Source: Minisyncoccia bacterium (GTDB taxonomy: Bacteria; Patescibacteriota; Minisyncoccia; Phycocordibacterales; PALSA-1337). Taken from it: DNA of 64,000 nucleotides. The notes under the pieces are model-generated. The model saw only the letters and a list, made by a program, of their open reading frames with translations, made no database searches and had not been told where the DNA came from. Below are positions 1 to 64,000 of the stretch, in pieces. The stretch lies in the NCBI GenBank assembly GCA_049997795.1, contig JBEKVT010000001.1, positions 312,241 through 376,240 on the forward strand, written 5' to 3'. Both the position numbers and the translations under genes were made by a program. Positions within the stretch are counted from its first letter, which is position 1; each line of letters begins with the position of its first letter.

Positions 1-1108
1 CTGAGCCAAGACCCTCAAGGCGCTATCGTATCGCGAGCTCAAGGCATCGCCTATTACGTCCACCGGATTGTCGAATGCCGCCATTATAGGCAGGGCCTTT
101 CTCAAGGCCTCTTTTGTCTTTTCGGCCAGTTCGATAAGCGAAAGGGAACGCGACAGATCAATCAGATCAGCGGCGATGACCGCCGGCCCGCCGGCATTTG
201 TAAGCACGATCAGCCGTTGGATTGGCCTTTTCAAGCCGAGCTGGAAGAGCTTGGCCATGTTGAAGAATTCACGCACCGATTCCACGGCGATAATACCCGC
301 CTGGCGGCAAGCAGCCGAGAAGACGGCGTCTTCCGGGGCCAAGGAACCGGTATGCGACATGACCGCCCTTAAGCCGCGAGGGCTGCGGCCGGCCTTTAGG
401 AGGACGATCGGCTTTTCCTCGGCGATCTTCTTGGCCAGCTCCATGAATCCAGGGCCGTCCGACAGCTTCTCGAGATACATTAGGATAGCCCGCGTTTCCG
501 GGTCATTTCCGAGATATTCTAGGAATTCTATCTCCGTGAGGTCGGCCTCGTTGCCGAGGCTCACGAATTTCGAGAAGCCGACGCCTTCGGAGATCGCTTG
601 GTCCAGGACGGCCGCGCCGAGAGCGCCCGATTGAGAGATGAAACCGATATCGCCCTTCAAGGGCTTGTCGGAGGCGAATGAAGCATTAAAATCCGCATGA
701 GAATCGATGGCGCCAAGGCAGTTCGGGCCAAGGAGGGAGATGCTGTGGCGTTTGGCGGCCTCCGCGACCTTATTCTCCAGTTCGGCTCCTATCAGGCCGA
801 TCTCCTTGAATCCGGCGGCTATCACGATGGCCGCGGGGATCTTCTTCGCGCCGCAGTCTTCGAGTATCGAGGGCACGACATCCGCCCGCACGGAGATGAC
901 GGCCAGGTCGATCGGCCCGGCGATGTCCTTGACCGAAGCGTAAGCCTTCAGGCCCAAGACCTCTTTCTCGGAGATGGTCACCGGATAGATGTCGCGCTTG
1001 GCGCCTTTCAGGAGATTGGATATCAGGGCGTAGCCGACCTTATTCTTGTCGTTCGAAGCGCCGATCACGGCGACGGACTTCGGATCGAAGAAATTTTGAA
1101 GGGTCATT
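1..1108 (-). CDS. ADP-forming acetyl-CoA synthetase / CoA-binding domain protein (N-terminal part; gene runs off window start)
   Basis: Reverse-strand translation from ATG at 1108-1106 reads MTLQNFFDPKSVAVIGASNDKNKVGYALISNL..., the typical NDP-forming acyl-CoA synthetase alpha/CoA-binding N-terminus. The frame stays open to position 1. It is absent from the ORF track because no stop lies inside the window. Same strand and adjacent to korAB. Confidence 0.6.
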
Positions 1109-1883
1109 TTAATAGCTGTTCCTCGAACGTCGGTTTCTCTACGCTGTAGAAGACGCCGAGAGGTATCTTCTCGCCTTCTTTCCTGGAAAGCTTGATCGCT
1201 TCGTCCGGATTCGTCGCAGGGCCGCCCTCGCGCCAGAAGACGCGTTCCTTGAAATAGTCGCGGGTGTCGAAGAAAGTGATGCACGGCTGGACGATCTCGG
1301 TGAAAGAGAAGCCCTTATGCGCCACGGCCGTCTCGATGATCTTCTTCGTTCCGGCGATGTCGCCGGCGTAGGTGCGGGCAGCGAAGGTGGCGCCGGCCGA
1401 AAGGAGCAGGGAGAACGGATCGAAAGGCTCCTCGATGCTGCCCCCGGGCGTCGATCTCCCTTTGAAGCCCTTGGGGCTGACCGCCGAAGCCTGGCCGGTG
1501 GTGAGAGCGAACACTTGGTTGTCGTGGATGAAGATCTTGATGTCGGAATTCCGTCTGGCGGCGTGGATCAGATGCTCCAGCCCTTCCGAATACGAATCGG
1601 CATCGCCGCTCATGCCGATGACCGTAAGCGCAGGGTTGGCGCACTTCACGCCGGTCATGGCGGGCACCAGGCGGCCGTGCAGGGCCGTGAAGCTGTTCAC
1701 GTTCAGGTAGTCGGAGATCTTGCCGTGGCAGCCGATGCCGGCGCAAGCCACGATATTCTCCAGTTTGATCTTGCCAGTGCCGACCATTTCCTCGATAGCT
1801 TGTCTGAATGCGACTAAGATAGCCGAGTTCGGGCAGCCGGGGCACCAAGTGATCTTTGCGGTTGTCGATAGGTTGAGAGGCAT
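1104..1883 (-). CDS. korB: 2-oxoacid:ferredoxin oxidoreductase beta subunit (TPP-binding)
   Basis: 259 aa; CPGCGH/CPGCPN TPP-binding motif near the N-terminus; immediately follows the alpha subunit with a 1-nt overlap. Confidence 0.8.
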   Translation of the reverse strand: MPLNLSTTAKITWCPGCPNSAILVAFRQAIEEMVGTGKIKLENIVACAGIGCHGKISDYLNVNSFTALHGRLVPAMTGVKCANPALTVIGMSGDADSYSEGLEHLIHAARRNSDIKIFIHDNQVFALTTGQASAVSPKGFKGRSTPGGSIEEPFDPFSLLLSAGATFAARTYAGDIAGTKKIIETAVAHKGFSFTEIVQPCITFFDTRDYFKERVFWREGGPATNPDEAIKLSRKEGEKIPLGVFYSVEKPTFEEQLLK

Positions 1884-3589
1884 TATAGTTTATCGTTAAT
1901 TTCTTCCGCCAAGGCGATCGGCTCGAACGGCCGAGAATCGTATTTCAGAATTTTGTCTGTGACGGCGATGCCGGTCTTTTCGCGGATCAAGGCCGCCAGC
2001 TGGCCGTTATGGTTGCATTCCACGTCGATCACTTTCTTCGCGCCGGACAATTCTTCGGCGACTCTCTTGGCGTCAAATGGTTCCAGCCAGACGATCTGCA
2101 CGAATTTGACGGGCTTCTTCAGATAGCGCGCGGCTTCCAGGACCGGTCCTTTGGTCGAACCCCAGAAGACGACTACATTTCCGCTTGAATGATCGCCGTG
2201 GACCTTCACAGTCTCGTGATGGTTCAACGACTTGTTCAACGTCTCTGACTTGGCGAAGCGCTTGCTCAACATGGCCTTGGTCGGCCCTGGCTCGTCGACG
2301 GTTATGCCCGCCTCGTCATGCTCGTAGCTTGTCACCTTGACGACCGTGTTCGGCGTACCGGGGAAAGCCATGGGCGAGATGCCGTCTTTGGTGATCTCGT
2401 AACGGCCATACTTCTCGCCGGCTTTCGCGCTGATGAGGCCCCGCTCTATCTTGATCCCTTCCGTCTTGATGAGGCTGGTGGCCGAATGTTCGGAGATGAC
2501 CTTGTCTAGGAGGACGATCACGGGGATCTGATATCTCCAGGCTAGATTCAAGGCTTCTACGCCGGCGCGAAAGGCCTCTTCGGAGTCGCCCGGGGCCATG
2601 ACTATCCTCGGGAATTCGCCGTGACCCGCGTGGATGACGAATCTCATATCCGTCTGGCTCGAATATGTGGGAAGGCCGGTGGCTGGCGCCTGCCTTTGGG
2701 AGACCGCGACGACCAGCGGCAATTCGGCCATGCCGGCGCAACTGAAAGCTTCTTGCATCAGGGCAAATCCGCCGCTTGCCGTGCCTATGGCCACGCGCTT
2801 GCCGGCGTACGACATGCCGAGGGCCATGTTGATGACCGAGAGCTCGCTTTCCGGCTGGATCACCCGCAAGCCGGTTTCTTTCTGTCTGTCGGCAAAGAAA
2901 GTCAGGATAGAAGTGGCCGGCGTCATCGGATAAGCCACGTAAAAATCCAGGCCGGCGGCCATAAGGCCCTTGGCAAAAGCGGTGTTGCCGTCTATAAGCT
3001 GCTTTTTTTCCGGGGCTGGATGGATCTTCTTGGTATGCCGGAAACCCGTCCCTTTCATGCGTTGATAGCCGATGTCAGCCAACTTGATGTTGAGTTCCGG
3101 ATTCTTATCCTTGAAGACGCGGCCTAAGAGGCTCTGCATCGAATCGAAAGGCAGATCCAGGAGGTAGCAGACGGCGCCCAGAGCCATCGAGTTGCGGGTG
3201 ATGGCCGGCGCGTTCATTTCCTTGACCGTGGCGGCTATGGGCATGGTCACGGCATTGCCTTTAAGGACTTCAATGTCTTGCGGTTCGAAACTGTCGGCAA
3301 AAACGACCGAATCGTGCGCCAGCTCATGCCGATGGAGCGTTATAGTCTCCTCATTCAGGGCGATAAGGACGTCCAGAGCCTCATGGTCGCACCACATCTT
3401 CTCCTTGCTGAACGACAGCCGGGCGAAATTATGCCCGCCGCGGATCAAGGACGGGTAGTCGAAAGACAGGAAGACCTCATAGCCGAGGTCGGCCAGGATC
3501 GTGCCCATCGTCGCGCCCGATTCGCGGATGCCGTCGCCGGCCGCTCCGCCGATGCCGATGGTGAAGACACTTTCGTGGGACTTTCTCAC
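1883..3589 (-). CDS. korA: 2-oxoacid:ferredoxin oxidoreductase alpha subunit (gamma-alpha fusion)
   Basis: 568 aa; N-terminal IGGAAGDGI gamma-domain signature followed by an alpha domain (YPMTPATSI...); GTG start at 3589. Confidence 0.8.
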   Translation of the reverse strand: MRKSHESVFTIGIGGAAGDGIRESGATMGTILADLGYEVFLSFDYPSLIRGGHNFARLSFSKEKMWCDHEALDVLIALNEETITLHRHELAHDSVVFADSFEPQDIEVLKGNAVTMPIAATVKEMNAPAITRNSMALGAVCYLLDLPFDSMQSLLGRVFKDKNPELNIKLADIGYQRMKGTGFRHTKKIHPAPEKKQLIDGNTAFAKGLMAAGLDFYVAYPMTPATSILTFFADRQKETGLRVIQPESELSVINMALGMSYAGKRVAIGTASGGFALMQEAFSCAGMAELPLVVAVSQRQAPATGLPTYSSQTDMRFVIHAGHGEFPRIVMAPGDSEEAFRAGVEALNLAWRYQIPVIVLLDKVISEHSATSLIKTEGIKIERGLISAKAGEKYGRYEITKDGISPMAFPGTPNTVVKVTSYEHDEAGITVDEPGPTKAMLSKRFAKSETLNKSLNHHETVKVHGDHSSGNVVVFWGSTKGPVLEAARYLKKPVKFVQIVWLEPFDAKRVAEELSGAKKVIDVECNHNGQLAALIREKTGIAVTDKILKYDSRPFEPIALAEEINDKL

Positions 3590-3594
3590 GGCGA

Positions 3595-3604
3595 AATTAT
3601 ATCA
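3595..3604 (-). promoter_or_regulatory. extended -10 box (TGATATAAT) about 8 nt upstream of the korA GTG; leaderless-type promoter
   Basis: Minus-strand reading gives TGATATAAT immediately before the korA start. Divergent from the hydrogenase promoter in a 39-bp intergenic gap. Confidence 0.4.
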
Positions 3605-3610
3605 CGATAA

Positions 3611-3619
3611 TGGTATAAT
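3611..3619 (+). promoter_or_regulatory. extended -10 box (TGGTATAAT) 10 nt upstream of the hydrogenase small-subunit ATG
   Basis: TGnTATAAT match; ATG at 3629 leaves no room for an SD, suggesting a leaderless or near-leaderless mRNA. Confidence 0.4.
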
Positions 3620-3628
3620 CACTTCCAC

Positions 3629-4111
3629 ATGGCATCGTCCCCGAAGATAAAGATCGGCTGGTTCTCGTTCTCATGCTGCGAGGACAACACCATCGTCATG
3701 ACCGAGGTCATGAATGACCATTGGCAGGAGTGGAAGGAGCTCTTCGACTTCCGCCATGCCCGGGTCTTGAAGACGGATAACGTCATGGACGATTTCGACA
3801 TCGCCTTCATAGAGGGCGCCTTGGCATCGCCGGAGCATGTCGCCAAAATCAAGGATATACGCGGCCGCTCGAAGAAGCTGGTGGCTGTCGGGTCCTGCGC
3901 TGTGATTGGCTTGCCTGCCGGCCAGCGCAACACATTCACGCTGGAGCAGAAAGCCAGCATCGATTATCTGGTCGCGCGTTTCGGCGCCCTGCCGGAAGTC
4001 AAAAAAGTCTCGGACGTCGTCAAGGTGGACGTCGAGATCCCCGGTTGTCCGATGGACCCGAAGGTCTTTCTGGAGAAAGTGAACGGATTAGTCGCGGAAC
4101 TAAGGAGTTAG
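3629..4111 (+). CDS. NiFe hydrogenase small subunit (group 3-like, NuoB/HydD-type Fe-S subunit)
   Basis: 160 aa; Cys ligand pattern (FSCCEDN ... GSCAVIG ... GCPM) typical of short group-3 small subunits; directly upstream of the large subunit. Confidence 0.7.
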   Translation: MASSPKIKIGWFSFSCCEDNTIVMTEVMNDHWQEWKELFDFRHARVLKTDNVMDDFDIAFIEGALASPEHVAKIKDIRGRSKKLVAVGSCAVIGLPAGQRNTFTLEQKASIDYLVARFGALPEVKKVSDVVKVDVEIPGCPMDPKVFLEKVNGLVAELRS

Positions 4112-4142
4112 TTGCCATCGATCGATAATCATTGACACCACC

Positions 4143-5438
4143 ATGCACCGCATAGATCTGAGACTGGACCACATAACGAAAGTCGAAGGCGACGCCTCGA
4201 TGGACGTCGTCGTGGAGGACGGCAAGGTCACCGACGTCAGGTTCGCCATCGTTGAGTACAAGCGCTTCTTCACCACCGCCATGAAGGGAAAATCGATCGC
4301 CGCCATCCCTCAGCATCTGGCCCGGATCTGCGGCACGTGCTCGAACGCCCATGTCATGGCCGCGATCACCGCTTGCGAGGACGCCCTCGGCATAGAACCC
4401 ACGCCGCAAACTAAGCTCCTCCGCAGGCTCGTCATGCACAGCCTGATGATACGCGACCACGCCCTGCATCTCTATCTCTTCGTCATGCCGGATCTCTTCG
4501 GCAAAGACGCCTTCCTGGACTTCGACGAGAATAATCCGGAGCAGCACCAGCTTCTCCATGACGGCTTCGATATCAAATCGGCCGGCAATCATCTGGCAGA
4601 GCTCGTGGCCGGCCGGAGCGTCCACGCCAACTTCCCGGTCATAGGCGGATTCTTGAAATTCCCATCTGCCGAAGGCGCGGCCGAATCGGTCCAGGAATTG
4701 AAAGCCGCCAGGCCGGCCGTCTTGCGCTTGATAGAAATCTTCAGAAAGGCGCCGTTCCACTTCGACAGAAAGACGAAATACATGGCCCTTGTCCAGAACG
4801 ACACATTCGGATATCTGGGCGACAAGATCGTGACCAGCCGTGGAGAAACTTACGAACGCAAGGATTTCCGCTCGCATCTCGAGCATGTGGCTCTGCCGTA
4901 TTCGCAGGCTTCGGCTTACACCTACAAAGGCGAAAGCTATATGGTCGGCGCTTTAGCGAGATTGAATCTTGCCAAGGATAAATTACATCCTGGTACGAAA
5001 AAATCAGCCGCCGAGACACTGAAGCTATTTCCATCCACGGACATTTTCCATAACAATCTGGCGCAAGCCATCGAGATCCTCCACTCCATAGACGAATCGA
5101 TCGACATCCTCTCTAAGAACTCATTCAAGCCGGAACCTGTAGTAAAAGTCCCGATGCGCGCGGGGACCGGTGTCGGCGTCATCGAAGCGCCGCGCGGCAC
5201 GCTCTATCATAAGGTCGTCATCGACAAAGACGGCATCGTAGAGAATGGGGAAGTCATCGTGCCGACCGGCCAGAATCAGGTCAACATCGAGCGCGACGTC
5301 GGCACTTTAGTCGAAGAGCTTTTGCCAGATGCCCCGAAGGAGAAGATCAATTTCGAGATAGAGAAGCTCATCCGCGCCTACGACCCCTGCATGAGCTGCG
5401 GGGCGCACTTCCTCAAGGTCAAGTGGCAAGAAAGGTGA
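4143..5438 (+). CDS. NiFe hydrogenase large (catalytic) subunit
   Basis: 431 aa; N-terminal L1 motif RICGTCSNAH and C-terminal L2 motif DPCMSCGAH, the two Ni-Fe ligating CxxC pairs. Confidence 0.85.
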   Translation: MHRIDLRLDHITKVEGDASMDVVVEDGKVTDVRFAIVEYKRFFTTAMKGKSIAAIPQHLARICGTCSNAHVMAAITACEDALGIEPTPQTKLLRRLVMHSLMIRDHALHLYLFVMPDLFGKDAFLDFDENNPEQHQLLHDGFDIKSAGNHLAELVAGRSVHANFPVIGGFLKFPSAEGAAESVQELKAARPAVLRLIEIFRKAPFHFDRKTKYMALVQNDTFGYLGDKIVTSRGETYERKDFRSHLEHVALPYSQASAYTYKGESYMVGALARLNLAKDKLHPGTKKSAAETLKLFPSTDIFHNNLAQAIEILHSIDESIDILSKNSFKPEPVVKVPMRAGTGVGVIEAPRGTLYHKVVIDKDGIVENGEVIVPTGQNQVNIERDVGTLVEELLPDAPKEKINFEIEKLIRAYDPCMSCGAHFLKVKWQER

Positions 5439-5508
5439 TTGCAAATCAGCGGACTTCGGCTATACTGCCGGAAACGTTCGTTGAACAATTTTTCGAAAGG
5501 AGTGTCCG

Positions 5509-5970
5509 ATGAATCATGAAAACCTGACCGGTCCGCAGCTGTTCCTGCGGTTCGCTTGGCCGTGTGCTAGCTACAGACTGATGATGGGGAAGATCACACA
5601 AGCGCAATATGATGAGCTGGAAAAGCTGGTCAAATCCGAGACCGAGCCGGATATCGCATTGCTGATGGCTTGTTTTCCGAACGCCGTGGCTGATCTGCGC
5701 GAGTACGCCATCAATGAACGCCGGCTCCATGATCTGTGGTCTCTGACTACCGTTCTCGGATATTGGCGAGTCCATAAAGGCATGGAGGCGGGATGCGAGA
5801 CGGTCAAATGCACGGTCTCCAGATGTCCGCAGAACGGTCTCGATGTGACGGCGAGCTCCGGCGGTGAGAGCTTCAGGGCCTTGAACCCATACAAGCTGCG
5901 GTTATATCAAGACGACAAGGTGCTGGTGCATCAGCGCTGCGTCATCATAAAAGACATGTCGCCGGTGTGA
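5509..5970 (+). CDS. hypothetical small protein with a C-x4-C-x4-C cluster (CETVKCTVSRC), inside the hydrogenase cluster
   Basis: 153-aa ORF between the hydrogenase large subunit and the maturation protease. No family recognised. Cys spacing suggests metal binding. Confidence 0.35.
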   Translation: MNHENLTGPQLFLRFAWPCASYRLMMGKITQAQYDELEKLVKSETEPDIALLMACFPNAVADLREYAINERRLHDLWSLTTVLGYWRVHKGMEAGCETVKCTVSRCPQNGLDVTASSGGESFRALNPYKLRLYQDDKVLVHQRCVIIKDMSPV

Positions 5971-5991
5971 CCGAGCTTTCGGCCGATGTCG

Positions 5992-6381
5992 TTATGAGCG
6001 ATCCGCGAGGATCGCTTTTTTTATCGCTTCTATCGCCGACCGTTCGCTGAGATCCGGTGGTATGCCGATGACCGTCACTCTTTTGATCTTCTCGAGCTTC
6101 TGCAGGTACCGTAAGTTCGCCAAGGCGTCGAAATCATGCAAGGAAAAGCGCGGCGCGGCGGTAAATGATCCTAAATCGTCGAAAACGACGGCCTCCTTCG
6201 GACCGATCACGGTATCGATAACGGTCAATTCCTCCGGCGAGTCCCATTCTTCGTTCGGGTCTTTTGCCTCGAATGCGACGCCGGGAAGCGCCCGGCGAAG
6301 CTCCGGGAGGATCTTCAAGGGCAGCGAATCCTTGTCCAACACCTCGTTCCCGAAGACGAAGACTCTTTTCGTTTCCTTCAT
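5992..6381 (-). CDS. hydrogenase maturation endopeptidase (HycI/HybD-like)
   Basis: 129 aa; VFVFGNEVLDKD... N-terminus, HDFDALANLRYL and VIGIPPD segments align with the HycI family pattern (VGN...D, His, IGIQP). Confidence 0.55.
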   Translation of the reverse strand: MKETKRVFVFGNEVLDKDSLPLKILPELRRALPGVAFEAKDPNEEWDSPEELTVIDTVIGPKEAVVFDDLGSFTAAPRFSLHDFDALANLRYLQKLEKIKRVTVIGIPPDLSERSAIEAIKKAILADRS

Positions 6382-8777
6382 TTTTCCAACCTCTTCTCCT
6401 CCTCCGCCACGGCGATGGTCGTCTTGATGACGGTGTCCGGATTCAGGGACATGCTCTCGATGCCGGCTTCGACCAGGAAACGGGCGAATTCGGGGTGGTC
6501 GGACGGCGCCTGGCCGCAGATGCCGATGTATTTCGATTTGGCGCGGCAGATGCCGATGATCTCCTTGACCATCTTCATGACCGCCGGATTCAATTCGTTC
6601 CCCACATGGCTCACTATGCCTGAGTCGCGGTCGAGACCGAGGACGAGCTGTGTCAGGTCGTTCGAGCCGATGGACATGCCGTCGAAGACGGACAGGAATT
6701 CATCGGCCAGCAGGACGTTCGACGGGATCTCGCACATGACGTAGGTGGTGCAGTCGAGGCCGCAGGACTTCATGATGTCGCGGGTCTTCCGGCCTTCCTC
6801 CGGCGTGCGGCAGAAGGGGACCATCGGGATGACGTTCCCGAGGCCCATCTCGTCCCTGACCTTCTTCATGGCCCGGCACTCGAGCTTGAAAGCTTCGGCG
6901 AACTTCGGGTCGTAATAGCGGGAAGCGCCGCGCCAGCCTATCATCGGGTTCTCTTCTTCCGGCTCATAGGCCTCGCCGCCCAGGAGCGTCCGGTATTCGT
7001 TGGTCTTGAAGTCGGAGAAGCGCACGATGACGGGATTCGGGTGGAAGGCCGCGCCGATCTTCGCTATGCCATAGGCCAGGTTATCCACGTAGAATTGCGC
7101 GCGGTCGGTCCAGCCGGCCGTCTTCTTGTCGATCTTCTTCTTGATGGACGCTGCGAGCTTGCCGTAATCCAGAAGAGCCATGGGATGGATGCCGATCGAG
7201 CCGGCGATGATGAATTCCTCGCGGGCCAGGCCGACGCCGGAATTCGGCAGGAAAGACTTCTCCCAGGCCATGTCCGGCGTAGCGATATTGACCATGATAT
7301 GGGTCTTCGGCTTCGGGATGGTCGTGACGTCGTGCTCTATGACCTCGAATCCGAGCTTGCCGTCATAGACCATGCCTTCGGCGCCGCTCGTGTCCACGGT
7401 CACGATCTGTCCGGTCTTCAATTTCTTGGTGGCATTCTCGCAGCCGACAACGGCCGGGATGCCGAGCTCGCGGCTGACGATCGCGGCATGAGAAGTGCGG
7501 CCGCCTTTGTCCGTCACGATGGCCGAGGCGATCTTCATGATCGGCTCCCAGTCAGGATCGGTCATGTCGGTGACCAGGACTTCGCCGGCCTTGAATTCGT
7601 GCATATTCTTGGCGTCCAGGATGACCCGGGCGGTGCCGACGGCGATCTTCGAGCCGACGGAGGCGCCTTTGGTGAGGAGCTCGCCCTTCCCTTTGAGCTG
7701 GTATTCCTTGAGCTTGTTGTAATCGCGTCCGGCATGGATGGTCTCCGGCCTGGCCTGGACGATGTAGAGTTCGCCGGAGACGCCGTCCTTGGCCCATTCC
7801 ATGTCCATAGGCGTCCACTTGCCGCCGTTCTTCTCGGTGTAATGTTCCTCGATGATGAGGCCCCATTTGGCCAAGGCACGAGCTTCGTCATCGGAAAGGA
7901 TGAACGAGTCTCTCTCTTTAGCCGTGGCAGGGATGATCTTGGTGGCCTTGAGGCCGGTAGAGACGCCATAGATCATCTTGCGGTTCTTGACGCCTAGCTT
8001 CTTCGACAGAAGCGAGCTCGGGGCGGTGTTCAAGGTCTTCTTGAAGACGATGAATTCGTCCGGCGTGACCTCGCCCTGGACGATCATCTCGCCTAAGCCC
8101 CAGGAGCCGTTGATGACCACGATATCTTTGAAGCCCGATTCGGTGTCGAGGGTGAACATCACGCCGGAGCAGCCCTTGTCCGAACGGACCATCTTCTCCA
8201 CGCCGACCGACAGGGCCACGGCGAGATGGTCGAAGCCCTTGTCATGGCGGTATGAGATGGCGCGGTCGTTGAAGAGGGAAGCCATGGCCCATTTGACGGC
8301 CAGGACGACGTGCTCTTTGCCGCGCACGCCGAGATAGGTCTCGTGCTCGCCGGCGAAGCTGGCCCCCGGCAAGTCTTCGGCCGTGGCGCTCGAACGGCAA
8401 GCCACGTCGCATTTGGCGCCGTATTTTTTCTCCATATTCTCATAGCCAGCAAAGATCTCTTTTTGCAGATCAGCCGGCATCTCGGCTTTTTCGATAGCTT
8501 TCCTGACGATCTCGCCGCGCTTGGCCAAATCGTCGAGATCCTTGGTATTCAAACCCTCGAGCGTTTTTGCGATGAATTTATCCAAGCCGGTCTGCTTCAG
8601 AAAGTGGCGATAGGCGGTAGCGGTCACGATGAAGCCGGAAGGCACGCGGACTCCCTTGGGCGTGAGAGCGGCGATCATCTCGCCGAGCGACGCATTCTTG
8701 CCGCCGACTTCGCCGACGTCCTTGATGCCGACTTCTTCCATCTTCACGGTCAATCTCTTGGCTTGGTCAGTGCTCAT
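6378..8777 (-). CDS. ppsA: phosphoenolpyruvate synthase (pyruvate, water dikinase)
   Basis: 799 aa; ATP-grasp N-domain, phosphohistidine region GGRTSHAAIVSRELGIPAVVG, C-terminal PEP-utilising TIM barrel. Confidence 0.9.
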   Translation of the reverse strand: MSTDQAKRLTVKMEEVGIKDVGEVGGKNASLGEMIAALTPKGVRVPSGFIVTATAYRHFLKQTGLDKFIAKTLEGLNTKDLDDLAKRGEIVRKAIEKAEMPADLQKEIFAGYENMEKKYGAKCDVACRSSATAEDLPGASFAGEHETYLGVRGKEHVVLAVKWAMASLFNDRAISYRHDKGFDHLAVALSVGVEKMVRSDKGCSGVMFTLDTESGFKDIVVINGSWGLGEMIVQGEVTPDEFIVFKKTLNTAPSSLLSKKLGVKNRKMIYGVSTGLKATKIIPATAKERDSFILSDDEARALAKWGLIIEEHYTEKNGGKWTPMDMEWAKDGVSGELYIVQARPETIHAGRDYNKLKEYQLKGKGELLTKGASVGSKIAVGTARVILDAKNMHEFKAGEVLVTDMTDPDWEPIMKIASAIVTDKGGRTSHAAIVSRELGIPAVVGCENATKKLKTGQIVTVDTSGAEGMVYDGKLGFEVIEHDVTTIPKPKTHIMVNIATPDMAWEKSFLPNSGVGLAREEFIIAGSIGIHPMALLDYGKLAASIKKKIDKKTAGWTDRAQFYVDNLAYGIAKIGAAFHPNPVIVRFSDFKTNEYRTLLGGEAYEPEEENPMIGWRGASRYYDPKFAEAFKLECRAMKKVRDEMGLGNVIPMVPFCRTPEEGRKTRDIMKSCGLDCTTYVMCEIPSNVLLADEFLSVFDGMSIGSNDLTQLVLGLDRDSGIVSHVGNELNPAVMKMVKEIIGICRAKSKYIGICGQAPSDHPEFARFLVEAGIESMSLNPDTVIKTTIAVAEEEKRLEK

Positions 8778-8813
8778 TATGTTTTGTTTTTAATGCGAGT
8801 AATCGATTAAGGT

Positions 8814-10127
8814 CTATCCGGCGACGGCGATCATGAAGTCGGAGACGTTGGAACCAGTGTCGCCCGTCTCTATGAGGCCGCCGACGGCCTCGAAGAAAGC
8901 CGATGAATCGTTGTTCGCCAAGAATCTTTCCCGGTCGATGCCGTTTGCGGAAGCGGCATTCACGAGGGCCTTATCTGCGAGCGCTCCGGCATGCGGGCCG
9001 TTGTCTCGGCCATCGGAAGAGATCGACAGGACCACGCGCCCGGCACGGATCTCAGGAAGAGCTCCCATGGCTAACTCTTGATTCCTGCCGCCCCTCCCCG
9101 AGCCCTTCACGGTCACGGTCGTCTCGCCGCAATAGAGGAAGACGGTCTTTGATGCCGCCTCACTGATCTCCTCGGCAATGCCGGCGCCGACTTCACGGGC
9201 CTCACCCGTGATATGATCGTTCCTAACCTCCGTTTTGAAGTCGAGCGTCTCGGCGGTCCGTCTCATCTCTTCTAGAGCGGTCTCATTTGAAAGAGCCAGG
9301 ATATTATACACCCGTTCGAAAAGCCCGTCGTCTTTCGGCGTCTCTGTGAGGCATTCTGCCGGGAGCTCGAGGCCGTATTTCTTCATGACAGCCTCGGCGT
9401 CTTTCACGGTCGTAGTGTCTTTCACCGTCGGTCCCGAGGAGATGAATTCCAATTCGTTCCCCGGCACGTCGGAGAATATGATCGAAACGATTTGCGCCGG
9501 ATGAGCCGCGGCCGAGAGGAAGCCTCCTCGGGCGAGCGACATGTGCTTCCTCACGGTATTGATCTCCTGGATAGTGGCGCCGGCCTTGAAGAGGGCCGAG
9601 AGCATCTCTTTCTCCTTCACGACCGAATCCTTCATCTTTTCTGGAGCGCATGGCGGTTGGACCAGCAAAGTGGAGCCGCCGCCGGAGATAAGGAACAAAA
9701 CGGTATCATCGGCCGAAAGGCCGGACAACGAGTCCAGAATGGCGCGCGTACCGGCCAAGTTTGCCTCCGAAGGCATCGGGTGTGTGCCGGCGTAGTACTT
9801 TATCTTTCTAAGCAGCGGCTTGGTACCGTCTGATGCCTTATAATCTCCGACGCCTAAGGCCACGCCCGAAGCCAGCCGATTGCCGAGAGCCTTCTCGAAA
9901 GCGATGGCGCCGTCGGCCGCGCATTTGCCGACAAGGACGGCGGCGAGCTTGCCGTCCGGCGATAATTTGAAAGTCTGGCCGAAGACGAAAAGGGAATAGC
10001 CGTCGATCCGCAAGGACTTCTCCAAGACGGCTGCCGTGTCGATGGCCTTAAGCCCCGCCTCCGCTATCTCCAAGGCGGCGCGCCGCTCGGGCGTCGTAGC
10101 AAGCTCGGCCATATTCTTGATCTTCAT
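8814..10127 (-). CDS. glycerate kinase, MOFRL family (glycerate 2-kinase/hydroxypyruvate reductase-type)
   Basis: MOFRL-type sequence throughout. The longest ORF (to 10208) would end 13 nt from the tRNA and cover its putative promoter, so the internal start MKIKNMAEL at 10127 is preferred. Confidence 0.6.
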   Translation of the reverse strand: MKIKNMAELATTPERRAALEIAEAGLKAIDTAAVLEKSLRIDGYSLFVFGQTFKLSPDGKLAAVLVGKCAADGAIAFEKALGNRLASGVALGVGDYKASDGTKPLLRKIKYYAGTHPMPSEANLAGTRAILDSLSGLSADDTVLFLISGGGSTLLVQPPCAPEKMKDSVVKEKEMLSALFKAGATIQEINTVRKHMSLARGGFLSAAAHPAQIVSIIFSDVPGNELEFISSGPTVKDTTTVKDAEAVMKKYGLELPAECLTETPKDDGLFERVYNILALSNETALEEMRRTAETLDFKTEVRNDHITGEAREVGAGIAEEISEAASKTVFLYCGETTVTVKGSGRGGRNQELAMGALPEIRAGRVVLSISSDGRDNGPHAGALADKALVNAASANGIDRERFLANNDSSAFFEAVGGLIETGDTGSNVSDFMIAVAG

Positions 10128-10220
10128 CGGGTCAATTTTAGCAGATTTCCGGCTTTTGCGTCTGCGGTATAATTCTGGTAGTGTAAGAGCCGTTCCCCGC
10201 GGTTTCAAAATTCACATCGC

Positions 10221-10293
10221 GCGCGTATAGCTCAGTTGGTAGAGCACACCACTGATACTGGTGGGGTCCTTGGTTCGAATCCAAGTACGCGCA
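10221..10293 (+). tRNA. tRNA-Ile (anticodon GAT)
   Basis: Cloverleaf read by hand: acceptor GCGCGTA/TACGCGC, D-arm GCTC-AGTTGGTA-GAGC, anticodon stem CACCA/TGGTG with loop CTGATAC (GAT), T-arm CTTGG-TTCGAAT-CCAAG, discriminator A, CCA not encoded. Confidence 0.85.
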
Positions 10294-10329
10294 CCGTCGC
10301 CCTTATCAGCCTCGTTAACATATGATCAG

Positions 10330-11322
10330 ATGAACTCCAAAACCACTCCGAAGGATTTCTTCCTTCACCTCGGCGCCACCATAGCCCTCTATACCTCGGC
10401 TGTCGCCCTTATCAACCTGTGTTTCAGTGTCATCAATTATTACAATCCGGATGTCCTGGCCGGCTACTTCAGCTCCAACTCCATCGCTTGGCCAGTCTCC
10501 ATGCTCGTCGTCCTTGTGCCGGTCTTGTACGTCATCGAATGGTTCATCGGCCGCGACCTCGCGCGCATGCCGGAGAAGAAGGACCTCTGGATCCGCCGCT
10601 GGCGCATCTACCTCACCCTTTTCCTTGGCGGGGCGACCGTGGTCGGCGATCTGGTCGTGCTCATCAACTGGTACTTGAACGGCGAGATCACCGACCGTTT
10701 TGTCTATAAAATCCTGGTCGTGCTGGTCGTTGCCGGCGTCATCTTCGCTTATTATCTCTTGGCCCGCGCCGTTGATTCCGTCAGGGCGAAGAATTGGAGG
10801 AAGATCCTCGCCTGGTTCGGCATCGTCGTCGTTCTGGCGGGGGTCGTCGGCGGATTCCTGATCGTCGGCTCGCCGGCGAAGCAGCGCGCCATCCGTTTCG
10901 ACAGCCAGCGAGTGAGCGATCTCACGAATATCCAATGGCAGATCATCAGCTATTGGCAGCAGAGAGGGAAGCTGCCCGCGGCCCTAAGCGACCTCAACGA
11001 CCCCATCTCGAATTTCTCCGTTCCCAAGGATCCCGACACCTCTTCAAGCTACGGATATTCGACGAAATGGACCTCGGCGATGTCTTCCAATCCGGCCTTC
11101 GAACTGTGCGCCACATTCAGTCTGGCGTCACAGGATCTATCCGGCAAGGGAGCTTACGGCACGGGCGGAAGCGTGGGCGGCGCCATCCCCGTCGGCAATG
11201 TCTCATATCCCATCGGCTCCATATCGACGAACGATTCCTGGACTCATGATGCCGGCCATATCTGCTTCGAGCGCACCATCGACCCGGCCCGGTATCCGAT
11301 AAATCCAAAGATCAATCAGTAG
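10330..11322 (+). CDS. polytopic membrane protein with C-terminal type IV pilin-like domain
   Basis: About 5 predicted TM helices, then GFLIVGSPAKQRAIRFDSQRVSDLTNIQWQIISYWQQRGKLP ... YGYS ... FELCATFSLASQ. This resembles the pilin/pseudopilin globular-domain pattern, but there is no prepilin leader/cleavage motif. The track ORF starts inside the tRNA, so the start is reassigned to ATG 10330. Confidence 0.4.
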   Translation: MNSKTTPKDFFLHLGATIALYTSAVALINLCFSVINYYNPDVLAGYFSSNSIAWPVSMLVVLVPVLYVIEWFIGRDLARMPEKKDLWIRRWRIYLTLFLGGATVVGDLVVLINWYLNGEITDRFVYKILVVLVVAGVIFAYYLLARAVDSVRAKNWRKILAWFGIVVVLAGVVGGFLIVGSPAKQRAIRFDSQRVSDLTNIQWQIISYWQQRGKLPAALSDLNDPISNFSVPKDPDTSSSYGYSTKWTSAMSSNPAFELCATFSLASQDLSGKGAYGTGGSVGGAIPVGNVSYPIGSISTNDSWTHDAGHICFERTIDPARYPINPKINQ

Positions 11323-11328
11323 GGGATA

Positions 11329-11441
11329 GGCGGCAAGAGAACAAGGGTTTGAGAGACACGGGATTTTCCTGCTGGAAAATCCCTCGATGCTCGCGCCAGT
11401 CGCGCTCGCAAGGTCTCTCAAACCCTTGTTCTCTTGCCGCC
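11329..11441. repeat. structured palindromic element, copy 1: 29-bp perfect inverted repeat enclosing a 55-nt conserved core
   Basis: Arms ggcggcaagagaacaagggtttgagagac (11329-11357) and gtctctcaaacccttgttctcttgccgcc (11413-11441) are exact reverse complements. The core contains a perfect 10-bp hairpin GGGATTTTCC-TGCT-GGAAAATCCC and the segment tcgatgctcgcgccagtcgcgctcgcaag shared with copy 2. Confidence 0.8.
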
Positions 11442-11451
11442 TTCCCGTTCA

Positions 11452-11460
11452 TGCTATAAT
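11452..11460 (+). promoter_or_regulatory. extended -10 box TGCTATAAT with -35-like TTGCCG (15-nt spacer), 7 nt upstream of the radC ATG
   Basis: Motif identical to those at 12586-12594 and 25004-25012; implies leaderless radC mRNA. The -35 lies in the right arm of repeat copy 1. Confidence 0.4.
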
Positions 11461-11467
11461 CCCCGGC

Positions 11468-12205
11468 ATGCGGAAAAGCGCCTACGTCATCCCAGACACC
11501 ACGCTCATCCTCGACCGGCCCCGGCATGAATATCCGCTCATGCTCCGGGATCTGCCGCCGGCCGGAAAGCCGCGCGAGAAGCTCCTGGCCCACGGCCCGG
11601 AGGCTCTTTCCGTGCAGGAGCTCGCGGCTCTCCTCCTCATCACCGGTACGGTCTGGGAAGACGTGCTGGAGATGTCGAACCGCATCGTCCGCGATTACGG
11701 CGAGAAGAACGTCTTCGCCGAGCGCGACGCCATGAAGCTTTCCGAGGAAGCGGGCATCCCTCTCGTCAAGGCCTGCCAGATCGTGGCCGCCGGCGAACTG
11801 GGCCGCCGTTATTACGGCAAGGAGCAGTCTGGCTTCACCACCATCAGGAACGCCAAAGACGTCTATGACCATTTGACCGACATGCGGACCTTGCCCAAGG
11901 AGAATCTGCGCGGTCTGTACTTGAACGGTCACAGCCGCATCATCCGGGACGAGATCATATCGGTCGGGACGGTCAATGCCAATCTGATCCACGCCCGCGA
12001 AGTCTTCCGCACGGCCATCGAATGCAACGCCGTAGCCTTGGTCCTCGCCCACAACCATCCCTCCGGGGACTCGAGCCCCTCGACCGAAGACATCGAAGTG
12101 ACCCGCCGGCTCATCGAGGCCGGCAAGCTCCTCGGCATCCGCCTCTTAGACCACGTGATCATCACCAAAGATTCGTTCACCAGCGTGAACGCCGATTATA
12201 AATAG
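11468..12205 (+). CDS. radC: RadC-family JAB/MPN domain protein
   Basis: C-terminal JAMM motif region HNHPSGDSSPSTEDIEVTRRL. Start moved from track 11387 (which begins inside the repeat) to ATG 11468. Confidence 0.8.
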   Translation: MRKSAYVIPDTTLILDRPRHEYPLMLRDLPPAGKPREKLLAHGPEALSVQELAALLLITGTVWEDVLEMSNRIVRDYGEKNVFAERDAMKLSEEAGIPLVKACQIVAAGELGRRYYGKEQSGFTTIRNAKDVYDHLTDMRTLPKENLRGLYLNGHSRIIRDEIISVGTVNANLIHAREVFRTAIECNAVALVLAHNHPSGDSSPSTEDIEVTRRLIEAGKLLGIRLLDHVIITKDSFTSVNADYK

Positions 12206-12211
12206 CTATCC

Positions 12212-12526
12212 ATGTTCCGAGATTACACCGTTGTCTCGCCTTCCCTGGAAGGCGTCTTGAGCCATGAATCATTGATGTACGACGGCATCCGTCGGCCGGC
12301 GGAGATCCTGCGCGCCCTCGACGGCCCGGCCGCCGACCCGTCCCTCCCCAAGCCGCCGCACCAGGAGAAGATCCTGGAGCAGTATTTCTACGATCTCTAC
12401 GGAGTCTTCATGAAGAGATTGTCTTCTTTCGTCCTCGAATCGGAGCCGGCTGACCTCGAGACCGTCAAGCTCCAAGCCATGCTGCAGGAGATGATAAAGA
12501 TCAAAAAGCTGATGGGGAAGAAGTAG
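12212..12526 (+). CDS. hypothetical protein (104 aa)
   Basis: ORF 7 nt after radC, no recognisable motif; ends before an AT-rich promoter region. Confidence 0.35.
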   Translation: MFRDYTVVSPSLEGVLSHESLMYDGIRRPAEILRALDGPAADPSLPKPPHQEKILEQYFYDLYGVFMKRLSSFVLESEPADLETVKLQAMLQEMIKIKKLMGKK

Positions 12527-12564
12527 ATGGTGAAATAGGCCTAGGAATAAGGACATAAGCAGCA

Positions 12565-12594
12565 TTGACTTATGTAGTTTTGTCGTGCTATAAT
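12565..12594 (+). promoter_or_regulatory. near-consensus sigma70-type promoter: TTGACT -18- (TGC)TATAAT
   Basis: -35 TTGACT 12565-12570, extended -10 TGCTATAAT 12586-12594, in a locally AT-rich gap upstream of the 433-aa ORF. Confidence 0.6.
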
Positions 12595-12632
12595 TAAAGG
12601 TAGATCTGCACACCCTGTGCGGTCCGGGACAA

Positions 12633-13934
12633 TTGTCCCAAACTAGAACAGTCAGTAGCGAGCCTTGTGCTCGCGGAAAGGGTACGTTGAAAACTTGGAT
12701 AACTACGATAGTGACGGAATGGCTCTCACACCTGGACGAAATAACAGGCGTGCGGGAGCTGCAGCTCTTCGGGGAGAAGATCTTCCCGGGAGTCGGCACG
12801 GCGAAGATCGTGTTCAGCGACAAGGAGGTGCGGGGAGATCGCAAGGATTGCCTGTACGTCGGCGTCGGCAACGGCAAGAGCGAATTCGACGAGCATCGGC
12901 CGGACGGCCGGCTCCAGAACGAGTGCGCGGCCACTCTCGTGGCCAGACGACTCGGCATCCTCAACAAGCCGGGCCTCAAGGAGCTGCTCACCGAAGTCTT
13001 GCGGTGCGACACACAGCCCAAGACCTTCCCGACCCAGCTCGCCAACCTGGTCAAAGCCATGCATCGGGTCAAGAAAGGTACCGATCAGTATGGTACCTAT
13101 CTCTGGGTTTGTAAGGCTTTAGACGCCATCGTCTTTCGCGAGAGAAACGAAAGAATCGATCCACGCTGGCTCTGGCAGGAATTCTGCAGGGTCAGGGAAG
13201 TGCCGCAGGACGAAGCATTCGAAATCGTCAATCGACTTGTCAACGAATCATTCAGTCGACGGAATAGCCTAGTGACCGAGCTGGCGTCCATCGTCTCCAG
13301 AATGAGTGTCAAGGCCGGCTGGTTGTGGCTCGGTGAGACGTTCTCCATGTTGCTTCGGGACGCAGATATGTTCCTCGAGGCGGTCAAGGAGATGAACTCC
13401 GACAAGCTGGTCGCGTTCGATGTCCAGACTGCAGATGGTATCGAGCCGGCCTACTTCATCACGACCAACAACGAGCACGCCGGTCGAGCGGCAGTCTCCA
13501 GGCTCACGGGCAAGGCGACGATCTGCGTGGTCCGGAATACGAACGGCCACACCCAGATCTTCTCCAACCCCGACATGAAGCTCCCGATGGGGAACTTCAT
13601 CGCTCTCCTTCGGATGGCGGAGTTCAGGAAGTGGACGGGAAAGCGCCTTCCGGCCAAGAGGGCCTACGGAGCGGGGACGATCCCGGAATGCAAGCAGTGG
13701 CATCTCCCGAATCCGAACATGATCCTGAACGGGTCCTTGACCCATCCGTGGATACCGGCGTCAATACTCTCTCTCGAAGAGATCCAGGAGATCGCCCGCG
13801 TGGCCTTCACGGCGACCGGACGGGATCTGTGGATCAAGGAGTATTGCGGCGAGAAGCCCTTAGAAGCCATCTCGTCGGAAGACTCACTCGGCATCCTCGA
13901 GACTGCGATGGACCGCGCCAACGGTCGGAAATAG
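12633..13934 (+). CDS. hypothetical protein (~410-433 aa), own promoter and terminator
   Basis: Long ORF with no recognisable domain. Track start is TTG at 12633; a GTG at ~12711 is an alternative. Flanked by a consensus promoter and a double-hairpin terminator. Confidence 0.5.
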   Translation: MSQTRTVSSEPCARGKGTLKTWITTIVTEWLSHLDEITGVRELQLFGEKIFPGVGTAKIVFSDKEVRGDRKDCLYVGVGNGKSEFDEHRPDGRLQNECAATLVARRLGILNKPGLKELLTEVLRCDTQPKTFPTQLANLVKAMHRVKKGTDQYGTYLWVCKALDAIVFRERNERIDPRWLWQEFCRVREVPQDEAFEIVNRLVNESFSRRNSLVTELASIVSRMSVKAGWLWLGETFSMLLRDADMFLEAVKEMNSDKLVAFDVQTADGIEPAYFITTNNEHAGRAAVSRLTGKATICVVRNTNGHTQIFSNPDMKLPMGNFIALLRMAEFRKWTGKRLPAKRAYGAGTIPECKQWHLPNPNMILNGSLTHPWIPASILSLEEIQEIARVAFTATGRDLWIKEYCGEKPLEAISSEDSLGILETAMDRANGRK

Positions 13935-13944
13935 TCAGCGAACT

Positions 13945-14008
13945 TGCCACAAGCGCAGAGCGCTTGGCAAGCAAAGAGGGCAGGAAGCTTAGCTCCGCCC
14001 TCTTTTTT
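13945..14008 (+). terminator. tandem hairpins ending in T-tract (rho-independent terminator)
   Basis: Two hairpins, gccacaagcgc-agag-gcgcttggc and GAGGGC-aggaagcttagctcc-GCCCTC, the second followed by TTTTTT at 14003-14008. Confidence 0.65.
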
Positions 14009-14050
14009 ATACCCCGAACCTTTCAATACTGGTTTGAATGCCTTATAATT

Positions 14051-15379
14051 ATGCCCATGAGCGCCCGTGACTTCTTCCTGGGCAAAAGGATCGCCGTCAT
14101 CGGTTTGGGGGTGAACGGAGAGATGGCGGCGGACGTCAGATTCTTGGTCAAAGCCAATGCTCTGGTCTCGGTTTACGATCTCAAGGCCGAGGCGAAGGTG
14201 AGCGGCCACGCGGCCTCGCTGCGCTCTCTCGGCCTGGCCAATTTCCTGTGCGGCTCGGTGCCGGCCGACGATCTCCTCGACATGGATCTTATCATCCTGT
14301 CGCATGAATATCCCCGCAATTCGTCTTTCTTGTCGGAGGCTCGCAAGAAAGGCGTCGAGATAGAATATCCGGAGACCCTGTTCCTCCGGCTCGCCCCGCC
14401 TATAACCGTCGTCGGCATCATGGGCGCCTGCGGCAAGGCCACCGTCCTGTCCATGCTCTCTCCCATGATGGAAGCGGCCTGCGCGGAGAAAAAAGCCAAG
14501 GAGAAGTGCTTCACCGCCGACCCGGAGTCGGACAGCGGCATCCTCGCCCATCTCGGTCGGATGAAAAACGGCGACATCCTCGTCTTGCGCATCGCCGAAC
14601 AGATGATGCCGGAAATAACCGCCCTCGACTGGAGCCCGCACATCGCCGTCTTCGCCACCATGCCATCTTTGCCGTCGTCCCTGGAGTCGCCCTTCGGGAT
14701 CCTCGTCCATCAGACCTACAACAATCATGTGATCGGAAGCGACAAGGTCATCGATGCCGTCCGGGCCTCCGGCCTTCCCTTGAAAGGGAAGATGCTGCGC
14801 ACCAAAGCATCGCTCGTGCCCGAAGACTGGCTTCGGAACGGTCGCGCGCCGTATGATCAGGATAACGCCGCCCTGGCCCTCCAAGCGGCCAAGCTCTTCG
14901 GCGTTTCCAATGAGACGGCCAAAGCGGTCCTGTCGAAATGGAAGCCGCTCAAGGGCCGGCTCGAGCCGGTCAAGAAGCTGAAGAGCGTCGAATTCTGGAA
15001 TGACACGGCCTCCGTCTCGCCCGAGGCCACGGTCGCAGGCATGGAAGCCTTGGCCGGAGACAAGAATCTGGTGCTCATCATGGGCGGGTCCGACCGAGGC
15101 GCCGATTATCATGACTTATACGCGGCGGCGTCGCGATACGCCCATGCCCTGGTCGTTTTGCCGGGAAGCGGGACCTTGAAGGAAAGGCAGGCCATCCGCG
15201 GGCTCGACGGCCTGACCGTCCTTTCGGTGCCGTCCGTCGAAGAAGCGGTGCGTTCGGCCATGGATCAGGCCCATAAGGGAGATAAGGTGCTGTTCAGCCC
15301 CGGTTTCGGCGCCGGCGGCATATACGGCTCGCGCGCCGAACGCGGCGACCATTTTATACGGGCAGTCAGAGCCTTGTGA
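14051..15379 (+). CDS. murD: UDP-N-acetylmuramoylalanine--D-glutamate ligase
   Basis: N-terminal FFLGKRIAVIGLGVNG Rossmann segment, Mur-ligase central domain (GIMGACGKAT), C-terminal FSPGFGAGGIY...RG..F. Start re-set to ATG 14051, after the terminator and a TTTCAA-17-TATAAT promoter-like sequence. Confidence 0.65.
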   Translation: MPMSARDFFLGKRIAVIGLGVNGEMAADVRFLVKANALVSVYDLKAEAKVSGHAASLRSLGLANFLCGSVPADDLLDMDLIILSHEYPRNSSFLSEARKKGVEIEYPETLFLRLAPPITVVGIMGACGKATVLSMLSPMMEAACAEKKAKEKCFTADPESDSGILAHLGRMKNGDILVLRIAEQMMPEITALDWSPHIAVFATMPSLPSSLESPFGILVHQTYNNHVIGSDKVIDAVRASGLPLKGKMLRTKASLVPEDWLRNGRAPYDQDNAALALQAAKLFGVSNETAKAVLSKWKPLKGRLEPVKKLKSVEFWNDTASVSPEATVAGMEALAGDKNLVLIMGGSDRGADYHDLYAAASRYAHALVVLPGSGTLKERQAIRGLDGLTVLSVPSVEEAVRSAMDQAHKGDKVLFSPGFGAGGIYGSRAERGDHFIRAVRAL

Positions 15380-15393
15380 TCACGCTTTGATTA

Positions 15394-15510
15394 TAGGTAG
15401 CGAGAGAAGGAGATATTGAAAGACACGGAATTTCCCTGCTGGGAAATTCCTCGGTGCTCGCGCCAGTCGCGCTCGCAAGGTCTTTCAATGTCTCCTTCTC
15501 TCGCTACCTA
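15394..15510. repeat. structured palindromic element, copy 2: 31-bp inverted repeat (1 G-T mismatch) enclosing the same 55-nt core
   Basis: Arms taggtagcgagagaaggagatattgaaagac / gtctttcaatgtctccttctctcgctaccta. Core hairpin GGAATTTCCC-TGCT-GGGAAATTCC carries compensatory changes relative to copy 1; tcggtgctcgcgccagtcgcgctcgcaag is near-identical. Lies between convergent murD and the PLP-enzyme gene. Confidence 0.8.
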
Positions 15511-16401
15511 TCATTCGCCGCAGATCATACAAACAACGGCGCCGGGGAATTTCCAGCCGATGGATGTTGCTTTCATGACTCCTGCTACAGAGAGAGCGCT
15601 ATTCGCGGAGATCTCAAGGCCCGCATGCTTTTCGGTCAATTCCTGCGCAGCTCTGATATCGTCGTTCGTCGCCACCCAGCCGCGGCCGCCGGTCTTCTCG
15701 ATGAGAGGGATGAGGACGTCTTTCCTGTGAGCCGTTTTGTCCACGATCGCGTCGGCGGTCGACGTCTCATCCGGGCCGTCGTATGATTCGAAGCTCTCGG
15801 ATAGGGGATGACAGGATGATGTCTGCACGATATGGACCTGGATCGACAGTTTCTTTTTTGTAAAATAAGCGGCCAAGGCCTGGGCCGTCGTGCCTGAAGA
15901 GGTGCCGATCATGACCGCGCCGGCGCCTTTTATCTCTCCGAGCTCCGCGGCCAATGGTTCATAGCCGATCAAGGCGACATCATCAGTCGATTGTCGGAGG
16001 CTTCTCGCGCCTTCTTTTACGGCTTCATTCAGAGCCTGGAGCGGCCGCTCCTTTACCATAACGCGGATGTGGTCATCCGCCAGCTCTTTCAACCGGATCG
16101 CCTTGTGCGGTGAAGCATGCTGTCCGATGAAGATGTCCAAGCCGATGGGTTTTTCTTTGCCGCCGGCTCCTTCCCGCCGGTCGTTCGATTCACGGACAAA
16201 AAGCGCCGCTGCCAGAGCCGCGTTCCCGGACGAAGAGATGGCGAACCGGCTGTCGCCGCCTTTCAAATAGTGCTTGATCATGATCGGAATGGAACGGCCC
16301 TTGTGCGAGCCGTAGGGATGCAGGTCTTCGCGCTTGAAATAGATGCCCGGGACGCCGATCGCCCCGGCGAGCTTCGGGTATCGTTCGAGAGGAGTCGACA
16401 T
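15511..16401 (-). CDS. PLP-dependent enzyme, fold-type II (cysteine synthase/threonine dehydratase-like superfamily)
   Basis: 296 aa; GSHKGRS lysine motif near the N-terminus, glycine-rich GTSSGTTAQALAAYF PLP-phosphate loop. Confidence 0.5.
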   Translation of the reverse strand: MSTPLERYPKLAGAIGVPGIYFKREDLHPYGSHKGRSIPIMIKHYLKGGDSRFAISSSGNAALAAALFVRESNDRREGAGGKEKPIGLDIFIGQHASPHKAIRLKELADDHIRVMVKERPLQALNEAVKEGARSLRQSTDDVALIGYEPLAAELGEIKGAGAVMIGTSSGTTAQALAAYFTKKKLSIQVHIVQTSSCHPLSESFESYDGPDETSTADAIVDKTAHRKDVLIPLIEKTGGRGWVATNDDIRAAQELTEKHAGLEISANSALSVAGVMKATSIGWKFPGAVVCMICGE

Positions 16402-16441
16402 ATTGCCATACTAACCCATTTCTTATATCATTGAAAGCATT

Positions 16442-16636
16442 ATGATCCAGCGAAGAACCGAATCGGCCAGCGCTCTGTGCGTCTGTCCCGAATGCAAGAA
16501 CGTGATCGACCTTTCCCGATACCCGAACCTGGTGCCCGGCATGGTCATCGAGTGCAATCACTGCGGCATGACGCTCCTCGTGAAAGAGATAGCAGGAAGC
16601 GACGTCAAGACCGAGGTCGTGGACGAGGGAAAGTGA
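16442..16636 (+). CDS. small zinc-ribbon protein, LysW-like pattern
   Basis: 64 aa; CPECKNVIDL...PGMVIECNHCGMTLLV matches the CPxCx2[IL]xL...GExVxCxxCGxxLxV arrangement of LysW-type carriers but lacks the C-terminal EDWGE tail. Confidence 0.4.
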   Translation: MIQRRTESASALCVCPECKNVIDLSRYPNLVPGMVIECNHCGMTLLVKEIAGSDVKTEVVDEGK

Positions 16637-16652
16637 GCGGATTTCCTTCCGC

Positions 16653-18062
16653 TCACTGCAGCCTTTTCACAGTCTCTTCTATCATCCCGCGGAAGCCGTG
16701 AGAGCCGAGGAAGGCGATGACGTCTCCCGGCTCGCGTTTTTCCGTGATATGGCTGACCAGAGCCTCATCGTCTTCGAGATAGACGGCGTTCTTGTGGCTC
16801 TTTCCGATGACTGATGTCAGCTCTTCGCCGTCGAAAGTCTTCTCCGGCTCGTTCGAGTCGACCTTCAATCTGGTCAGCTTCGGGATGACGACCATGTCTG
16901 CATCCCGGAAAGCATTCTTATAAGAGGGCACCGATTCCGGCGTCCGGTTCCCCGTGTTCGGCTCGTAGACGGCGATCACCTTGCCGGAATATATCTCCCG
17001 TAGGTTCTTCAGGACGGACCTGGCCTTTTCCGGCGAATGGGCGATGTCGTCTATGACCGTCGTCCCGCCGGAGAGCGGAGCCTCGAGGCGCTTCTCTAAT
17101 CTCCTCTTCATCCCCCTGAATCCGCGGATAGCCTCGAGTATCTCCTCCGGAGCGATGCCGATCTCCCTGGCCAAGGCGAAGCAGCCGGTCGCGTTCTCGG
17201 CGTTGTATTTGCCGAGGAGCGGGCTTTCGATGTCGTAGCGGAGGTCGCCGTGGATCACGCTCCACGCCAGGCCTCTCTCCGACTGGAAGACGTCTTCATA
17301 TCTGTACTTCGCGCGGGAAGATGTGCCGTAGCTTATGAAGTCCCGGCCGGCTTCGGCGAGCATCTTCGGCGCTTGGTCATCGTCGATACAGGCGACGATC
17401 ATGCCTTCTTTCGGCACTGACCTGATGAGGCCGCGGAACGCCTCGAAGTAGCTCTCTTCCGTCTTGTATATGTCGGCATGATCCCATTTGACGGCCGTAA
17501 GGAGGAGGTGCGTCGGCTTGTAATGGGCGAACTTCGGCCGCTGGTCCCACTTGGCGCTCGTGTATTCGTCTCCTTCGACCACGCTCCATTCGCCGGAATC
17601 GATGGCCGCCGACGGCAGGCCGTCCTGAGTGAGGCCGCCGATCATGTACGAAGGCTCCCGGCCGGCACGGCGGAGGATGTGCGTCAAAAGAGCGCTCGAA
17701 GTCGTCTTGCCGTAAGTGCCGGCCGCCACGATCGAGTTCTTCTTTATTATGAACTCGCCGACGGCCTCGGGATATGATTTGAAAGGGACCCCGTGCTCTT
17801 CCACGTAGGCAAGCTCCGGATTTTGGGTGGCGATCGCGTTGCCGACGACGACGAAATCCGGCGTGCCGTCCGCGATCATCTTCTCGGGATGCCAGCCGGC
17901 GTAATAGGGGATGCCGAGCTTGTCCAAATGGGTCGAGACCGGAGGGAAGAAGCCGGCATCGCTTCCGGTCACTTTATAGCCTTTCTCCCGGAGGGCGGTG
18001 GCCACAGCCGACATGGCCACGCCGCAGATGCCGATGAAATGGACTTTTTGAGGTTTGGCCAT
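16653..18062 (-). CDS. Mur ligase family protein, Mpl/MurC-like (UDP-N-acetylmuramate--peptide/L-alanine ligase)
   Basis: 469 aa; N-terminal HFIGICGVAMSAVATAL...VTGSD signature of the Mpl/MurC N-domain, central GTYGKTT P-loop. Confidence 0.65.
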   Translation of the reverse strand: MAKPQKVHFIGICGVAMSAVATALREKGYKVTGSDAGFFPPVSTHLDKLGIPYYAGWHPEKMIADGTPDFVVVGNAIATQNPELAYVEEHGVPFKSYPEAVGEFIIKKNSIVAAGTYGKTTSSALLTHILRRAGREPSYMIGGLTQDGLPSAAIDSGEWSVVEGDEYTSAKWDQRPKFAHYKPTHLLLTAVKWDHADIYKTEESYFEAFRGLIRSVPKEGMIVACIDDDQAPKMLAEAGRDFISYGTSSRAKYRYEDVFQSERGLAWSVIHGDLRYDIESPLLGKYNAENATGCFALAREIGIAPEEILEAIRGFRGMKRRLEKRLEAPLSGGTTVIDDIAHSPEKARSVLKNLREIYSGKVIAVYEPNTGNRTPESVPSYKNAFRDADMVVIPKLTRLKVDSNEPEKTFDGEELTSVIGKSHKNAVYLEDDEALVSHITEKREPGDVIAFLGSHGFRGMIEETVKRLQ

Positions 18063-18106
18063 GATAAGGCTCTATTTTAAGCCATTTTTCGAACCGTTGG
18101 AAGCTA

Positions 18107-18135
18107 TTGACATACATACTTTTATGATGTATACT
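18107..18135 (+). promoter_or_regulatory. consensus sigma70-type promoter TTGACA -17- TATACT
   Basis: -35 TTGACA 18107-18112, -10 TATACT 18130-18135, about 20 nt upstream of a 43-codon ORF. Confidence 0.6.
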
Positions 18136-18155
18136 TAAAGAGAATTTGAGACACC

Positions 18156-18287
18156 ATGAAAATCAAGCTATTCCTTCTGACGGCAGTGGTCATCGTCGCG
18201 GCAGCCATCACCCTTGGTGCGGCGAGAGTCGTGTCCAATGGTACGGCTGCCAGGAACGCCGCTGTCGATGAGATCATGTCACAGTGA
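18156..18287 (+). CDS. small ORF, 43 aa, hydrophobic N-terminal segment (MKIKLFLLTAVVIVAAAITLGAARVVSNGTAARNAAVDEIMSQ)
   Basis: Below the ORF-track size cut-off and read by hand. Bracketed by a consensus promoter and an intrinsic terminator. Predicted signal-peptide/TM-like helix. Confidence 0.45.
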   Translation: MKIKLFLLTAVVIVAAAITLGAARVVSNGTAARNAAVDEIMSQ

Positions 18288-18305
18288 TCTCCGATCCTTC
18301 TTGCG

Positions 18306-18337
18306 AGCCCGCGCCTCACCGTGCGGGCTTTTCATTT
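18306..18337 (+). terminator. rho-independent terminator AGCCCGC-(10-nt loop)-GCGGGCT + TTTTCATTT
   Basis: 7-bp GC stem followed by a T-rich tract. The stop codon of the convergent minus-strand gene (18316-18318) lies in the loop. Confidence 0.6.
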
Positions 18338-18984
18338 AATATCTCTTTCAATGGTTCGACATCGGTCTGCCACTTCTCGCCGTCGAACCATTCGAGACCC
18401 TCGAACTGGAGCTTGTAAGTATCTGTCGGCCGCTGGAGCGAACCGAGATAGACGTACTTCATTCCGGCACCTTTAGCATATTGGACGGCCCGGATCATCA
18501 TGCCGAGGCCCATGTCTTTCGGCGCGGCGTTCAGGTCGTAGAACGGATAGGAATAGTGCAGGAAAGACGGATCCTGATGACAGATGGCATAGCCGACGAC
18601 GGAGCCTTGTTTGGAGTAGGTCAATAAGACATTGAAATTGCTTTTGGCATGGTCGGTCAAAAGCTCCTTGATCTTGTTGGCGCTCATCACGTCCGGGCCG
18701 AACTTGGCGGCATAGAAATCTTTCGCCATCTTGCCGATGGACCAATCGTACTCTTCCCGCAAGGGGAGCGTGACCGCTTCGATCTCGAGGCCCTCGGTCT
18801 TCTTCAATATCCGCCGGTTCTCGCTCGAGAGCTCGAACTTCGAGATGTCGATCCTGGCCGAGCGCGTTTGGTGCATGACTCCGCCGCCCTTGCGATTGAA
18901 AAGGAAGCCCCGGCCATACATGGCCGCGACCGGCTTCTCGGAAAGGTCGGAGATCGTTTCCTCTTTCCAGTGCAGGTATTCCAT
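18316..18984 (-). CDS. putative aminoacyl-tRNA--protein transferase-like protein (ATE_C/Bpt-like GNAT fold)
   Basis: 222 aa; C-terminal KYVYLGSLQRPTDTYKLQF...W resembles the Ate1/Bpt C-domain motif (YLGY.I..S.KM.YK). A FemAB-like GNAT is an alternative. Confidence 0.35.
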   Translation of the reverse strand: MEYLHWKEETISDLSEKPVAAMYGRGFLFNRKGGGVMHQTRSARIDISKFELSSENRRILKKTEGLEIEAVTLPLREEYDWSIGKMAKDFYAAKFGPDVMSANKIKELLTDHAKSNFNVLLTYSKQGSVVGYAICHQDPSFLHYSYPFYDLNAAPKDMGLGMMIRAVQYAKGAGMKYVYLGSLQRPTDTYKLQFEGLEWFDGEKWQTDVEPLKEILNEKPAR

Positions 18985-20112
18985 TTAATGCAGGGCCAGC
19001 CAGAAGCCGAAGACCACGAAGATGAAGTGGATGACCCAGAAGCGCATGACCGTCCTCTCCTCGCTCCATCCGGAAAGCTCGAAGTGATGGTGGAGAGGCG
19101 CCATCCGGAAGACCTTCCGGCCGAGGATGTAGCGCGACAGCACCTGGATGATGACGGACAAAGCCTCGATGTAGAACATGAAGCCCAGGAAGAAGAGCGA
19201 GCTCAATTCGCCTATGGCCATGGCATTCACTGCCAGAAGCGCGCCCAAGCCCAGAGAGCCGATGTCTCCCATCATGAATCGGGCCGGCTTGATATTGAAA
19301 TAGGTATAGGCCGCGAGCGAACCGGCGGCTATGGCGTTCATGACGGCGATCTCGCCGAAGCCGTTGATCCACGACAGCATGGTCAGGGCGGTGAAGGTGA
19401 TTATGAGCATGCCTCCAGCCAGGCCGTCCATGCCGTCGGCGATGTTGACGGCGTTGGCCGTGAACATGACGACCAGGACGATGATCGGCACGATGAACCA
19501 GCCGGCGTTCCAGGTCAGGTTCCAGGGGAAATAGACGAAATGCCAGGCCGGTCCGAGCTTGTCATATATCCACCAGGCGGTGATGGAGCCGGCGATGAAT
19601 TGGAGGATGAGCTTCTCGTGGACGAAGACGCCCTTGCCGGGCCGCGAGCCGAACCAGACCGACATTCGCTTGAAGGCCGTCCACGGCAGGGTGGCGGCGT
19701 ACCACAGGCGCATCTTCCAGTCATGATGGACTCGGATCAAAGTGAGGACGTGGTCTAGCTTTCTGGACCGCCGCTCGGCGCCATAGACGTTCATGATGTC
19801 GTCGATCATGCCCAGGGCCGCGGCCATGAGCATGATGCCGACCGGCACGTAGGTGAAGCTCCTGGACCAGTCGAAGAGATAAGTGAGCAGGGCGACGGTG
19901 AAGATGACCAGAAGCCCGCCCATGACGGGGGTAGTCGCCTTGTAAGCGTGTGAGCCTAGGGCGGCCAGCTCGACCTTGGCACCCTTCACGACGTGGAAAC
20001 GGGAGAGGAAGCGTATGAGAAGGGGCGCGAGGAGGAAGGCCACGAACGCGCCGAGGATGGAAAAACCGAAGATGTAGGCCAAATCGGCCGTGCCAGTGAG
20101 GAAAGTTATCAT
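18985..20112 (-). CDS. mraY: phospho-N-acetylmuramoyl-pentapeptide transferase
   Basis: 375 aa, 10-TM profile; conserved DD and NAVN motifs and the MAPLHHHFE signature. Confidence 0.9.
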   Translation of the reverse strand: MITFLTGTADLAYIFGFSILGAFVAFLLAPLLIRFLSRFHVVKGAKVELAALGSHAYKATTPVMGGLLVIFTVALLTYLFDWSRSFTYVPVGIMLMAAALGMIDDIMNVYGAERRSRKLDHVLTLIRVHHDWKMRLWYAATLPWTAFKRMSVWFGSRPGKGVFVHEKLILQFIAGSITAWWIYDKLGPAWHFVYFPWNLTWNAGWFIVPIIVLVVMFTANAVNIADGMDGLAGGMLIITFTALTMLSWINGFGEIAVMNAIAAGSLAAYTYFNIKPARFMMGDIGSLGLGALLAVNAMAIGELSSLFFLGFMFYIEALSVIIQVLSRYILGRKVFRMAPLHHHFELSGWSEERTVMRFWVIHFIFVVFGFWLALH

Positions 20113-20133
20113 CCGCTCCAGAATATCACGAGA

Positions 20134-20916
20134 CTACAGCCACTTCAATCGGCGGAGCTCGGTTTTGGACGCCTTGGCTCTGGCCAGGAGGCGGTTGTCG
20201 ATGCCCTCTTTGCCCTCCTCGATCCAACGCTCCTCGATGATCGGCTTGTCCGGATCGGTTATCTCTATCGACCCCTGCTTCACGCCATTCCCGTATAAGC
20301 CGTCTTCCGGATAAGCCACCGCGTGGGAATAATTCATCTCGACCGGGGTTTGGTCGCGGTATTCGACCTGATGGACGACCAGGATATGATTGCGCCTGCC
20401 ATTGTCTTGTCCGGTCGTCATGGCAACGAAGTCGCCTGGCCGCGCGTCTCGAAGGGCGACAATGCGGCTGTTCTCGTCATGTGTGAGCGTATCTACATCG
20501 CAATTCTCGGCCGGCTGCATGGAACAGCGCATCTTGCCGAAAAGCCCCTTGCAGTTGACGAAAGAGATCTTGCCGTCGAGCGGGCCCTTACCTTGCTCCT
20601 CGTTCTCCGCCGAAAGGACGTAGTAGACGAAGGCGGAACAGTCTATGCCGATGTCGTTATCGACCAGGAGCTTCTTCAAGGATTCGTCGGCCAAGGCTTC
20701 GGTCGAGACGTGATGCTTGACCATGAAAGACTGGGTCTCATCCAAGATGTCTTCCGGGCTGCCCTTGCCGATCTTGGCGCGGAGGGTCATGCGGGCCCCG
20801 ACGGTTTTGTTATTGAAATAGGGGACAGAGCAGATGGCCGAGCCGACCTTGAAATGGAGATACTGGTCGATCACGGCGAGAGCGGCTGGCGAGAGGGTCT
20901 TGGTATTCATGGTCAT
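20134..20916 (-). CDS. hypothetical protein with possible papain-like Cys-peptidase core (NlpC/P60-like)
   Basis: 260 aa; GIDCSAFVYYVL resembles the NlpC/P60 catalytic-Cys motif (G.DCSG.V) with a downstream His (NHILVVHQV). Assignment is tentative. Confidence 0.3.
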   Translation of the reverse strand: MTMNTKTLSPAALAVIDQYLHFKVGSAICSVPYFNNKTVGARMTLRAKIGKGSPEDILDETQSFMVKHHVSTEALADESLKKLLVDNDIGIDCSAFVYYVLSAENEEQGKGPLDGKISFVNCKGLFGKMRCSMQPAENCDVDTLTHDENSRIVALRDARPGDFVAMTTGQDNGRRNHILVVHQVEYRDQTPVEMNYSHAVAYPEDGLYGNGVKQGSIEITDPDKPIIEERWIEEGKEGIDNRLLARAKASKTELRRLKWL

Positions 20917-20921
20917 ACGTC

Positions 20922-22145
20922 CTACGCGACGTCCTGTTTCAGGGCATCCATGATCTCCTTGCCGCTTCCATTGAATTCGCCGTGCTTCTCCATGATGCCC
21001 TCCGTGCTCTGGATGCGGATGAGGTCGGCGTTCTCCTCGGTGTTAGGGTAAGTCACGACGTTGTAACCGGCGAGTTCGAGCGACCCGGCGGCGTCTTCAG
21101 GCACAGACTTCACGGTCTTGGTGACGCGCTGGACGATCTGGGCTCCGTCGGTCACTTCGATGATCGGCTTCGTAAGCGGCTGGCCGAGGAGAGCGGCGAT
21201 GTGAGCCTCGAAAGTCGTCAGGCCTTCGGCGCTCTTGGTGCGCCTCGCTTCTTCCTGCAAGGCCGATTCGAAAGTGACGGAGGCCGGCTGGCGGGCGTTG
21301 ACTTCGACGAGGAACAGCTTGCCGCTTGCGGCATCTTTGATGAGGTCGATGCCGAAGAGGCCGCGCCAGTATTCTTTCTGCATCTTCGCGCCGAGGTCGC
21401 GGACCAGATCCTTGATGAGCTGCATGTCCTCGGCCGAAAGGATGGCCTTAGCCAGAGCCCAATCGTTGCCGACCGTAGCGAATGGGCCGTCGGTGAACGG
21501 CGGAAGGCCGGTTATCTGATAGCTCGGGCTCGCGGCGTAGACGCCGTCGGGCGTCACGACCGCATTCACGGTGAATGATGGGCCCTTCACGTAAGCGGTG
21601 ATGCGGCTCCTGCGCTCGGGGAACTTCTCTTTCAGCGAATTAAGCTCAGCTTCGGAATTTACCAGGATGGTGCCGGCGCCGGTGTGGCCGTGGGCCCATT
21701 GGACGACGAAGGGCTCGCCGTTCCAGGCCACGCTCTTCATGAACTGGATGCGGTGCGATGGCAGGCAATGCTCCAGCTCGGCGAGCCAGGAGACCTGGCT
21801 TATCTTGTTCTCTATCTTCTCGGCCGTCATGGCCGGTGGATTGAGGAGCCGCCAGGCGTGCTCGCGGATGATCGGTTCGATGCGAGCGGTATTCTTGAAG
21901 ATGAGGAGATACGAGTTCGGGACAGCCAGGGCGGCCGCGGCCTTCTCATGTCGCAAGAGGTCGGCGGTGCCGAGGAGATCGCCATGGTCAGGCTCGACCA
22001 GGATGACTGAATCTCGGTACTCGTCCCTGATCTTTTCGCCGTAAGGCGTGCGGTTCGTGACTATGAGGTAATCCTCATTCGGGGCCATACCCAGGGCCCT
22101 TTCGATGTCCCGAGTCACATAGACTATCTTCTCTTTGACGGCCAT
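20922..22145 (-). CDS. ATP-grasp family ligase
   Basis: LFGIDLIKDAASGKLFLVEVNARQ, the ATP-grasp E..N.R Mg/ATP-binding signature. Start chosen at MAVKEKIVYV (22145) rather than the longer track ORF. Confidence 0.5.
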   Translation of the reverse strand: MAVKEKIVYVTRDIERALGMAPNEDYLIVTNRTPYGEKIRDEYRDSVILVEPDHGDLLGTADLLRHEKAAAALAVPNSYLLIFKNTARIEPIIREHAWRLLNPPAMTAEKIENKISQVSWLAELEHCLPSHRIQFMKSVAWNGEPFVVQWAHGHTGAGTILVNSEAELNSLKEKFPERRSRITAYVKGPSFTVNAVVTPDGVYAASPSYQITGLPPFTDGPFATVGNDWALAKAILSAEDMQLIKDLVRDLGAKMQKEYWRGLFGIDLIKDAASGKLFLVEVNARQPASVTFESALQEEARRTKSAEGLTTFEAHIAALLGQPLTKPIIEVTDGAQIVQRVTKTVKSVPEDAAGSLELAGYNVVTYPNTEENADLIRIQSTEGIMEKHGEFNGSGKEIMDALKQDVA

Positions 22146-22199
22146 GGACTGAAGTGTAGAGCGCGGGCGGCAAGCGCGCAAGTATGATATGTTAGGCCC

Positions 22200-22904
22200 A
22201 TGGCAACCCTTTATGTCGTCGGCACGCCCATAGGCAACCTCGAAGACGTCACTCTGAGGGCTCTCAAGGTCCTGGCCTCCGTTGACCTAATCCTCTGCGA
22301 GGATACGAGGGTGACCCGGCGGCTCCTCGAAAGGCACAGCATCAAGACCAAGACTCTCTCATACCACGCGCACAGCAAGCTCTCCCGCGTCGACGAGATC
22401 ATCGGGCTTCTCAAGGAAGGGAAGACATTGGCCCTTGTCTCCGATGCCGGCACGCCTGGAATTTCCGATCCTGGAACGGAATTGGTGGCGCGCATCAGGG
22501 AAAGTCTCTCCGGCGAGATATCACAAGGCCGTCTGAAGATAGAATCCGTGCCCGGACCGTCGGGCCTTACGGCGGCCCTCTCGGTCGCCGGGGTCCCATG
22601 CGCCGATTTCACCTTCCTGGGATTCCTGCCGCACAAGAAGGGCAGGGAGACCTTATTCCGCGAGATAGCGGCTTCGGAGCGCACGGTCGTCTTCTACGAA
22701 TCGCCGCACCGGATCATGAAGACGCTCGGATCACTCACGTCCCATTTGAAGGACGCGCCGGACAAGCGAGTGACCGTCTGTCGAGAGCTTTCGAAAGTCT
22801 TCGAGGAGGTCGTAGGCGGCACGGCTTCGGAAGTCCTGGCCTGTTTCAAGTCGGATCCCGGAACCGTGAGAGGCGAGTTCGTCGTGATTGTGAGCCTCCT
22901 CTAA
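22200..22904 (+). CDS. rsmI: 16S rRNA (cytidine1402-2'-O)-methyltransferase
   Basis: 234 aa; tetrapyrrole-methylase fold N-terminus LYVVGTPIGNLEDVTLRAL...ILCEDTR; conserved GFLP and YESPHR segments. Confidence 0.85.
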   Translation: MATLYVVGTPIGNLEDVTLRALKVLASVDLILCEDTRVTRRLLERHSIKTKTLSYHAHSKLSRVDEIIGLLKEGKTLALVSDAGTPGISDPGTELVARIRESLSGEISQGRLKIESVPGPSGLTAALSVAGVPCADFTFLGFLPHKKGRETLFREIAASERTVVFYESPHRIMKTLGSLTSHLKDAPDKRVTVCRELSKVFEEVVGGTASEVLACFKSDPGTVRGEFVVIVSLL

Positions 22905-22925
22905 GGTGCGCTATAATCAGACATC

Positions 22926-23240
22926 ATGTCCAAAAGGCAGGCACTGATGCTCCTCGGCGTCTGGGTGATGCTCATCCCCGTGTTCTTCGGCTTTCCGGGA
23001 AGCTGGAACGAGCCTATCCTGATCGTCTCGGGCATCCTCATCGTCTTCATCGCTTATCGTTCTGAGCCGAGATCGCCCCAAGAACCGGCCGCTCCGGCTG
23101 ATGCGCCATATGTCGAACACCGCTCTGAACCGGCCGAGGCTTCACCCAACCCGCCCGTTCAGGACATGATCCCCCCAGCTGCTCCCCCCGCTCCATCTGA
23201 TACTCAGATTATCGACGATAACGCGGAGACGGCCTCATGA
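22926..23240 (+). CDS. small membrane protein with Pro-rich C-terminus
   Basis: 104 aa; two predicted TM helices then P/A-rich tail. Overlaps the start of the next gene by 4 nt. Confidence 0.35.
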   Translation: MSKRQALMLLGVWVMLIPVFFGFPGSWNEPILIVSGILIVFIAYRSEPRSPQEPAAPADAPYVEHRSEPAEASPNPPVQDMIPPAAPPAPSDTQIIDDNAETAS

Positions 23241-24454
23241 AGGGGATATGGTTCGCGGTCGCCTTCGCCGGCTGTATCGTCGTCATCCTGGCCTGTTATG
23301 CCTTTTTCGCATTCTCGCCGACGGCCCTGATCTTTTACCTTGACCAAGGAGCGCAGACGGCGACCGAAACCGGCGCGGCGGCCGTGAAGGCGCCGGTAGT
23401 CGCTCATCTCCCGACACCCATGCCGGTCAAGGCCGTATACATAACGGCATGCACGACCAGCTCGAAGCCACTGCGCGAAGCAGTCCTGTCGACTGTCGCC
23501 GGCACGGAGATAAATTCTCTGGCTATAGATCTCAAGGATTATACCGGCACGCTTTCGTACGCTTCGACCTCGGTATCCGAGCCGTACGGCCTCTCGACAT
23601 CCGGAAGACAGACCGGCTGCCGCATAAGCGACCTGCCGCAGTTCGTCACCGAGCTCCACGGGAAAGGCATATACGCGATCGGCCGCATCACGGTCTTCCA
23701 AGACCCGCTCTATGCCTCCGCCCATCCAGATCTGGCGGTGCAGAGCATCTCCCGGCCGGGAAGGCCGTGGACCGACAAGAACGGCCTGGCTTACATCGAC
23801 CCGGATTTCGCTCCGTACTGGGATCGCGTAGCCCAGATCGCCCTGGAGGCCCACTCCATCGGCTTTGACGAGATAAATTTCGATTACATCCGCTTCCCGT
23901 CAGACGGAGTCATGACCGACGCGGAGTTCGCTCTGCCGGCCTCGACGACCAAGGCGGCGGTCATCGCCGATTTCTTCGCATATCTCCAATCCAGGCTCAA
24001 GCCGGAAGGCGTCGTCATGTCGGCCGATCTCTTCGGCCAGACTACGGTCAATCGGGACGACCTCGGCATCGGCCAGATCCTGGAAGACGCCTTGCCTTAT
24101 TTCGATTACGTCTCGCCGATGGTCTATCCGTCGCACTTCGCGGACAATTTCGACGGTTATGCAAATCCGGCGGCTTACCCTTACGAGGTCGTGAGAAGCA
24201 CGATGATATCGGCCGTGGAGCGGGCGGCCGCCGCTTCGTCAACGCCCGACAAGCTCCGGCCATGGCTGCAGGCTTTCGACCTCGGCGCCGTCTATACTCC
24301 GGCTATGGTCCAAGCGGAGAAGCGGGCCGTCTACGATGCAGGCCTTTCCGGCTGGATGCTCTGGAATGCCGGCAGCCGTTACAACAAGGAAGAGCTCATG
24401 CCCGTCTCAGGCTCTGGAACGGAGGGAACCGCTACCGGCACGCCCGTCCGTTAA
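23237..24454 (+). CDS. putative glycoside hydrolase-like TIM-barrel protein (DUF4015/GHL10-like), N-terminal membrane anchor
   Basis: 405 aa; N-terminal TM helix; YIDPDFAPYWDRVAQIALEAHSIGFDEINFDYIRFP segment typical of the DUF4015 putative glycosyl-hydrolase family. Confidence 0.45.
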   Translation: MKGIWFAVAFAGCIVVILACYAFFAFSPTALIFYLDQGAQTATETGAAAVKAPVVAHLPTPMPVKAVYITACTTSSKPLREAVLSTVAGTEINSLAIDLKDYTGTLSYASTSVSEPYGLSTSGRQTGCRISDLPQFVTELHGKGIYAIGRITVFQDPLYASAHPDLAVQSISRPGRPWTDKNGLAYIDPDFAPYWDRVAQIALEAHSIGFDEINFDYIRFPSDGVMTDAEFALPASTTKAAVIADFFAYLQSRLKPEGVVMSADLFGQTTVNRDDLGIGQILEDALPYFDYVSPMVYPSHFADNFDGYANPAAYPYEVVRSTMISAVERAAAASSTPDKLRPWLQAFDLGAVYTPAMVQAEKRAVYDAGLSGWMLWNAGSRYNKEELMPVSGSGTEGTATGTPVR

Positions 24455-24660
24455 GGCTGTCCACACCCCCTTGCTTTTTTCGCAAAAAGTGTTATCATTC
24501 TGCCCCGGATGAATGTATGTGCGTTTTTAGCGCTTGTCCGGCTCTAAACCGCCGGAACACCCCTGTCAGGCGTCCCGCTTGAGAGGGGCGCGTCAATTGT
24601 AGTGACGAAGCGTGTTAACGAACGTACATGCATGCATGTCAGGAAATCGTCCTTACTACC

Positions 24661-24903
24661 ATGATTAAAGGGAAGTCATCGTCGGTTCCCGCCAGTAGCG
24701 GGAAGTCCATTCAAGCCGCACCGAGCGTCTCTGAAGGCTCTAGCGGTGTACCAAATACCGCCGGTCCCAAAGATGATGATGAATACGTGCCTCTCGATGA
24801 GGTACAAGCTCTCCAGAGCTTGGGCAGAGACCGCCGGGGATTCCTCCGTGCCGATCTCAGCCGTGCAGTCTTCATCTCACCGCGTTTCCGTGCCGGAGCT
24901 TGA
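24661..24903 (+). CDS. questionable small ORF (80 aa from MIKGKSS), low-complexity Ser/Gly-rich
   Basis: Only ORF in the 580-bp gap 24455-25033; no motif; may be non-coding regulatory DNA instead. Confidence 0.15.
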   Translation: MIKGKSSSVPASSGKSIQAAPSVSEGSSGVPNTAGPKDDDEYVPLDEVQALQSLGRDRRGFLRADLSRAVFISPRFRAGA

Positions 24904-25003
24904 AAAACTTCTCTGAACCTCGAACGGGCGATTCCAAGGAGGAAATCGCTCAAGACCGTCTAGTCCAGACCCCCGTCCAGCCAAGGAGGGGGTTTGTCTT
25001 TTA

Positions 25004-25012
25004 TGCTATAAT
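25004..25012 (+). promoter_or_regulatory. extended -10 box TGCTATAAT 21 nt upstream of the TraD-like gene
   Basis: Same 9-mer as upstream of radC and the 433-aa ORF; no SD between it and ATG 25034. Confidence 0.4.
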
Positions 25013-25033
25013 CTCAAAAACCGCCCTCTTTCT

Positions 25034-26917
25034 ATGGACGACGACAAGATCACATATTTCGCCGAAACCGACGCCCGGAACAAGCGGGTGAAATTCGGCA
25101 TCAAGGCCAAAGACCGCACTCGCCATGTCTATGTCCTGGGGAAGACCGGCATGGGCAAATCCACCCTGCTCGAGAATATGGCCGTCCAGGACATCAAGAG
25201 CGGGGAAGGCATATGCTTCATAGACCCGCACGGCAAGACGGCCGATCTCCTCATGGAATACGTGCCGAAGGAGCGTGTGAACGACGTCATATACATCGCT
25301 CCGTTCGACACCGAATATCCCATCTCATTCAACGTGCTCGAGAGCGTGGATCAGGACAAGCGGCACCTGGTCGTCTCGGGCTTGATGAGCACTTTCAAGA
25401 AGATCTGGGAGGACGCCTGGTCGGCCCGGATGGAATACATCCTGACCAACACCCTTTTGGCCCTCCTTGAAGCGCCCGGCTCGACCCTTTTGGGCGTTAA
25501 CCGCATGCTCTCCGACAAGGATTACCGCCGGGAGATCGTCTCCCACATCAAGGATCCGTCGGTCAAAGCCTTCTGGACCAAGGAATTCGCCAGCTACACC
25601 GAGCGCATGGCCGCCGAAGCGGTGCCGGCCATCCAGAACAAAGTCGGCCAGTTCACGGCAAACCCCCTGATCAGGAACATGATCGGCCAGCCCCATTCCT
25701 CTTTCGATTTCCGCGAGGCCATGGACAGGCGCAAGATCATCCTCATCAACCTTTCGAAGGGCAAGATCGGCGACGAGAACATGAAGCTTCTGGGAGGCCT
25801 TCTGGTCACCAAGATATATCTTGCCGCCATGTCGAGGTCCGACGTCCACGACAGGGCCATGAAGCTCCTGCCGAATTTCTACCTCTTCGTGGACGAATTC
25901 CAGAACTTCGCCAACGCCTCCTTCGCCGACATCCTCTCCGAGGCCCGAAAATACAAGCTCAATCTGACCATCGCTCACCAGTACGTCGAGCAGATGGACG
26001 AATTGGTGCGTCCAGCCGTCTTCGGCAACGTCGGCACCATGATCATCTTCCGGGTCGGCGCCACGGACGCCGAAGCCCTGGAGAACGAATTCACGCCGCA
26101 ATTCACCATAGAAGATCTGGTCAACCTCGGCTTCGCCCAGATATACCTGAAGCTCATGATCGACGGCCTGACTTCGCCGCCGTTCTCGGCCGTGACTCTG
26201 CCGCCCATCCCGCACCCTGACAGCTCTTACGTCCAGGAGATCATCGCCGCCTCGCGCAAACAGTTCTCCAGGCCTCGTGCTGATGTAGAAGCGGAAGTCA
26301 TCAAGTTCCACGAGCCGATTCCCAAGCCGCCGCCCGCGGCCGTAACGGCAACAGCGAAGCCTTCCTCCACAGCTAAGACTCCCTCGCCGAAGACTCCGGC
26401 GGCCGCCCAACCTATGCCGCCCAAACAGCCGGCACCAGCGCCGACCCATAAGCCTTTCGCCGTTTTGAAGCAGGTAGTCGTGCCGACGCCCTCGGCCGCG
26501 AAGCCGTCAGCCCAACCGGTCTCACCAGCATCGTCGGCATCGACGCCGGTACCGCAAGCGTCAACACCAGTCCCCGTTCAACCCGCGCCCGCTCCGGTCA
26601 AACCAGTTCCATTGTCCTTTCTCGCCCCGAAGCCCGCTCCGCGCGTCGATCCGAAGGTCCCGGTCAAGAAGAATGTCGATGATCTCCGGAGCGCTCTCTC
26701 GGCCGCCTTAGGCGGCAAGCTCCCGACTCCCGTTCCGGCGCAGGAACCCTTGAGGGAGACGTCTCTCGCCAAACCCATCGAAAAAACGCAACCAGCGCGA
26801 CCGCCCCAAGAAACCGCCTCAGCCGAGCCTGCCGCCCCGAAACGGGAAGCGCCGAAAGGGCCGCCCAAAGAGGTCCCGGAAGAGATCTTGAAGAAGCTCC
26901 TCAAGATGGAAGAATGA
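25034..26917 (+). CDS. TraD/VirD4-like coupling-protein-type AAA ATPase (TrwB_AAD_bind-like) with ~230-aa Pro/Ala/Lys-rich C-terminal tail
   Basis: Walker A GKTGMGKST and Walker B LFVDEFQNF. No N-terminal TM helices. Residues ~400-627 are low-complexity (PKPPPAAVTATAKP...). Confidence 0.6.
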   Translation: MDDDKITYFAETDARNKRVKFGIKAKDRTRHVYVLGKTGMGKSTLLENMAVQDIKSGEGICFIDPHGKTADLLMEYVPKERVNDVIYIAPFDTEYPISFNVLESVDQDKRHLVVSGLMSTFKKIWEDAWSARMEYILTNTLLALLEAPGSTLLGVNRMLSDKDYRREIVSHIKDPSVKAFWTKEFASYTERMAAEAVPAIQNKVGQFTANPLIRNMIGQPHSSFDFREAMDRRKIILINLSKGKIGDENMKLLGGLLVTKIYLAAMSRSDVHDRAMKLLPNFYLFVDEFQNFANASFADILSEARKYKLNLTIAHQYVEQMDELVRPAVFGNVGTMIIFRVGATDAEALENEFTPQFTIEDLVNLGFAQIYLKLMIDGLTSPPFSAVTLPPIPHPDSSYVQEIIAASRKQFSRPRADVEAEVIKFHEPIPKPPPAAVTATAKPSSTAKTPSPKTPAAAQPMPPKQPAPAPTHKPFAVLKQVVVPTPSAAKPSAQPVSPASSASTPVPQASTPVPVQPAPAPVKPVPLSFLAPKPAPRVDPKVPVKKNVDDLRSALSAALGGKLPTPVPAQEPLRETSLAKPIEKTQPARPPQETASAEPAAPKREAPKGPPKEVPEEILKKLLKMEE

Positions 26918-26918
26918 C

Positions 26919-28082
26919 ATGGAGACATTGAAGTACGAAAACCTGAGGCAGCGCCGCATCCTCATATTCTCGCTCGTATACTATCCGAACATGATCGGCG
27001 GGGCGGAGGTGGCCGTCAAGGAGATCACCGACCGCATCTTCACCAGGAAGATCATCTTCGACATGATCACCTTGGGCGAAGGCCGGCAGATGACGGAAGA
27101 AGTTGTAGGCAACGTCAACGTCTTCCGCATCTTCAAGAAGATCGGCACTGTCCAAAAGATGCTCTTCCCGTTCGCCGCCTTCTATCTTGCGACCAAGCTC
27201 AACAGCGAGCGTCCCTATGATGCCGTCTGGTCCATCATGGCAAGCTACGCCGGCCTCTCCGGAGTCTTGTTCAAAAAGGCCCATAAGGACGTCCCGTTCA
27301 TCCTGACCGTCCAAGAAGGCGACCATTTCGAACGGCGCGAAGGGCTGTTCGGCCCGATGTTCCGGATGATCTTCAAGGCTGCCGACCGCATCCAGGCCAT
27401 CTCCGCATTCCTAGCGGATTGGTCGAAAAAGATGGGGGCCAAATGCCCGATCACGGTCATCCCGAACGGCGTCGATTACGAGGCCTTCTCGAAGCCCATC
27501 GACGAAGCGACCAGGCATAGGCTCCGGTCCGATGACGGCTTCGCCGACTCGGACAAGGTCATCCTGACGACGGGCCGCTTGGTCGACAAGAACGCCGTCG
27601 ATGACATCATCAAGTCCCTCCAATATCTGGACGGATCGTACAAGCTGGCCATCTATGGGGCAGGCGAGAACGAGACCGAGCTCCGGGACCTCGCCGCCGA
27701 GCTCCAGGTCTCCGAGCGCGTCTTCTTCATGGGCTTCGTGCCGCACTCGGCTCTTCCCGACTGCCTTAAGGCCGCCGACGTCTTCGTCAGGCCCTCCCGC
27801 ACCGAGGGCCTCGGCAACTCTTTCCTCGAGGCCATGGCCGCCGGCACTCCCGTCGTCGGCACGCCCGTGGGCGGCATCCCGGATTTCTTGACTGACGGCG
27901 AGACCGGCCTCCTTTGCGAAGCCGACAACCCGAGATCGATAGCCCAAAAGATCGAGAAGTTCGTCAAAGACGGCGAGTCCCGCGGATACATCGTGAGGAA
28001 AGCGCGGGAGATGGTGGCCGAAAGATACCGATGGGAAGGCATCGCCGCCAGGATGGAAGCCATCCTCGAAATGCGCGGCTAG
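26919..28082 (+). CDS. glycosyltransferase family 4
   Basis: GT-B fold, C-terminal EGLGNSFLEAMAAGTPVVGTPVGGIPDF motif (E-x7-E region). Confidence 0.75.
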   Translation: METLKYENLRQRRILIFSLVYYPNMIGGAEVAVKEITDRIFTRKIIFDMITLGEGRQMTEEVVGNVNVFRIFKKIGTVQKMLFPFAAFYLATKLNSERPYDAVWSIMASYAGLSGVLFKKAHKDVPFILTVQEGDHFERREGLFGPMFRMIFKAADRIQAISAFLADWSKKMGAKCPITVIPNGVDYEAFSKPIDEATRHRLRSDDGFADSDKVILTTGRLVDKNAVDDIIKSLQYLDGSYKLAIYGAGENETELRDLAAELQVSERVFFMGFVPHSALPDCLKAADVFVRPSRTEGLGNSFLEAMAAGTPVVGTPVGGIPDFLTDGETGLLCEADNPRSIAQKIEKFVKDGESRGYIVRKAREMVAERYRWEGIAARMEAILEMRG

Positions 28083-28105
28083 CGGAATGTGGTAGACTCT
28101 CTTCC

Positions 28106-29149
28106 ATGAGGATCCTAATCGCCTCCGGCATATACCCGCCAGACATCGGCGGATCCGCCCAATACGCTTATAACCTATATGAGACCTGGAAACGGCAGGG
28201 CCACCAGGTCAAGGTCGCCGCATACCGCTGGGAGAGGGCCGTGCCGTCGCCCTTGAGCAATCTCCTCTATCTCACCAAGGTCCTGAGGAAGGCCTGGCGG
28301 GCCGACCTTGTGCTCGTCCTAGACACATGGAGCGCCGCGGTGCCGGCCATGATGGCCTGTGCCATCCTGAGGAAAAGATATATCCTCCGGACCGGCGGCG
28401 ACAGGCTGTGGGAGGCATACGCGGAACGGACCGGCGAACCGGTCCTATTCAAGGATTTTTACGCCTCGAAGATCGACCCGGCGCTCAGCCGATTGTCATC
28501 CAAGGAAAGGATGATATGGAAATACGGCGGCATGGCCTTGCGCAAGGCGGCTGCCGTCATCTTCAGCACCGAGTGGCAGAGGCAGACTTTCGAGAAGGCC
28601 TACGGCCTCTCTCCCAAGAAGACATCCATCGTCGAGAATTTCTACGGCCGGAAAGAGAAGCCTTCGGAACCGGCCGGCCGGGCCTTCGTCTCCGGCGCGC
28701 GCGAGATCAAGTTGAAGAACGCCGATCGGCTGAAGAGCGCTTTCAAGACGGCCAGGGCCGAAGCCGCGAGGAAGGGCTTCGCCGACATCGACCTCGATAC
28801 CGGCAAGGCCGTATACGATAATTTCGTCGAGAAGATACGCCGGGCTTACGCGGTCGTCGTGCCGTCGCTCTCGGAGATGAGCCCGAACATGGCGCTGGAC
28901 GCTATCCGCACCGGCACCCCATTCATCCTGACCAAGGAGACCGGCATCGCCGATAGGGTCAAGGATGTCGCCGTCTTCATCGATCCCTTGGATGAGCGCG
29001 ACATAGCGGACAAGATCCTCTGGATGGCCGATCCCCTCAATCGGGCGGCGCAAGCCGAGAAGATCGAGCGCTTCTCCTTCGAGCATTCCTGGGAGGAGAT
29101 CGCGAGGGAGATAATCAAAGTCGCCAAGAGGACTGCCTATAGATCATGA
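28106..29149 (+). CDS. glycosyltransferase (GT4-like)
   Basis: Start moved to MRILIASGIYPPDIGGSAQYA (28106); the track ORF extends upstream into the previous gene. GT-B architecture. Confidence 0.6.
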   Translation: MRILIASGIYPPDIGGSAQYAYNLYETWKRQGHQVKVAAYRWERAVPSPLSNLLYLTKVLRKAWRADLVLVLDTWSAAVPAMMACAILRKRYILRTGGDRLWEAYAERTGEPVLFKDFYASKIDPALSRLSSKERMIWKYGGMALRKAAAVIFSTEWQRQTFEKAYGLSPKKTSIVENFYGRKEKPSEPAGRAFVSGAREIKLKNADRLKSAFKTARAEAARKGFADIDLDTGKAVYDNFVEKIRRAYAVVVPSLSEMSPNMALDAIRTGTPFILTKETGIADRVKDVAVFIDPLDERDIADKILWMADPLNRAAQAEKIERFSFEHSWEEIAREIIKVAKRTAYRS

Positions 29150-30168
29150 CGGACGCCGCGGACCAAAGGCCGAGAAGGCTCCTTTCGATCGGCACCGACC
29201 GGTCGATATTCGAGGAAGGCAGCGCCGTCCGCCTGAGGCAGATCGAATACGCCAAGAAGTGGGACGAGGTCCATATCGTCGTCTTCGCCGGCCGGGACTT
29301 CACGGAACAGCAGATCTCTGCGGATTGCTTCATCTATCCGACGCGCTCCGGATCCAAGCCGCTCTATCCCTTAGGCGCCATGAAGCTCGGCCGCTCCATC
29401 ATAAGGAGCCGCGGCATCACGGACATAACCTGTCAGGACGCTTCGTTCACGGCCATGGCCGGCGCCTATCTTGCGAAACGGTTCGGCCTGCCGTTCGAGA
29501 TCCAGGTGCACGAGGACATCGGCAGCCCGCGCTACGCTTTCAATATGAAGAACAGGATCCGCAAGGCCCTGGCCGCGAGGTACGTGCGCAGGGCCGATAC
29601 GATCCGAGTCGTCTCCGAGCGCATCAAGAGATATCTCGTCGGGGCCCTGGGCGTCGAAGAGCGGAAGATAACGGTCAGGCCGATCGTTGTCGATACGGGC
29701 CTCATCAGGGCCGCGCCGGTCATCCCGTCGGCCGACCTCCGCAAGAAGTACCCGCAGTTCCAGAAGATCGTCCTCATGGCCTCGCGGCTGGAGCCTGAGA
29801 AGAATATTTTGCTTGCGATCGCTTCATGGCCGGAAGTCATGAAGCGCTTCCCGGGAGCGGGCTTGGTGATCGTCGGCAGGGGAAGCGAGCGGCCGGAGCT
29901 CGAGGCCGCCGTCTCTAGGTCCGACCTCGCCCTTGCGATCGTCTTCGAGGACTGGGCCGACAAGGCGACGCTCTACTCGTACTACAAGACCGCCGACCTC
30001 TTCCTGAACACTTCCATCTTCGAGGGCTACGGCATGGCTTTGGTCGAAGCGCTTGCAGCCGGTTGCAAGGCCGTTTCGACCGACGTCGGCGCCGCCCGGG
30101 AATCCGGAGCGATCATGACCGAACCGGACCCCCAAGATGTTGCTAAAACGCTAATCAGAGCGTTATAA
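29146..30168 (+). CDS. glycosyltransferase family 4
   Basis: FEGYGMALVEALAAGCKAVSTDVG GT4 C-terminal motif. Confidence 0.7.
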   Translation: MTDAADQRPRRLLSIGTDRSIFEEGSAVRLRQIEYAKKWDEVHIVVFAGRDFTEQQISADCFIYPTRSGSKPLYPLGAMKLGRSIIRSRGITDITCQDASFTAMAGAYLAKRFGLPFEIQVHEDIGSPRYAFNMKNRIRKALAARYVRRADTIRVVSERIKRYLVGALGVEERKITVRPIVVDTGLIRAAPVIPSADLRKKYPQFQKIVLMASRLEPEKNILLAIASWPEVMKRFPGAGLVIVGRGSERPELEAAVSRSDLALAIVFEDWADKATLYSYYKTADLFLNTSIFEGYGMALVEALAAGCKAVSTDVGAARESGAIMTEPDPQDVAKTLIRAL

Positions 30169-30177
30169 TGCCCGACT

Positions 30178-31062
30178 ATGAAAAAACCCGGAAAATCGGG
30201 AAAACCGCTCATCGGCTTCATCGGCCAGGGCTGGGTAGGCAGGAGCTATGCCGATGATTTCGAGGCTCGCGGCCACGCCATAGTGCGCTACGGCCTGGAA
30301 GCGCCTCACAAGGATAATAAGGCGAAGATCGCCCTCTGTGACATCGTCTTCATCGCCGTACCGACCCCGACCACGCCGCAAGGCTTCGATGACAGCGCCA
30401 TCCGCGCCGTCCTGCCGCTAGTCGGGAAAGGCAGGATCGCCGTCATCAAATCGACCCTGGTCATGGGCCGGACCAAGCTGCTCCAGAAGGCTCACCCCGA
30501 CATACTCCTCCTCCATTCCCCCGAATTCCTGAGCGAATCGACGGCCGCCCATGACGCCGCCAATCCCCACAGGAACATCATCGGCATACCGCGAAAGACG
30601 GAAGCCCACAGGAAGGCGGCGGAGATCGTCCTTGCCGTCCTGCCCAAGTCTCCCTATGAGATGATATGCTCTTCCGACGAAGCCGAATTCATCAAATACT
30701 CGCATAACGTGCACGGCTACATCCAGGTTGTCTTTTCGAACATCCTCTATGACCTGGCTAAGCCGTTCGGCCTCGACTGGGAAACGCTTTCCGAGGCCAT
30801 CAAGGCCGACCCGATGATGTCGCACCACCGGTATATGAATCCGGTCCACAAGAAGGGCCGAGGCGCCGGCGGCCACTGCTTCATCAAGGACTTCGAAGCC
30901 TTCGTCGCCCTGACGCGCGCCGCCCTGCCTGACAAGAAGACCATCGCCATGCTCGAAGCCATCCGCGACAAGAATATCGATCTTTTGCTCGGCTCCGGCA
31001 AGGATGTCGACCTCCTGGAAGGCGTCTACGGCAAGGCCGTCACGGCCCGTCGCCTTAAATAA
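30178..31062 (+). CDS. UDP-glucose/GDP-mannose dehydrogenase family protein, short form lacking the C-terminal UDP-binding domain
   Basis: 294 aa; N-terminal IGFIGQGWVG Rossmann, NPEFL-type segment HSPEFLSEST, catalytic-Cys segment GAGGHCFIKD. The family is normally ~400-450 aa. Confidence 0.55.
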   Translation: MKKPGKSGKPLIGFIGQGWVGRSYADDFEARGHAIVRYGLEAPHKDNKAKIALCDIVFIAVPTPTTPQGFDDSAIRAVLPLVGKGRIAVIKSTLVMGRTKLLQKAHPDILLLHSPEFLSESTAAHDAANPHRNIIGIPRKTEAHRKAAEIVLAVLPKSPYEMICSSDEAEFIKYSHNVHGYIQVVFSNILYDLAKPFGLDWETLSEAIKADPMMSHHRYMNPVHKKGRGAGGHCFIKDFEAFVALTRAALPDKKTIAMLEAIRDKNIDLLLGSGKDVDLLEGVYGKAVTARRLK

Positions 31063-31065
31063 GCC

Positions 31066-31512
31066 ATGCCGGGCCGGTTCGCCATAACTTATTCCGCCCT
31101 CGACGAACGCTACCCGGCCCAGATGAGATTCCTGCGCTTCCTCATATCGGGAGGCACGGCCGCCGTCGTCGATCTCCTCTTCCTGTATGTCCTCACGGAC
31201 GGCATCCATATGTGGTATCTGCTCTCGAGCGTCCTGGCCTTCCTGGCGGCCTTCTCGGTGAGCTTCACTCTGCAGAAGCGCTGGACCTTCCGCGACCGCT
31301 CGAACGACCGCCTGCATGTCCAAGCTCCGGTCTACTTCGCCATAACGGCCGTCAACCTCGGCCTCAACACCCTGCTCATGTACGCCTTCGTCCATTACTT
31401 CGGGATCCAGTATATGGTCTCGCAGATCATAGTCGGAGCCCTGATCGCCGTCGAGAGCTATTTCGCCTATAAGATGCTCGTGTTCAGGGCCCCGTCGCTA
31501 CCGCCGTCATGA
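31066..31512 (+). CDS. GtrA-family membrane protein
   Basis: 148 aa, 4 TM; RFLRFLISGGTAAVVDLLFLY typical GtrA N-terminus. Confidence 0.7.
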   Translation: MPGRFAITYSALDERYPAQMRFLRFLISGGTAAVVDLLFLYVLTDGIHMWYLLSSVLAFLAAFSVSFTLQKRWTFRDRSNDRLHVQAPVYFAITAVNLGLNTLLMYAFVHYFGIQYMVSQIIVGALIAVESYFAYKMLVFRAPSLPPS

Positions 31513-32561
31513 AGATACTCATAGTCACCCAAAAGATCGACAAGAATGACGGCTATTTCGGCTTTTTCCATGACTGGCTCATAGAGTTCGCCAAAAGATG
31601 CGAGCGGGTGACAGCGATAGGCCTAGAAGTCGGCGCCTACGATCTGCCGGGAAACGTCAAAGTCTATTCGCTCGGCAAGGAAGCCGGCCGGTCGCGTTTG
31701 AAATACGCCTATCGTCTCCTGGCTTATTCGTGGCGAGAGAGGAAAGATTACGACGCGGTCTTCGTGCATATGAACCCGCCTTACCTCATCGTCGGCGGCT
31801 GGCTCTGGAGGCTGCTCGGCAAGAAGATCGGCTTTTGGTACTTGCACCGCAACGTCGACCTGAAGCTCCGTATCGCCGCCGTCCTGGCCGACGATATCTT
31901 CTCGGCCGCGCCCGAGAGCTTCCGCCTGAAGAGCAAGAAGATCCATTTCATGGGCCAGGCCGTGCCGCTTCCAAGATACGCCAGGCCGGCCGGATTCAAA
32001 AGATCGTCCGGAGAGCCGTTCACGATCGTCTCGGTCGGGCGCATCACGCCCATCAAGAATCTCGATACGCTCATCGAGGCCGCGTCTATTTTGAGAGGCC
32101 GGGGCGTGGCCGTACGCGTCGATCTCGTCGGCGAACCGGTGACGCCGGCCGACCAGGAATATAAGGAGGGATTGGTCGAGCTCATAGATAAGAAAAGCCT
32201 CGGCCCGACCATGAATTTTGTCGGCAGCGTGCCGAACAAGGACATCCCATCCTGGTATTGGAAGAGCGACTTGTCGGTCAATCTCTGCCCGACGGGCGGG
32301 CTCGACAAGGCGGTGCTCGAGTCCATGGCCGCCGGCACGCCTGTCATGGCGTCGAACGAAGCTTTCAGGGAATACTTCGGCGGATATGGAGGCCGGATGA
32401 TGTTCAAGGAACGCGACCCGGCCGACCTGGTCGCCAAGCTGGAAGCCTTCATGAGAGCCGGCGACAAAGCCGCCATCGCGTCCAAACTGCTCGCGGAAGC
32501 CCAAAAAAGGTCCAGCCTCTCGGCGCTCGTAGGGAAGATAGTGGAGATATTAGGCAAATGA
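31509..32561 (+). CDS. glycosyltransferase family 4
   Basis: GGLDKAVLESMAAGTPVMAS GT4 motif. Confidence 0.7.
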   Translation: MKILIVTQKIDKNDGYFGFFHDWLIEFAKRCERVTAIGLEVGAYDLPGNVKVYSLGKEAGRSRLKYAYRLLAYSWRERKDYDAVFVHMNPPYLIVGGWLWRLLGKKIGFWYLHRNVDLKLRIAAVLADDIFSAAPESFRLKSKKIHFMGQAVPLPRYARPAGFKRSSGEPFTIVSVGRITPIKNLDTLIEAASILRGRGVAVRVDLVGEPVTPADQEYKEGLVELIDKKSLGPTMNFVGSVPNKDIPSWYWKSDLSVNLCPTGGLDKAVLESMAAGTPVMASNEAFREYFGGYGGRMMFKERDPADLVAKLEAFMRAGDKAAIASKLLAEAQKRSSLSALVGKIVEILGK

Positions 32562-32640
32562 AGGCCAGCCGACTGGCGATCGCCGAGAATATCGTCCGCG
32601 TGCTCTCCGAGGCCTAACCTGCTACATTAATAGTGCGCTT

Positions 32641-33258
32641 ATGGCCCAAGTCGACAAGAAAAGCTATAGTCTTCGCGGTTATTCCCAGCCGGAGCGTTGG
32701 GTAAGCTACGGCTCCCAGCTCCGGACGGCCCTCGACCTCGAGCCCGAAAGCGTCCTGGAAGTCGGGGTCGGAGACAAGGTGTTCGGCAGCTATATAAAGA
32801 ACAATACAAATATCTCTTACAAGAGCGTCGACATCGCCCTCGATCTCGCTCCGGATATCGTAGGCGACGTCCTCAAGCTCCCGTGCGCCGACCGGTCATT
32901 CGACGTCGTCTGCGCCTTCGAGGTCCTGGAGCATGTGCCATTCGCCGATCTCGACCGGGCCTTGGGCGAGCTCGACCGGGTCTCGCGCCGCCATGCCGTC
33001 ATAAGCCTGCCGCATTTCGGGCCGCCGGTCCGATTCCTCCTCAAGCTGCCGTTCTTGCCTTACTTCCGTCTGGCTTTCAAGCTGCCGTATCCGAAGGAGC
33101 ATGCCTTCAACGGCCAGCACTACTGGGAGATGGGGAAGCGGGGCTATCCGGCACGGAAGGTGAGAGAGATCATCCGCCGCCATTTCCAGATCCGCCGGGA
33201 ATTCGTGCCGTTCGGGAGCCCGTACCATCATTTTTTCGTGCTCGATAAGAGATCATGA
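32641..33258 (+). CDS. class I SAM-dependent methyltransferase
   Basis: Motif I VLEVGVGDK and post-I DVVCAFEVLEHV (Methyltransf_11-like). Confidence 0.65.
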   Translation: MAQVDKKSYSLRGYSQPERWVSYGSQLRTALDLEPESVLEVGVGDKVFGSYIKNNTNISYKSVDIALDLAPDIVGDVLKLPCADRSFDVVCAFEVLEHVPFADLDRALGELDRVSRRHAVISLPHFGPPVRFLLKLPFLPYFRLAFKLPYPKEHAFNGQHYWEMGKRGYPARKVREIIRRHFQIRREFVPFGSPYHHFFVLDKRS

Positions 33259-34025
33259 AGCGATTCATCAAAGACGGCCTGTTCACCCTGCTCAACGCCT
33301 TTTCCGGCGGCCTGGACGGCCGGGCCAGCATCCTCATGTACCATGCCGTGGCGAAAGACGACAGATTCTTCACTGTGGAGCCGGAGGCCTTCGAGCGACA
33401 GCTCTCATATCTCAAAAAGAACGGCCTCGAGATCGTGAAGCTCTCTCGGCTCTTGGACAAGATGGCGAAAGGACAAGCTGTCTCCCGCTCCGTCGTGCTC
33501 TCGTTCGACGACGGATATCGTGACAACTATGCGACCGTCTTCCCGCTCCTCAAGAAGTACGGCTTCCAGGCCACGATCTTCGTCGTGACCGGCTCTTTGG
33601 GCAAGAAGCCCGGGATGATGTCCGAATCCCAGATCCGCGAGATGCAGACGAGCGGTCTGGTCGAATTCATGCCGCATAGCAGGAGCCATCACGATCTCGA
33701 CCGTCTGCCTTTGGCCGAAGCGGCCCGCGAGATCGAGGCGTCCAGAGACGATCTGGAGATGCTTTTGGGCGGCCCGGCCGATATCTTTGCTTATCCCCGC
33801 GGGCGCTTCACGCCGGAGCTGGAACAGTATCTCCGATCCCATTCCTTCCGCGCGGCCGTGACCGTGGAAGAAGGGCTGGTGACCCTGAAGACGGATCCTT
33901 TCCGTCTGCCGAGGAATTCTATCGACAGCACTACCACCGATATACAATTCAGAGGCAAGGTCTCCGGCGCTATCTCGCTGTATGTCCGCTTCAAGGCCTT
34001 TTTCAAACCAAAGCGCCATGTCTGA
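33255..34025 (+). CDS. polysaccharide deacetylase (NodB homology domain)
   Basis: SFDDGY catalytic motif, HSRSHHDL His motif. Confidence 0.7.
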   Translation: MKRFIKDGLFTLLNAFSGGLDGRASILMYHAVAKDDRFFTVEPEAFERQLSYLKKNGLEIVKLSRLLDKMAKGQAVSRSVVLSFDDGYRDNYATVFPLLKKYGFQATIFVVTGSLGKKPGMMSESQIREMQTSGLVEFMPHSRSHHDLDRLPLAEAAREIEASRDDLEMLLGGPADIFAYPRGRFTPELEQYLRSHSFRAAVTVEEGLVTLKTDPFRLPRNSIDSTTTDIQFRGKVSGAISLYVRFKAFFKPKRHV

Positions 34026-34656
34026 TTTCATCCGACAGGTATTCGCAGGGAAGACGATCGGGCGCATCCTCTTCAACCGGCAGGCGGCCCTCCGGTGCAA
34101 GGATTTGAAGGGCGAGGTCCTCGATGCCGCCGGAGGCGGCGGGGGAAGCTATCTCCGCTATATCCCGAATGATGCGGCCGTGACCCGCGTCGACGCCAAG
34201 GGTGGCCCGGGCGTCGACAAGGTCATAGATCTCAACAAGAAGCTGCCTTTCGTCGACCGCTCGTTCGATGCCATCCTATTTTTCAATGCCATCTATATCA
34301 TTCGCGATCGCAAACAGCTTTTTCAGGAATTCAGGCGCATCCTCAAAGATGCCGGTGCTTTGTTCCTCTCTTCGTCCTTCATATATAATGAGATGCCCGA
34401 GCCCCACGATTACTGCCGTTTGACCAAAGAAGGCCTGGAGGAAGAGCTCCACAGCGCGGGCTTCGCCGATGTAAGCGTATGGCGCTACGGCGAGCGCTTC
34501 ACCGCCGCGGCCTCTCTCTTGTCTCCGTTCTTTGTTTTCAATACTATCCGTTTGTTCGCCTATTCTTTGGCCGTCTTGGCCGACCGCTGCATACCCGGGT
34601 CTCTCAAAGAAAGGCATCCCGCTCCGCTCGGATACTTCTCGATAGCCCGCAAATGA
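34018..34656 (+). CDS. class I SAM-dependent methyltransferase
   Basis: VLDAAGGGGGSY motif I, FDAILFFNAIYII motif; start set to MSDFIRQVF (34018). Confidence 0.55.
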   Translation: MSDFIRQVFAGKTIGRILFNRQAALRCKDLKGEVLDAAGGGGGSYLRYIPNDAAVTRVDAKGGPGVDKVIDLNKKLPFVDRSFDAILFFNAIYIIRDRKQLFQEFRRILKDAGALFLSSSFIYNEMPEPHDYCRLTKEGLEEELHSAGFADVSVWRYGERFTAAASLLSPFFVFNTIRLFAYSLAVLADRCIPGSLKERHPAPLGYFSIARK

Positions 34657-34672
34657 CCAGCCATCCGATCGC

Positions 34673-35815
34673 ATGAAAATAATCTACCTAGCCAATGCCA
34701 GGATCCCGACCGAGAAAGCGCACGGCGTGCAGATCATGAAGATGTGCGAGGCCTTCGCGGCCGAGGGCCACGCGGTCGAGCTCGTCCTGCCTCGGCGGTT
34801 CAACCAGGTCGCCGACGACCCGTTCGCCTATTACGGCGTTCCGCGCTCTTTTTCCATACGCAAGATCGGCAACGTCGACCTCGTCTCTCTGGGCAAGATC
34901 GGCTTCGCCATACAGGCGGTGACCTTTTCCATCCGCGCCCTTTTCGATGTCTGTGGCAAGAAAGAAGCGATCGTCTATTCCAGGGACGCCGTGCCGCTAT
35001 TCTTCCTGAGCTTCTTCCGGATGCCGTTCTATTGGGAAGCCCATGTGAGCCACTATAACTTCATGGTCCGGCGAGTCCTCCGGAAGGCCAAGGGCGTCAT
35101 CGCCATAAGCGGCGGCCTTCGGGACCTCTTCGTGGGGAAGGGCGCCGATCTAGGCAAGTTCCTTCTCGCTCCCGACAGCATCGACGGGAATATCCTCCTG
35201 GACCCTACGGACAAGCGCGAGCTCCGCGCCAAACTAGGCCTGCCGCAAGACCGCACGATCGTCGGCTACGTGGGCAAGTACCGGACGATGGGGAAGGAAA
35301 AGGGCGTCGGGGAGCTCATCAAAGTCTTTGGCGAGATCGCTTCTCATTTCCCCAAGGCGCACCTGCTCTTGGTCGGCATCAATCCCTCCGAGATGGCCGA
35401 AGTGAAGGATGTCCTCGCGGAGAATGCCGTCGCGCCGGAACGATTCGAAATAGTCGGCCACGTCAAACAGGAGCAGGCCATGAGATACATAAAAGCTGCG
35501 GACGTCCTCGTCATGAATTATCCGGATACGCCGCATTACGCGCTCTATATGTCTCCGCTCAAGCTGTTCGAGTACATGGCCTCAGGGAATCCGATCGTCA
35601 CGACCGATCTCCCCAGCGTGCGCGAGATCCTCGATGAGAAGAGCGCCTTCTTCGCGCCGGCGGACGATCACCGCGCCTTACGCGAAGCCATCGAGAAGGC
35701 CATCCTGCATCCTGAAGAAGGCGCTATCCTGGCAAGGCGGGCTCTTGAAGAGGTCAAGAAGTACACCTGGCAGAAGCGAGCGGCCGCGATCACGAGTTTT
35801 ATTTCCGGCCGATAA
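34673..35815 (+). CDS. glycosyltransferase family 4
   Basis: GT-B fold; EYMASGNPIVTTDLPSVREI C-terminal motif. Confidence 0.7.
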   Translation: MKIIYLANARIPTEKAHGVQIMKMCEAFAAEGHAVELVLPRRFNQVADDPFAYYGVPRSFSIRKIGNVDLVSLGKIGFAIQAVTFSIRALFDVCGKKEAIVYSRDAVPLFFLSFFRMPFYWEAHVSHYNFMVRRVLRKAKGVIAISGGLRDLFVGKGADLGKFLLAPDSIDGNILLDPTDKRELRAKLGLPQDRTIVGYVGKYRTMGKEKGVGELIKVFGEIASHFPKAHLLLVGINPSEMAEVKDVLAENAVAPERFEIVGHVKQEQAMRYIKAADVLVMNYPDTPHYALYMSPLKLFEYMASGNPIVTTDLPSVREILDEKSAFFAPADDHRALREAIEKAILHPEEGAILARRALEEVKKYTWQKRAAAITSFISGR

Positions 35816-35834
35816 ACTGATAAGCTGATAGACC

Positions 35835-36548
35835 ATGGATAACGCAAGCCGCACGATGGTCGTGATACCTACCTATAACGAGGCGGCGAACGTAGGCCCG
35901 CTCATCGACAGGATATTCGAATTGGTGCCGGACGTAAGAGTCATGGTCGTCGACGACAATTCGCCCGACGGCACCGGTTCGATAGTCGCCGGCCTCTCGA
36001 AGCGGGATAAGCGAGTTAAGCTCTTTTCGAGGAAAGGCAAGGAAGGCCTCGGCAAGGCTTATATCGCGGCATTCGAGGCGATCTTGAAGGATCAGTCAGT
36101 CGGGTCGGTCTTGATGATGGACGCCGATTTCTCCCATGATCCTGAATATATTCCTCCGATGCTCGCGCGCGGCCTTGAAGCCAGCCTGGTCGTGGGGTCG
36201 CGATACGTCTCCCAAGGCCGCACGGAGGGCTGGGAGCTATGGCGCCGAGCCCTGTCCCGCTGGGGCAATCGATATGCCCGTCTGGTCACCGGCCTCCCAA
36301 TACGCGATTGCACGGGCGGTTTCAATCTCATAAGCCTGGATCTGTTGAGGAAGATAGACCTGAAGGCGATAGACATGTCCGGCTATGCTTTCATAATCGA
36401 GCTGAAATACTTGCTTTTCCGGGCCGGAGCCTCGGTCGCTGAAGTCCCCATCGTCTTCCGGAATCGCAGGGAAGGAGAGTCGAAGATATCCGGGCACATA
36501 GTGAGCGAAGGGGTGATCGCACCATGGAAAATGAGGCTAAAAAAGTGA
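35835..36548 (+). CDS. glycosyltransferase family 2, polyprenol-phosphate hexosyltransferase (Dpm1/PpgS-like)
   Basis: VVIPTYNEAANV, DDNSPDGT (DxD), MDADFSHDP motifs characteristic of Dpm1-like GT2. Confidence 0.75.
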   Translation: MDNASRTMVVIPTYNEAANVGPLIDRIFELVPDVRVMVVDDNSPDGTGSIVAGLSKRDKRVKLFSRKGKEGLGKAYIAAFEAILKDQSVGSVLMMDADFSHDPEYIPPMLARGLEASLVVGSRYVSQGRTEGWELWRRALSRWGNRYARLVTGLPIRDCTGGFNLISLDLLRKIDLKAIDMSGYAFIIELKYLLFRAGASVAEVPIVFRNRREGESKISGHIVSEGVIAPWKMRLKK

Positions 36549-37417
36549 ATCCGGGGGCGAAACCGGCCTGTCCGATCTGTTTTCTCTTGGGCGCTGATCT
36601 CTATACGGAGAAGAACGGCCGGCTCTTGTATCGTTGCCGCGGCTGCCGGCTCATCTTCATGCACCCGGTGCCCGCCGACGTCTCGGAGATATATTCCGAA
36701 GATTACTTCGGGGGCGCGCGCAAGGGCTTCGGCTATGTCGATTACGACGCGGACAAGATCCCCATGATACCGACCTTCGAGCGATATCTCGGATTGATCG
36801 AGGATAGGCGCCCAGGAAAAGGGCGGCTGCTCGATGTAGGAGCGGCGACCGGCTTCTTCATGCAGATCGCAGAGAAGCGCGGCTGGCGGACATCTGGCGT
36901 GGAGATCTCGCCGCATGCCACGGCCGTAGGCGTCCGCAAGGGCCTCCATATCGAGACGGGGACGCTTTCCGCCCTCGATCTCCCGAAGGGATCTTTCGAC
37001 GCGATCACCATGTTCGACGTCATAGAGCATTTCACTGATCCCTTGGCGGAAGTCGCTGCTGCCGCGCGCCTTCTCAAGCCGGGCGGCCTTCTGGTCGTGA
37101 ATACGCCGGATGCCGGCAGCGTCTGGGCGCGCCTTCTCGGCCGGCGCTGGCACCTTCTGGTCCCTCCGGAGCACATCCATTATTTCACGGCGGATAATCT
37201 CGGCCGCGTATTGAGAGCCAACGGCTTCTCCGTCGATCTCCGCACGAAGATCGGCAAGCGGTTCACCCTGCCGTATGTCTTCAAGATGCTTTACAGCTGG
37301 CAAGGCTGGCCCTTATGGCGCCGCATATATGAGAGCTCGAAAGGGAGCCGGATCGGCTCGTTGTCGATGCCGATCGATCTGCGCGACAATCTCTTCATGA
37401 TCGCCGTGAAAGCATGA
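36524..37417 (+). CDS. SAM-dependent methyltransferase with N-terminal Cys4 zinc ribbon
   Basis: CPIC...CRGC ribbon; LLDVGAATG motif I; FDAITMFDVIEH. Confidence 0.6.
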   Translation: MENEAKKVNPGAKPACPICFLLGADLYTEKNGRLLYRCRGCRLIFMHPVPADVSEIYSEDYFGGARKGFGYVDYDADKIPMIPTFERYLGLIEDRRPGKGRLLDVGAATGFFMQIAEKRGWRTSGVEISPHATAVGVRKGLHIETGTLSALDLPKGSFDAITMFDVIEHFTDPLAEVAAAARLLKPGGLLVVNTPDAGSVWARLLGRRWHLLVPPEHIHYFTADNLGRVLRANGFSVDLRTKIGKRFTLPYVFKMLYSWQGWPLWRRIYESSKGSRIGSLSMPIDLRDNLFMIAVKA

Positions 37418-39129
37418 AGGCGCTCGTCCTACAACTGAAGCTGCATTATCTGGCCATCGTCCTCGCGGTTTTGCTCGGTCTCGCGAGCTCTCTGCCGCAG
37501 ATCCTTTCGGCCCGGGCGGTGCCGGGCTTCCAGGGGATATACCACGGAGTCGTCGATGATCAGGTCTATTACGAGGCCCGCACCAAGGATGTCCTGGACG
37601 GCCACGCGTTCCTCTCCAACCCTTACATATACGAGTATAAAAGCGGCCCGCCGATGCAGGTCTGGCTGCCGGACTATCTTCGCGCCCTGCTCCCCCTGGC
37701 GTCGGGCCTCTCGATATGGCGGAGCACGTTCATATACGACTTCTTCTTCCCGGCTCTCTTGTTCATCCTATGTTACGGCATAGTCTTCCTGCTTACGAGC
37801 TCCAGGCTCACCGGCCTCTTGGCTGCCTCCGTCCTAAACGGGGGATTCTTCGTGGCCGAATTCATACGCTCGCCGAGCCCGCAGTTCAATTTCGTCTTCT
37901 GGCTGGCAACTCTGCTTTTCCTCCTGCTCTTCATGAAAGGTGGCAAGAAACGCTACGCGGTCCTTGCCGCGGTGTCCCTGGGTTTTTTGTTCAATCTGTA
38001 TCCTTATTACTGGACTTTTTACATTGTCGCGCTCACGGTATTCCTTTTCATAAAGTTCGTCATGCGGCAGAGGCAAGCCATTTGGACCTATGTTAGCGCC
38101 GCTGTCGGCGGGTTCATCATAGGCATCCCATATTTCATCTCCCTCATCCAATCGAGCCGATTGCCCTGGAATGCCGAATCGCTGGCCCGGCTCGGCCTCA
38201 TCCCGACCCATTTTCCGTCGGGATCATCCATCGTCGCGATCGGTCTCCTGACGCTTGTCTTCCTCACTATCCTGCACAGGAAAGGGCTGATCGGGACAGA
38301 TGATACGAGCCTCCTTCTCTTAGCCGGCGTCGCGGCGGCGATGATCGTTGTCAATCAGCATCTCGTCACCGGCAAGAACCTGGAATTTTCCAGCCACTAC
38401 TTCATGGAGAGCGTCTACTGGTGCGCTTTTGCCGTCTGCTACGGGTTAACACGTCTCCGCCATCTGACCCTTGTCTCGCGATACAAAAAAGCGATCGCTG
38501 CTGCGGCGATCATCGCAGTTGTCATTGTAGTAATCCGCGGCATGACGGGTTTCGTCAATGCGCAGGTGACTTACACTGCCGATGAGGTCTACGCCCAGAA
38601 TTATGCTCCGGTCTTCGCTTGGCTTAACGCCCACACCCAGAAAGACGACGTAGTGTTCGCCGATGAAGATATGAGCGACCTCATCCCGGTCTATACGGCC
38701 GACAACGTCTTCTACGCCCAATCCGCCGAGCTGTTCCTCATGCCGGACATGGAAGTCGAGACGCGCTTCATCATCGAGAATTTTTGGGACAAGATCGACG
38801 CTCCGTTCCTCGTCACGCACGAGCGGGCCGTCTGGGGCACCTATTACGTGAATATAGACGGCCACTATCGGAGCGAGAATGGCGTGCGCAAACTGCTAGG
38901 CCTGCCTCCGATCGCCTACCAGCGCATTCCCGCCCAAAAGATCAATGAGGCCCTGGCCCTATCGGCGGCTCTGCATCAAAAGAGCTTCGCGGACGATCTC
39001 AAGCCCTTCAGGGTCGATTATCTCGTCTGGGACCGCACAAAGGAGCCTGACTGGCCAGTCGCTCGATTTGATTTCTTGAAGCCGGTCTTCTCGGCGGGGA
39101 ATATAAGCGTATATAAGATTCTACGATAG
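37414..39129 (+). CDS. large polytopic membrane protein, possible GT-C-fold glycosyltransferase or polymerase
   Basis: 571 aa, ~11 predicted TM helices plus a C-terminal soluble domain; no specific motif recognised. Confidence 0.3.
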   Translation: MKALVLQLKLHYLAIVLAVLLGLASSLPQILSARAVPGFQGIYHGVVDDQVYYEARTKDVLDGHAFLSNPYIYEYKSGPPMQVWLPDYLRALLPLASGLSIWRSTFIYDFFFPALLFILCYGIVFLLTSSRLTGLLAASVLNGGFFVAEFIRSPSPQFNFVFWLATLLFLLLFMKGGKKRYAVLAAVSLGFLFNLYPYYWTFYIVALTVFLFIKFVMRQRQAIWTYVSAAVGGFIIGIPYFISLIQSSRLPWNAESLARLGLIPTHFPSGSSIVAIGLLTLVFLTILHRKGLIGTDDTSLLLLAGVAAAMIVVNQHLVTGKNLEFSSHYFMESVYWCAFAVCYGLTRLRHLTLVSRYKKAIAAAAIIAVVIVVIRGMTGFVNAQVTYTADEVYAQNYAPVFAWLNAHTQKDDVVFADEDMSDLIPVYTADNVFYAQSAELFLMPDMEVETRFIIENFWDKIDAPFLVTHERAVWGTYYVNIDGHYRSENGVRKLLGLPPIAYQRIPAQKINEALALSAALHQKSFADDLKPFRVDYLVWDRTKEPDWPVARFDFLKPVFSAGNISVYKILR

Positions 39130-39137
39130 CAAAAATA

Positions 39138-39854
39138 TCAGTTATCGACCTTAAGTGGCTTGATAGCATCTATAACCAGATACTCCACACTCTGGGTTCT
39201 CCTCTCGTAGGTTCTCCGGTACAGCTCAATGGAAATTTCGCTGAAACCCGCATGCCGCAAGTAATCTAAGGCGGTGTGAGGATTCAAAAAACAGGTAACT
39301 CCATTATTATTGAGCGGCATCTTCTTGTTGGATATGTTTTCTACAGTCAAGGCGTCGACCTTCTTGTCTCTTGATGTCGTATAAGAGCTGCTTTTGTCGG
39401 ACAGATGAAACTGGAATAATCGTCCGCCGCTCTTGAGACATCTATATATTTCCGCGTAGCTTTTCTTGTGCTCGCGGAGATTTACGTGTTGCATTGACAC
39501 AATATCGACGATACAGTCGAAAAAACCGTCTGGGAAATCCAACCTTCTCATATCTCCGAGAGAGATATGGGCTTTCACACCCCAGCTGTTCAAGGCCTTC
39601 TTTCCGATCTTGATGCCTGTTGGAGAGGTATCAATGCCGTAGGCCTCAAGGCCTTCTTTAGCGATCATCCACAGGTTGGCGCACGAGCCGGCGCCCAACT
39701 CTAATATCTTTGTCTTTTTCTTGAGAGAAGGAGGGATCCTGAAATAATTTCGGGCAAGGAATTGAATGAGTTGCTCGTTCGGATATCTCCTTTGAGAGTA
39801 GAGGCCGTCTTTTCGATACTTGAGTTCGAAACTATGCCCTTGTTTATTTTTCAT
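39138..39854 (-). CDS. class I SAM-dependent methyltransferase (AT-rich, compositionally atypical gene)
   Basis: ILELGAGSCANL motif I, FDCIVDIVSMQHV. Coding DNA is visibly lower in GC (roughly mid-40s %) than its neighbours. Confidence 0.6.
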   Translation of the reverse strand: MKNKQGHSFELKYRKDGLYSQRRYPNEQLIQFLARNYFRIPPSLKKKTKILELGAGSCANLWMIAKEGLEAYGIDTSPTGIKIGKKALNSWGVKAHISLGDMRRLDFPDGFFDCIVDIVSMQHVNLREHKKSYAEIYRCLKSGGRLFQFHLSDKSSSYTTSRDKKVDALTVENISNKKMPLNNNGVTCFLNPHTALDYLRHAGFSEISIELYRRTYERRTQSVEYLVIDAIKPLKVDN

Positions 39855-40581
39855 GATGAGGTTTATTTGTCTCTACCAATGAATATAAACGGTCGCTGAT
39901 TTTCTTCAGTTCGGAGAGGTCCAAGTCATTCTTCGGCCCGGCATCCTTTTTGCGCTCCGCGATTATGAAAGCTTGGCGATTGAGCGACCGTGACGACTGC
40001 GTGACGTACTCCGTTCTGCTCAAGAGCCAGGCCAAGAGACGGAAGGGCCGCGAACCGGCCACCGGATGCGAGCCGAGATAGCCGCGCTCGTCCATGAAGA
40101 TATTCTCGTAAAATCGGCTCACCGGATTGCGGTAATAGACGACCTTGACGGAGCTGAAATGCACCCGAGCCGCGGAAAGACAGCCGGAAAGCCCGTCGTC
40201 GATCGGGACTTCGAACAATAGCCGGCCCTTGGGCGCGGTGATGCGGCAGAGCTTGTCCACCGTCCTCACCCTGGCCGCGACGGGCAGGCAATAGAGCGTA
40301 TTGGTAGAGGCGATGACGTCTATCGAATCCGATGGCAGACCGTAGAGATTGTTGAGATCGGCGACAAGTCCCAAGGTCCGCTCGTCAGGATATCTTTTAA
40401 GGCCGGTCTCTACCCTCTGTTTGTCTATATCCAAGCCGATGTACGTCCCGGTCTTGAACATGGGGCGGTTCTTGAAGGTGGCCGAACCGGCGTCGAGCCC
40501 GACGCCCGTCTTTGTCTTCCCGAGCTCTTTCTCGAGCCTGTCGAACAGGAATGATTTCGACGGCCTGACCATGAAGTTCAT
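39844..40581 (-). CDS. class I SAM-dependent methyltransferase
   Basis: GLDAGSATF motif I, IDVIASTNTLYCL. The 3' ~100 nt of the gene lie in the AT-rich patch. Confidence 0.5.
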   Translation of the reverse strand: MNFMVRPSKSFLFDRLEKELGKTKTGVGLDAGSATFKNRPMFKTGTYIGLDIDKQRVETGLKRYPDERTLGLVADLNNLYGLPSDSIDVIASTNTLYCLPVAARVRTVDKLCRITAPKGRLLFEVPIDDGLSGCLSAARVHFSSVKVVYYRNPVSRFYENIFMDERGYLGSHPVAGSRPFRLLAWLLSRTEYVTQSSRSLNRQAFIIAERKKDAGPKNDLDLSELKKISDRLYSLVETNKPHHEK

Positions 40582-41714
40582 AGCGGTTGTGTCGGTTTAC
40601 TCGCCTTGTAAGCTTCGAGCAGGATCCGGACGATCCTTTCTGCCGCGTGCCCGTCGCCGTACGGCTCGCCGGAAGGAAGCGGCTTTGCCAGGATCGACTT
40701 CACGCCGGCGAGCACGCTCTCCGGCTCGAGCCCGGCTAGGATATTCGTCCCGAGCTCGACCGTCTCCGGCCGCTCGGTATTCTCGCGCATGGTCACGCAA
40801 GGCACTCCGAGGATGCAGGCCTCTTCCTGGATGCCGCCGGAATCCGTCAAGATAAGGGCCGCCTGGGACTCGAGCTGCAAGAAGTCGAAATACCCGAGCG
40901 GGGCGACCAGCTTTATCTCCTTGGGGATGGTATGCACCCAATTCTCGATGTGCTTCCAGGTTCGGGGATGGACAGGGTATACGACCGGCATCTTCATATA
41001 GTGCGAAGCCAGGATGAGGCTCTTGAATATCTTCTTGCGGGTCTCCTTGGTGTCGACTTTCTCAGCGCGATGCGCCGTGGCTAGGATGTACTTATTCTTT
41101 TCCACACCCATCCTAGTGAAGATGTCCGAAGCCGTCCTGCCCGAGAGCGGAAGGCTGTGGTTCACGGCGTCGACCACGGTATTGCCGGTCAGATGGATCT
41201 TCCCGGCCGGGATATTCTCCGCCAAGAGATTGGCGCGGGCATGTTCCGACGGCACGAATAGATAATCGGATATGGAATCGGCGATGATGCGATTCACTTC
41301 CTCGGGCATGGAAAGGTCATTGCTGCGCAGCCCCGCTTCGATGTGGCCGATCGGGATGCCGAGCTTAGCGGCCGACAAGACGCCGGCCAGGACCGTGTAG
41401 GTGTCGCCCTGCACCAGGACCGCGTCGGGCTTTTCTTTCTTCAGGATCTCTTGGATGCCGAAAACCATCGCGCTCATCTGCTTCCGGAATTCCTGCCCGC
41501 CGCTATGCAGGTTGTACTGCGGATAGGGGATGCCGAGATCCCCGAATATCTTCTTGTCCATTTCGGGGCTGTAATGCTGGCCGGAATGCAGGATGAAATA
41601 GTCGCAGCCCTCCTTGTCGCAGGCGCGGATCAAGGGCGACATCTTGATGATCTCGGGGCGAGTGCCCAGGATGATGGCGATCTTCGGCCCTTTCTTTTTC
41701 TCTGCAGGTTTCAT
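40578..41714 (-). CDS. wecB: UDP-N-acetylglucosamine 2-epimerase
   Basis: 378 aa; IILGTRPEIIKMSPL, HIEAGLRS, GNTVVDA family segments. Hydrolysing versus non-hydrolysing cannot be told from sequence by eye. Confidence 0.8.
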   Translation of the reverse strand: MKPAEKKKGPKIAIILGTRPEIIKMSPLIRACDKEGCDYFILHSGQHYSPEMDKKIFGDLGIPYPQYNLHSGGQEFRKQMSAMVFGIQEILKKEKPDAVLVQGDTYTVLAGVLSAAKLGIPIGHIEAGLRSNDLSMPEEVNRIIADSISDYLFVPSEHARANLLAENIPAGKIHLTGNTVVDAVNHSLPLSGRTASDIFTRMGVEKNKYILATAHRAEKVDTKETRKKIFKSLILASHYMKMPVVYPVHPRTWKHIENWVHTIPKEIKLVAPLGYFDFLQLESQAALILTDSGGIQEEACILGVPCVTMRENTERPETVELGTNILAGLEPESVLAGVKSILAKPLPSGEPYGDGHAAERIVRILLEAYKASKPTQPL

Positions 41715-41717
41715 GGT

Positions 41718-42908
41718 CTATAGTTCTTTGAATATGCCCAAAAGCTTGGCTGTCGTATTTCTGACGTGGAACTGCTCCAGGAATGCTGTATCGATCTTTC
41801 GGGATGTCTTGCCATTAATCAAATCCTTCAAATATGCGGCAGCTTCGGCGACCTCGTCATAACCGAAAGATCTTTCGCCTAGCCGGTCCAGGAATCCCGA
41901 GACTGTGCTGCCATGCGGAGTGATGCCGACCACGGGCTTGCCGCTTCCAGCGTAGTCTATCACCTTCGAAGGCAGGAACGGGCTTGTGCCGAAATTCGCA
42001 TCGATCGTCACCAGACAGTCGGAGCTTTTCATGAGGCGCAGGCTCTCCCGGAAGGGAACAGTCGAGATCATCTCCGTTCGGTCTTTGAGGCCATACTGTT
42101 CGAGCAGCGACTCGATCTTCTCTTGGGTATAGCCGGCATAAGGATTGGCGCCGCCGACCAAGCGGATCTTCAGCTTCGAAGCGAGAGCGGCATCGTCCGA
42201 GATCGCTTTCTTCAGGATCTTGAAAAGGATCTCCGGATTGCGTTCCTTATAGAAGACGCCGATGTAGCTTATGATGAAATCGCTATCAGTTCTCCTCGCG
42301 TCGGCCGGATAATCCTTCGGGTCGTAGCAATGGGGGATGACCCGGCATTTTTCCTTATAAGCGGCCGGGTATTTCTTCATGACCATGTCCCGGAGCTGCT
42401 CGCTCACGAACACGATGCGGTCGGCCGCCTCGACGACGCCCGTTTCCTGACGCAAAACGTCGTCCGCGGCTCTCTTCGAGAACGGCTTATATCCGCTGTC
42501 GTACCAGGGATCGCTGAAATTCGCTACGAATCTGACGCCGAAGCGCTTCTTCACCCCGGCGCCTATCACGTTGCTGAATTGGGGATTTGCGAAGGAGAAG
42601 ACTAGCCCGATCTGGTGTTCCTTGATGATCGGTCCGAAAAAATCCATAAGTCGGTCGAGATATTTGCGGTCGCGCGAGCGCCGGAGTGCCGGCACCCTGT
42701 CGAAGACCCGGTTATGTTTCCTTTGGGGTATGCGGTAGCGTGGCAGATCGATGTCCCAATCCTCGCCGCCGTAGCTCACTATGACGGGCTTCACGCCCTG
42801 TCGCACCCATTCCGGGACCATCTTACCGATCAGGATGGCCTGCGGCCTGATCTCCGGCGGAGTGCGGAGGCTCAAACAAAGCACGTTAATATCTTTATTT
42901 GGCATCAA
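41718..42908 (-). CDS. glycosyltransferase family 4
   Basis: GT-B; VIDYAGSGKPVVGITPHGSTVSGF motif. Confidence 0.6.
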   Translation of the reverse strand: MMPNKDINVLCLSLRTPPEIRPQAILIGKMVPEWVRQGVKPVIVSYGGEDWDIDLPRYRIPQRKHNRVFDRVPALRRSRDRKYLDRLMDFFGPIIKEHQIGLVFSFANPQFSNVIGAGVKKRFGVRFVANFSDPWYDSGYKPFSKRAADDVLRQETGVVEAADRIVFVSEQLRDMVMKKYPAAYKEKCRVIPHCYDPKDYPADARRTDSDFIISYIGVFYKERNPEILFKILKKAISDDAALASKLKIRLVGGANPYAGYTQEKIESLLEQYGLKDRTEMISTVPFRESLRLMKSSDCLVTIDANFGTSPFLPSKVIDYAGSGKPVVGITPHGSTVSGFLDRLGERSFGYDEVAEAAAYLKDLINGKTSRKIDTAFLEQFHVRNTTAKLLGIFKEL

Positions 42909-42914
42909 ATGTTC

Positions 42915-43463
42915 CTAGCGTTTCGGTCTGTGTGCCCTCGGAGAGAAGACGACCCCTTGCAATTCCAAGGCGCCGACGCCAAGCCGCGTGCACTTCGCGC
43001 GTACCGACTCGACCAGGCGTTCGAACTCTCTCGAATCCTTCTTGACGTCGAGGTACAAATCTTCCTTATCGAGCATGATATATCGCGCTCCGATCTTCTT
43101 GATGATGGCCTCGAGCTCTTGTACGCCTTTCCGCGTCTCGATCTTCGGGACCAGGCCTATGCGATCAGGGAGCTGGATGCGGATGGCGTGGATCGCAGCG
43201 GGATCCTCGACGTTCGAGACGGCGAAATGCTTCACATTCTTGAACTTGCGGGCGGTCTTGATGGCGTCCGAGAGCTTGGTGACCGGCCTGGGAGGCTTGG
43301 TCCGGCCTTGGGGGTAATCGAGATAGACGTCATGGGTAAGGCTTCCAAGCAGATTCAAGAGGTCTTTTTTGCTGTCGAGCCAGGCGATATTGACGCGCAC
43401 GACCACGTCCTTGGGGATCTTGATGTGGGTCGTGACGAGCAGATGATTAGAGGCGATGATCAT
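42915..43463 (-). CDS. HpcH/HpaI-aldolase or pyruvate-kinase-barrel-like protein
   Basis: LVPKIETRKGVQELEAII...YIMLDKEDLYLDV resembles the KIE..G..N..EI...DGIM.ARGDLG PEP/pyruvate-binding barrel motif. Start set to MIIASNHLL. Confidence 0.3.
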   Translation of the reverse strand: MIIASNHLLVTTHIKIPKDVVVRVNIAWLDSKKDLLNLLGSLTHDVYLDYPQGRTKPPRPVTKLSDAIKTARKFKNVKHFAVSNVEDPAAIHAIRIQLPDRIGLVPKIETRKGVQELEAIIKKIGARYIMLDKEDLYLDVKKDSREFERLVESVRAKCTRLGVGALELQGVVFSPRAHRPKR

Positions 43464-43476
43464 GTTTTGGTTTGCG

Positions 43477-43929
43477 TCACTCGCCCTTGATCTTCTTGAT
43501 GATGCCGCTCGTCGATATGCCGTCATGATAGCCCAAGACCACGATCTTGCAGTCGATCTCTTTCGCGGTCTTTGCGCCGGGGATGTTCCCGCTCTCGTTC
43601 CAGCCGGCCCCAGGGCCTTTGGCCAGGATATGGGGCTTCAGCCTGATGAGGTTCTCGTCCGGCGCCAGGTCATGTTGCGGCACGACCTCGTCGACCGACC
43701 TGCAGTGCTCGAGGACCAGTTTCCGGTGCTCAAAAGGGATGACCGGCTCGCGCTTGTAGGCAGATACCACGTCGTCAGTGAAAAGGCCGACCACCAATCT
43801 GTCTCCTAGCGCCCGGGCCTCGTTCAGGAGCTCGACGTGGCCGCTATGGAAAAGGTCGAAGGCGCCGTATGTGTAGACGATCGTTTGCCGAGCCTTCTTT
43901 TTCGCCTTTCTTGCCTTTGTTTTTTTCAT
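43477..43929 (-). CDS. cytidylyltransferase, glycerol-3-phosphate cytidylyltransferase (TagD)-like
   Basis: YGAFDLFHSGHVELL HxGH nucleotidyltransferase motif; 150 aa, the size of TagD. Confidence 0.65.
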   Translation of the reverse strand: MKKTKARKAKKKARQTIVYTYGAFDLFHSGHVELLNEARALGDRLVVGLFTDDVVSAYKREPVIPFEHRKLVLEHCRSVDEVVPQHDLAPDENLIRLKPHILAKGPGAGWNESGNIPGAKTAKEIDCKIVVLGYHDGISTSGIIKKIKGE

Positions 43930-43943
43930 GATGGATATTCAGA

Positions 43944-45191
43944 TTAGCTTTTTTCGCACCCTCTGGCAATCTGTCCGCGCATCTCATGCAATTTCGCCAC
44001 GGCGGCCGCAGTCGCCTTGCCCCGGTTATACAGCAATCTGTCGTCGATCGACGGCGCATTATCCGGCCGCGCCTCGCGAGGTACGGTCAAACTGCGGGCG
44101 ATGGCCGCGTAGAACTCTTTTGGCGTCTTCACCAGAGAGCCGTAGATCGGCCGGAAATCTCCCAGCGAGTTCATCTCATGATCCTCGAAGAACCTCGGTA
44201 TATCCAGGAAGATCATCGGCTTGCGCAGGAAATAGAACTCGATCCATATGGTGCTGATATCGGTCACGGCAAGGTCGCTTCCCATGATGAATTCCGGCGA
44301 GTCGACCTCGTAGGCGTTGTATATCCTGTGGCCAGCGATGTCGCTATTGTCGAAGAAGGATCTCCAATCGACCCCGCCGCTGCCTTTCTTGCTGGTCGGA
44401 TCTATATATGATCCGGGATGGATCTTCACGATCAAATTGGCCTTGAAGCGCTCGGGGATCTCAAGGATCCGGTCGAGCCAAGTGAAGACGCTGGTGTTCT
44501 GGTTCCAGGTGGCTGCGTAGAAGACCGTAGGCAGGGAAGGATCGAGCCCGAGCCCTTTTATGAAGGCCTTGCGATCGATGCCCCTGTCGCGCAGCTCGAA
44601 AAGAATGTCATATTTCGGACAGCCGATCTCGTGGAGCTTCGGGATCTTGGCGATGCGGTGGTCGGCGCAGAACGTCAGCATGTCTTTTTTGAACGCTTCG
44701 CCAGTGAGGAAGACGTCGGTCATCTTGTCGATCGCCGGCGAGAAGACGTCATATTTCGTTTTGGAAGTCACCGTGTGGGGGAAGTGGATCTTATAATGAG
44801 CCCGCTTCGGCACTTTGATGTCGTATGACAGCGTGGCGTTCAGATAAAAATCTACCCAAGGGAAATGATCGAAGAATCGGGAATCGACCAGATCCGGCCG
44901 GCCTTCCTTCCAGGATGATCCGATGAGTTTCCTGAGGTTTCCCATGAGCTTGTCGTGAGTGATGACTACGACGCAAGCCCCGTCTCCGATGAGCTCGGCC
45001 AGCACCGACTGCAGATAGAAGAATTCGTTCGTCGTGGTTATCTCCGCGATGACGGTCATAAAGCCGCGCCGCTTCGCCCGGACGATATCCACGCGCGCCC
45101 GGCACAGCCAGAAGATCCCCACCAGGGCGCTTCCCAGCCGGACAAGCTTGTTCTTCAGTTTATGCAGCACGGCTTTCATGTCCTTCCTCAT
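43944..45191 (-). CDS. CDP-glycerol glycerophosphotransferase family protein (TagB/TagF-like)
   Basis: 415 aa; Glyphos_transf-type C-terminal region (YNAYEVDSPEFIMGSDLAVTDISTIWIEFYFLRKPMIF). Confidence 0.6.
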   Translation of the reverse strand: MRKDMKAVLHKLKNKLVRLGSALVGIFWLCRARVDIVRAKRRGFMTVIAEITTTNEFFYLQSVLAELIGDGACVVVITHDKLMGNLRKLIGSSWKEGRPDLVDSRFFDHFPWVDFYLNATLSYDIKVPKRAHYKIHFPHTVTSKTKYDVFSPAIDKMTDVFLTGEAFKKDMLTFCADHRIAKIPKLHEIGCPKYDILFELRDRGIDRKAFIKGLGLDPSLPTVFYAATWNQNTSVFTWLDRILEIPERFKANLIVKIHPGSYIDPTSKKGSGGVDWRSFFDNSDIAGHRIYNAYEVDSPEFIMGSDLAVTDISTIWIEFYFLRKPMIFLDIPRFFEDHEMNSLGDFRPIYGSLVKTPKEFYAAIARSLTVPREARPDNAPSIDDRLLYNRGKATAAAVAKLHEMRGQIARGCEKS

Positions 45192-45877
45192 GGGATCAGC
45201 CTGAAAAGGGCCCGCTTCTTATCCTTCTTGTATGAATCGACTTCGGCGATCTTCTCGACCACGGAAAATCCGCATGACTTAAGGAAGCTCTCTATCCATT
45301 CATGGGGCCGATCTCCCATATCCGGCAGACGCTTCGCCCACGAAAGCTCGCTTTCATCCGACTGGCCCATCTCGAAGATCATCTCCTTCTTAGTCCTCTT
45401 TCGCAGCAGGCTCATGAATCCTCGCGCATATTCCTCCCCGCGGGCGGACATGATGTGGTGCAAGACCGACATGCAGATGACGAGGTCTGAAGCGGGCAGG
45501 CGCGGGATCATCTCCGTATCGGCAGCGCCGAAGATGAATCTGGCATTCCGTATCTTTTCTTTTATGATCTGATCTTCCGCCACAGCAAACCTGCGCGCGT
45601 CCATCTCGACGCCTATCGCGGTGCATGAGCATTCCCGAGCGGCTTGGATCACATAAAAGCCCTCCGCGGAGCCGATATCGAGAACGGACGAGCCGCCGCT
45701 CGTTTCGATCTCCTTGCGGATCACTTCCCAACGGTCAAAGCAGTTGCGCTCGTTGCCGCCGACGAATCTGCCTCGGATCAAGACTGGCTGGTAGCGCGGA
45801 TATGAATAGAGCGCAGACCTGAGGCATATCTTCTGCCTGATCGTCTGGAACAATGTTCTTTTCTCCTCCTGCTGCAT
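45188..45877 (-). CDS. class I SAM-dependent methyltransferase
   Basis: VLDIGSAEGFYV motif I, LVICMSVLHHI; start set to MQQEEK (45877), 2 nt from the upstream stop. Confidence 0.55.
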   Translation of the reverse strand: MQQEEKRTLFQTIRQKICLRSALYSYPRYQPVLIRGRFVGGNERNCFDRWEVIRKEIETSGGSSVLDIGSAEGFYVIQAARECSCTAIGVEMDARRFAVAEDQIIKEKIRNARFIFGAADTEMIPRLPASDLVICMSVLHHIMSARGEEYARGFMSLLRKRTKKEMIFEMGQSDESELSWAKRLPDMGDRPHEWIESFLKSCGFSVVEKIAEVDSYKKDKKRALFRLIP

Positions 45878-45878
45878 G

Positions 45879-48086
45879 TTATTTTTCTTTATGCGGGATC
45901 GAGCTCGACTCGATGAGCACGTCGGCAAAATATTTCACCGCCCAATTCAAGGCTTGGTATTGACCATACTCGCCGGATATCGGGGAGCTTCCCCAGACGG
46001 CGCCGCTTAAAACCGGATCAGAGCCATTGTATTGGCATGATTTCAAGAAGTCCTTGAGCTTCCTCGCGGCTTCCATGTATGCGCTATCGTGCGTGCCGAC
46101 GTACGCCTTCATGCATGTCACTGCGATCTGCGCGATGCCCGTCAAGCACGCCCAATCGACGGTGCCGTCCCATTTCTCGTCGAATCTTCCCGGTATCTTG
46201 CCGGTCGCGCCCATCCGATCGATGATCTGATCGAGCGCCTTCCGCGCGGCGTCCGTGAACCTCCGTTCCTTGAGATGGATGCCGATATCCCACAGGCCGT
46301 CGATCGTATAAGCGATCGTATGAAGGAGCGCGTCGGGCCGTTGTTCGAAGTCTGCGTCGCGGAACCAGCCGTTCGGGTCTTGCATCGACAGGGTGTGTTC
46401 CGCCGATCTCCGCGCCGCCTCGGTCAAGTCCTTATCTTTCGCCAGCGCGCCCAATTCGGCGAGAGGCGCCAGGGCATACACGTTATATGTAGTGACCCTC
46501 TGATCGACTGACGAGGCATTATCAGAATTCCACCAGCCTTGTTTGCCAAGATCATCGGCGTATTCATGCTCCAATATCCAGGCAGCCGATCTTTTCGCCG
46601 CCTTCAAGTACTTCTCCTTTTTGGTCAGCTGCCACATAGCGATCATGCCCCGGATGACCTGGCCGGTATCGAAGACGGCCGGAGCCGGCGGAACGGAGAT
46701 GTTCCCTCCCTGTACGGCCCCGCCTGGCAGCATGACGTTGATCTCCCACTCTGCCATGAGCCGCGCCCGCCGGATGAGGTCCGCGTCGCCCAAGAGCCGT
46801 CCGGCCTTGATCATGGTCGGGATGATGTAGCCGGTCGTCTCAGGGTAAGACGGCTGCCAGCCGAAGCGATTAGACTTGCTTCCCGGAATGAGATCGAAGC
46901 CTCGGCTCACTCCTCCGTCCGGCGTGGCATCCTGCGCCCGTTTGAGCCAATCGAGACATCTCATCAGATGGTCGCGGTCGCTCCCGACCAAGGCGTGATC
47001 GTATCGGGCGAGTTCCTTCTCGAACCGCGCCAGAGTTCTTTTATTCGCTTGCCATTTTAATATCTTGCCGGCCCTTTTAAAAACTGATTTAAGAGCGGAG
47101 TCCTTTTTCGTCGGCCCCTGTATGCTGCCGATCCAGGAGATCTTTTCCATGGTCTTCGAGAATACCGGCCACTCTGATACCGCCGATTCGACGGCCAGGG
47201 CCAGATCATAGATCTTAGTCGCCAGCCAGTCTGGGGCCCAGCCGCGGAACTTCATCGGCTCGAAGAGGTAGAAGAAGAATCCCCAACCTGCCCCCGCGTA
47301 TGATATCGGTTTGACGAAACAGTCCGCCGCCCATTTATTTATCTCTCGATATGAATAGTAACGATCGTATGTGAGGCCCCAGGGCTTCAGGCGGTCGATC
47401 GCTGGCAGCATCCTGAATCGTTTGTATAGCTCCTTCGGGTTCAGCTTATTATAAAGTTCTAATGCGACGAAGCCGCTCGGTTTGGTGATGCGGACCATCT
47501 CGGCGAAGGCCGCTTCCGGCCGTCTGATGTGCTGGAAGACCCTGATGCTCACGGAGAGATCGGCCACCGCGCCTTTGATGGGCATATCCTCGAGCTGGCA
47601 ACAGACGAGCCATGCTTCCGGCATCCTTTCCTTGGCCGCCTTGAGGAGATGCAGGGAAGAGTCGGTACCTATCTTTCTTCCGATCTTCGGATAATATGAC
47701 AGAAGCCTGCCGTTGCCGCAGCCGCAGTCGATGACGGTCCGGCCGCTCAAGCCGGCATTCGCCGACGCGAGCAGCCGGTCTATCGCCCTCATCTCGGAGA
47801 CGTGCGTATATAACCCCCATGTTGAGCCCTGTTTCTTCAGGTAGCTGTCGTATTTCTTGGCGTAATTCTTCGCCTGCTCTTCCTGATCCCAATGCCTTTT
47901 GTGCATGTCCGGAGAATGGGCCGCGTCCGGGAAGATGATAGGGATCCCATGGTCGACAGGGTAGACGTCGCCGCATTCGGCGCACACGAGAGAATCCGCC
48001 GAGTCCTGCCTCAAATCGCCGCGGCAATGCCGTTTCGGACAGCAAAGGATATCCATGAACTCCTGGGGAAGCTTGTCGGCGGTCAT
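45879..48086 (-). CDS. three-domain fusion: Trm112-like zinc ribbon + class I SAM methyltransferase + ~450-aa C-terminal alpha-helical domain, possibly (alpha/alpha)6-toroid-like
   Basis: CCPKRHC...CAECG ribbon; VIDCGCGNGRLL motif I and FVALELYN; long Trp/Ala-rich helical C-terminal region with no motif I can name. Confidence 0.5.
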   Translation of the reverse strand: MTADKLPQEFMDILCCPKRHCRGDLRQDSADSLVCAECGDVYPVDHGIPIIFPDAAHSPDMHKRHWDQEEQAKNYAKKYDSYLKKQGSTWGLYTHVSEMRAIDRLLASANAGLSGRTVIDCGCGNGRLLSYYPKIGRKIGTDSSLHLLKAAKERMPEAWLVCCQLEDMPIKGAVADLSVSIRVFQHIRRPEAAFAEMVRITKPSGFVALELYNKLNPKELYKRFRMLPAIDRLKPWGLTYDRYYSYREINKWAADCFVKPISYAGAGWGFFFYLFEPMKFRGWAPDWLATKIYDLALAVESAVSEWPVFSKTMEKISWIGSIQGPTKKDSALKSVFKRAGKILKWQANKRTLARFEKELARYDHALVGSDRDHLMRCLDWLKRAQDATPDGGVSRGFDLIPGSKSNRFGWQPSYPETTGYIIPTMIKAGRLLGDADLIRRARLMAEWEINVMLPGGAVQGGNISVPPAPAVFDTGQVIRGMIAMWQLTKKEKYLKAAKRSAAWILEHEYADDLGKQGWWNSDNASSVDQRVTTYNVYALAPLAELGALAKDKDLTEAARRSAEHTLSMQDPNGWFRDADFEQRPDALLHTIAYTIDGLWDIGIHLKERRFTDAARKALDQIIDRMGATGKIPGRFDEKWDGTVDWACLTGIAQIAVTCMKAYVGTHDSAYMEAARKLKDFLKSCQYNGSDPVLSGAVWGSSPISGEYGQYQALNWAVKYFADVLIESSSIPHKEK

Positions 48087-49618
48087 GACCTTTTTGCGCC
48101 AGACGCCTTTTTACCGAGCGCCGACTCGATCTCTTTCTTATATATGCTCCATATGGGGCTTGTGTCGCCGCCCCTCTCCCAGAGGGAGAAATAATTCACG
48201 TCGAAACCGGTGTCATAAGCGGCCGCCACGTAGTTTTCCAGGCGCCGTTCGTATTGAGGGGTATGAAGATCGACCTTAAGCACCTCTTTTATCTTATGGA
48301 CCAGGGTGGTCATGTCGGTGTGTTTGCTCACGTTCGGCAACTTAAGCGTCGTCCCAAGATCGCCAAGCTGGATCGCGGGTATTCGTAGGAACGCAGCCTC
48401 GACGAGAACGCTGCTGTTCTGGCTGATCACCAGGCTCGCTCTTTTCAGGATGTCGTATGACGGGATGCGGTAATCTATGAGCTTGATGTTCACTGTCCTG
48501 GCCAGCTTCTCGAGATACGAGGGCGGACGGTATCCGAGCATGGCCGGGTGGTCCTTGACGACCAGGGTGTAATCGTCTGGCAGGGACATGGCCGCCTGTC
48601 GGGCCGTCTCGATCTGGTTGCTGAAGAACGGGGAAGCCACGTCTATATTGGCCTCCGGCTGGAATTGCAAAGGCAGGTACACGAACTTGCTGATTTTCTC
48701 GAAAGGATGGTATGGAAAAGCCTTAGCCCTCCCCGCGTAACGGTCATGGCAGTAATGGTCCCGAAGGATTATGCGCGGCGGCCGGTAGTCGATGGTGATG
48801 CCGGTGCTGTCCAATCGATTCTCGGATGGTCTTATGTACCAGCGCAAGATGTGGTAATAAGGCGAACCAAGATGGCGGATCTTCTGCCACAAGGTCTTCG
48901 GGATCTCTTTTTGCGTGTATGTCGGAGCGATGAACCTCTCCCTGAACTCTTTGATGTATGCCCGCGCCTTGTCGAGATTCTCGCTCTCCGCCTCGCCCCG
49001 GTTCAATAGATCGACGCGGTCATGGAACGGCCCGGAACCGTCGGTGTGATCATAAGAGAATATGTAATTGCCGCTGACCTTCGAATCGGTCACGCCGAAC
49101 ATCGGCACGCCGCGCTTCTTCCCGTACAGGCTGAACATGATGTGGGGCAAGGCTACGAAATTCGGCGCGATGATGAGATCGGGCTTGAACTCGTCGAACA
49201 CGCGCCGTACGCATTTATAGAGCGCCATGACGTAGTCGATGATGCCCTCGTCGGAGACGTTCTGCCGGAAGGCGTAGTAATACTTGTCCTTATAGCTCCG
49301 GACGTGGTTGCGCAGGGACATGACGATCGGCCAGATGGAGTCGACGCCGATCTCCTTATTGATCAGAGCAAGAGGGAAGACGTCGCCTTTCAAGTAGTCT
49401 TTCGGCCGGCCCATGATCTCGTCGTTGTTGACGACGAGATCATAGCGCACCTCCCTTTGGGAAGCTATGAACTGGTGAGTCGTCCGTTTGAGGGTGAACG
49501 CGGCCAGGATGGCGCCCTCTTCCTGCAGGGACTTTGCCAGCGGGTGGCCGACATTCACGGCCCAGCTCCTCTGTTGGAATATGAGTATGCGTTTTCCGCG
49601 TATGGGTGAATGAGACAT
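48083..49618 (-). CDS. capsule polysaccharide biosynthesis protein family (KpsS/KpsC-like glycosyltransferase)
   Basis: 511 aa; VVKDHPAMLG ... ISQNSSVLVEAAFLRIPAIQLG resembles the Capsule_synth HP...S..E..G.P motif. Confidence 0.45.
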   Translation of the reverse strand: MSHSPIRGKRILIFQQRSWAVNVGHPLAKSLQEEGAILAAFTLKRTTHQFIASQREVRYDLVVNNDEIMGRPKDYLKGDVFPLALINKEIGVDSIWPIVMSLRNHVRSYKDKYYYAFRQNVSDEGIIDYVMALYKCVRRVFDEFKPDLIIAPNFVALPHIMFSLYGKKRGVPMFGVTDSKVSGNYIFSYDHTDGSGPFHDRVDLLNRGEAESENLDKARAYIKEFRERFIAPTYTQKEIPKTLWQKIRHLGSPYYHILRWYIRPSENRLDSTGITIDYRPPRIILRDHYCHDRYAGRAKAFPYHPFEKISKFVYLPLQFQPEANIDVASPFFSNQIETARQAAMSLPDDYTLVVKDHPAMLGYRPPSYLEKLARTVNIKLIDYRIPSYDILKRASLVISQNSSVLVEAAFLRIPAIQLGDLGTTLKLPNVSKHTDMTTLVHKIKEVLKVDLHTPQYERRLENYVAAAYDTGFDVNYFSLWERGGDTSPIWSIYKKEIESALGKKASGAKRS

Positions 49619-49678
49619 ATAGGCAGTTCCAGGCGTTCTAAGCTTATCAGACTCCCTAGATAACCGTCAAGACACCTA

Positions 49679-49706
49679 TTGACACCTTATGACGCCTTGC
49701 TATACT
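49679..49706 (+). promoter_or_regulatory. sigma70-type promoter TTGACA -16- (TGC)TATACT
   Basis: -35 TTGACA 49679-49684, extended -10 TGCTATACT 49698-49706, 42 nt upstream of the HTH gene. Confidence 0.55.
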
Positions 49707-49748
49707 TATAACCATCGCACCCGGTCCGATGTCATCACCAATTAAAAC

Positions 49749-50000
49749 ATGACCAATAAAGAGATCCAACCCCACACCGTGTACACTACCGGCGAAACCG
49801 AGGCCTTGCTGAAGATAAGCAGGAGCACCATGAAGCGCCTGCTCAAAAAAGGCCTCATCCGCGCCAACAAAGTCGGCCGCCAATACCGCATCCTCGGTTT
49901 GGAGATCCTGCGCATGGTCTCTCCGGAGACGGAACAGAAGGCAGTGAAGTCATACCTCAAGGTCAAGGAGAAGGCGGTCAGCAAGATAAATAGATGGTGA
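49749..50000 (+). CDS. excisionase-family helix-turn-helix DNA-binding protein
   Basis: 83 aa; YTTGETEALLKISRSTMKRLLKKGLIRANKVGRQYRI matches HTH_17/excisionase-type DNA-binding domains. Confidence 0.6.
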   Translation: MTNKEIQPHTVYTTGETEALLKISRSTMKRLLKKGLIRANKVGRQYRILGLEILRMVSPETEQKAVKSYLKVKEKAVSKINRW

Positions 50001-51787
50001 TCAAGGCGTTCATCAGAAAGACGACCGATGCTCTGCGGTTGCTCGACCGCGCCTTCAGGCAATACAGGAAGAAGATCGCCGTCCTGGCTTTTCTGGGCTT
50101 CTTGTCCGGCCTGTTCGAAGCGGTCGGCGTCAACGCTCTGGTGCCTCTTTTTTCGTTCTTGACCGGCAGCAATGACTTCGGCGACGACCTCGTCTCGAAG
50201 GCCATCAAGAGCCTGTTTGCCATCGTCCACGTCACGTTCTCGATAAAATATCTGCTTGTCTTCATCTGCATCCTATTCATTCTGAAGGCCCTGGCGCTCA
50301 TGTGGGCGAGCTACGTGAAGATCCAGATCATCGGCAACTATTCGAAATCCGCCCGCACCGCGCTCTTCCGGAAGACTTTGGCGGCCAGCTGGCCGTATCT
50401 CTTGAAGCAGAAGCTGGGCCACCTGGAGACGGTCATCTTGACCAACGTGCAATACGGCGAGCTCATGCTCGACCACCTGAGCAGCATCATCACCATCATG
50501 AGCATGCTCTTCATCTATACCGCCGTCGCCGTCGACATGTCGCCCATAACTAGCATCCTGGCCGTCGCTCTCGGTGCCGTCCTGTTCTTCATCTTCAAGC
50601 CGCTCATCACCCGGACCCGGCTGGCCTCGAACGATATCGAGGCCATCAACCGCCAGACTTCCCACCACGTCAACGAGAACGTCATGGGCATGAAGACCGT
50701 CAAGGCCATGGGCGTCTATCAGGCGGTCGTGGCCCGGGGCGAATCGTTCTTCGAGAGCCTGCGCCGGCTCAAGGTCAGGATCACTGTCCTCAAGATGGTC
50801 CCGGAGAACCTGATGCCGTCGATAGGCATAGTCTTCGTCATGATCGTCCTGGCCATTTCCTACAAGCTGCCGCATTTCAACCTGGCGGTCCTGGCGGCGG
50901 TGGTCTACCTGATCCAGCAGATCTTCCTCTATATACAGCAATTGCAGAGGCATGTGCAGATGGTCTATGAATGCGCGCCATACGTCAGGGCCATCACGGA
51001 ATTCGACGACGGAGCGGAGAGAGAGCTCGAACGCGACCGAGGCACGGCGGATTTCTCTCTCCGGTCGGAGTTCAAATTCTCAGACGTCTCGTTCGCTTAT
51101 GAGAATCGCAAGTCCGTCCTTGAGCACGTCGATTTCAGGATACGGCAGGGCGAGGTCGTGGGCCTCATAGGCCCGTCCGGCGCCGGCAAGACCACCATCG
51201 TCGACATATTGCTCCGCCTCTTCGATCCGTCGAAGGGCACCATCTCAGTCGACGGAGTCGACATCGCCTCCATCAAGCTCAGCGCCTGGCGCGAACACGT
51301 AGGTTATGTCTCGCAAGACGTCTTCCTGATGAACGACACGGTCGAGAATAATATACGTTTCTACAACCAGTCGTTATCGAAACAAGACCTGGTCAAGGCG
51401 GCCAAGATGGCCAACATATACGACGTCATCGAAAATCTGCCGCAAGGCTTCGACACGGTGATCGGCGAGCGCGGCGTCCTCTTGTCAGCCGGGCAACGCC
51501 AGCGCATCATCATCGCCCGCGTCCTGGCCAGGAAGCCGGAGCTCCTCATCCTTGACGAGGCCACCAGCGCTCTCGATAACCAGTCCGAGATGGAGATCCA
51601 GAAGGTCATCGACGGCCTCAAGGGCAAGCTGACCGTGTTCGTCATCGCTCACCGGTTGTCGACCGTGGTCAATGCCGACCAGCTCCTTGTCCTCGAAAAG
51701 GGCAGGATAGTCGAGCGCGGCAAGCCGCAGGACCTTCTGGCCGATAAGAGCTCCTATTTCCACAGGTTATATAATCTCAAGCAATAA
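49994..51787 (+). CDS. ABC transporter, fused permease/ATP-binding exporter (MsbA/type I exporter-like)
   Basis: 6-TM N-domain; Walker A GPSGAGKTT, signature LSAGQRQRIIIARVL, Walker B ILDEATSALD. Confidence 0.85.
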   Translation: MVIKAFIRKTTDALRLLDRAFRQYRKKIAVLAFLGFLSGLFEAVGVNALVPLFSFLTGSNDFGDDLVSKAIKSLFAIVHVTFSIKYLLVFICILFILKALALMWASYVKIQIIGNYSKSARTALFRKTLAASWPYLLKQKLGHLETVILTNVQYGELMLDHLSSIITIMSMLFIYTAVAVDMSPITSILAVALGAVLFFIFKPLITRTRLASNDIEAINRQTSHHVNENVMGMKTVKAMGVYQAVVARGESFFESLRRLKVRITVLKMVPENLMPSIGIVFVMIVLAISYKLPHFNLAVLAAVVYLIQQIFLYIQQLQRHVQMVYECAPYVRAITEFDDGAERELERDRGTADFSLRSEFKFSDVSFAYENRKSVLEHVDFRIRQGEVVGLIGPSGAGKTTIVDILLRLFDPSKGTISVDGVDIASIKLSAWREHVGYVSQDVFLMNDTVENNIRFYNQSLSKQDLVKAAKMANIYDVIENLPQGFDTVIGERGVLLSAGQRQRIIIARVLARKPELLILDEATSALDNQSEMEIQKVIDGLKGKLTVFVIAHRLSTVVNADQLLVLEKGRIVERGKPQDLLADKSSYFHRLYNLKQ

Positions 51788-51801
51788 GACCCGATAATCG
51801 C

Positions 51802-52884
51802 ATGTCAACCGATTTCATCTATAAAAAAGACGACCCCGCGGCTTTCTGGAAGTACTGGGAGGAATATATCAAGAATGCCGATGTAGGACCCAGGTATACA
51901 AGGCTGTCTCAGGAGAACTTCCTGGAGATGTCGGCGACCATGGGATTGCTTCAGGCCGATCGCAGTTTCGTCTATGTTCCGGACGGCCACCCTGCCGGCA
52001 TAGCTTTCGTGCCGATCGAGAAGAAAGGCAGCCTTGTCACAATAAGCTTCTACGGCACTTATACCATCGCGCCGCTCTTTGCGAATGACAACGCCGCCAA
52101 GAAGATCTTCTCGGCCATCGACCTGGTCGCTCGCGAGGAGAAGGTCGACAAGATAATGTTCTACGTCGACCCGTTGAACACCGACGTCTCCAAATATGAT
52201 CTTTTCCAACGTTTCGGATACCTGAATGCATCGATCCTCGGCTATTTGATCGATCTTACTCTTCCCGGCGACCTTCTCCGTCATTGCCGGAAAGGCCACG
52301 TCTCCAATATCAAAGACATCCTTAAGAACAAAGATTATGAGATATTCTATACGGACAAGGCAGCGCCATCATATGAATTGCATGAGGAGTATCGTCTGAT
52401 GCACCATAAGGCCGCCGGACGTGCGACCAGATCCAAGCAGTCATTCGATTCGCAGTTCGAGAAGCTCAAGGCCGGCCAGGCGGTTTTGTTCGGCGTCAGA
52501 TTCAAGGGTGCGGCTGTAGTATATTCATATTTCGAGATGTACGGCGCCAAGGGATTGTATGCTTCGTCGGCGGATGATCCTGATTATAAAGGCCTGCCGG
52601 TCTCTCATGCGCTCATGCTGCGCGCCATGGAATATCTGAGGGATCTCGGAGTGAAGAGCTTAGACGTCGACAGGCCGGCGAGCCCAAGCGCGCAATTCGA
52701 TTATTATCCGGACGAGAAACAGCTCGCCATTGGCCGGTTCAAGAGGGGATTCGGCGGCACGCTGGTCGACTGTTATCGCGGCGTCAAATATCTGAGCAAG
52801 GAAGCGTTTGAGGCCGATGTGGAAACCTTTCGGAAGGAATATTGGAAGCTTCAGGCAGGAAATGATCCGACCGGGCAAGAATGA
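51802..52884 (+). CDS. FemAB-like/Acetyltransf_6-type GNAT-fold protein
   Basis: 360 aa; size and secondary-structure pattern of the FemAB/BioF2-like acyl/aminoacyl transferase family. No diagnostic motif, so the call is tentative. Confidence 0.3.
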   Translation: MSTDFIYKKDDPAAFWKYWEEYIKNADVGPRYTRLSQENFLEMSATMGLLQADRSFVYVPDGHPAGIAFVPIEKKGSLVTISFYGTYTIAPLFANDNAAKKIFSAIDLVAREEKVDKIMFYVDPLNTDVSKYDLFQRFGYLNASILGYLIDLTLPGDLLRHCRKGHVSNIKDILKNKDYEIFYTDKAAPSYELHEEYRLMHHKAAGRATRSKQSFDSQFEKLKAGQAVLFGVRFKGAAVVYSYFEMYGAKGLYASSADDPDYKGLPVSHALMLRAMEYLRDLGVKSLDVDRPASPSAQFDYYPDEKQLAIGRFKRGFGGTLVDCYRGVKYLSKEAFEADVETFRKEYWKLQAGNDPTGQE

Positions 52885-52891
52885 TATCACC

Positions 52892-53656
52892 ATGTATAAG
52901 GATTCTCGCCAAAAGATCGTCGCCATCATCGAAGCCCGCATGACATCGAGCCGCCTGCCGGGCAAGGTCGTCATGCCGCTTGCCGGCAAGCCTGCGATCG
53001 GCTGGATCATCGAGCGCCTGAAAAGGAGCCGATATGTCGATGAAGTCATCGTAGCCACGACGACGAATAAAACGGATGACGCTCTTGTGGAAGCCGCGCG
53101 GAATCTCAAAGCAAAAAGCTTCCGGGGCAGCGAGGATGACGTGCTCGCGCGCGTCCTCGGAGCCGCCCATGAGACTAAAGCCGATGTGATCGTGGAGATA
53201 ACCGGCGACTGCCCGTTAGTCGATCATCGTCTGGTCGACCGCGCGATCGAGCTTCTCTCCGAGAAGAAGGCGGACTTCGTCTCCAACAATACCTCGGCGA
53301 CCCCGACGTTCCCGGACGGCTTCGACGTCCGGGTCTTCCCGACGGCCGTGCTCGAGCAGGTCGACAGACTGACTAAGGACCCCATCGACCGCGTGCACGT
53401 CTCTTACTATATCTGGACGCACCCCGATAAGTTCAAAGTCGTCGAATGGAAAGCTCCTCCTGAGATGCACGGGCCCGATCTGCGCGTGACATTGGACGAG
53501 CGCAATGACTATGAATTGCTCGATGCCATCTTCAAGAAGCTGTTGCCGAAGGATGAGGATTTCTCTGCGGCCGATGTCGTGGCTCTTTTACGGGGTGATC
53601 CGTCGCTCCGGTCGATGAACCAAGAAGTCAAGGCCAAGACCCCGGAACAAGGCTGA
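52892..53656 (+). CDS. cytidylyltransferase, CMP-nonulosonate/SpsF-PseF-like (CTP_transf_3)
   Basis: VAIIEARMTSSRLPGKV N-terminal signature, ITGDCPLVD. Start moved to MYKDSR (52892). Confidence 0.65.
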   Translation: MYKDSRQKIVAIIEARMTSSRLPGKVVMPLAGKPAIGWIIERLKRSRYVDEVIVATTTNKTDDALVEAARNLKAKSFRGSEDDVLARVLGAAHETKADVIVEITGDCPLVDHRLVDRAIELLSEKKADFVSNNTSATPTFPDGFDVRVFPTAVLEQVDRLTKDPIDRVHVSYYIWTHPDKFKVVEWKAPPEMHGPDLRVTLDERNDYELLDAIFKKLLPKDEDFSAADVVALLRGDPSLRSMNQEVKAKTPEQG

Positions 53657-53677
53657 TAGTTGTAATATTATCCATAT

Positions 53678-54688
53678 ATGAAGAACGAACCGCATCCAAA
53701 AAGGGATAAGAACGCCAAGGCATACACAGCCGTCGTGATCGGCGCCGGACGCATCGCCGCCGGTTTTGATACCCCGGAAAGCAAGGCCGTCTTGACTCAC
53801 GCCCACGCCCTTTCGCTTGACCACAAAATAAAACTGGCCGGCTTTTACGATATCGATCTTAATAAAGCCAGAGAAGCAGGGAAGACCTGGTCCGTGAAGG
53901 CATTTGAAAGCCTTGATGGCATGATGAAAGAAGTCCGACCCGATATCGTCGTCATCTGCACGCCAGATCCGACGCACGCCGAAATGTTGAAAAGAGCCCT
54001 GGATCACAAGCCAAGATTGGTCATATGCGAGAAGCCGCTGACAATACGGACCGATGATTCAAAGGATATCGTCAGTCAGTACAAAAAAGCCGGGATTCCC
54101 TTGATAGTCAACTATTCTCGGCGATTCGACGAGACCACGCGGAGGCTTCAAGACGATCTCAGAAAAGGGAAGTACGGCAAAGTCATCTCTGCCGTCGGCG
54201 CCTATTCGAGAGGCATCCTGCATAACGGTTCGCACATGATCGACTGGGCGCGCTTCCTATTCGGCGAATCGAGACAAATCAAGGCCCTTGGCGGTTATAA
54301 CGATTATGACAGCGCGGATATCACAGTCTCCGGATTTCTGGTCTTCGAACGCTGTCCGGAATTCCACCTGATCGCCGCCGACGGGCGATGCTACAGCCTC
54401 TTCGAACTTGAGGTGATCGCCGAGAAGGGAAGGATACGCCTTATTGATTCCGGTTCGATGATCGAAGCCCAGGACAGGATCGATGACCCGGCCTATAAAG
54501 GCTTCACTACCTTGAGCCAGGCGAAGCAGAGCCCCACTCATCTGTCCCAAGCGCTCGTGCGATTGTATGGACATGTAGCCGCGCATCTCGAGAGCGGAGA
54601 AGCTCTCATCTCTTCCGGAGAGGAAGCTCTCCGGACGCAAGAGATTTGCCAGACATTATTGGATCAGTACCGGGCGCTCGATAAATAA
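53678..54688 (+). CDS. Gfo/Idh/MocA-family NAD(P)-dependent oxidoreductase
   Basis: VVIGAGRIAAG Rossmann N-terminus, ICTPDPTHAEM, EKPL catalytic-region motif. Confidence 0.7.
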   Translation: MKNEPHPKRDKNAKAYTAVVIGAGRIAAGFDTPESKAVLTHAHALSLDHKIKLAGFYDIDLNKAREAGKTWSVKAFESLDGMMKEVRPDIVVICTPDPTHAEMLKRALDHKPRLVICEKPLTIRTDDSKDIVSQYKKAGIPLIVNYSRRFDETTRRLQDDLRKGKYGKVISAVGAYSRGILHNGSHMIDWARFLFGESRQIKALGGYNDYDSADITVSGFLVFERCPEFHLIAADGRCYSLFELEVIAEKGRIRLIDSGSMIEAQDRIDDPAYKGFTTLSQAKQSPTHLSQALVRLYGHVAAHLESGEALISSGEEALRTQEICQTLLDQYRALDK

Positions 54689-54697
54689 GATATCTCT

Positions 54698-56023
54698 ATG
54701 GCTAATCCAAAAAATCCGAACAAGAAGTCCGTTCTGGCGATACGCGGCGGCAAGCCCGTGCGGACCGAGCTCTTCCCGTCGTGCCGGGTCATCGGCAAGG
54801 AGGAGAAAGAAGCGGCCTGCCGCGTCATAGACTCCGGGGTGCTTTCTCGTTACCTAGGCTGTTGGGATCCGGATTTCATGGGCGGGCCGGAAGTCCAGAT
54901 CCTGGAAAAGGAATGGGCTGAGCATTTCGGCGTGAAGCACGCCATCGCCGTCAATTCTGCCACGTCCGGATTGATCTCGGCCGTCGGGGCCATCGGCACG
55001 GAGCCGGGCGACGAGTTCATCGTCACCCCGTGGAGCATGTCCATCTCTGCCACAGCCCCGCTCTTTTACGGAGGCATACCCGTCTTCGCCGACATCGAGC
55101 CCGAGCATTTCTGCCTCGACCCGGAAGATGTCAGGCGCAAGATAACCCCGCGCACCAAGGCCATCATCGCCGTCGACTTATTCGGTCAGCCCTATGACGC
55201 CGATGCTATCAACCAGATCGCCAAAGAACATAATCTCATCGTCATCGAAGATGCCGCCCAGGCGCCCGGCGCCAAGTACAAGGGCCGCTATGCCGGCACG
55301 CTCGGAAACATAGGCGTATACTCGCTCAATTATCACAAGCATATACACACCGGCGAAGGAGGCGTGATAGTCACGAACGACGACGGGCTGGCCGACAGGC
55401 TGCGCCTCATCCGCAACCATGCCGAGGCCGTGGTCGGCGACAAGGGGAACAAAGACTTGGTCAACATGATCGGCTACAACTTCCGTCTCACGGAATTGAA
55501 CGCCGCTATCGCCAGAGAACAACTGAAGAAGCTGGAAAAGCTGAACGCCGAGCGCCAGAAGAACTGCGCGCATGTCGCAAAGCGCCTGGCGAAGCTTCCT
55601 GGGATCAAGCCGGCGCCGACAAGGAAAGGCGCGGATCACGTCTACTATTTCCAACCGTTCCTTTTCGACGAGAAGGTCGTCGGAGTCAGCCGAAAGAGCT
55701 TCCTCGAAGCGGTAAAAGCCGAGCTCAAGCCTTCTGAATTGCGCGAACAGGAAGGAGTGCTTCTCAATTATCCCTACGTCAAACCGCTCTACATGCTGCC
55801 GATATTCCAAAAGAGGATCGCCTTCGGAAAAGGCGGTTACCCATTCAACTTGGCCGGCAACCCGTTGAATTACGCCAAAGGCTTGTGCCCAAATGCCGAA
55901 CGATTGGACGAGAAGAGCTTCTTCTCCCACCAGCTCATGCGGCCCGGCTCGAGCCAGAAAGACCTCGATGACGTCTGCAAAGCATTCGAGAAAGTTTACG
56001 AGCACAGGCATGAATTATCATAA
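54698..56023 (+). CDS. pseC: DegT/DnrJ/EryC1/StrS-family sugar aminotransferase (PseC/PglE-like)
   Basis: 441 aa; PLP-lysine region YSLNYHKHIHTGEGG, DAAQAPGA. Symbol is by pathway context and is tentative. Confidence 0.6.
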   Translation: MANPKNPNKKSVLAIRGGKPVRTELFPSCRVIGKEEKEAACRVIDSGVLSRYLGCWDPDFMGGPEVQILEKEWAEHFGVKHAIAVNSATSGLISAVGAIGTEPGDEFIVTPWSMSISATAPLFYGGIPVFADIEPEHFCLDPEDVRRKITPRTKAIIAVDLFGQPYDADAINQIAKEHNLIVIEDAAQAPGAKYKGRYAGTLGNIGVYSLNYHKHIHTGEGGVIVTNDDGLADRLRLIRNHAEAVVGDKGNKDLVNMIGYNFRLTELNAAIAREQLKKLEKLNAERQKNCAHVAKRLAKLPGIKPAPTRKGADHVYYFQPFLFDEKVVGVSRKSFLEAVKAELKPSELREQEGVLLNYPYVKPLYMLPIFQKRIAFGKGGYPFNLAGNPLNYAKGLCPNAERLDEKSFFSHQLMRPGSSQKDLDDVCKAFEKVYEHRHELS

Positions 56024-56065
56024 GCGCGCATTATCAAAAGCATAACCAGCCATAATCTCATCATC

Positions 56066-56608
56066 ATGAAACAACCATTCTTAGTCGGCGAGCACGTCTA
56101 TCTCCGCGGCATCGAAGCCTCGGATGTCAATGAGGATTACCAGAGCTGGTTCAACGACGCCGAAGTCTGCCAATATAATTCGCATCACCGCTTCCCGAAC
56201 TATCGCCAAGACATGGAGGAATATTACAAGACGGTCATCAAGTCCAAGCATCATCTGATCCTGGCCATCATCGACAAGTCGAATGACAAGCACGTCGGCA
56301 ACATAAGCCTCCAGGAGATCGATCCCATCGACCGCTCGGCCGAATACGCCATCGTGATCGGCGACAAGAGCGTCTGGGGCAAGGGGCTGGGGAAAGAAGC
56401 GAGCAGGCTCATCCTCGCTCACGGCTTCGACGCCCTCGATCTGCACCGCATATACTGCGGCACGTCCTCGGAGAACGTCGGCATGCAGAAGCTCGCCGAC
56501 AACCTCGGCTTCAAGAAGGAAGGAGTCTCTAGGGAAGCCATGTTCAAGAACGGCGCCTTCCGCGACATCATCCATTACGGCATGCTAAAAGATGACTTCA
56601 AGAGATAA
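56066..56608 (+). CDS. GNAT-family N-acetyltransferase (PseH-like by context)
   Basis: 180 aa; GNAT motif A region VWGKGLGKEA. Confidence 0.6.
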   Translation: MKQPFLVGEHVYLRGIEASDVNEDYQSWFNDAEVCQYNSHHRFPNYRQDMEEYYKTVIKSKHHLILAIIDKSNDKHVGNISLQEIDPIDRSAEYAIVIGDKSVWGKGLGKEASRLILAHGFDALDLHRIYCGTSSENVGMQKLADNLGFKKEGVSREAMFKNGAFRDIIHYGMLKDDFKR

Positions 56609-57515
56609 AAAAAAGATACTGACGGTCTGCCACGACACCGGCAGCGCCGAGGTCGTTTCGGCTTACGCGGCGAAGAATCGCGGCCGCTTCAGCTTCGCCT
56701 CATACGCGGCCGGCCCGGCCGTGCCCGTCTTCGAGAGAAGGAAGCTCCGGTTCGCCGCCATAAGAGACATAAAGCATGCTCGAAACGAGGCGCGAGGAAT
56801 CCTTGAAAAGCACGCCGATGCCGTATTGCTCCTCTCCGGCACGAGCGGCGGCGGTTCCCCGCTCGAGACAGCTTTCATAAGAGAAGCCAAGCGGCGAGGC
56901 ATGCGGACGGCGAGCTTTCTAGAGCACTGGGTGAGCTACAGAGAGCGCTTTAGCTACCCGGCCGCCGGCTGGAGGAAGAATCTTCCCGACGAGATCTGGG
57001 TCGGCGACCGAGCCGCGGAGAGGATCGCCTGCCGGCTCTTTCCGATGAAGATCGTCAAGGTCAAGTTCGTGCCGAATCCTTATTTTGCCGAGATCAAGGA
57101 GCGCTTCAGGGCCTTGCACAAAAGGAAAGGCAGTCCGCGCGACATCCTTTATCTTTCTGATCCGGTAGGCTATGAGCGCGCCGTGCTGGAGGATCTGCTC
57201 CGCCTGCTCGTAAAGACCAAGTCCAGACGCGAGTTGATCATAAGGCTCCATCCGGTCGAACCGCGAGACAAATACATCGGCCTTGTGAAGAGATTCGGCG
57301 ACAAGCTCCGTATCAGGGAATCGAAAGGCGGAGATCTCCTTCAGGACATCGCCAAAAGCTCGCTCGTCGTGGGCGGCCGCTCGAATGCCCTCGTCCTGGC
57401 ATTCCTCTGCGGGAAAAAGGTGATCGGCGTCATCCCGTCGGGAGCCAAAGACAAGCCGTTGCCGTTCGAAGGCATCAAGAACGTGAAGAGGCTCTCCGCA
57501 AAGGATCTATCTTGA
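56592..57515 (+). CDS. hypothetical protein, possibly PseG-like UDP-sugar hydrolase (GT-B-like)
   Basis: 307 aa, positioned between the pseH-like and pseB genes. No motif recognised; the assignment rests on gene order only. Confidence 0.25.
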   Translation: MTSRDKKKILTVCHDTGSAEVVSAYAAKNRGRFSFASYAAGPAVPVFERRKLRFAAIRDIKHARNEARGILEKHADAVLLLSGTSGGGSPLETAFIREAKRRGMRTASFLEHWVSYRERFSYPAAGWRKNLPDEIWVGDRAAERIACRLFPMKIVKVKFVPNPYFAEIKERFRALHKRKGSPRDILYLSDPVGYERAVLEDLLRLLVKTKSRRELIIRLHPVEPRDKYIGLVKRFGDKLRIRESKGGDLLQDIAKSSLVVGGRSNALVLAFLCGKKVIGVIPSGAKDKPLPFEGIKNVKRLSAKDLS

Positions 57516-57549
57516 CGGATGTGATATTTTAATGTTAATTTATTAAACT

Positions 57550-58563
57550 ATGAAAACAGATTTCCTCAAAGGCAAGACAGTCCTCATAACCGGCGGCACG
57601 GGCTCGTTCGGCTCGAGCTTCAGCCGCTTCCTCCTAGAGAATTCCAAGATAAAGAAGCTCATCATCTTCTCCCGGGACGAATTCAAGCAGTTCCATCTCC
57701 AGAAGGAATTCGCCGAAGACGGCCGGGCCCGCTTCTTCCTGGGCGACGTGCGCGATCTACAAAGGCTCGAGAGGGCCTTCCACGGCGTCGACATCGTCGT
57801 CCACGCCGCGGCCCTGAAACAGGTCCCCATGCTCGAATACAACCCGTTCGAAGCGGTCAAGACCAACATCCTCGGCACCCAGAACGTCATCGACGCGGCC
57901 ATCGACTGTGGCGTGGACAAGGTCCTCCTCATCTCGACCGACAAGGCCGCTCAGCCGGTCAACCTGTACGGCTCGACCAAGCTCTGCGCCGAGAAGCTCG
58001 TCACCAACGGGAACTTCTTCGGGCGCGGCGCCACGAAGCTGAGCTGCGTCCGCTACGGCAATGTAATGGGGAGCCGCGGCAGCGTCGTCGAGATGCTCCT
58101 CAAGGAACCAAACCGGAAGATCGTAGAGATCACCGACATCGAGATGACCCGTTTCTGGATCACCCTGGAGCAGAGCTTCGAGCTCGTCCTCTTCGCCCTT
58201 TCGAACATGGAAGGCGGCGAGATCTTCGTGCCGCGCATCCCGAGCATGAAGCTTGTCGACCTGTTCTCGGCCTTGGCGCCCAAGGCCAAGAGGGAAGTCA
58301 TCGGCGTCCGGGCCGGCGAGAAAGTCCACGAGGTCCTCCTCACCCGCGAAGAGTCGCGCCATTCCATCGAATTGCCGGACTATTACGTCATCCTGCCGCA
58401 TTATGACGAAGAGATCTTCTCGATGAAAGACCGCTACAAGAAGCTCCTCGCCATGGGCGAGAAGCTCGAGGCCGGTTTCCATTACGCAAGCGATACCAAC
58501 TCCATGTGGCTTACCAAGAAAGATTTCGCGGCTCTGCTCAAGAAGAGCAAGGCTCTCAACTAA
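57550..58563 (+). CDS. pseB: UDP-N-acetylglucosamine 4,6-dehydratase (inverting), PseB/FlaA1 family
   Basis: GKTVLITGGTGSFG, DKAAQPVNLYGSTKLCAEKL (Polysacc_synt_2 / PseB signatures), ~330 aa. Confidence 0.8.
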   Translation: MKTDFLKGKTVLITGGTGSFGSSFSRFLLENSKIKKLIIFSRDEFKQFHLQKEFAEDGRARFFLGDVRDLQRLERAFHGVDIVVHAAALKQVPMLEYNPFEAVKTNILGTQNVIDAAIDCGVDKVLLISTDKAAQPVNLYGSTKLCAEKLVTNGNFFGRGATKLSCVRYGNVMGSRGSVVEMLLKEPNRKIVEITDIEMTRFWITLEQSFELVLFALSNMEGGEIFVPRIPSMKLVDLFSALAPKAKREVIGVRAGEKVHEVLLTREESRHSIELPDYYVILPHYDEEIFSMKDRYKKLLAMGEKLEAGFHYASDTNSMWLTKKDFAALLKKSKALN

Positions 58564-58564
58564 C

Positions 58565-59644
58565 ATGCCAAATAGTAGACAAGAGCGCTTCCCGAAGAGG
58601 ATCAAGATCGGCAACCGCTGGATCGGCGAAGGCGAGCCGGCTCTCATCATGGCCGACCTGGGCGCGAACTTCGATGGCAGCCTGGAAAAGGCCAAAAAGC
58701 TCGCCCTGGCGGTCAAGGAAGCCGGCGGCGACGTGGTCAAGATCCAGAGCTTCCTGGCGGACAAGATAGTCTCAGGCAAGGCCTTCGCCTCGATGAAATT
58801 GAAGGGCATCCACGGCTCCTGGGGCCGGCCGATCGAAGAGATCTTCAAGGAAGCCGAGTTCCCGAGGAAGTGGCACAAGGAATTCTTCGATTATTGCAGG
58901 AAGATCGGCATCGCCGTGTCGTCTTCGCCTTATGATTTCGAAGCCGTTGACCTCATGGAAGAGGCCGGCGTCGATTTCTACAAGATCGGCTCAGGCGACA
59001 TCACTTGGCACGAGATGCTCGAATACATCGCCAAGAAGGGCAAGCCGATGATCCTGGCGACGGGCGCCGCCACGCTCGCCGAGGTCGACGAGGCCGTCAA
59101 GGTCATCGAGTCGACCGGCAACAACGACCTGGTCCTCCTCCAGTGCATCACCAACTATCCTTCGAAGATCGAGAGCGCCAACATCAAGGTCATGGATATG
59201 TACGCCGAGGCCTTCGGCACCATCATCGGATATTCCGACCATACGCCGGGCGATACGGTCGTCCTGGGCGCCATAGCGAGAGGCGCCAAGGTCATCGAGA
59301 AGCATTTCACCCTGAACAAGAAGGACAAGGGTCCGGACCATCCTCACTCGATGGAGCCCAAGGAGTTCGCTCTCATGATGAAGCGCATCCGCGACATGGA
59401 GATAGCCCTCGGCACCGGCCGCAAAGAGGTGGTGGCCGAAGAGTTCGAGACGGTCATCGTCCAGCGCCGCGGCCTGTGCGCCCGCAAGGATCTTTCCAAG
59501 GATACCGTGCTTAAAATCTCCGATATCGTCGAGCTGCGTCCGGCCCTCGGCATACCGCCCAAGTGGAAGACCGTCGTCGCCGGCAAGAAGCTCAAGAGAT
59601 CCAGGAAGGCCGGCGAGCCGATAAGATGGGAAGATCTAGCGTAA
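58565..59644 (+). CDS. pseI: N-acetylneuraminate synthase-family nonulosonic acid synthase (PseI/NeuB/LegI) with C-terminal SAF domain
   Basis: IGEGEPALIMADLGANFDGSLEKAK, KIGSGD, GYSDHTPG motifs of NeuB family. Which nonulosonic acid it makes cannot be told by eye; the symbol is by context. Confidence 0.75.
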   Translation: MPNSRQERFPKRIKIGNRWIGEGEPALIMADLGANFDGSLEKAKKLALAVKEAGGDVVKIQSFLADKIVSGKAFASMKLKGIHGSWGRPIEEIFKEAEFPRKWHKEFFDYCRKIGIAVSSSPYDFEAVDLMEEAGVDFYKIGSGDITWHEMLEYIAKKGKPMILATGAATLAEVDEAVKVIESTGNNDLVLLQCITNYPSKIESANIKVMDMYAEAFGTIIGYSDHTPGDTVVLGAIARGAKVIEKHFTLNKKDKGPDHPHSMEPKEFALMMKRIRDMEIALGTGRKEVVAEEFETVIVQRRGLCARKDLSKDTVLKISDIVELRPALGIPPKWKTVVAGKKLKRSRKAGEPIRWEDLA

Positions 59645-59655
59645 AAGCCCGTTCC

Positions 59656-60243
59656 ATGACGGATCGCGAAAAATTCTTCGTGCTCCTATCTAACCTCCCG
59701 CTCAAGAAAGGGGAGGCCATCTTCCTCTTGGAAGGCGACGGTTACAATCGGGTGGCGCATGCCGCGAAGCTATACAAGCAAGGCCACGCCCCGAAGATAG
59801 TCATAACCGGCGGGGCCGTGAAGAGGGAATACGGCAGCTACCCCGCCTCGGAGCTCGAGATAGAGCTCCTCAAGCTCGGCATCCCCAAGGCAGACATAAT
59901 GCTCGAAGAGACCGCCGCGCACACGAGAGCGGAAGCGGACCGGGCCATGGAGATCGCGCGGGAGAACGGCTGGAAGATCATACTTGTGGCCACCTCGGCG
60001 CATCACCAATATCGCGCTTTCCTCACCTTCCTCAAGGCTATGCACGCGGCGGACATGGATATAATGATAATCAACGCGCCGGCTCGAGACCTTCCTTGGT
60101 TCAGCCTGAATCCGTGGGGAAAAAGGGCCGATCTCTTGGCCGAGGAGATGGAGCGCATCTTCGCTTACCAGGAAAAGGGCGACGTGGCAGGCTTCTCCGA
60201 AGGCATCAGATACCTGGAGCGGCTCGAAAAGGCGTCAAAATAA
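59656..60243 (+). CDS. DUF218/YdcF-like (SanA/ElyC-type) protein
   Basis: GDGYNRVAHAAKLYKQGHAPKIVITGG and VATSAHHQYRA segments typical of DUF218. Start set to MTDREKFF. Confidence 0.45.
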   Translation: MTDREKFFVLLSNLPLKKGEAIFLLEGDGYNRVAHAAKLYKQGHAPKIVITGGAVKREYGSYPASELEIELLKLGIPKADIMLEETAAHTRAEADRAMEIARENGWKIILVATSAHHQYRAFLTFLKAMHAADMDIMIINAPARDLPWFSLNPWGKRADLLAEEMERIFAYQEKGDVAGFSEGIRYLERLEKASK

Positions 60244-60891
60244 ATGGATATAAAGGAAGCGAAAAAGCTGTTCGGCAAGAACTTCGTCGGCCCGGAAGAG
60301 CTCGGGACTATCTCGAGCCGGCTCGGCATTCCTTCACCAGCAAGCCTCGGTCCGACTCCGAAGGTGTCTTTTTCGTCGACAGTCCTTAAAAAAGCCGCCG
60401 CCGATCACATCCTCATCCTGGGAATCCCGACCGATGCTAAGGGCGGAAGGCTCACCCTCGGTGCGATGCGCGCGTTCCTAGGCGTCGATCCGTCGAAGTC
60501 GGAGCCCTGTTTCTATAACCAGGACTGGTATCTGAAAGAGCCGTTCGCTTCGGAGCGGACGCTCGACTACAAGTGGTATTTGATCAAAAGAAACGTGGCC
60601 GACGAGACGCGCGCCATGGATCCTCTCGATCTCGAGAAAGACCTCGATAAGAGCGCCAGGTTCCCCTCGGCCATCCTGACCGCCTTCACTTTCTTCGCCT
60701 ATCATTTTGTGAACGGCGGCGAGACGCTCTGGAAGAACGATTTCATCTGGTGCGACGACAAGGATTTGAACGGCGATCGCATCTATACGGGTCGCTATGT
60801 CGACCCCAAGGGCATAAACAAGAACGGCTTCAATGTCCACCGGCACCTGTCGCTCAAGGAGAATTATGGAGCCGCTCCGGAGGTGGTATAG
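60244..60891 (+). CDS. hypothetical protein (215 aa)
   Basis: ORF in operon context, no motif recognised. Confidence 0.35.
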   Translation: MDIKEAKKLFGKNFVGPEELGTISSRLGIPSPASLGPTPKVSFSSTVLKKAAADHILILGIPTDAKGGRLTLGAMRAFLGVDPSKSEPCFYNQDWYLKEPFASERTLDYKWYLIKRNVADETRAMDPLDLEKDLDKSARFPSAILTAFTFFAYHFVNGGETLWKNDFIWCDDKDLNGDRIYTGRYVDPKGINKNGFNVHRHLSLKENYGAAPEVV

Positions 60892-60904
60892 TTCGATCAT
60901 CATC

Positions 60905-62224
60905 ATGGATAATAAGAAAACAGGAAAATCACAACAGCTCTGGCGCAAAGCCAAGAAGCTCATCCCGGGCGGCAGCCAGTTATTGAGCAAGCGGGCGGAG
61001 ATGTTCCTGCCGGAGCAGTGGCCGGCCTATTACAAGAAAGCCAAAGGCGCGGAGGTGACCGATCTCGACGGCAAGAAATACATAGACATGTCGCTCATGG
61101 GCGTGGGCGCCTGCGTCCTCGGATATGCCGACCCGGACGTGGACAAGGCCGTGAAGAAAGCCATAGACGCCGGTTCGATGTCGACGCTCAACGTCCCCGA
61201 GGAAGTCGAATTGGCCGAGCTCCTCATCTCCCTACATCCATGGATCGAGATGGTCCGCTACGCCCGGACCGGCGGGGAAGCCATGGCCGTGGCCGTGCGC
61301 ATCGCCCGGGCTTACTCGAAGAAGTCGAAGGTCGCCTTCTCCGGCTATCACGGCTGGCACGACTGGTACCTCTCGACCAACATCGGCGCCAAGGACAATC
61401 TGGCCGGCATCCATCTCGCCGGCCTAGAGCCTAGCGGCGTGCCCAAGGAGCTCAAGGATACTTCGATCCCTTTCCATTACAACGACATCGAGAGATTGCG
61501 CGCCATCGTCAAGGAGCACGACATCGGCGCGATCGTCCTCGAGCCGATGCGCCACCAGGAGCCTAAGGACGGTTTCTTGCAGGAAGTCAGGAAGATCGCC
61601 GACCGGATCGGGGCGGTCTTGGTCTTCGACGAGATCTCTTCCGGTTTCAGGATGCAGGTTGGCGGCATCCACGCGAAGTTCGGAGTGACGCCCGACATCG
61701 CCGTCTTCGGCAAGGCCATGAGCAACGGCTATCCCATGGCGGTCATCACCGGCAAGAAGCGCTTCATGGAAGCGGCCCAAGGAACGTTCATAAGCAGCAC
61801 ATACTGGACGGAGAAGATCGGACCGGCGGCCGCTCTCGCCACCATAAAGAAGATGCAAGAGAAAGATGTCCCGGCGCATATCGACAAGATCGGCAAGATG
61901 ATATGGAAGGGCTGGGAACAAGCGGCCAAGAAGCACGGGCTCGGCATCGTCGTCGAAGGGCCGACCGCCTTGGTCAATTTCGCTTTCAAATACAAGAATG
62001 TCCTGGAATTGAAGACCCTCTTCACCCAGGAGATGCTCCGGCTCGGCTTCCTGGCGGTCCCGATCGTCTACGTGAGCTACGCCCACACCGAAGAGCACGT
62101 CAAGAAGTATCTCGCGGCCGTAGACGAAGTCTTCGGGATCCTGGTTAAGGCTATAAAAGACGGGAACGTCCGCGGGAAGATCGACGGCCCGGTCTGCCAC
62201 GGCGGCTTCGAGCGCCTGACATGA
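60905..62224 (+). CDS. class III (glutamate-1-semialdehyde 2,1-aminomutase-like) PLP aminotransferase
   Basis: GGSQLLSKRAEMF..., YARTGGEAMAVAVRIARAY, FDEISSGFR, FGKAMSNGYPMAVI (PLP-lysine) HemL-like signatures. Start at MDNKKTG. Confidence 0.7.
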   Translation: MDNKKTGKSQQLWRKAKKLIPGGSQLLSKRAEMFLPEQWPAYYKKAKGAEVTDLDGKKYIDMSLMGVGACVLGYADPDVDKAVKKAIDAGSMSTLNVPEEVELAELLISLHPWIEMVRYARTGGEAMAVAVRIARAYSKKSKVAFSGYHGWHDWYLSTNIGAKDNLAGIHLAGLEPSGVPKELKDTSIPFHYNDIERLRAIVKEHDIGAIVLEPMRHQEPKDGFLQEVRKIADRIGAVLVFDEISSGFRMQVGGIHAKFGVTPDIAVFGKAMSNGYPMAVITGKKRFMEAAQGTFISSTYWTEKIGPAAALATIKKMQEKDVPAHIDKIGKMIWKGWEQAAKKHGLGIVVEGPTALVNFAFKYKNVLELKTLFTQEMLRLGFLAVPIVYVSYAHTEEHVKKYLAAVDEVFGILVKAIKDGNVRGKIDGPVCHGGFERLT

Positions 62225-62958
62225 AGACCGTCGCCGTCATCCAGGCCCGCATGGGCTCGACGCGCCTCCCCGGGAAGGCGATGATGGAGATCCTCGGCAA
62301 GCCGGTCGTCCATTACGTATTCGAACGCGCCAAACAAGCGAAAGCCCTCGACGGAGTCTGGCTGGCGACGACCGTCGATCCGTCCGACGATGTGCTGGCG
62401 GCCTGGGCGGATAAGCAAAAGATCCCTTGTTATCGCGGCTCAGTCGAAGACGTGCTCGACCGTTATTATCAGGCGGCAAAAAAAGCCGGAGCCGATATCG
62501 TGGTCCGGCTGACGGGTGATTGTCCCTTGCTCGACCCCGGAGTGATAGACAGGGCAGTCAGCGAATACAAGAAGAGAGGCTGCGATTATCTCTCCACCGG
62601 CAGGCTGACCTCGACATTTCCGGACGGCCTCGATACGGAAGTCTTTTCTTTCGGCATCCTTGAAAGGGCCTGGAAAGAAGCCAAGATTAAGTCAGAACGC
62701 GAGCACGTCACCCCGTACGTCTGGAAGCACCCGGAGCTCTTCGAGGTCGCCGCCATCGACAACGACACCGACCTATCCAAGGAGCGTTGGACCATAGATA
62801 CCGCCCAGGACTTCGGATTGATAAAGAAGATCATCGAGTGGAGCGACGAGCACGGATCGGCGACCGACATGGCTTCGGTCATGAAGACTCTGGCCTCTCA
62901 TCCCGAATGGCGGGAGATGAACAGCGGGATCAAGAGGAACGAGGGCTATATTGAGTAA
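62221..62958 (+). CDS. cytidylyltransferase, SpsF/PseF-like (second paralog)
   Basis: VAVIQARMGSTRLPGKA, LTGDCPLLD; paralogous to 52892-53656. Confidence 0.65.
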   Translation: MKTVAVIQARMGSTRLPGKAMMEILGKPVVHYVFERAKQAKALDGVWLATTVDPSDDVLAAWADKQKIPCYRGSVEDVLDRYYQAAKKAGADIVVRLTGDCPLLDPGVIDRAVSEYKKRGCDYLSTGRLTSTFPDGLDTEVFSFGILERAWKEAKIKSEREHVTPYVWKHPELFEVAAIDNDTDLSKERWTIDTAQDFGLIKKIIEWSDEHGSATDMASVMKTLASHPEWREMNSGIKRNEGYIE

Positions 62959-62982
62959 TCGGCGCATATAAGATACTATGAT

Positions 62983-63008
62983 GGGCGCTTCCGATTAACA
63001 GAGCGCCC
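62983..63008 (+). terminator. 7-bp GC hairpin (GGGCGCT...AGCGCCC) without a clear T-tract
   Basis: Hairpin directly after the cytidylyltransferase stop; weak as an intrinsic terminator. Confidence 0.25.
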
Positions 63009-63026
63009 TCTGAACATCATACATAC

Positions 63027-64000
63027 ATGTCAAAAATAGCCCGCTACGTCTCTTTGGCCTCGCTCTTCCTCATCCCGATCTTCCCGCTCATCGTCATCGA
63101 CCAGCTGTTCTTCCCGTTCATCACCGGCAAGGCCTTCTATTTCCGCCTGCTCGTCGAGGCCGCCTTCGCCGGCTGGCTCGTCCTCTGTTTCCTTGACGCT
63201 AAGTACCGCCCGAAATGGAATGCCCTCACGATCGGCGTCTCGGTCTTCGCCTTGGTCACTCTGGCCGCCGACCTCCTCGGCGTCAATCCCTTGCGTAGCC
63301 TCTGGTCGAACTTCGAGCGCATGGAGGGCTGGATCACCGTCATCCACCTGTGGGCCTTCTTCATGGTGGCCTTGAATGTCTTCGGTCCCGGCGAGGAGGG
63401 GAAGATCCTGTGGCGCCGCTGGTTGAACTTCGAGCTCTTGGTCGCCATTCTGGTCGGTTTCTATGGTCTTTTCCAGCTGTTCGGCTGGGCCGCCATCCAC
63501 CAAGGCTCCGTCCGCATCGACGCCTCTCTAGGGAACGCCGCATACATGGCCGTTTACATGCTCTTGAACGCCGGCATCGCAGCCTACCTATTCTTCTCCG
63601 CGCGCGCGCGAAAAGCCGCCCGGGCCGGATTCCTGAATTGGTATTATCCCATACTGGCCGTCTTCTTCTCGTTCCTCTTGATCGAGACCGCCACTCGTGG
63701 CACCATCCTCGGATTGGTCGGCGGCATCATGCTCGCTCTCCTCGTCTACGCCGTCTTCGGCAAGGGCCAGTCGATCGGATCGCGCCGCATCTCCGGCGGT
63801 GCGGTCAGCCTCCTCGTCATCCTGGGCGTCGCCTTCGTTCTCTTGCGGCACCAGCCTTTCATACAGAAAAACCCCATCCTCGGCCGCATGGCCAGCATCT
63901 CCCTGTCATCGGACGAGACTACCGCCAGGCTCTACGTCTGGTCCATGGCTTTGACCGGTTTCGTCGAACGCCCGGTCCTCGGCTGGGGGCAGGAGAACTT
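63027..64000 (+). CDS. polytopic membrane protein, possible O-antigen ligase/polymerase-like (partial, runs off window end)
   Basis: Hand translation MSKIARYVSLASLFLIPIFPLIVIDQLFFPFITGKAFYF... shows >8 hydrophobic helices and is open to 64000. Absent from the track for lack of a stop codon. Confidence 0.35.
   Translation, partial: MSKIARYVSLASLFLIPIFPLIVIDQLFFPFITGKAFYFRLLVEAAFAGWLVLCFLDAKYRPKWNALTIGVSVFALVTLAADLLGVNPLRSLWSNFERMEGWITVIHLWAFFMVALNVFGPGEEGKILWRRWLNFELLVAILVGFYGLFQLFGWAAIHQGSVRIDASLGNAAYMAVYMLLNAGIAAYLFFSARARKAARAGFLNWYYPILAVFFSFLLIETATRGTILGLVGGIMLALLVYAVFGKGQSIGSRRISGGAVSLLVILGVAFVLLRHQPFIQKNPILGRMASISLSSDETTARLYVWSMALTGFVERPVLGWGQEN

Follow-up and report, generated by a model that had tools for sequence, protein, structure and literature searches.

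Both copies of the long palindromic repeat described here are probably instances of a Patescibacteria-wide, non-autonomous insertion element that behaves as selfish DNA and is mobilised in trans; we put the probability of this reading at roughly 0.6. The copies lie in a window of 64 kb, by which we mean the whole stretch of DNA that was analysed, and belong to an apparently undescribed family of small elements (about 105–127 nt) that extends across the Patescibacteria (CPR). The family unit has a basal stem, P1, of 20–35 bp, in which the sequence is free and the pairing is kept, and this stem carries an almost invariant core of about 55 nt consisting of two hairpins, P2 and P3.

Two copies in the window

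The features of the two copies are listed in Table 1. The arms of copy 1 form 30 bp with 100% complementarity and those of copy 2 form 32 bp including one T·G, with 55 nt enclosed in each case; the coordinates given in an earlier note on this DNA were thus right to within a few bases. Imperfect pairing in copy 2 reaches further, to 15390/15514 (35 nt at 94%). The 5' arm of copy 1 is a purine-rich, free sequence. The two cores proved to be almost identical, as the earlier note had stated, with 91% identity and differences at 5 of the 55 positions. Four of these differences make up two compensated P2 pairs (G-C to A-T and T-A to C-G), which leave both stems intact, and the fifth lies in the junction. 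The claim that the outer arms have no sequence in common holds beyond the inner bases, but the innermost AGAC/GTCT is common to both copies.

Table 1. Positions of the two palindromic elements and their helices in the window
Feature	Position	Strand	Description and basis
Copy 1, whole palindromic element	11328..11442	-	115 nt; covariance-model score 89 bits on minus strand
Copy 1, P1 5' arm (folding strand)	11413..11442	-	30/30 complementary to 11328-11357
Copy 1, P1 3' arm	11328..11357	-	Arm complementarity
Copy 1, hairpin P3	11388..11410	-	UGC-GA-GCGC-GACUG-GCGC-GA-GCA; tandem G·A pairs, 5-nt loop; computed fold
Copy 1, hairpin P2	11360..11383	-	10 bp, AGCA loop; computed fold; 8/10 pairs with double changes in the family
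Copy 2 as insertion	15388..15512	-	125 nt missing at the orthologous PALP/murD junction of L081; 85.9 bits, minus strand
Copy 2, P1 5' arm (folding strand)	15480..15511	-	Arm pairing
Copy 2, hairpin P3	15455..15477	-	Same sequence as copy 1 P3
Copy 2, hairpin P2	15427..15450	-	Two base pairs exchanged relative to copy 1, both compensated
Copy 2, P1 3' arm	15393..15424	-	One mismatch: T·G on plus strand, A·C on minus strand

Both copies are intergenic and bracket radC, two orphan genes and murD, in agreement with the earlier description; the gene order is DUF5671, copy 1, radC, the two orphan genes, murD, copy 2 and a convergent PALP enzyme. Copy 1 is flanked by the stop codon of DUF5671 (11322) and the start of radC (11468), and the extended -10 box of radC (TGCTATAAT) lies about 10 nt downstream of it. 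The orphan genes between the copies gave no match in Pfam, NCBIfam or PADLOC, and there is therefore no sign of a composite transposon.

A chance origin is excluded by three observations. A 28-nt string of the core occurs twice in the window and was not found in 100 shuffles; folding of both copies, one of the checks proposed in the earlier note, gave z-scores of -11 to -13; and a covariance-model scan of the 64 kb returned exactly two copies (89 and 86 bits), the next match scoring 13 bits. No intrinsic terminator is indicated, since neither arm is followed by a T run and copies also occur inside essential ORFs.

A covarying three-way junction on one strand

P1, P2 and P3 are predicted to form a three-way junction on one specific strand. 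Throughout the family, P3 is marked by tandem G·A pairs and by a loop that reads GACUG or GACG. The loop of P2 is AGYA, and this hairpin usually contains one bulged A, which is missing in the lineage of the window. Selection on structure, which had been proposed on the thin basis of two exchanged pairs in two copies, holds in larger alignments of 60 genome and 117 metagenome copies. Among the genome copies (n=60), 95% of the cells were paired compared to 76% in shuffles, with double changes at 19 of 28 pairs; the metagenome copies (n=117), collected with a different anchor, displayed double changes at 26 of 28 pairs, the second hairpin included. All three helices contribute: covariation was seen at 11 of 11 modelled pairs in P1 and, in copies anchored on P2, in the upper 4 bp of P3, and P2 contained double changes at 8 of its 10 pairs.

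With regard to the strand, the orientation in which the earlier note wrote the structure had to be reversed. The opposite strand gives the better fold, by 6–7 kcal/mol, in 54 of the 61 copies from genomes and in 102 of the 111 from metagenomes, and when arm mismatches are read in the earlier orientation A·C occurs 35 times and G·T 12 times. Because G·U pairs favour the opposite of the written strand, the folding strand in the window is the minus strand.

Distribution of the family

Searching for the core elsewhere, as had been suggested, yielded many further copies. GTDB species genomes contain an exact 20-mer of the core at 70 loci, of which about 66 have the full element, and a metagenome scan anchored on P2 gave more than 120 loci; the core variant of the window lineage had no match in the metagenome collection. 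Nearly all taxon-labelled hosts are Patescibacteria, and the lineages include Saccharibacteria, Paceibacterota, Taylor-, Nomura-, Giovannoni- and Berkelbacteria. A genome carries from one to at least eight copies with differing arms. Most copies are intergenic, often placed exactly between stop codons.

No Rfam, Pfam or NCBIfam family matches the element. At the Rfam gathering threshold the only match in the window was a tRNA elsewhere, so that the Rfam scan gave the element no family; at E up to 10 there were only generic long-hairpin microRNA and VA matches, far below the cut-offs, and no covariance model of a self-cleaving ribozyme or of retron msr/msd matched the element. Neither NCBIfam nor Pfam matched any of five translations of it at E up to 10, and full-text literature searches gave no account of it. 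Two different core patterns both gave 0 matches in IMG/VR, which argues against carriage of the element by phages. Within 4 kb of 67 copies no gene or transposase family was over-represented; since neighbour families do not recur, a cis-linked protein partner was also rejected.

Insertion at orthologous sites

The locus of copy 2 is polymorphic among relatives. In genome L081, whose PALP is 86% identical, 6 nt separate the PALP and murD stop codons compared to 131 nt in the window, a difference whose polarity fits precise loss as well as insertion. Copy 2 supplies the last two bases of the PALP stop codon, which is TGA in the window and TAA at the empty site. At this locus the element is likewise missing in relatives whose proteins are about 70% identical. 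As to copy 1, no empty site was obtained; the nearest relatives of radC have a pyruvate kinase gene between DUF5671 and radC.

A second line of evidence comes from Tgt, in which an alignment shows a clean gap of 38 residues, corresponding to the 38 codons added by the element. As the gap spans all 38 residues, both arms are extra to the target. It follows from this gap, and from the arms of copy 2 being unlike the flanks of the empty site, that the arms are not an inverted duplication of the target. Insertion of a core into an existing hairpin is rejected for copy 2, where the empty site consists of 6 nt between stop codons. The target-site duplications that the earlier note had recommended looking for were not seen: no direct repeats flank the best-preserved copies, and the one clean pair of filled and empty sites (about 12% diverged) displayed neither a simple duplication nor a target motif.

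In-frame copies in housekeeping genes

About 17% of the copies (24/138) reside in frame inside long ORFs, 14 in sense and 10 in antisense relative to the folding strand, and these copies fold as stably as the intergenic ones. Their hosts are housekeeping genes, namely tsaD, infB, dnaE, recG, uvrD, tgt, mnmA, iscS and pheT. Every intragenic copy found leaves the host frame open and stop-free. As judged by sequence, the intragenic copies occupy permissive protein loops, and their translation would give the host protein about 38 additional residues. One example of a predicted insert-spanning peptide in Tgt, DnaE or RecG reads ...TDISLLGNSSCSRQSRSQ....

In three tsaD genes the core is 93–100% identical, compared to 60–71% for tsaD itself and 39–47% for third codon positions. 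This conservation weighs against the selfish reading: it requires constraint, gene conversion or repeated insertion and is not that of neutral junk. An intron or an intervening sequence removed from the RNA was rejected, since intragenic copies are always in frame and no split genes were found; the five flanking ORF pairs tested were unrelated genes, not halves of one split gene.

Copying and decay of the arms

Sibling copies with identical arms indicate that the whole unit, arms included, is copied to new sites. Genome L066 contains a full copy and a deleted remnant that have 47 nt in common and differ at two loop bases, and genome L164 contains two copies with the same 30-nt arm. Apart from such siblings, no paralogues of the arms were found in their own locus. 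Subfamilies of arms are present; of the 70 arms compared, 53 are singletons. Within a single genome the arms of most copies are unrelated, and this fits poorly with simple copying unless age, diversity or horizontal exchange of the family accounts for it. Outside the innermost 5 nt, arm positions hold less than 0.6 bit of information. The copies can be arranged in a decay series from perfect stems of 26–35 bp to eroded arms, and remnants with internal deletions also occur. Near-identical strains offered too few SNPs for arm evolution to be read.

Host functions and other alternatives

The structural data would also suit a structured RNA family that serves the host (an sRNA, a protein-sponge RNA or a new ribozyme), with the long stem as a handle for processing or stability and the genic copies as incidental. 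Covariation in all three helices, strand-specific use of G·U pairs and a core much better conserved than its host gene tsaD are all in line with this, as are the conserved tandem G·A pairs and loops and a modular growth at the hairpin tips, where insertions of variable length retain the G·A motif; one subfamily even has additional conserved internal loops, including a 6x6 purine loop. We nevertheless consider a host RNA unlikely. Such an RNA should not reside in frame, in either orientation, within essential genes in some 17% of its copies, its gene neighbourhood varies, and its ends lack a conserved promoter or terminator, the information content of the flanks being at most 0.6 bit. The number of copies per genome, from one to eight or more, and the close relatives without the element at the same locus point in the same direction. 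In addition, local genes run more often opposite to the folding strand, which is found preferentially on the strand of negative GC skew (102 versus 66), a bias that is confounded with gene strand.

We give still less credence to a DNA site of the host, that is a cruciform or single-stranded hairpin to which a protein of replication, priming, recombination or the nucleoid binds, with spread as a by-product. DNA hairpins also tolerate G·T and tandem G·A pairs; moreover, the hairpin is equally well kept in and out of genes, and its orientation is independent of transcription direction and weakly tied to GC skew. However, this skew bias (61:39) is modest and confounded with gene strand, the spacing is irregular (the 64 kb contain just two copies, separated by 4 kb), orthologous sites can do without the element, and no known binding motif is linked to it.

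The arm of copy 1 has an exact 23-nt match to a phage ORF in IMG/VR, for which the estimated chance expectation is 0.004–0.04. This match, together with arms that are not target-derived and have no nearby paralogue, could be taken to mean that the arms are captured foreign DNA and that the element works as a hairpin-guide module, in which a conserved handle would be joined to a 'spacer', the stem of about 25–30 bp. That seems very improbable to us, as four other arms had no viral match and 90 arms had none among cultured phages, the arms form inherited subfamilies, no effector gene is associated, and a guide locus would have no reason to sit in frame within essential genes. Finally, the presence of only two copies in the window might suggest a local duplication or a chance palindrome of no wider meaning, but the roughly 66 genome copies and more than 120 metagenome loci refute this. 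Neither a lack of further copies nor a lack of covariation, both named by the earlier note among its grounds for refutation, applies.

The three identities offered by the earlier note were a MITE/PATE-like mobile palindrome, a structured RNA and a protein-binding cruciform. The mobile palindrome is the best supported of these because of the empty site, the 38-codon insertion, the in-frame copies in essential genes and the siblings with common arms; taken as family membership, the MITE and PATE labels do not seem to suit an element with variable ends and a conserved centre, for which neither a target-site duplication nor a partner transposase was seen. Structured RNA or cruciform may instead be the form in which the element is recognised.

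Comparison with known repeats

The Rickettsia palindromic elements (RPE), as far as the cited accounts describe them, are palindromic repeats of about 100–150 bp in a reduced bacterial genome (Ogata et al. 2000, 2002, as summarised in PMC10969869). They occur between genes and, with unusual frequency, also within unrelated housekeeping genes, whose reading frame they keep and with which they are translated, and they have no transposase of their own (PMC10969869). The present family shares with them an in-frame palindromic repeat in unrelated housekeeping genes (24/138 copies here). RPE families, however, are defined by sequence conserved along their whole length, whereas here conservation is confined to the central 55 nt and the sequence of the arms is free. 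The two are not related in sequence either (the translated element has no NCBIfam or Pfam match at E up to 10), the host phylum differs, and the present element folds on a defined strand into a three-way junction whose helices covary. The best reading by analogy is a functional resemblance to RPE with the architecture inverted, the centre being conserved and the ends free.

Similar considerations apply to MITEs (Correia, ERIC, RUP, Nezha), which are likewise small, multicopy and non-autonomous, have long hairpins and can form in-frame fusions. MITEs have conserved terminal inverted repeats that are bound by a cognate transposase, and target-site duplications. In the present element the ends are the variable part, so that there are no shared terminal inverted repeats; no duplication was seen and no transposase family is enriched within 4 kb of the 67 copies. 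REP/REPIN-RAYT and the IS200/IS605 PATEs come closer in that they are hairpin repeats thought to act as single-stranded DNA on one strand, without terminal inverted repeats or target duplications and with a bulged base in the recognition hairpin. In REP sequences and at IS200/IS605 ends the sequence itself is conserved, and the hairpins are near the ends of the element. Here folding favours one strand, and the two conserved hairpins are central, about 30 nt from ends of free sequence. A conserved REP of 20–40 nt is lacking, and no Y1/HUH transposase gene adjoins any copy.

Integron attC sites are recognised by structure as a folded single strand with strand choice, and have variable stems and a length of 57–141 nt. 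Their conserved R''/R' boxes are at the base of the stem and their apex is variable, which is the opposite layout; the outer arms contain no conserved motif and hence no R''/R' core sites. Besides, attC sites bound gene cassettes next to the integrase gene intI, whereas the present element is found in ordinary housekeeping contexts. By their defining features, the element is therefore not a MITE, REP, attC or RPE member. The coding palindromes of Nematomorpha mitochondria (PMC6649704) are also long, near-perfect inverted repeats in translated genes, with pairing and coding both kept, but both of their arms encode conserved native protein, they have no shared core and they are not insertions of a repeated element (PMC6649704).

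Proposed mechanism and implications

As a selfish insertion element, the unit would spread as a whole, arms included, into fresh sites. We infer that it is mobilised in trans through a single-stranded intermediate, and that a putative trans-acting factor probably recognises it in the form of a folded single strand. This enzyme would recognise the core once folded on a single-stranded nucleic acid, which may be ssDNA that the palindrome extrudes or else RNA copied from it, and would need the ends to be paired only, whatever their sequence. A further, tentative suggestion, which we would not expect to hold but which deserves mention, is that the family represents a new class of mobile element in which only the central three-way junction of about 55 nt is recognised, on one strand, with free but paired ends. 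If true, this would imply a transposition or retro-insertion chemistry unlike that of terminal-inverted-repeat transposons, HUH elements and integron cassettes. The core might then serve as a priming module or as a ribozyme of a new kind, and its extreme conservation across Patescibacteria lineages would reflect a conserved partner enzyme.

Patescibacteria possibly make up a large share of bacterial diversity, and their very small genomes are usually called poor in mobile DNA. One 55-nt motif nevertheless recurs almost unchanged across these lineages. About 38 extra residues in core enzymes of translation, replication and repair affect gene calling, protein alignments and phylogenomic markers, and the element may account for unexplained 'insertions' in Patescibacteria proteins. 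The family would provide a second, independent case of the phenomenon known from Rickettsia, selfish DNA within the protein-coding genes of reduced genomes. Its inverted layout, a conserved folded centre with free ends, fits no transposon family tested, and the partner enzyme could reveal a new structure-directed mechanism of insertion.

Two palindromic elements in the window

The arm coordinates (see table) confirm the placement of two long palindromes in the earlier note. Exactly 55 nt separate the arms in copy 1 and copy 2 alike, and in copy 2 imperfect pairing reaches 15390/15514. The two cores differ at five positions; the compensated changes previously seen in the 10-bp hairpin were borne out, four of the five differences being two compensated base pairs. 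A 28-nt string of the core is present in two places in the window and absent from 100 shuffles. The fold of both copies (z-scores -11 to -13) is a three-way junction in which a long basal stem formed by the arms (P1) meets the 10-bp hairpin (P2) and a second, shorter one (P3). A covariance model built later found the two copies as the sole matches in the 64 kb.

Copy 1 follows the stop codon of a DUF5671 gene and precedes the radC promoter, and copy 2 occupies the gap between the convergent stops of murD and a PLP-dependent enzyme gene (PALP). The organism is Paceibacterota-like and has repeatedly been sampled in peat metagenomes. Near-identical strain contigs (L075 and L076; L-numbers denote loci retrieved from genome, metagenome or virus collections) are 99.97–100% identical to the window, and of the few SNPs two lie in copy 2 (15388-15512), one at the P2-P3 junction and the other breaking an arm pair. 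In relatives, a NYN domain gene replaces the second gene between radC and murD. Since the source-contig gene call for DUF5671 is shorter (330 residues) than the longest ORF, the actual start codon is downstream of the tRNA gene that overlaps this ORF.

Coordinates of the elements and of other features mentioned in the text
Feature	Source	Positions	Remarks
Copy 1 arms	window	11328-11357 + 11413-11442	30 bp, perfect pairing
Copy 2 arms	window	15393-15424 + 15480-15511	32 bp, one T·G
Two genes between radC and murD	window	12212-12526; 12633-13934	no Pfam, NCBIfam or PADLOC match
tRNA gene	window	10221-10293	overlaps start of longest DUF5671 ORF (10261-11322)
Imperfect inverted repeat	window	50999-51079	26-nt arms, 77% complementary, 29-nt spacer; no relation to the element
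23-mer in copy 1 arm	window	11333-11355
23-mer in phage	L208; L209	4866-4888; 7718-7740	two contigs of same phage
Remnant in mnmA	L066	1636-1700
Transposase gene, IS1595 family	L084	4096-5019
Palindrome near radC	L087	2861-2985	different core
Nested extra hairpins	L017; L026; L032; L052; L002; L164	3012-3112; 101-203; 1261-1362; 2745-2862; 7659-7749; 1468-1660
Longer-core subfamily	L009; L010; L035	4520-4665; 7680-7825; 3095-3240	about 12 more loci
Other-core palindromes	L037; L050; L016; L031; L006; L062	2328-2411; 855-942; 4475-4634; 2257-2368; 6609-6731; 373-469

Family size and hosts

Rfam returned zero families at the gathering threshold, and generic long-hairpin matches alone with E up to 10. 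An exact 20-mer from P3 matched 70 loci in 185,579 species genomes. L044, L045 and L070 are chance matches in other phyla, and L068 is divergent and a marginal match at most; the remaining loci have a complete core between complementary arms. Where hosts carry a taxon label, it is almost always one of the Patescibacteria (Saccharibacteria, Paceibacterota/Parcubacteria, Taylor-, Nomura-, Giovannoni- and Berkelbacteria), the single other label being Gammaproteobacteria (L017). A genome may hold up to eight copies, with differing arms. Scanning metagenomes with a P2 anchor, which is blind to P3, yielded at least 120 loci, and IMG/VR zero copies. No description was found in the literature (full text), Rfam, Pfam or NCBIfam, and as far as these sources reach the element is so far undescribed and of a known general kind.

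Selection on structure and the folding strand

Across 60 copies from genomes, pairing holds in 95% of cells compared with 76% in shuffles, and two-sided changes were found in 11 of 11 modelled P1 pairs and 8 of 10 P2 pairs. P3 is invariant by search design in this set; among the P2-anchored copies, its four upper pairs vary freely with covariation (GCGC, GGCU/AGCC, GCUC/GAGC and GUGC/GCAC among others), with the loop (GACUG or GACG) and the tandem G·A step constant. Some copies have added hairpins at the tip of P2, at the tip of P3 or between them and retain the conserved motifs; in one case the nested hairpin has the P2 loop AGCA again.

Selection on structure, as proposed from the sequence, was thus upheld, but it acts on one strand, and in most copies the strand originally read is the less favourable one. 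On average its reverse complement is 6–7 kcal/mol more stable, and it gives the better fold in 54 of 61 copies from genomes and 102 of 111 from metagenomes. Arm mismatches on the strand originally read are A·C (35) and G·T (12), the former being G·U pairs on the opposite strand. Internal loops are purine-rich on the folding strand, where P3 reads UGC-GA-GCGC-GACUG-GCGC-GA-GCA. This strand, minus in the window, coincides with the negative-GC-skew strand, and is more often antisense to local genes, in 102 of 168 cases, a modest bias.

Copies inside genes

Among the 138 copies with sufficient flanking sequence, 24 (17%) reside inside long ORFs, the frame being open in each, with the ORF on the folding strand in 14 cases and on the opposite in 10. 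Their hairpins are as stable as those of intergenic copies, and five of the six core reading frames are stop-free as read off the consensus. Same-strand ORFs flanking the element were unrelated genes, not split halves, in the five pairs tested. Hosts include tsaD (three species, same loop), mnmA, tgt, infB, dnaE, recG, uvrD/pcrA, pheT, dus, a transketolase-like gene and iscS. The iscS copies of two species (L097, L114) share a loop, immediately preceding the HTDAxQ motif, in opposite orientations, which is compatible with separate insertions into one permissive loop as well as with a core flip by arm-arm recombination. Between the three tsaD genes the core is 93–100% identical, as opposed to 60–71% for tsaD and 39–47% for third codon positions, and arm identity is 82% for one of the three pairs and close to random for the others; this reflects either strong nucleotide-level constraint or gene conversion, or repeated independent insertions into permissive loops.

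In-frame, internally deleted remnants are kept in tgt (L200) and mnmA (L066, the deletion flanked by short AAAAT direct repeats), and one Tgt contains both an intact copy and, at a different site, a remnant. In-frame residence within housekeeping genes resembles the in-gene behaviour described for Rickettsia palindromic elements (RPE) (PMC10969869).

Insertion and origin of the arms

In the closest relative with usable DNA (L081, PALP protein 86% identical) the empty junction consists of TAA, 6 nt and the murD stop codon. At the same point 125 additional nt (15388-15512) are present in the window, and the copy 2 junction gives PALP a new TGA stop. Relatives of about 70% protein identity are also without the element. 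Moreover, two Tgt proteins with the element at different sites provide mutual empty sites; at that of L002 the insertion is a clean gap of 38 residues (114 nt), so neither arm belongs to the gene. The Tgt gap and the L081 comparison exclude that the arms are an inverted duplication of the target, and the L081 site excludes, for copy 2, core insertion into a pre-existing hairpin.

The junction of copy 2 is occupied in one ~70% relative (L084) by the transposase gene. In another relative (L087, radC 75% identical), a palindrome with a P2-like hairpin (GCGCGCCC-TGCT-GGGCGCGC) scores only 31 bits against the covariance model and lies just upstream of the radC -10 box, matching the relative position of copy 1.

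The element is copied together with its arms. Two different mnmA sites of L066 hold a full copy and a remnant that has lost 69 internal nt; these have 47 nt in common, with two loop bases differing. In L164, two copies have the same 30-nt arm. Arm subfamilies were found, one with 15 members across several genomes, in which the inner stem with a GA/GA step and a 6x6 purine loop is conserved and covarying variation is confined to the outermost 8–13 bp. At an orthologous mnmA site (L001 and L042) the arms are 26% different with pairing kept. Within one genome the arms are mostly unrelated, and no arm paralogues were found nearby or in 1.4 Mb of related DNA. The best-preserved copies and the single empty/filled comparison revealed no target-site duplication or target motif, and no linked gene, a partner transposase included, was found within 4 kb of 67 copies. 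The longer-core subfamily has, from the outside inwards, a variable stem, a 6x6 purine loop (GUUGAA/GAGAAA), a 10-bp stem, a GA/GA step, a 6-bp stem and the junction; it has several copies per genome, mostly antisense to both neighbours.

Nature of the element

The element is best explained as selfish DNA, a non-autonomous palindromic insertion that behaves like RPE and whose folded single strand is probably what a trans-acting factor recognises. By the defining tests it is not a MITE, REP/REPIN, attC or RPE: conserved ends, which characterise the first three, and sequence relation to RPE were both found lacking. Its layout is turned around relative to these families, the structured centre being conserved and the paired ends free.

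The core may act as a host-functional RNA or DNA-binding site, but such a role is hard to square with an element that essential genes carry in frame in either orientation and that orthologous sites may have or lack. Capture of foreign DNA as arms is formally open: the 23-mer of the copy 1 arm recurs exactly in a phage ORF (1113 residues) in IMG/VR, against an estimated chance expectation of 0.004–0.04, whereas four other arms, and 90 pooled arms in BLAST against cultured phages, gave no viral match. The phage match is probably due to chance.

For the insertion element favoured here, a new mechanism of mobilisation is a real possibility, if less likely than not. Patescibacteria also have other long inverted repeats, often perfect ones, in which unrelated arms enclose different conserved cores, two of them (L037 and L050) with CCCACCC...GGGAAGGGT in common. 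Patescibacteria seem to harbour several element families of one plan, with free arms and a structured apex.

Follow-up and report, generated by a model that had tools for sequence, protein, structure and literature searches.

The window analyzed here, a stretch of 64,000 nucleotides, belongs to the genome of a Minisyncoccia/Paceibacterota (CPR) bacterium and contains a 43-codon unit on the plus strand. The flanking Mur ligase gene, the ATE_C-like gene and mraY are all encoded on the minus strand (Table 1). An earlier note on this DNA had located the unit between the ligase and the ATE_C-like gene, and all of the sequence elements it described were found where it had placed them. The mraY > ATE_C-like > Mur ligase string was observed in the same order in 37 related genomes; the relatives of the ligase were from Paceibacterota/Patescibacteria MAGs. 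In the window, the intercistronic gap between the ATE_C-like gene and the ligase is 253 bp, and the 43-codon unit lies within it, antisense to the string. With a single conserved minus-strand string taking in both neighbors and mraY, the unit is an antisense insert in an intercistronic gap. The genes within approximately 6 kb on either side encode RadC, a MurD-like protein, PALP, a LysW-like Zn-ribbon protein, the Mur ligase, the ATE_C-like protein, MraY, an NlpC/P60-like protein, TP_methylase, DUF4015 and several products without a Pfam match. The earlier note had expected the ORF to be missed by standard annotation; it has, however, already been predicted by the JGI, NCBI, ENA and Logan gene callers. 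The exact peptide has been called as a gene on contigs from 34 blocks of a public assembly collection, and its NCBI name is "hypothetical protein ABSF56_01900 [Minisyncoccia bacterium]".

Table 1. Features of the 43-codon unit and its flanks, in positions of the window
Feature	Position	Strand	Remarks
Mur ligase	16653-18062	-	Flanking gene
Conserved ligase-side block	18063-18106	-	Back-to-back with the promoter of the small gene
Putative sigma-70-type promoter	18107-18135	+	TTGACA (18107-18112), 17-nt spacer, TATACT (18130-18135)
Weak Shine-Dalgarno-like GAGA	18148-18151	+	4 nt upstream of the ATG
43-codon ORF	18156-18287	+	Translates as MKIKLFLLTAVVIVAAAITLGAARVVSNGTAARNAAVDEIMSQ
Predicted local hairpin	18270-18291	+	GAGATCAT-GTCACA-GTGATCTC; encloses the ORF stop codon (18285-18287)
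Putative intrinsic terminator	18305-18339	+	10-bp stem (18305-18314 with 18321-18330), loop CTCACC, T-tract
ATE_C-like gene	18316-18984	-	Flanking gene; TGA stop read as TCA at 18316-18318
MraY	18985-20112	-	Part of the same gene string

Two orthologous loci were found. The first, L046, was reached through closer homologs of the ATE_C-like protein; its ATE_C-like protein and ligase are 80% and 92% identical to those of the window, respectively, and a 45-aa gene is present on the opposite strand between the ATE_C-like stop and the ligase start. The second, L057, is a 987-bp contig in which the small gene lies just upstream of the ligase start, with the 3' end of the ATE_C-like gene beyond its terminator. 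When a profile of two of the peptides was searched against 1.84 billion (1.84e9) representative proteins, the only relatives besides the query were P0122 (45 aa) and P0123 (44 aa), the 44-aa third member being found at an E value of 7.8e-12; the two remaining matches were repeat-protein artefacts. The family therefore comprises three roughly equidistant sister species, with the gene at the same site and in the same orientation. The tblastn check that the earlier note had proposed for the peptide was negative among 37 GTDB relatives of the ligase. A word-indexed protein search with the peptide alone returned only the peptide itself, and with the two-sequence alignment it returned only the two known members. 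No relatives were found in viral contigs, phage records or plasmid records, and a six-frame HMM search covering the window and every locus detected no paralog.

Between species pairs, DNA identity was 78 to 93% in the block adjoining the ligase, 66 to 90% in the promoter, 51 to 66% in the ORF body and 83 to 92% in the hairpin plus T-tract. Promoter, start codon, ORF and terminator were all kept in the two orthologous loci, consistent with the complete, self-contained transcription unit that had been proposed for the window.

The predicted TTGACA-17-TATACT promoter of the earlier note is present and scored 11/12 in a consensus scan, the best promoter-like site in the region from 14 to 23 kb. 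Across the 64-kb window, three matches of at least 11/12 were observed versus 0.47 in shuffles, and six of the nine matches of at least 10/12 were intergenic, though intergenic DNA makes up roughly 8% of the window. Two other matches were located just upstream of ORF starts, one at 49679 before an 83-aa HTH ORF abutting an ABC-transporter-like ORF and the other at 16403 before a 64-aa LysW-like ORF. Judged by this excess, by the intergenic placement and by the two matches upstream of ORF starts, consensus sigma-70 promoters seem to be used in this organism. Comparison with the orthologous loci showed an unchanged -35 box and a 17-nt spacer throughout the three species; for the -10 box, L046 has TATACT and L057 has TACAAT, so that both the 16- to 18-bp spacing and the key -10 positions T1, A2 and T6 expected of a sigma-70 promoter are retained. 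An inverted repeat within the promoter spacer (CATACAT..ATGTAT) was considered as an operator and dropped for lack of conservation in L057. Scanning metagenomes with the 20-mer CTTTTATGATGTATACTTAA yielded five unrelated loci, two of which are homologous to each other and resemble promoters of AbrB-like genes.

Transcription would be expected to start at approximately 18142 to 18143. The ATG, which had been put at about 20 nt past the promoter, is indeed 20 nt after the -10 box. The GAGA upstream of it is matched by AGGA at the Shine-Dalgarno-like position of both orthologs in the alignment; SD-like motifs are, however, not enriched upstream of genes in the window, which weakens the GAGA as evidence. 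The first ~38 nt of the predicted transcript, including the AUG, lay outside the main predicted helices in all three species, and some folding models added only short, weak pairings in the start region.

Downstream of the ORF, the hairpin at 18305-18330 was the top terminator-like site in the scan. It reads GAGCCCGCGC-CTCACC-GTGCGGGCTT and is followed by TTTTCATTT. The hairpin with its T-tract thus stood as described in the earlier note, but the stem, given there as 7 bp of G-C, has 10 pairs, of which 7 are G-C. The claim that the stop codon of the convergent gene falls in the hairpin loop also held, the TCA at 18316-18318 being inside the loop at 18315-18320, and the 3' arm encodes the last residues (KPAR) of the ATE_C-like gene. 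The three species retain every one of the 10 pairs, the sole changes in the stem being from G.U to A-U. A G+C-rich hairpin, a U-tract and a structure kept in relatives are the features of an intrinsic terminator. There is no T-run after the hairpin on the minus strand, so the terminator should act on the plus strand only. No plus-strand gene follows the terminator, and for this reason a reading of the ORF as an attenuator or leader peptide was dropped. The local hairpin around the ORF stop codon is kept in L057 and broken in L046, where the encoded EIM survives through synonymous changes (GAG to GAA and ATC to ATT).

Several lines of evidence, all of them small-sample since the family has three members, indicated that the ORF behaves as a coding sequence. 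Its frame is open in all three species, with the same ATG and nearly the same stop (43, 44 and 45 codons), and the indels among the three ORFs are all multiples of three. No other frame is open in all three; a 65-aa ORF on the opposite strand, for example, is not open in L046. Identity by codon position followed the order 2 > 1 > 3, except that one of the three species pairs had equal values at positions 1 and 3. Codon usage in the ORF frame gave a log-odds score of 0.22 per codon. This score ranks at the 31st percentile among windows of true genes and is reached by only 1.9% of off-frame windows; the five other frames scored from -0.90 to 0.01. The three peptides resembled one another more than did shuffles that preserve their composition (z = 5.6; p = 0.004 for the tails alone). 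In simulations of neutral drift at the observed divergence, the probability of retaining both an open frame and an equally strong hydrophobic segment was 0.0003 to 0.005.

The constraint is weak, and the peptide evolves fast. The small ORF had a pN of 0.27 to 0.39 and a pS of 0.52 to 0.74 (pN/pS of about 0.5 to 0.6), versus a pN of 0.035 to 0.048 and a pS of 0.35 to 0.38 for the ligase N terminus, and amino acid identity between species pairs was 40 to 56% for the small ORF versus 90 to 93% for the ligase. The pN of the small ORF roughly matches the pS of the flanking ligase, so that overall constraint is weak, and its own pS exceeds the pS of the flanks. Eight contigs that were picked by exact protein match to the peptide are 99.97 to 100% identical across 3.5 kb and are uninformative for dN/dS within the species. 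An open frame, indels in threes, higher identity at position 2 than at position 3 and host-like codons are together the marks of a protein-coding sequence, here under weak constraint. The earlier note had named lack of ORF conservation, together with absence of a transcript, as the outcome that would count against it; the frame is instead kept in two orthologous loci at a pN/pS of 0.5 to 0.6. At the level of sequence, the comparison thus shows conservation of all of the signals in the unit together with constraint on the protein.

The window peptide, MKIKLFLLTAVVIVAAAITLGAARVVSNGTAARNAAVDEIMSQ, and the two others, MKAKLFLLTMVVVIGAFVALGASKVASGNNATIKTAVIDEIMSQ and MKNFLRLSPIVILIAVGTLLALGMSKVVKPNDATAQTAAINEIMP, share one layout. 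In the window peptide, an MKIK n-region is followed by a 19-residue hydrophobic core, an LGAA-R junction and a polar tail of 19 to 20 residues ending in VDEIMSQ. The n-regions of the three peptides are MKIK, MKAK and MKNFLR, the hydrophobic cores are uncharged and 17 to 19 residues long (Kyte-Doolittle 15-residue maximum of 2.7 to 2.8), and the junctions are G-A-A, G-A-S or G-M-S followed by R or K. The shared motifs are LG[AM][AS][RK] at the junction and [VI][DN]EIM at the C terminus. AlphaFold2 predicted one continuous helix spanning residues 2 to 42 (pLDDT of 87.6). The tail is polar and non-amphipathic, its hydrophobic moment being low (0.05 to 0.24). No Pfam, NCBIfam or PADLOC profile matched the peptide at E values up to 10, PHROGs gave only nonsignificant matches (E = 0.08 to 0.14) to N-terminal hydrophobic stretches, and the literature searched for signal peptides and small proteins of Patescibacteria held nothing of relevance.

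Two established rules, positive-inside and -3/-1, bear on topology and cleavage. By these rule-of-thumb standards, the positively charged n-region, the uninterrupted hydrophobic h-region and the small-x-small residues at -3 and -1 are those of a Sec signal peptide or anchor, the hydrophobic segment being long enough for either a cleaved signal peptide or a permanent anchor. The peptide is therefore most likely, as predicted from its sequence, to be Sec targeted with the N terminus in and the C terminus out, and to be either anchored or cleaved; it is in this sense that we infer export, topology, cleavage and any partner.

The same site was occupied differently in more distant genomes. In the 37 relatives the gap from the ATE_C-like gene to the ligase ranged from -4 to 2773 bp and held rlmH-like genes or unrelated ORFs on either strand, and relatives whose ATE_C-like protein is 72 to 74% identical carried different opposite-strand genes or other inserts. 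A near-consensus promoter pointing away from the ligase was nevertheless present with different cargo in several relatives, scoring 12/12 in L009 and L011 and 11/12 in L012/L041. On the ligase side, the conserved block contains, on the minus strand, a TAAAAT box (18079 to 18074) 11 nt upstream of the ligase ATG and a mini-ORF, ATG-GCT-TAA (18085 to 18077), as well as a small hairpin (plus strand, 18068-18083) within which the TAnAAT box lies. Box, hairpin and mini-ORF recur in the more distant relatives L009, L012/L041 and L014, and L049 keeps only a TAGTAT box. From this arrangement we infer that the ligase-side block would be the promoter of the ligase itself. The site is a back-to-back promoter region with changing cargo, the 43-aa gene being the cargo of one small clade. 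Since the small gene is restricted to its lineage and relatives have different cargo at the site, its location within the peptidoglycan gene cluster is probably incidental.

Taking these observations together, the reading that we favor, and consider reasonably probable on sequence grounds, is that the unit is a genuine gene, transcribed on its own, that codes for a small peptide either inserted into the membrane or secreted. The strong sigma-70-type promoter would start a ~195-nt transcript near 18142, consisting of a 13- to 14-nt leader, the 43-codon ORF and the intrinsic terminator, which would halt transcription before it ran antisense into the ATE_C-like gene. The peptide would be inserted by a Sec/YidC route with its N terminus inside and its tail outside. 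It might then either remain as a single-pass micro-protein or be cut by signal peptidase I after G-x-[AS], which would release a peptide of ~20 residues. The conserved tail may be the part that contacts a partner.

A reading that would dispense with the protein is that the frame is open by chance in a spacer, with function confined to the hairpin at the end of the ATE_C-like gene and to the promoter region, which the unit shares with the ligase. In this G+C-rich DNA the 43-codon frame stayed open in 27 to 39% of drift simulations, ORFs of 41 to 65 aa occur in other frames of the same stretch, and substitutions have accumulated overall at close to the neutral rate of the flanks. Drift would, however, keep both the frame and the hydrophobic segment with a probability of 0.005 or less, only one frame is open in all three species, and gene-like codon usage is found in that frame only. 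The 5' arm of the hairpin is, moreover, outside the ATE_C-like ORF yet conserved. We therefore regard a chance frame as very improbable. A functional role for the RNA, or for the act of transcription, is also unlikely. The unit would then be a cis-antisense transcript or transcriptional-interference module directed against mraY > ATE_C-like read-through; it would uncouple or tune expression of the downstream Mur ligase, and the ORF would be secondary or incidental. The promoter and terminator (66 to 92%) are much better conserved than the ORF body (51 to 66%), a pattern that a cis-antisense RNA would show because its complementarity comes free. The unit is placed exactly in the intercistronic gap of the minus-strand string, the lack of a minus-strand T-run after the hairpin makes read-through plausible, and a divergent consensus promoter is found upstream of the ligase also where the cargo differs. 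The transcripts fold well with the terminator included (z = -3.9, -4.5 and -2.5), and a long consensus hairpin extends across the ORF body in all three species with seven two-sided pair changes, a number reached in 2 of 500 shuffles but inflated by the derivation of the tested structure from the same three sequences. Against this, the folds were not significantly stabler than synonymous-codon permutations (z = -1.1, -1.7 and -0.8), and the L046 fold without its terminator was no stabler than dinucleotide shuffles (z = -0.6). As the permutation test was not significant for any single sequence, selection on RNA structure was dropped as a candidate. The ligase appears to own a conserved TAnAAT box, and the protein-level signals would be hard to obtain without translation. 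No Rfam family matched the unit: the only match at gathering score to Rfam 15 in the whole window was a tRNA at 10221, and at E values up to 10 on positions 17950-18450 only sub-threshold hits driven by the terminator appeared, the best having 22 bits versus a gathering score of 50 and covering the terminator only. The suggestion of a small RNA in the earlier note is thus not borne out, by Rfam or by structure beyond that of synonymous-codon permutations; an RNA role is possible, as a weaker reading than that of a coding gene.

Other readings accept the peptide and assign it a specific activity. It might be a Phr/RRNPP-style pro-peptide, by analogy with those systems, in which a Sec-signal N terminus would lead to release of the C-terminal [VI][DN]EIM and its sensing by a receptor encoded elsewhere. 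The length of 43 to 45 aa, the signal-like N terminus, the small-x-small junction and a conservation that peaks at the very C terminus match the general Phr layout, and a fast-evolving body with a conserved end, as seen here, is typical of Phr-type peptides. The conserved C terminus is, however, weakly defined by three sequences, nothing in Pfam or NCBIfam matches, and no TPR/RRNPP-type receptor was recognized within ~6 kb, where the neighbors include the Mur ligase, the ATE_C-like gene, mraY and other envelope genes; we consider this reading quite unlikely. The signaling peptide suggested in the earlier note may yet be the product, as a small exported peptide, although no receptor gene lies next to the unit. 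A type I toxin-like membrane peptide, held in check by an antisense RNA in the form of the ATE_C-like read-through transcript, would fit a peptide that is small and hydrophobic and has a polar tail, a unit with a promoter and terminator of its own, an mRNA predicted to be well folded and a predicted 5-bp pairing of the AUG with a UUCAU past the terminator in all three species. Yet the antisense strand has no promoter-like site of at least 8/12 in the window or L057 and only three weak (8 to 9/12), nonconserved sites in L046. The 13- to 14-nt leader is predicted to be unpaired, with no long structured 5' UTR to lock the ribosome-binding site, and the gene is single copy, with no paralog in the window or loci. 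No toxin family in Pfam, NCBIfam or PADLOC matched, and export suits the conserved G-x-[AS] junction better than pore formation does. This earlier suggestion now seems highly doubtful. The bacteriocin-like peptide that had been proposed alongside it found no backing either: the peptide lacks a double-glycine leader and Cys, neither an immunity gene nor an exporter gene lies close by, and relative to class II bacteriocins the mature part is ~20 aa rather than at least 35 aa and the neighbors include no ABC/C39 exporter. A combined reading has in our view very little probability. On this reading an exported peptide that evolves fast, serving as a short secreted signal or as a host-interaction effector of an episymbiotic CPR bacterium, would be encoded by a structured mRNA that also acts as a cis-antisense regulator of the mraY > ATE_C-like > Mur ligase transcript; if true, it would make the unit a dual-function mini-gene linking peptide export to the control of cell wall synthesis.

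If the coding reading is right, an uncultivated CPR bacterium has yielded another lineage-specific micro-protein. In the reduced genomes of CPR bacteria, small peptides that are exported or sit in the membrane are poorly charted, and they may act at the envelope or host interface. The locus presents a complete mini-gene that was recognizable from sequence and confirmed with only two orthologs, and the ATE_C-like/Mur ligase site is one at which cargo turns over while a divergent consensus promoter persists. Nothing at the locus contradicts current understanding, and the wider significance is modest.

For comparison with described systems we used what we take to be the closest counterparts of the unit: Blr, MgrB and AcrZ of E. 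coli; Phr-type peptides; the type I toxins Fst/Ldr, Hok and TisB; and the dual-function RNAs SgrS/SgrT, SR1/SR1P and RNAIII/hld. The last of these resemble the unit in having a stably folding transcript of ~200 nt with an ORF of ~40 codons. Here, however, two thirds of the transcript is ORF, a separate base-pairing domain and an Rfam match are both lacking, and the structure does not exceed what the codons account for. The type I toxins share the small hydrophobic peptide with a polar C-terminal tail, the standalone unit and the structured mRNA, and differ in the conserved antitoxin-RNA promoter, longer leader and family match that are missing here, the present gene also being single copy. The Phr-type pro-peptides of Firmicutes are likewise precursors of 40 to 45 aa, in which a positively charged n-region and a long h-region are followed by a small-x-small junction and a conserved extreme C terminus; the 43-aa peptide has no adjacent receptor gene and no homology to them, and its cleavage is predicted. 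The bacteriocin, type I toxin and RRNPP readings fail because the defining features of those systems were not found, and that of a described sRNA fails because there is no Rfam match; a cis-antisense or dual-function reading is a minority possibility. Blr, MgrB and AcrZ are also shorter than 50 aa, with one hydrophobic helix and a short polar tail, and small single-pass membrane proteins are often lineage restricted and encoded in intergenic gaps. The 43-aa peptide differs from these three in being without similarity to described families and in having its own consensus promoter and terminator, antisense between envelope genes. It most likely belongs, judging from its sequence features, with the orphan bacterial micro-proteins, as a product already annotated as hypothetical and confined to three species.

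The cell-wall cluster contains a hot spot of gene turnover, located between the ATE_C-like gene and the Mur ligase. The length of this gap ranged from -4 to 2773 bp (related loci L009-L051), and across Paceibacterota its cargo included rlmH-like genes and small membrane proteins, with further examples listed in the table. When the 43-codon ORF of the window was compared with its orthologues in loci L046 and L057, synonymous divergence (pS) was 0.52 to 0.74, versus 0.35 to 0.38 in the adjoining ligase. This excess may stem from uncertainty in the alignment, a relaxed codon bias, local hypermutation or past replacement of the ORF body.

Features in the window and in related loci (promoter scores are matches to the TTGACA and TATAAT hexamers; the middle number is the spacer in nt)
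Feature	Location	Strand	Remarks
Small ORF	window 18156-18287	+	43 codons
Conserved block before the Mur ligase ATG	window 18063-18106	-	44 nt
ATE_C-like/GNAT protein	window 18316-18984	-	weak Pfam matches: ATE_C, Acetyltransf_6
Second small unit	window 16403-16636	+	promoter TTGCCA-17-TATCAT, 10/12
LysW-like zinc-ribbon ORF	window 16442-16636	+	64 aa
Promoter TTGACA-16-TATACT and downstream region	window 49679-50000	+	11/12
Promoter TTGACA-18-TATAAT and downstream stretch	L009 4370-4960	opposite ligase	12/12
CTTTTATGATGTATACTTAA	within L055 1340-1391		metagenome contig
CTTTTATGATGTATACTTAA	within L056 243-295		metagenome contig
Two-TM ORF (small membrane protein)	ATE_C-like/ligase gap of L049		75 aa
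Secreted ORF	ATE_C-like/ligase gap of L047		125 aa
HhH-GPD and methyltransferase	ATE_C-like/ligase gap of L048

The sequence immediately upstream of the ligase was compared among the window, L009, L012, L014, L041, L046, L049 and L057, and the block ahead of the start codon was found to be more conserved than synonymous sites. It contains a TAnAAT box 11 nt 5' of the ATG, a mini-ORF of two codons (ATG-GCY-TAR) and a small hairpin whose stem sequence varies among relatives (GGCT/AGCC, GGCC/GGCC, GGCTTAA/TTAAGCC) with pairing retained. The block may serve as a start-stop element or as the ligase's own promoter, in which case the mRNA would be nearly leaderless. In L009, the nearest GTDB relative, a perfect promoter is directed away from the ligase; the approximately 560 nt downstream of it yielded neither a convincing ORF nor an Rfam match (E value up to 1), and may represent an undescribed noncoding RNA or a decayed gene.

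A second small unit of the window, set between minus-strand genes, carries the zinc-ribbon ORF, which is also kept beside the ligase in L048. Besides the promoter of the 43-codon ORF, the window has a single intergenic 11/12 promoter, followed by a helix-turn-helix ORF of 83 aa, which overlaps with the beginning of an ABC-transporter gene. The 20-mer CTTTTATGATGTATACTTAA of the window promoter was also present in two unrelated metagenome contigs, at the same spacing from a preceding TTGAC(A/G) box and in both cases upstream of AbrB/MazE-like genes. The shared sequence probably arose by convergence towards a strong promoter.

The C-terminal residues of the ATE_C-like protein, KPAR in the window and L046 and KPAL in L057, are encoded by the 3' arm of the terminator of the small gene; alignments to more distant relatives end before this tail. 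In nearly all related loci retrieved, the ATE_C-like gene sits with mraY on one side and the Mur ligase on the other, and its product has more than 1800 homologues (E value of <1e-40). One possibility is that this protein acts as a FemX-like peptidoglycan transferase dependent on aminoacyl-tRNA.

Follow-up and report, generated by a model that had tools for sequence, protein, structure and literature searches.

A large cell-surface glycan locus with a probable nonulosonic acid pathway in an uncultured Minisyncoccia bacterium

Which product would a bacterium with a small genome make from some 38 kb of glycan genes, and is the route to it of a familiar kind? The question arises from a stretch of 64,000 nucleotides (the window) on a 657,439-bp contig of a peat MAG, whose encoded proteins NCBI labels 'Minisyncoccia bacterium'. 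The host is an uncultured member of the CPR/Patescibacteria; its genome is small, as the preliminary description had surmised. The locus encodes machinery to build a richly decorated sugar polymer of the cell surface, which probably contains a sialic-acid-like nine-carbon sugar. It is real but largely ordinary in kind, and it holds a variant of nonulosonic acid biosynthesis that occurs across CPR and has not been described before. The explanation as a whole, in which the block serves its host as the principal locus for cell-surface glycoconjugates, is given a probability of roughly 0.7. Counted against it are the lack of an initiating phosphoglycosyltransferase of the WecA or WbaP type in the locus, where the sole nearby Glycos_transf_4 gene is MraY, and of any recognised Wzx or Wzy polymerase among its genes.

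Extent and integrity of the locus

Every open reading frame was scanned with Pfam and NCBIfam profiles, and equivalog calls were judged against the curated cut-offs. The interval 26919-64000 is 98.6% coding, with 38 genes; the genes on its 5' side, such as those for POR, NiFe hydrogenase and PPDK and the mur genes, are usual for a CPR bacterium that lives by fermentation. The glycan block comprises about 38 kb and ends beyond the right edge of the window in a gene with Wzy_C and TPR domains. It is contiguous, as previously described, but instead of being mostly co-directional it consists of three strand blocks: block 1 on the plus strand (26919-39129), block 2 on the minus strand (39138-49618), and block 3 on the plus strand again (from 49749 on). 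Independent assemblies have the same sequence across both strand-switch junctions, so the block is not a chimeric mis-assembly; its GC content is even (0.51-0.61).

The scans reproduced nearly all earlier family assignments at the same positions and thus bear out a large surface-glycan locus. Profile matches confirm the GT2, GtrA, NodB, WecB, TagD-like and TagB/F-like proteins and the HTH protein with its MsbA-like exporter, and the labels KpsS/C-like, FemAB-like, HemL-like and SpsF-type are fair as resemblances. Four genes had been missed, encoding a dehydrogenase-like protein (30178-31062), a 182-aa protein (42915-43463), a DUF218 protein (59656-60243) and a 215-aa protein (60244-60891).

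Genes for glycan assembly and decoration

Blocks 1 and 2 would serve to assemble and decorate the glycan. Assembly may involve WecB, the non-hydrolysing UDP-GlcNAc 2-epimerase (40578-41714; TIGR00236, 387.5 bits, above the cut-off of 210.15), and six GT4 glycosyltransferases, one more than the five reported before. Four are encoded at 26919-28082 (Glycos_transf_1, 144.7 bits; Glyco_transf_4, 53.8 bits), 29146-30168 (Glyco_trans_1_4, 93.6 bits; Glyco_transf_4, 46.9 bits), 34673-35815 (Glyco_trans_1_4, 72.1 bits) and, in block 2, 41718-42908 (Glyco_trans_4_4, 37.6 bits; Glycos_transf_1, 27.8 bits). Two are weaker, GT4-like matches: 28106-29149, whose start follows the public gene call (Glyco_transf_4, 42.9 bits; Glycos_transf_1, 25.2 bits, slightly under the cut-off), and 31509-32561 (Glycos_transf_1, 73.6 bits, C-terminal half only).

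Decoration would fall to a NodB-type polysaccharide deacetylase (33255-34025; Polysacc_deac_1, 90.5 bits) and to all seven of the SAM methyltransferases listed previously, which may methylate the glycan at O or N. Three are located in block 1, at 32641-33258 (Methyltransf_11, 39.4 bits), 34018-34656 (Methyltransf_11, 34.4 bits; start from the public gene call) and 36524-37417 (Methyltransf_23, 108.8 bits), and three in block 2, at 39138-39854 (Methyltransf_25, 63.7 bits), 39844-40581 (Methyltransf_11, 31.9 bits) and 45188-45877 (Methyltransf_25, 34.2 bits). The seventh (Methyltransf_11, 60 bits) is part of a 735-aa fusion (45879-48086) with a Trm112-like zinc ribbon (Trm112p, 23.4 bits) and a C-terminal region that has faint alpha/alpha-toroid-type matches (Pec_lyase, LANC_like, C5-epim_C), all under the cut-off.

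Further decoration, outside the membrane, is conceivable for a trio in block 1. It consists of a small GtrA-family membrane protein with about four hydrophobic helices (31066-31512; GtrA_DPMS_TM, 91.5 bits), flippase-like for polyprenyl-phosphate sugars; a soluble GT2 glycosyltransferase of a size like GtrB/Dpm1 (35835-36548; Glycos_transf_2, 97.9 bits); and a polytopic membrane protein of 571 aa whose C-terminal domain is soluble (37414-39129). The last has about 8-10 hydrophobic helices, at least 8 of them in residues 1-380, and no match in the Pfam or NCBIfam scans; its earlier designation as GT-C-like holds for architecture but not for family membership.

In block 2, a TagB/F-like CDP-alditol phosphotransferase (43944-45191; Glyphos_transf, 30.2 bits, above the cut-off of 22.1) and a small TagD/RfaE-domain-II-like cytidylyl/adenylyltransferase (43477-43929; CTP_transf_like, 65 bits) might add a phospho-alditol. 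The latter scores below the cut-offs of both rfaE_dom_II (104 bits; 181.5) and g3p_cytidyltrns (69 bits; 165.4), and its substrate is not assignable from sequence. The neighbouring 182-aa protein gives weak, sub-threshold signals of a pyruvate-kinase/HpcH-like barrel (HpcH_HpaI, E 0.0027; PK, E 0.016; pyruvate kinase in PDB, E 0.056). The dehydrogenase-like protein of block 1 (294 aa; UDPG_MGDP_dh_N, 58.6 bits; UDPG_MGDP_dh, 48.5 bits; TIGR03026, 107.7 bits, under the cut-off of 189.8) resembles UDP-glucose dehydrogenase in its N-terminal and central domains only; it lacks the C-terminal UDP-binding domain and may be inactive.

The nonulosonic acid pathway and its conserved gene pair

Block 3, which runs from 49.7 to about 65.2 kb, is the predicted source of the sugar and of the functions for export and transfer. 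Between the divergent blocks 2 and 3 lies a sigma-70-like promoter on the plus strand (49679-49706; TTGACA-16-TATACT, 11 of 12 positions, extended -10 TG), a consensus match only, followed by the gene of an 83-aa DNA-binding protein (49749-50000; HTH_17, 38.8 bits). The block is predicted to convert UDP-GlcNAc to a CMP-activated, pseudaminic-type nonulosonic acid; the first step rests on an equivalog score, and the later ones are all inferred from gene order and from the families that the proteins resemble. Inverting 4,6-dehydration would be catalysed by PseB (57550-58563; TIGR03589, 436 bits, above the cut-off of 407.75), judged by its score a true inverting UDP-GlcNAc 4,6-dehydratase. Amination at C4 is ascribed to a DegT-family sugar aminotransferase (54698-56023; DegT_DnrJ_EryC1, 280.1 bits; best match PseC, 204.3 bits, cut-off 423.5), to a class-III, HemL-like PLP aminotransferase (60866-62224; Aminotran_3, 152 bits), or to both. 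An identity of the class-III enzyme with HemL itself was rejected (hemL, 224.5 bits, cut-off 527.3; PRK06209, 275.8 bits, cut-off 486). The amine would then be acylated by a GNAT N-acetyltransferase, a candidate for the PseH role (56066-56608; Acetyltransf_3, 82.8 bits; PseH, 36.2 bits, cut-off 93.1), and possibly also by a FemAB/GNAT-like acyl (perhaps aminoacyl) transferase (51802-52884; TIGR04421, 57.1 bits, cut-off 250; Acetyltransf_6, E 0.0038).

After removal of the nucleotide, the sugar would be condensed with PEP by a divergent NeuB-family synthase (58565-59644; full-length NeuB domain, 278.7 bits, plus SAF) and activated by an SpsF-type cytidylyltransferase. Two such enzymes, 37% identical, are encoded at 52862-53656 (CTP_transf_3, 102.6 bits; named SpsF by JGI; PseF, 36.5 bits, cut-off 205.7) and 62221-62958 (CTP_transf_3, 122.2 bits). 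The second cytidylyltransferase and a GFO/IDH/MocA sugar oxidoreductase (53678-54688; GFO_IDH_MocA, 77.8 bits) point to either additional tailoring or the activation of a second sugar.

The complete pseudaminic- or legionaminic-like pathway proposed earlier stands with respect to PseB but not in its completeness or canonical form. PseB alone passes the cut-off among the equivalog models of the Pse pathway; PseC, PseH, PseI and PseF score far below theirs, and the PseG threshold is not reached by any protein of the locus. Since five thresholds are missed, the locus sugar could be another nonulosonic acid, and the synthase, which lies between NeuB_NnaB (302.4 bits, cut-off 399.65) and PseI (286.1 bits, cut-off 340.25) with the NeuB model slightly ahead, falls short of both cut-offs. 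A true PseB, however, points to a pseudaminic-type rather than a legionaminic-type sugar, which is the reading preferred here.

The nearest relatives of the synthase (71-79% identity) all stem from Patescibacteria MAGs, and these related bins share the synteny around NeuB (HTH protein and ABC exporter, PseB, NeuB, DUF218, 215-aa protein, cytidylyltransferase, class-III aminotransferase and 511-aa protein). Among metagenome loci, the DUF218 gene precedes the 215-aa gene in 61 of 61 cases, with NeuB upstream in 47 of 48, which makes these two, by gene order, the most constant companions of the synthase gene. This conservation and a public protein that fuses both domains (P0242) show that the two form a pair, which would act with the synthase. 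The DUF218 protein belongs to the YdcF/ElyC family (DUF218, 63.1 bits). The 215-aa protein has no sequence match in Pfam, NCBIfam or PDB and represents a new family (1563 homologues at E<=0.001; 1003 representative clusters), in which every organism-named entry among the matches listed is from CPR; its model (AF2 pLDDT 94.3) remotely resembles an FGE/C-type-lectin-like fold.

Compact operons of six genes comprise PseB (508-526 bits), an aminotransferase, a cytidylyltransferase, NeuB, DUF218 and the 215-aa protein, usually without a recognisable PseG or PseH. Well-flanked loci encode PseB (21/23), the cytidylyltransferase (23/23) and the aminotransferase (22/23), but only 6/23 a GNAT and 5/23 a 307-aa protein that is present also in block 3. 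The best guess is that the DUF218 and 215-aa pair supplies the UDP-release step performed elsewhere by PseG, although the window holds both this pair and the GNAT with the 307-aa protein, an apparent redundancy should the two sets carry out identical steps. This CPR-wide variant with the DUF218 and 215-aa pair has been undescribed until now; in agreement with the earlier view that such loci are uncharacterised in these lineages, the literature searched contained no paper linking CPR with nonulosonic acids.

Export and transfer of the glycan

Assembly of the glycan would take place on a lipid carrier, on the cytoplasmic side of the membrane, before it is flipped by the fused TMD-NBD ABC exporter of block 3 (49994-51787; ABC_tran, 117 bits; ABC_membrane, 40.3 bits). 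The exporter is of the MsbA/PglK/HepA type, with all three models below the cut-off (HepA_fam, 358.6 bits; MsbA, 317.8 bits; PglK, 214.5 bits), and is paired with the HTH_17 gene in related CPR loci too. Block 3 ends in a membrane protein of the O-antigen ligase/O-oligosaccharyltransferase family, whose 5' part lies at 63027-64000 and whose gene continues on the parent contig as far as about position 65210 (727 aa in full; L001:15478-17661; Wzy_C, 68.2 bits, above the cut-off of 31.7; TPR_19, 46.7 bits; 12 hydrophobic helices). It might pass the glycan to a protein (pilin, S-layer protein) or to a wall or lipid anchor; alternatively, the glycan would remain a membrane lipoglycan. The choice among S-layer, pilin, capsule or teichoic-like polymer is a matter of inference, and modification outside the cell would be the last stage.

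Transfer of the CMP-activated nonulosonic acid is the likely function of the 511-aa GT-B protein of block 2 (48083-49618; Capsule_synth, E 0.0028; BFO_1060 glycosyltransferase, E 1e-4), a candidate by virtue of its invariant PLQ...E and K-x-HP motifs, which align to KpsC (6mgd). Its homologues across CPR (56-66% identity) often carry PF05159, one is named a polysialyltransferase-family glycosyltransferase, and the family has both Capsule_synth and polysialyltransferase Pfam matches. The 307-aa GT-B protein of block 3 (56592-57515; AF2 pLDDT 95.1), listed as an unknown in the preliminary description, also has an invariant His-Pro motif, which aligns with that of the 511-aa family (hhalign, E 2.7e-4). 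It may be either a nucleotide-sugar hydrolase in the PseG role or a sialyltransferase-like transferase. It has no PseG signal, and none of the 75 members of its family matches a PseG-type domain, whereas 13 of the 75 weakly match the polysialyltransferase family PF07388; the family thus leans towards the sialyltransferase-like enzymes. With their His-Pro motifs, both GT-B proteins resemble KpsC/S and the polysialyltransferases.

Layout and genomic setting of the glycan locus

Long open reading frames (ORFs) between 25 and 64 kb were translated and scanned against Pfam and NCBIfam. The glycan locus (26919-64000) comprises 38 genes, which together account for 98.6% of its length and form three strand blocks: the first (26919-39129) and the third (49749 to beyond the end of the window) on the + strand, and the second (39138-49618) on the − strand. 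This HMM annotation of every ORF, which the preliminary description had proposed as a check, reproduced nearly all of its family calls at the same coordinates, including all seven SAM methyltransferases. It yielded six GT4-like glycosyltransferase genes where five had been counted and added four genes to the list: a short UDP-glucose-dehydrogenase-like gene (30178), a gene for a 182-aa protein (42915), a DUF218 gene (59656), and a gene for a 215-aa protein (60244). On the parent contig, the locus extends beyond position 64000, and its last gene, which encodes a Wzy_C+TPR protein, is followed by murB and then secA. With a length of ~38 kb, it occupies roughly 6% of the 657-kb contig. The best sigma-70-like site between 38.9 and 50.2 kb (49679-49706; 11 of 12 positions, with an extended −10) lies in the divergent gap before the HTH gene. 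At the convergent junction, the stop codons are 8 bp apart, with no terminator-like hairpin between them.

The sequence of the window recurs unchanged in JGI contig Ga0427927_000007 (657,439 bp), and assemblies from ENA, Logan, and elsewhere in JGI match it across both strand-switch junctions, either identically or with 1 base different in 18,855. This agreement among independent assemblies effectively refutes a chimeric mis-assembly, which had been raised as a potential objection at the outset. It is highly improbable that the block is either an assembly chimera or a recently gained foreign island. The GC content, which is otherwise even at ~0.58, shows a single dip to 0.51 at the convergent junction (38-40 kb), as might be expected of such an origin, but outside the dip it resembles that of the flanks, and many of the genes have their nearest homologues in CPR bacteria. 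The low-GC stretch (38000-40000) contains the end of the gene for a 571-aa membrane protein and the fourth and fifth methyltransferase genes.

Upstream of the locus, the window encodes pyruvate:ferredoxin oxidoreductase, the large subunit of a NiFe hydrogenase, PPDK/PEP synthase, glycerate kinase (DUF4147/MOFRL), MurD, MurC, and MraY (1883-10208 and 13631-20112), together with a tRNA-Ile(GAT) (10221-10295). This gene set is typical for a fermentative, peptidoglycan-containing CPR bacterium. At NCBI, identical proteins (MGC9605522-33; locus tags ABSF56_02055-02115) are filed under the name 'Minisyncoccia bacterium', which, together with the upstream genes, bears out the earlier reading of a small-genome organism.

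Two other genes on the + strand precede the locus. A 627-aa P-loop ATPase (25034-26917), whose gene ends one base before the first GT4 gene, matches coupling proteins of the TrwB/VirD4/TraG type and HerA, pointing to a role in DNA transfer or secretion. The other gene, ~2.5 kb ahead of the locus, encodes a protein with a DUF4015 'putative glycosyl hydrolase' domain (23237-24454; 286.9 bits) that may be linked to glycan turnover.

Probable nonulosonic acid genes and a conserved CPR gene set

The gene content points to a locus for a surface glycan that probably contains a nonulosonic acid (NulO). To this overall picture, including the route of synthesis, assembly, and export proposed below, we assign a probability of roughly 70%. 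Judged by profile scores, PseB is the only firmly assigned step of the pathway. The dehydratase encoded at 57550 reaches 436 bits on the PseB equivalog model (TIGR03589; cut-off 407.75), with residues 6-328 aligned to positions 2-322 of the 324 in the profile, and scores far lower on FnlA and LegB. Inverting dehydratases of the PseB type channel UDP-GlcNAc into the L-series sugars from which pseudaminic acid is made.

The remaining candidates belong to the appropriate families but stay below the cut-offs of the specific models. The synthase (58565) carries a full-length NeuB domain (278.7 bits) and a SAF domain, but falls short of both NeuB (302.4 vs 399.65 bits) and PseI (286.1 vs 340.25). 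The same is true of the DegT aminotransferase (54698; DegT domain, 280.1 bits) for PseC (TIGR03588; 204.3 vs 423.5) and of the GNAT protein (56066; Acetyltransf_3, 82.8 bits) for PseH (TIGR03585; 36.2 vs 93.1), the top NCBIfam match of the latter being spermidine acetyltransferase (61 bits). The two cytidylyltransferases (52862 and 62221), which share 37% identity and are named SpsF at JGI, match CTP_transf_3 with 102.6 and 122.2 bits but PseF (TIGR03584) with only 36.5 and 31.1 bits (cut-off 205.7). A class-III aminotransferase (60866) belongs to Aminotran_3 (152 bits) but misses the cut-offs of both HemL (TIGR00713; 224.5 vs 527.3) and its best-scoring model, PRK06209 (275.8 vs 486). The FemAB-like protein reaches 57.1 of the 250 bits required by TIGR04421 and lies below the threshold of Acetyltransf_6; by these scores, the label denotes resemblance only.

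The protein of 307 aa encoded between the GNAT and PseB genes (56592) has no curated match in NCBIfam or Pfam, PseG included. Among the 75 members of its family, none carries a PseG-type domain, whereas 13 show a weak match to the Pfam family of alpha-2,8-polysialyltransferases; neither the family profile nor the single sequence found anything useful in PDB. An AlphaFold model based on the 75-sequence alignment has a GT-B fold (pLDDT 95.1). A His-Pro pair is invariant in the family, and a profile comparison aligns the region around it with that of the 511-aa KpsC/S-like protein (48083, − strand) at an E-value of 2.7e-4 and a probability of 42%. By sequence and model, the protein may either remove the nucleotide, which is the role of PseG, or transfer the finished sugar.

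These results bear on the claim of the preliminary description that the pseudaminic acid pathway is complete: PseB stands as an equivalog, whereas the assignments to PseC, PseH, PseI, and PseF did not reach their cut-offs, and the 307-aa protein does not match PseG. A complete canonical pathway nevertheless remains a plausible interpretation of the gene families. The DegT, GNAT, 307-aa, PseB, NeuB, and SpsF-type proteins would then serve as PseC, PseH, PseG, PseB, PseI, and PseF, and the DUF218, 215-aa, class-III aminotransferase, GFO, FemAB-like, and second cytidylyltransferase genes would only tailor the product or make a second sugar. The order DegT-GNAT-307-aa-PseB-NeuB resembles pseC-pseH-pseG, and a unit of the cytidylyltransferase at 52862 with GFO, DegT, GNAT, and 307-aa genes co-occurs in six of the compared loci (L027, L032, L084, L086, L089, and L096). 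The gene tables of a study on Legionella also list an O-antigen cluster with adjacent genes for GNAT, PseG, class-III aminotransferase, and cytidylyltransferase (PMC3694923). However, the lack of PseG similarity and the His-Pro motif shared with the KpsC/S-like protein speak against a PseG role of the 307-aa protein, and most loci that contain the synthase with the DUF218 and 215-aa proteins (hereafter the trio) have neither this gene nor GNAT, yet retain PseB, an aminotransferase, and a cytidylyltransferase. We therefore give an ordinary, complete pathway rather less than an even chance.

The conservation of the trio is evident from the comparison with other CPR genomes. The nearest relatives of the synthase (71-79% identity) all stem from MAGs of Patescibacteria, and tblastn searches of their loci recovered the neighbourhood of the window (HTH-ABC exporter, PseB, NeuB, DUF218, 215-aa, cytidylyltransferase, class-III aminotransferase, and 511-aa genes) across loci, with no one locus containing every gene. 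A scan of metagenomes with an alignment of the 215-aa family found 335 relatives, and 80 loci were kept. The DUF218 gene is located directly upstream of the 215-aa gene in all 61 loci with enough sequence, and NeuB precedes DUF218 in 47 of 48; the synthase is inseparable from the pair. In the 23 loci that have at least 5 kb on either side of the trio, a cytidylyltransferase is always present, and nearly all have an aminotransferase (22; class-III in 12, DegT in 19, both in 9) and a PseB homologue (21), whereas GNAT and the 307-aa protein occur in only 6 and 5, respectively.

Several loci (L098, L031, L065, L078, and L093-L095) contain tight operons of six genes encoding PseB, cytidylyltransferase, aminotransferase, NeuB, DUF218, and the 215-aa protein. 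A sample of ten proteins encoded beside four of these operons included neither an acetyltransferase nor a PseG-like protein, and a crude scan for hexapeptide repeats, which is a weak test, placed acetyltransferase-like ORFs near only 2 of the 17 trio loci that lack GNAT and the 307-aa protein. The PseB homologues of the compact operons score 508 and 526 bits on TIGR03589, whereas their synthases, like that of the window, remain below the cut-offs of both NeuB and PseI. Their aminotransferase is either class-III or a DegT protein with its top score on LegC (212 bits).

The sub-threshold synthases and the type of aminotransferase, together with the additional GFO, FemAB-like, and second cytidylyltransferase genes, would be in agreement with a sugar other than pseudaminic acid, either another or a new NulO or a derivative with a free amine or an unusual acylation, formed by a CPR-specific clade of NeuB. 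Against this stands the dehydratase, which exceeds the PseB cut-off in both the window and the compact operons (436-526 bits), and a product of this kind seems unlikely.

The 215-aa protein has no match by sequence in Pfam, NCBIfam, or PDB, but its family is large and strongly conserved, 24 positions being invariant among 70 sequences. At E ≤ 0.001, it comprises 1563 proteins in a 90%-clustered collection and 1003 clusters in an exhaustive search of representatives; among the matches listed for the former, all organism names are CPR or unclassified 'bacterium', and all proteins are annotated as 'hypothetical'. In one of the representatives (P0242; 424 aa), the DUF218 and 215-aa domains are joined in a single protein, which we take as direct evidence for a joint action of the two. 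The confident AlphaFold model of the 215-aa protein (pLDDT 94.3) may be remotely related to the FGE/C-type-lectin fold, though it is far from any solved structure: Foldseek returned no significant match to PDB, and single-sequence searches of PDB with the 215- and 203-aa proteins gave nothing useful. The conservation of Cys, His, and Asp residues had led to the guess of a Cys-His acyltransferase substituting for PseH, which was dropped because the confidently modelled fold resembles, remotely, FGE/C-type lectins and neither NAT nor GNAT.

The six genes may constitute an alternative NulO pathway that is found throughout CPR bacteria, consisting of PseB, an aminotransferase (DegT or, unusually, class-III), an SpsF-type cytidylyltransferase, NeuB, and the DUF218 and 215-aa proteins. 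The last two would form a new two-part enzyme, sometimes fused, in which DUF218 is combined with a lectin/FGE-like protein and which replaces PseG and perhaps also PseH. Although we consider this proposal doubtful as it stands, it would mean that many Patescibacteria carry a sialic-acid-like sugar made by new enzymology.

Several variants were encountered among the relatives. A distant subfamily of the 215-aa domain (P0309, P0340, and P0349-P0390; E 1e-14 to 1e-33) consists of proteins of 260-340 aa with an N-terminal extension of ~65 aa, which in P0309 contains a zinc-ribbon motif. In L031, the genes after the trio (6616-8271) encode a methyltransferase and a radical-SAM protein that has TPR repeats and is of the B12-binding type, a hint that the glycan of some lineages undergoes C-methylation or another radical reaction. 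L064 and L066 have, next to and following the class-III aminotransferase gene, an ORF of 671 aa (11973-13988) that appears to combine a DegT-type aminotransferase with a GT2-like segment and may be a fusion enzyme or the result of a missed stop codon. A second NeuB paralogue (28-36% identity) is located near the first in L007/L036, L058, L061, L084, and L097, suggesting that some CPR bacteria may make two nonulosonic acids. A 5.5-kb contig binned as 'uncultured Gammaproteobacteria' (L011; CAZXOU010000057.1) contains a trio with 53-67% identity to that of the window, reflecting either mis-binning or a transfer outside CPR.

Proposed transfer, export, and decoration of the glycan

The best candidate for the NulO transferase is, by its motifs and relatives, the KpsC/S-like protein of 511 aa. 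Its match to Capsule_synth (PF05159; 17.6 bits, E 0.0028) is below the Pfam gathering score of 20, and there are weak matches also to a glycosyltransferase domain of Bacteroidetes and a family of Leptospira surface-carbohydrate proteins. The family has 508 matches, the best 120 of which are 56-66% identical, and its named members represent at least nine candidate CPR phyla; precomputed annotations assign Capsule_synth to many and polysialyltransferase to two, and one member is named a polysialyltransferase-family glycosyltransferase. The invariant PLQ...E and K-x-HP motifs align to those of KpsC (6mgd), at an E-value of only 0.03. In families of the KpsC/S and polysialyltransferase type, the His-Pro motif contacts the phosphate of the CMP-sugar donor.

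The ABC exporter, in which ABC_membrane and ABC_tran domains are fused, has the architecture of a half-transporter of the MsbA/PglK/HepA type but misses the cut-offs of all three models (HepA, 358.6 vs 725 bits; MsbA, 317.8 vs 602; PglK, 214.5 vs 1000). Together with its small HTH partner, it adjoins the NulO genes in several CPR loci. The Wzy_C+TPR protein (from 63027; 727 aa on the parent contig) has 12 predicted helices and, at full length, a Wzy_C score of 68.2 bits (threshold 31.7). Members of the Wzy_C family ligate lipid-linked glycans onto lipid A-core or proteins. The search of the locus recognised neither Wzx nor a Wzy polymerase, nor a transferase that would initiate synthesis on polyprenyl phosphate. 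The only Glycos_transf_4 gene nearby (18985-20112) proved to be mraY within the mur cluster and not wecA.

The final product may be a membrane lipoglycan or a teichoic-acid-like polymer rather than a protein glycan, with a KpsC/S-like enzyme using a phospholipid as its starting point, as happens for group 2 capsules, and with export of the polymer by the ABC transporter. This would explain the lack of an initiating transferase in the locus, the presence of two KpsC/S-like enzymes with His-Pro motifs, the retention of the ABC exporter beside the NulO genes of CPR bacteria, and the TagD- and TagF-like genes. It is harder to reconcile with the Wzy_C+TPR gene at the end of the operon and with a fused exporter of the MsbA/PglK type instead of KpsMT, and the initiating enzyme may be encoded elsewhere on the 657-kb contig. 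We regard such a product as somewhat less likely than not.

Among the other enzymes of polymer synthesis, WecB is well supported (TIGR00236; 387.5 bits, cut-off 210.15). The TagF/TagB-like protein passes the threshold of Glyphos_transf (30.2 vs 22.1 bits), with residues 184-366 matching only the C-terminal part of the profile. The TagD-like protein misses TIGR01518 (69 vs 165.4 bits) and also RfaE domain II, on which it scores higher (104.4 vs 181.5), so that only its membership in CTP_transf_like (65 bits) holds. GtrA matches the full GtrA_DPMS_TM profile (91.5 vs 26.1 bits) and has hydrophobic helices. The 571-aa membrane protein matches neither GT-C nor any other family in Pfam or NCBIfam, but its topology (at least eight helices and a soluble tail of ~190 aa) is compatible with GT-C enzymes. 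By analogy, GtrA, a soluble GT2, and the 571-aa protein would fit the three-part logic of extracytoplasmic glycan decoration.

Three further proteins have unusual features. The UDP-glucose/GDP-mannose dehydrogenase-like protein (30178-31062, + strand; 294 aa) lacks the C-terminal UDP-binding domain, without a remnant downstream; the short form is present also in independent assemblies and is probably either novel or inactive. In a 735-aa protein (45879-48086, − strand), a zinc ribbon resembling Trm112 and a class-I methyltransferase precede ~350 aa of C-terminal sequence with faint matches to alpha/alpha-toroids (pectate lyase, LanC, and the C-terminus of glucuronyl C5-epimerase), an architecture that is unusual among glycan-modifying enzymes. 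The 182-aa protein (42915-43463, − strand), encoded between a GT4 and the TagD-like gene, gives weak barrel-like signals of the pyruvate-kinase/HpcH type and may have a role in making an activated phospho-compound for the TagF-like enzyme.

The locus brings together an intact, conserved set of genes for the synthesis of nucleotide sugars, for glycosyl transfer, for methylation and deacetylation, and for ABC export and Wzy_C-type transfer. In the proposed pathway, UDP-GlcNAc would be converted to a 6-deoxy-hexosamine by PseB, an aminotransferase, an acyltransferase, and release of the nucleotide; the synthase would condense this sugar with PEP, and an SpsF-type enzyme would activate the product with CTP. 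GT-B enzymes with a His-Pro motif would attach the activated sugar to a lipid-carried glycan made by the GT4 enzymes. The glycan would be flipped by the ABC exporter and either passed to a protein or wall acceptor by the Wzy_C+TPR protein or retained as a lipoglycan. A phospho-alditol would come from the TagD/TagF-like enzymes, and further decoration from the methyltransferases, the deacetylase of the NodB type, and, outside the membrane, the Gtr-like trio.

Significance and comparison with known systems

The type of locus belongs to ordinary bacterial glycobiology, but the literature searched contains no description of a NulO pathway in CPR, Patescibacteria, Parcubacteria, or Saccharibacteria. 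It also describes neither the NeuB-DUF218-215-aa module and its fusion, with co-mentions of DUF218 and neuB being coincidental, nor compact operons without recognisable PseG and PseH. CPR bacteria are mostly uncultured, have tiny genomes, and in many cases live attached to host cells. Their surface, whose chemistry is to our knowledge almost unknown, presumably mediates attachment, phage recognition, and host specificity. The core of the pathway is conserved in many lineages (Niyogi-, Portnoy-, Staskawicz-, Zambryski-, Falkow-, Uhr-, Magasanik-, Kuenen-, and Buchananbacteria), suggesting that a sialic-acid-like sugar is a common feature of CPR surfaces. It would provide handles for labelling, sorting, and visualising CPR cells by azido-sugar metabolic labelling, DMB-HPLC, and lectins or antibodies. 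The DUF218 protein of this locus and the 215-aa family, with its more than 1000 clusters, are uncharacterised candidates for steps of NulO synthesis.

Like the pseudaminic acid pathway of Campylobacter jejuni and Helicobacter pylori, the window clusters genes for PseB, an aminotransferase, GNAT, a NeuB-family synthase, and CTP_transf_3 proteins. By contrast, only PseB scores as an equivalog, the synthase probably represents a separate clade, and both cytidylyltransferases are of the SpsF type; Pfam and NCBIfam reveal no homologue of PseG, the synthase gene is always accompanied by the DUF218 and 215-aa genes, and a class-III aminotransferase can take the place of PseC.

The sps operon of Bacillus subtilis encodes SpsC (DegT), SpsD (GNAT), SpsE (NeuB), SpsF, and SpsG and is reported to provide legionaminic acid for the spore crust. 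It has DegT, GNAT, NeuB, and an SpsF-type protein in common with the window, together with a TagF-like gene and a monoderm context, but the window adds a PseB-type dehydratase, DUF218, the 215-aa protein, class-III aminotransferase, GFO, and the ABC/Wzy_C machinery, and no SpsG/PseG-type protein was detected in it.

The PLQ...(D/E)AS and K-x-HP motifs and a weak similarity to Capsule_synth link the 511-aa protein to the beta-Kdo transferases KpsC and KpsS of the group 2 capsules of Escherichia coli and Neisseria and to the GT38 polysialyltransferases. As in these families, its homologues carry PF05159 or PF07388, and the enzyme is coupled to an ABC exporter. It differs in scoring below the Pfam threshold (17.6 vs 20) and in its exporter, which is of the MsbA/PglK type rather than KpsMT, and the donor would be a CMP-nonulosonic acid instead of CMP-Kdo or CMP-Neu5Ac.

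In the gene tables of the Legionella study, the O-antigen cluster of L. pneumophila serogroup 6/12 has adjacent genes for GNAT, 'PseG', a 'glutamate-1-semialdehyde aminomutase' (class-III), and acylneuraminate cytidylyltransferase (PMC3694923), suggesting that the pairing of class-III aminotransferase and cytidylyltransferase in NulO loci is not restricted to CPR. The same tables list no counterpart of DUF218 or the 215-aa protein, and the cluster, unlike the window, is a Wzm/Wzt ABC-dependent LPS locus of a diderm (PMC3694923).

As in the GtrA/GtrB/GtrC systems (gtr of Shigella and Salmonella phages; ArnC/ArnT-like), the first block of the locus has genes for a GtrA-family protein, a soluble GT2, and a large membrane-spanning protein that includes a soluble domain, but the genes are not adjacent (31066, 35835, and 37414), and the membrane protein has no GT-C match by sequence. 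We know of no CPR bacterium that makes LPS. In the pilin of Pseudomonas aeruginosa 1244, the attached O-unit contains pseudaminic acid. The O-oligosaccharyltransferases PglL and TfpO (PilO) and the ligase WaaL have a possible counterpart in the polytopic Wzy_C protein that closes the NulO operon, which differs from them by its long C-terminal TPR domain.
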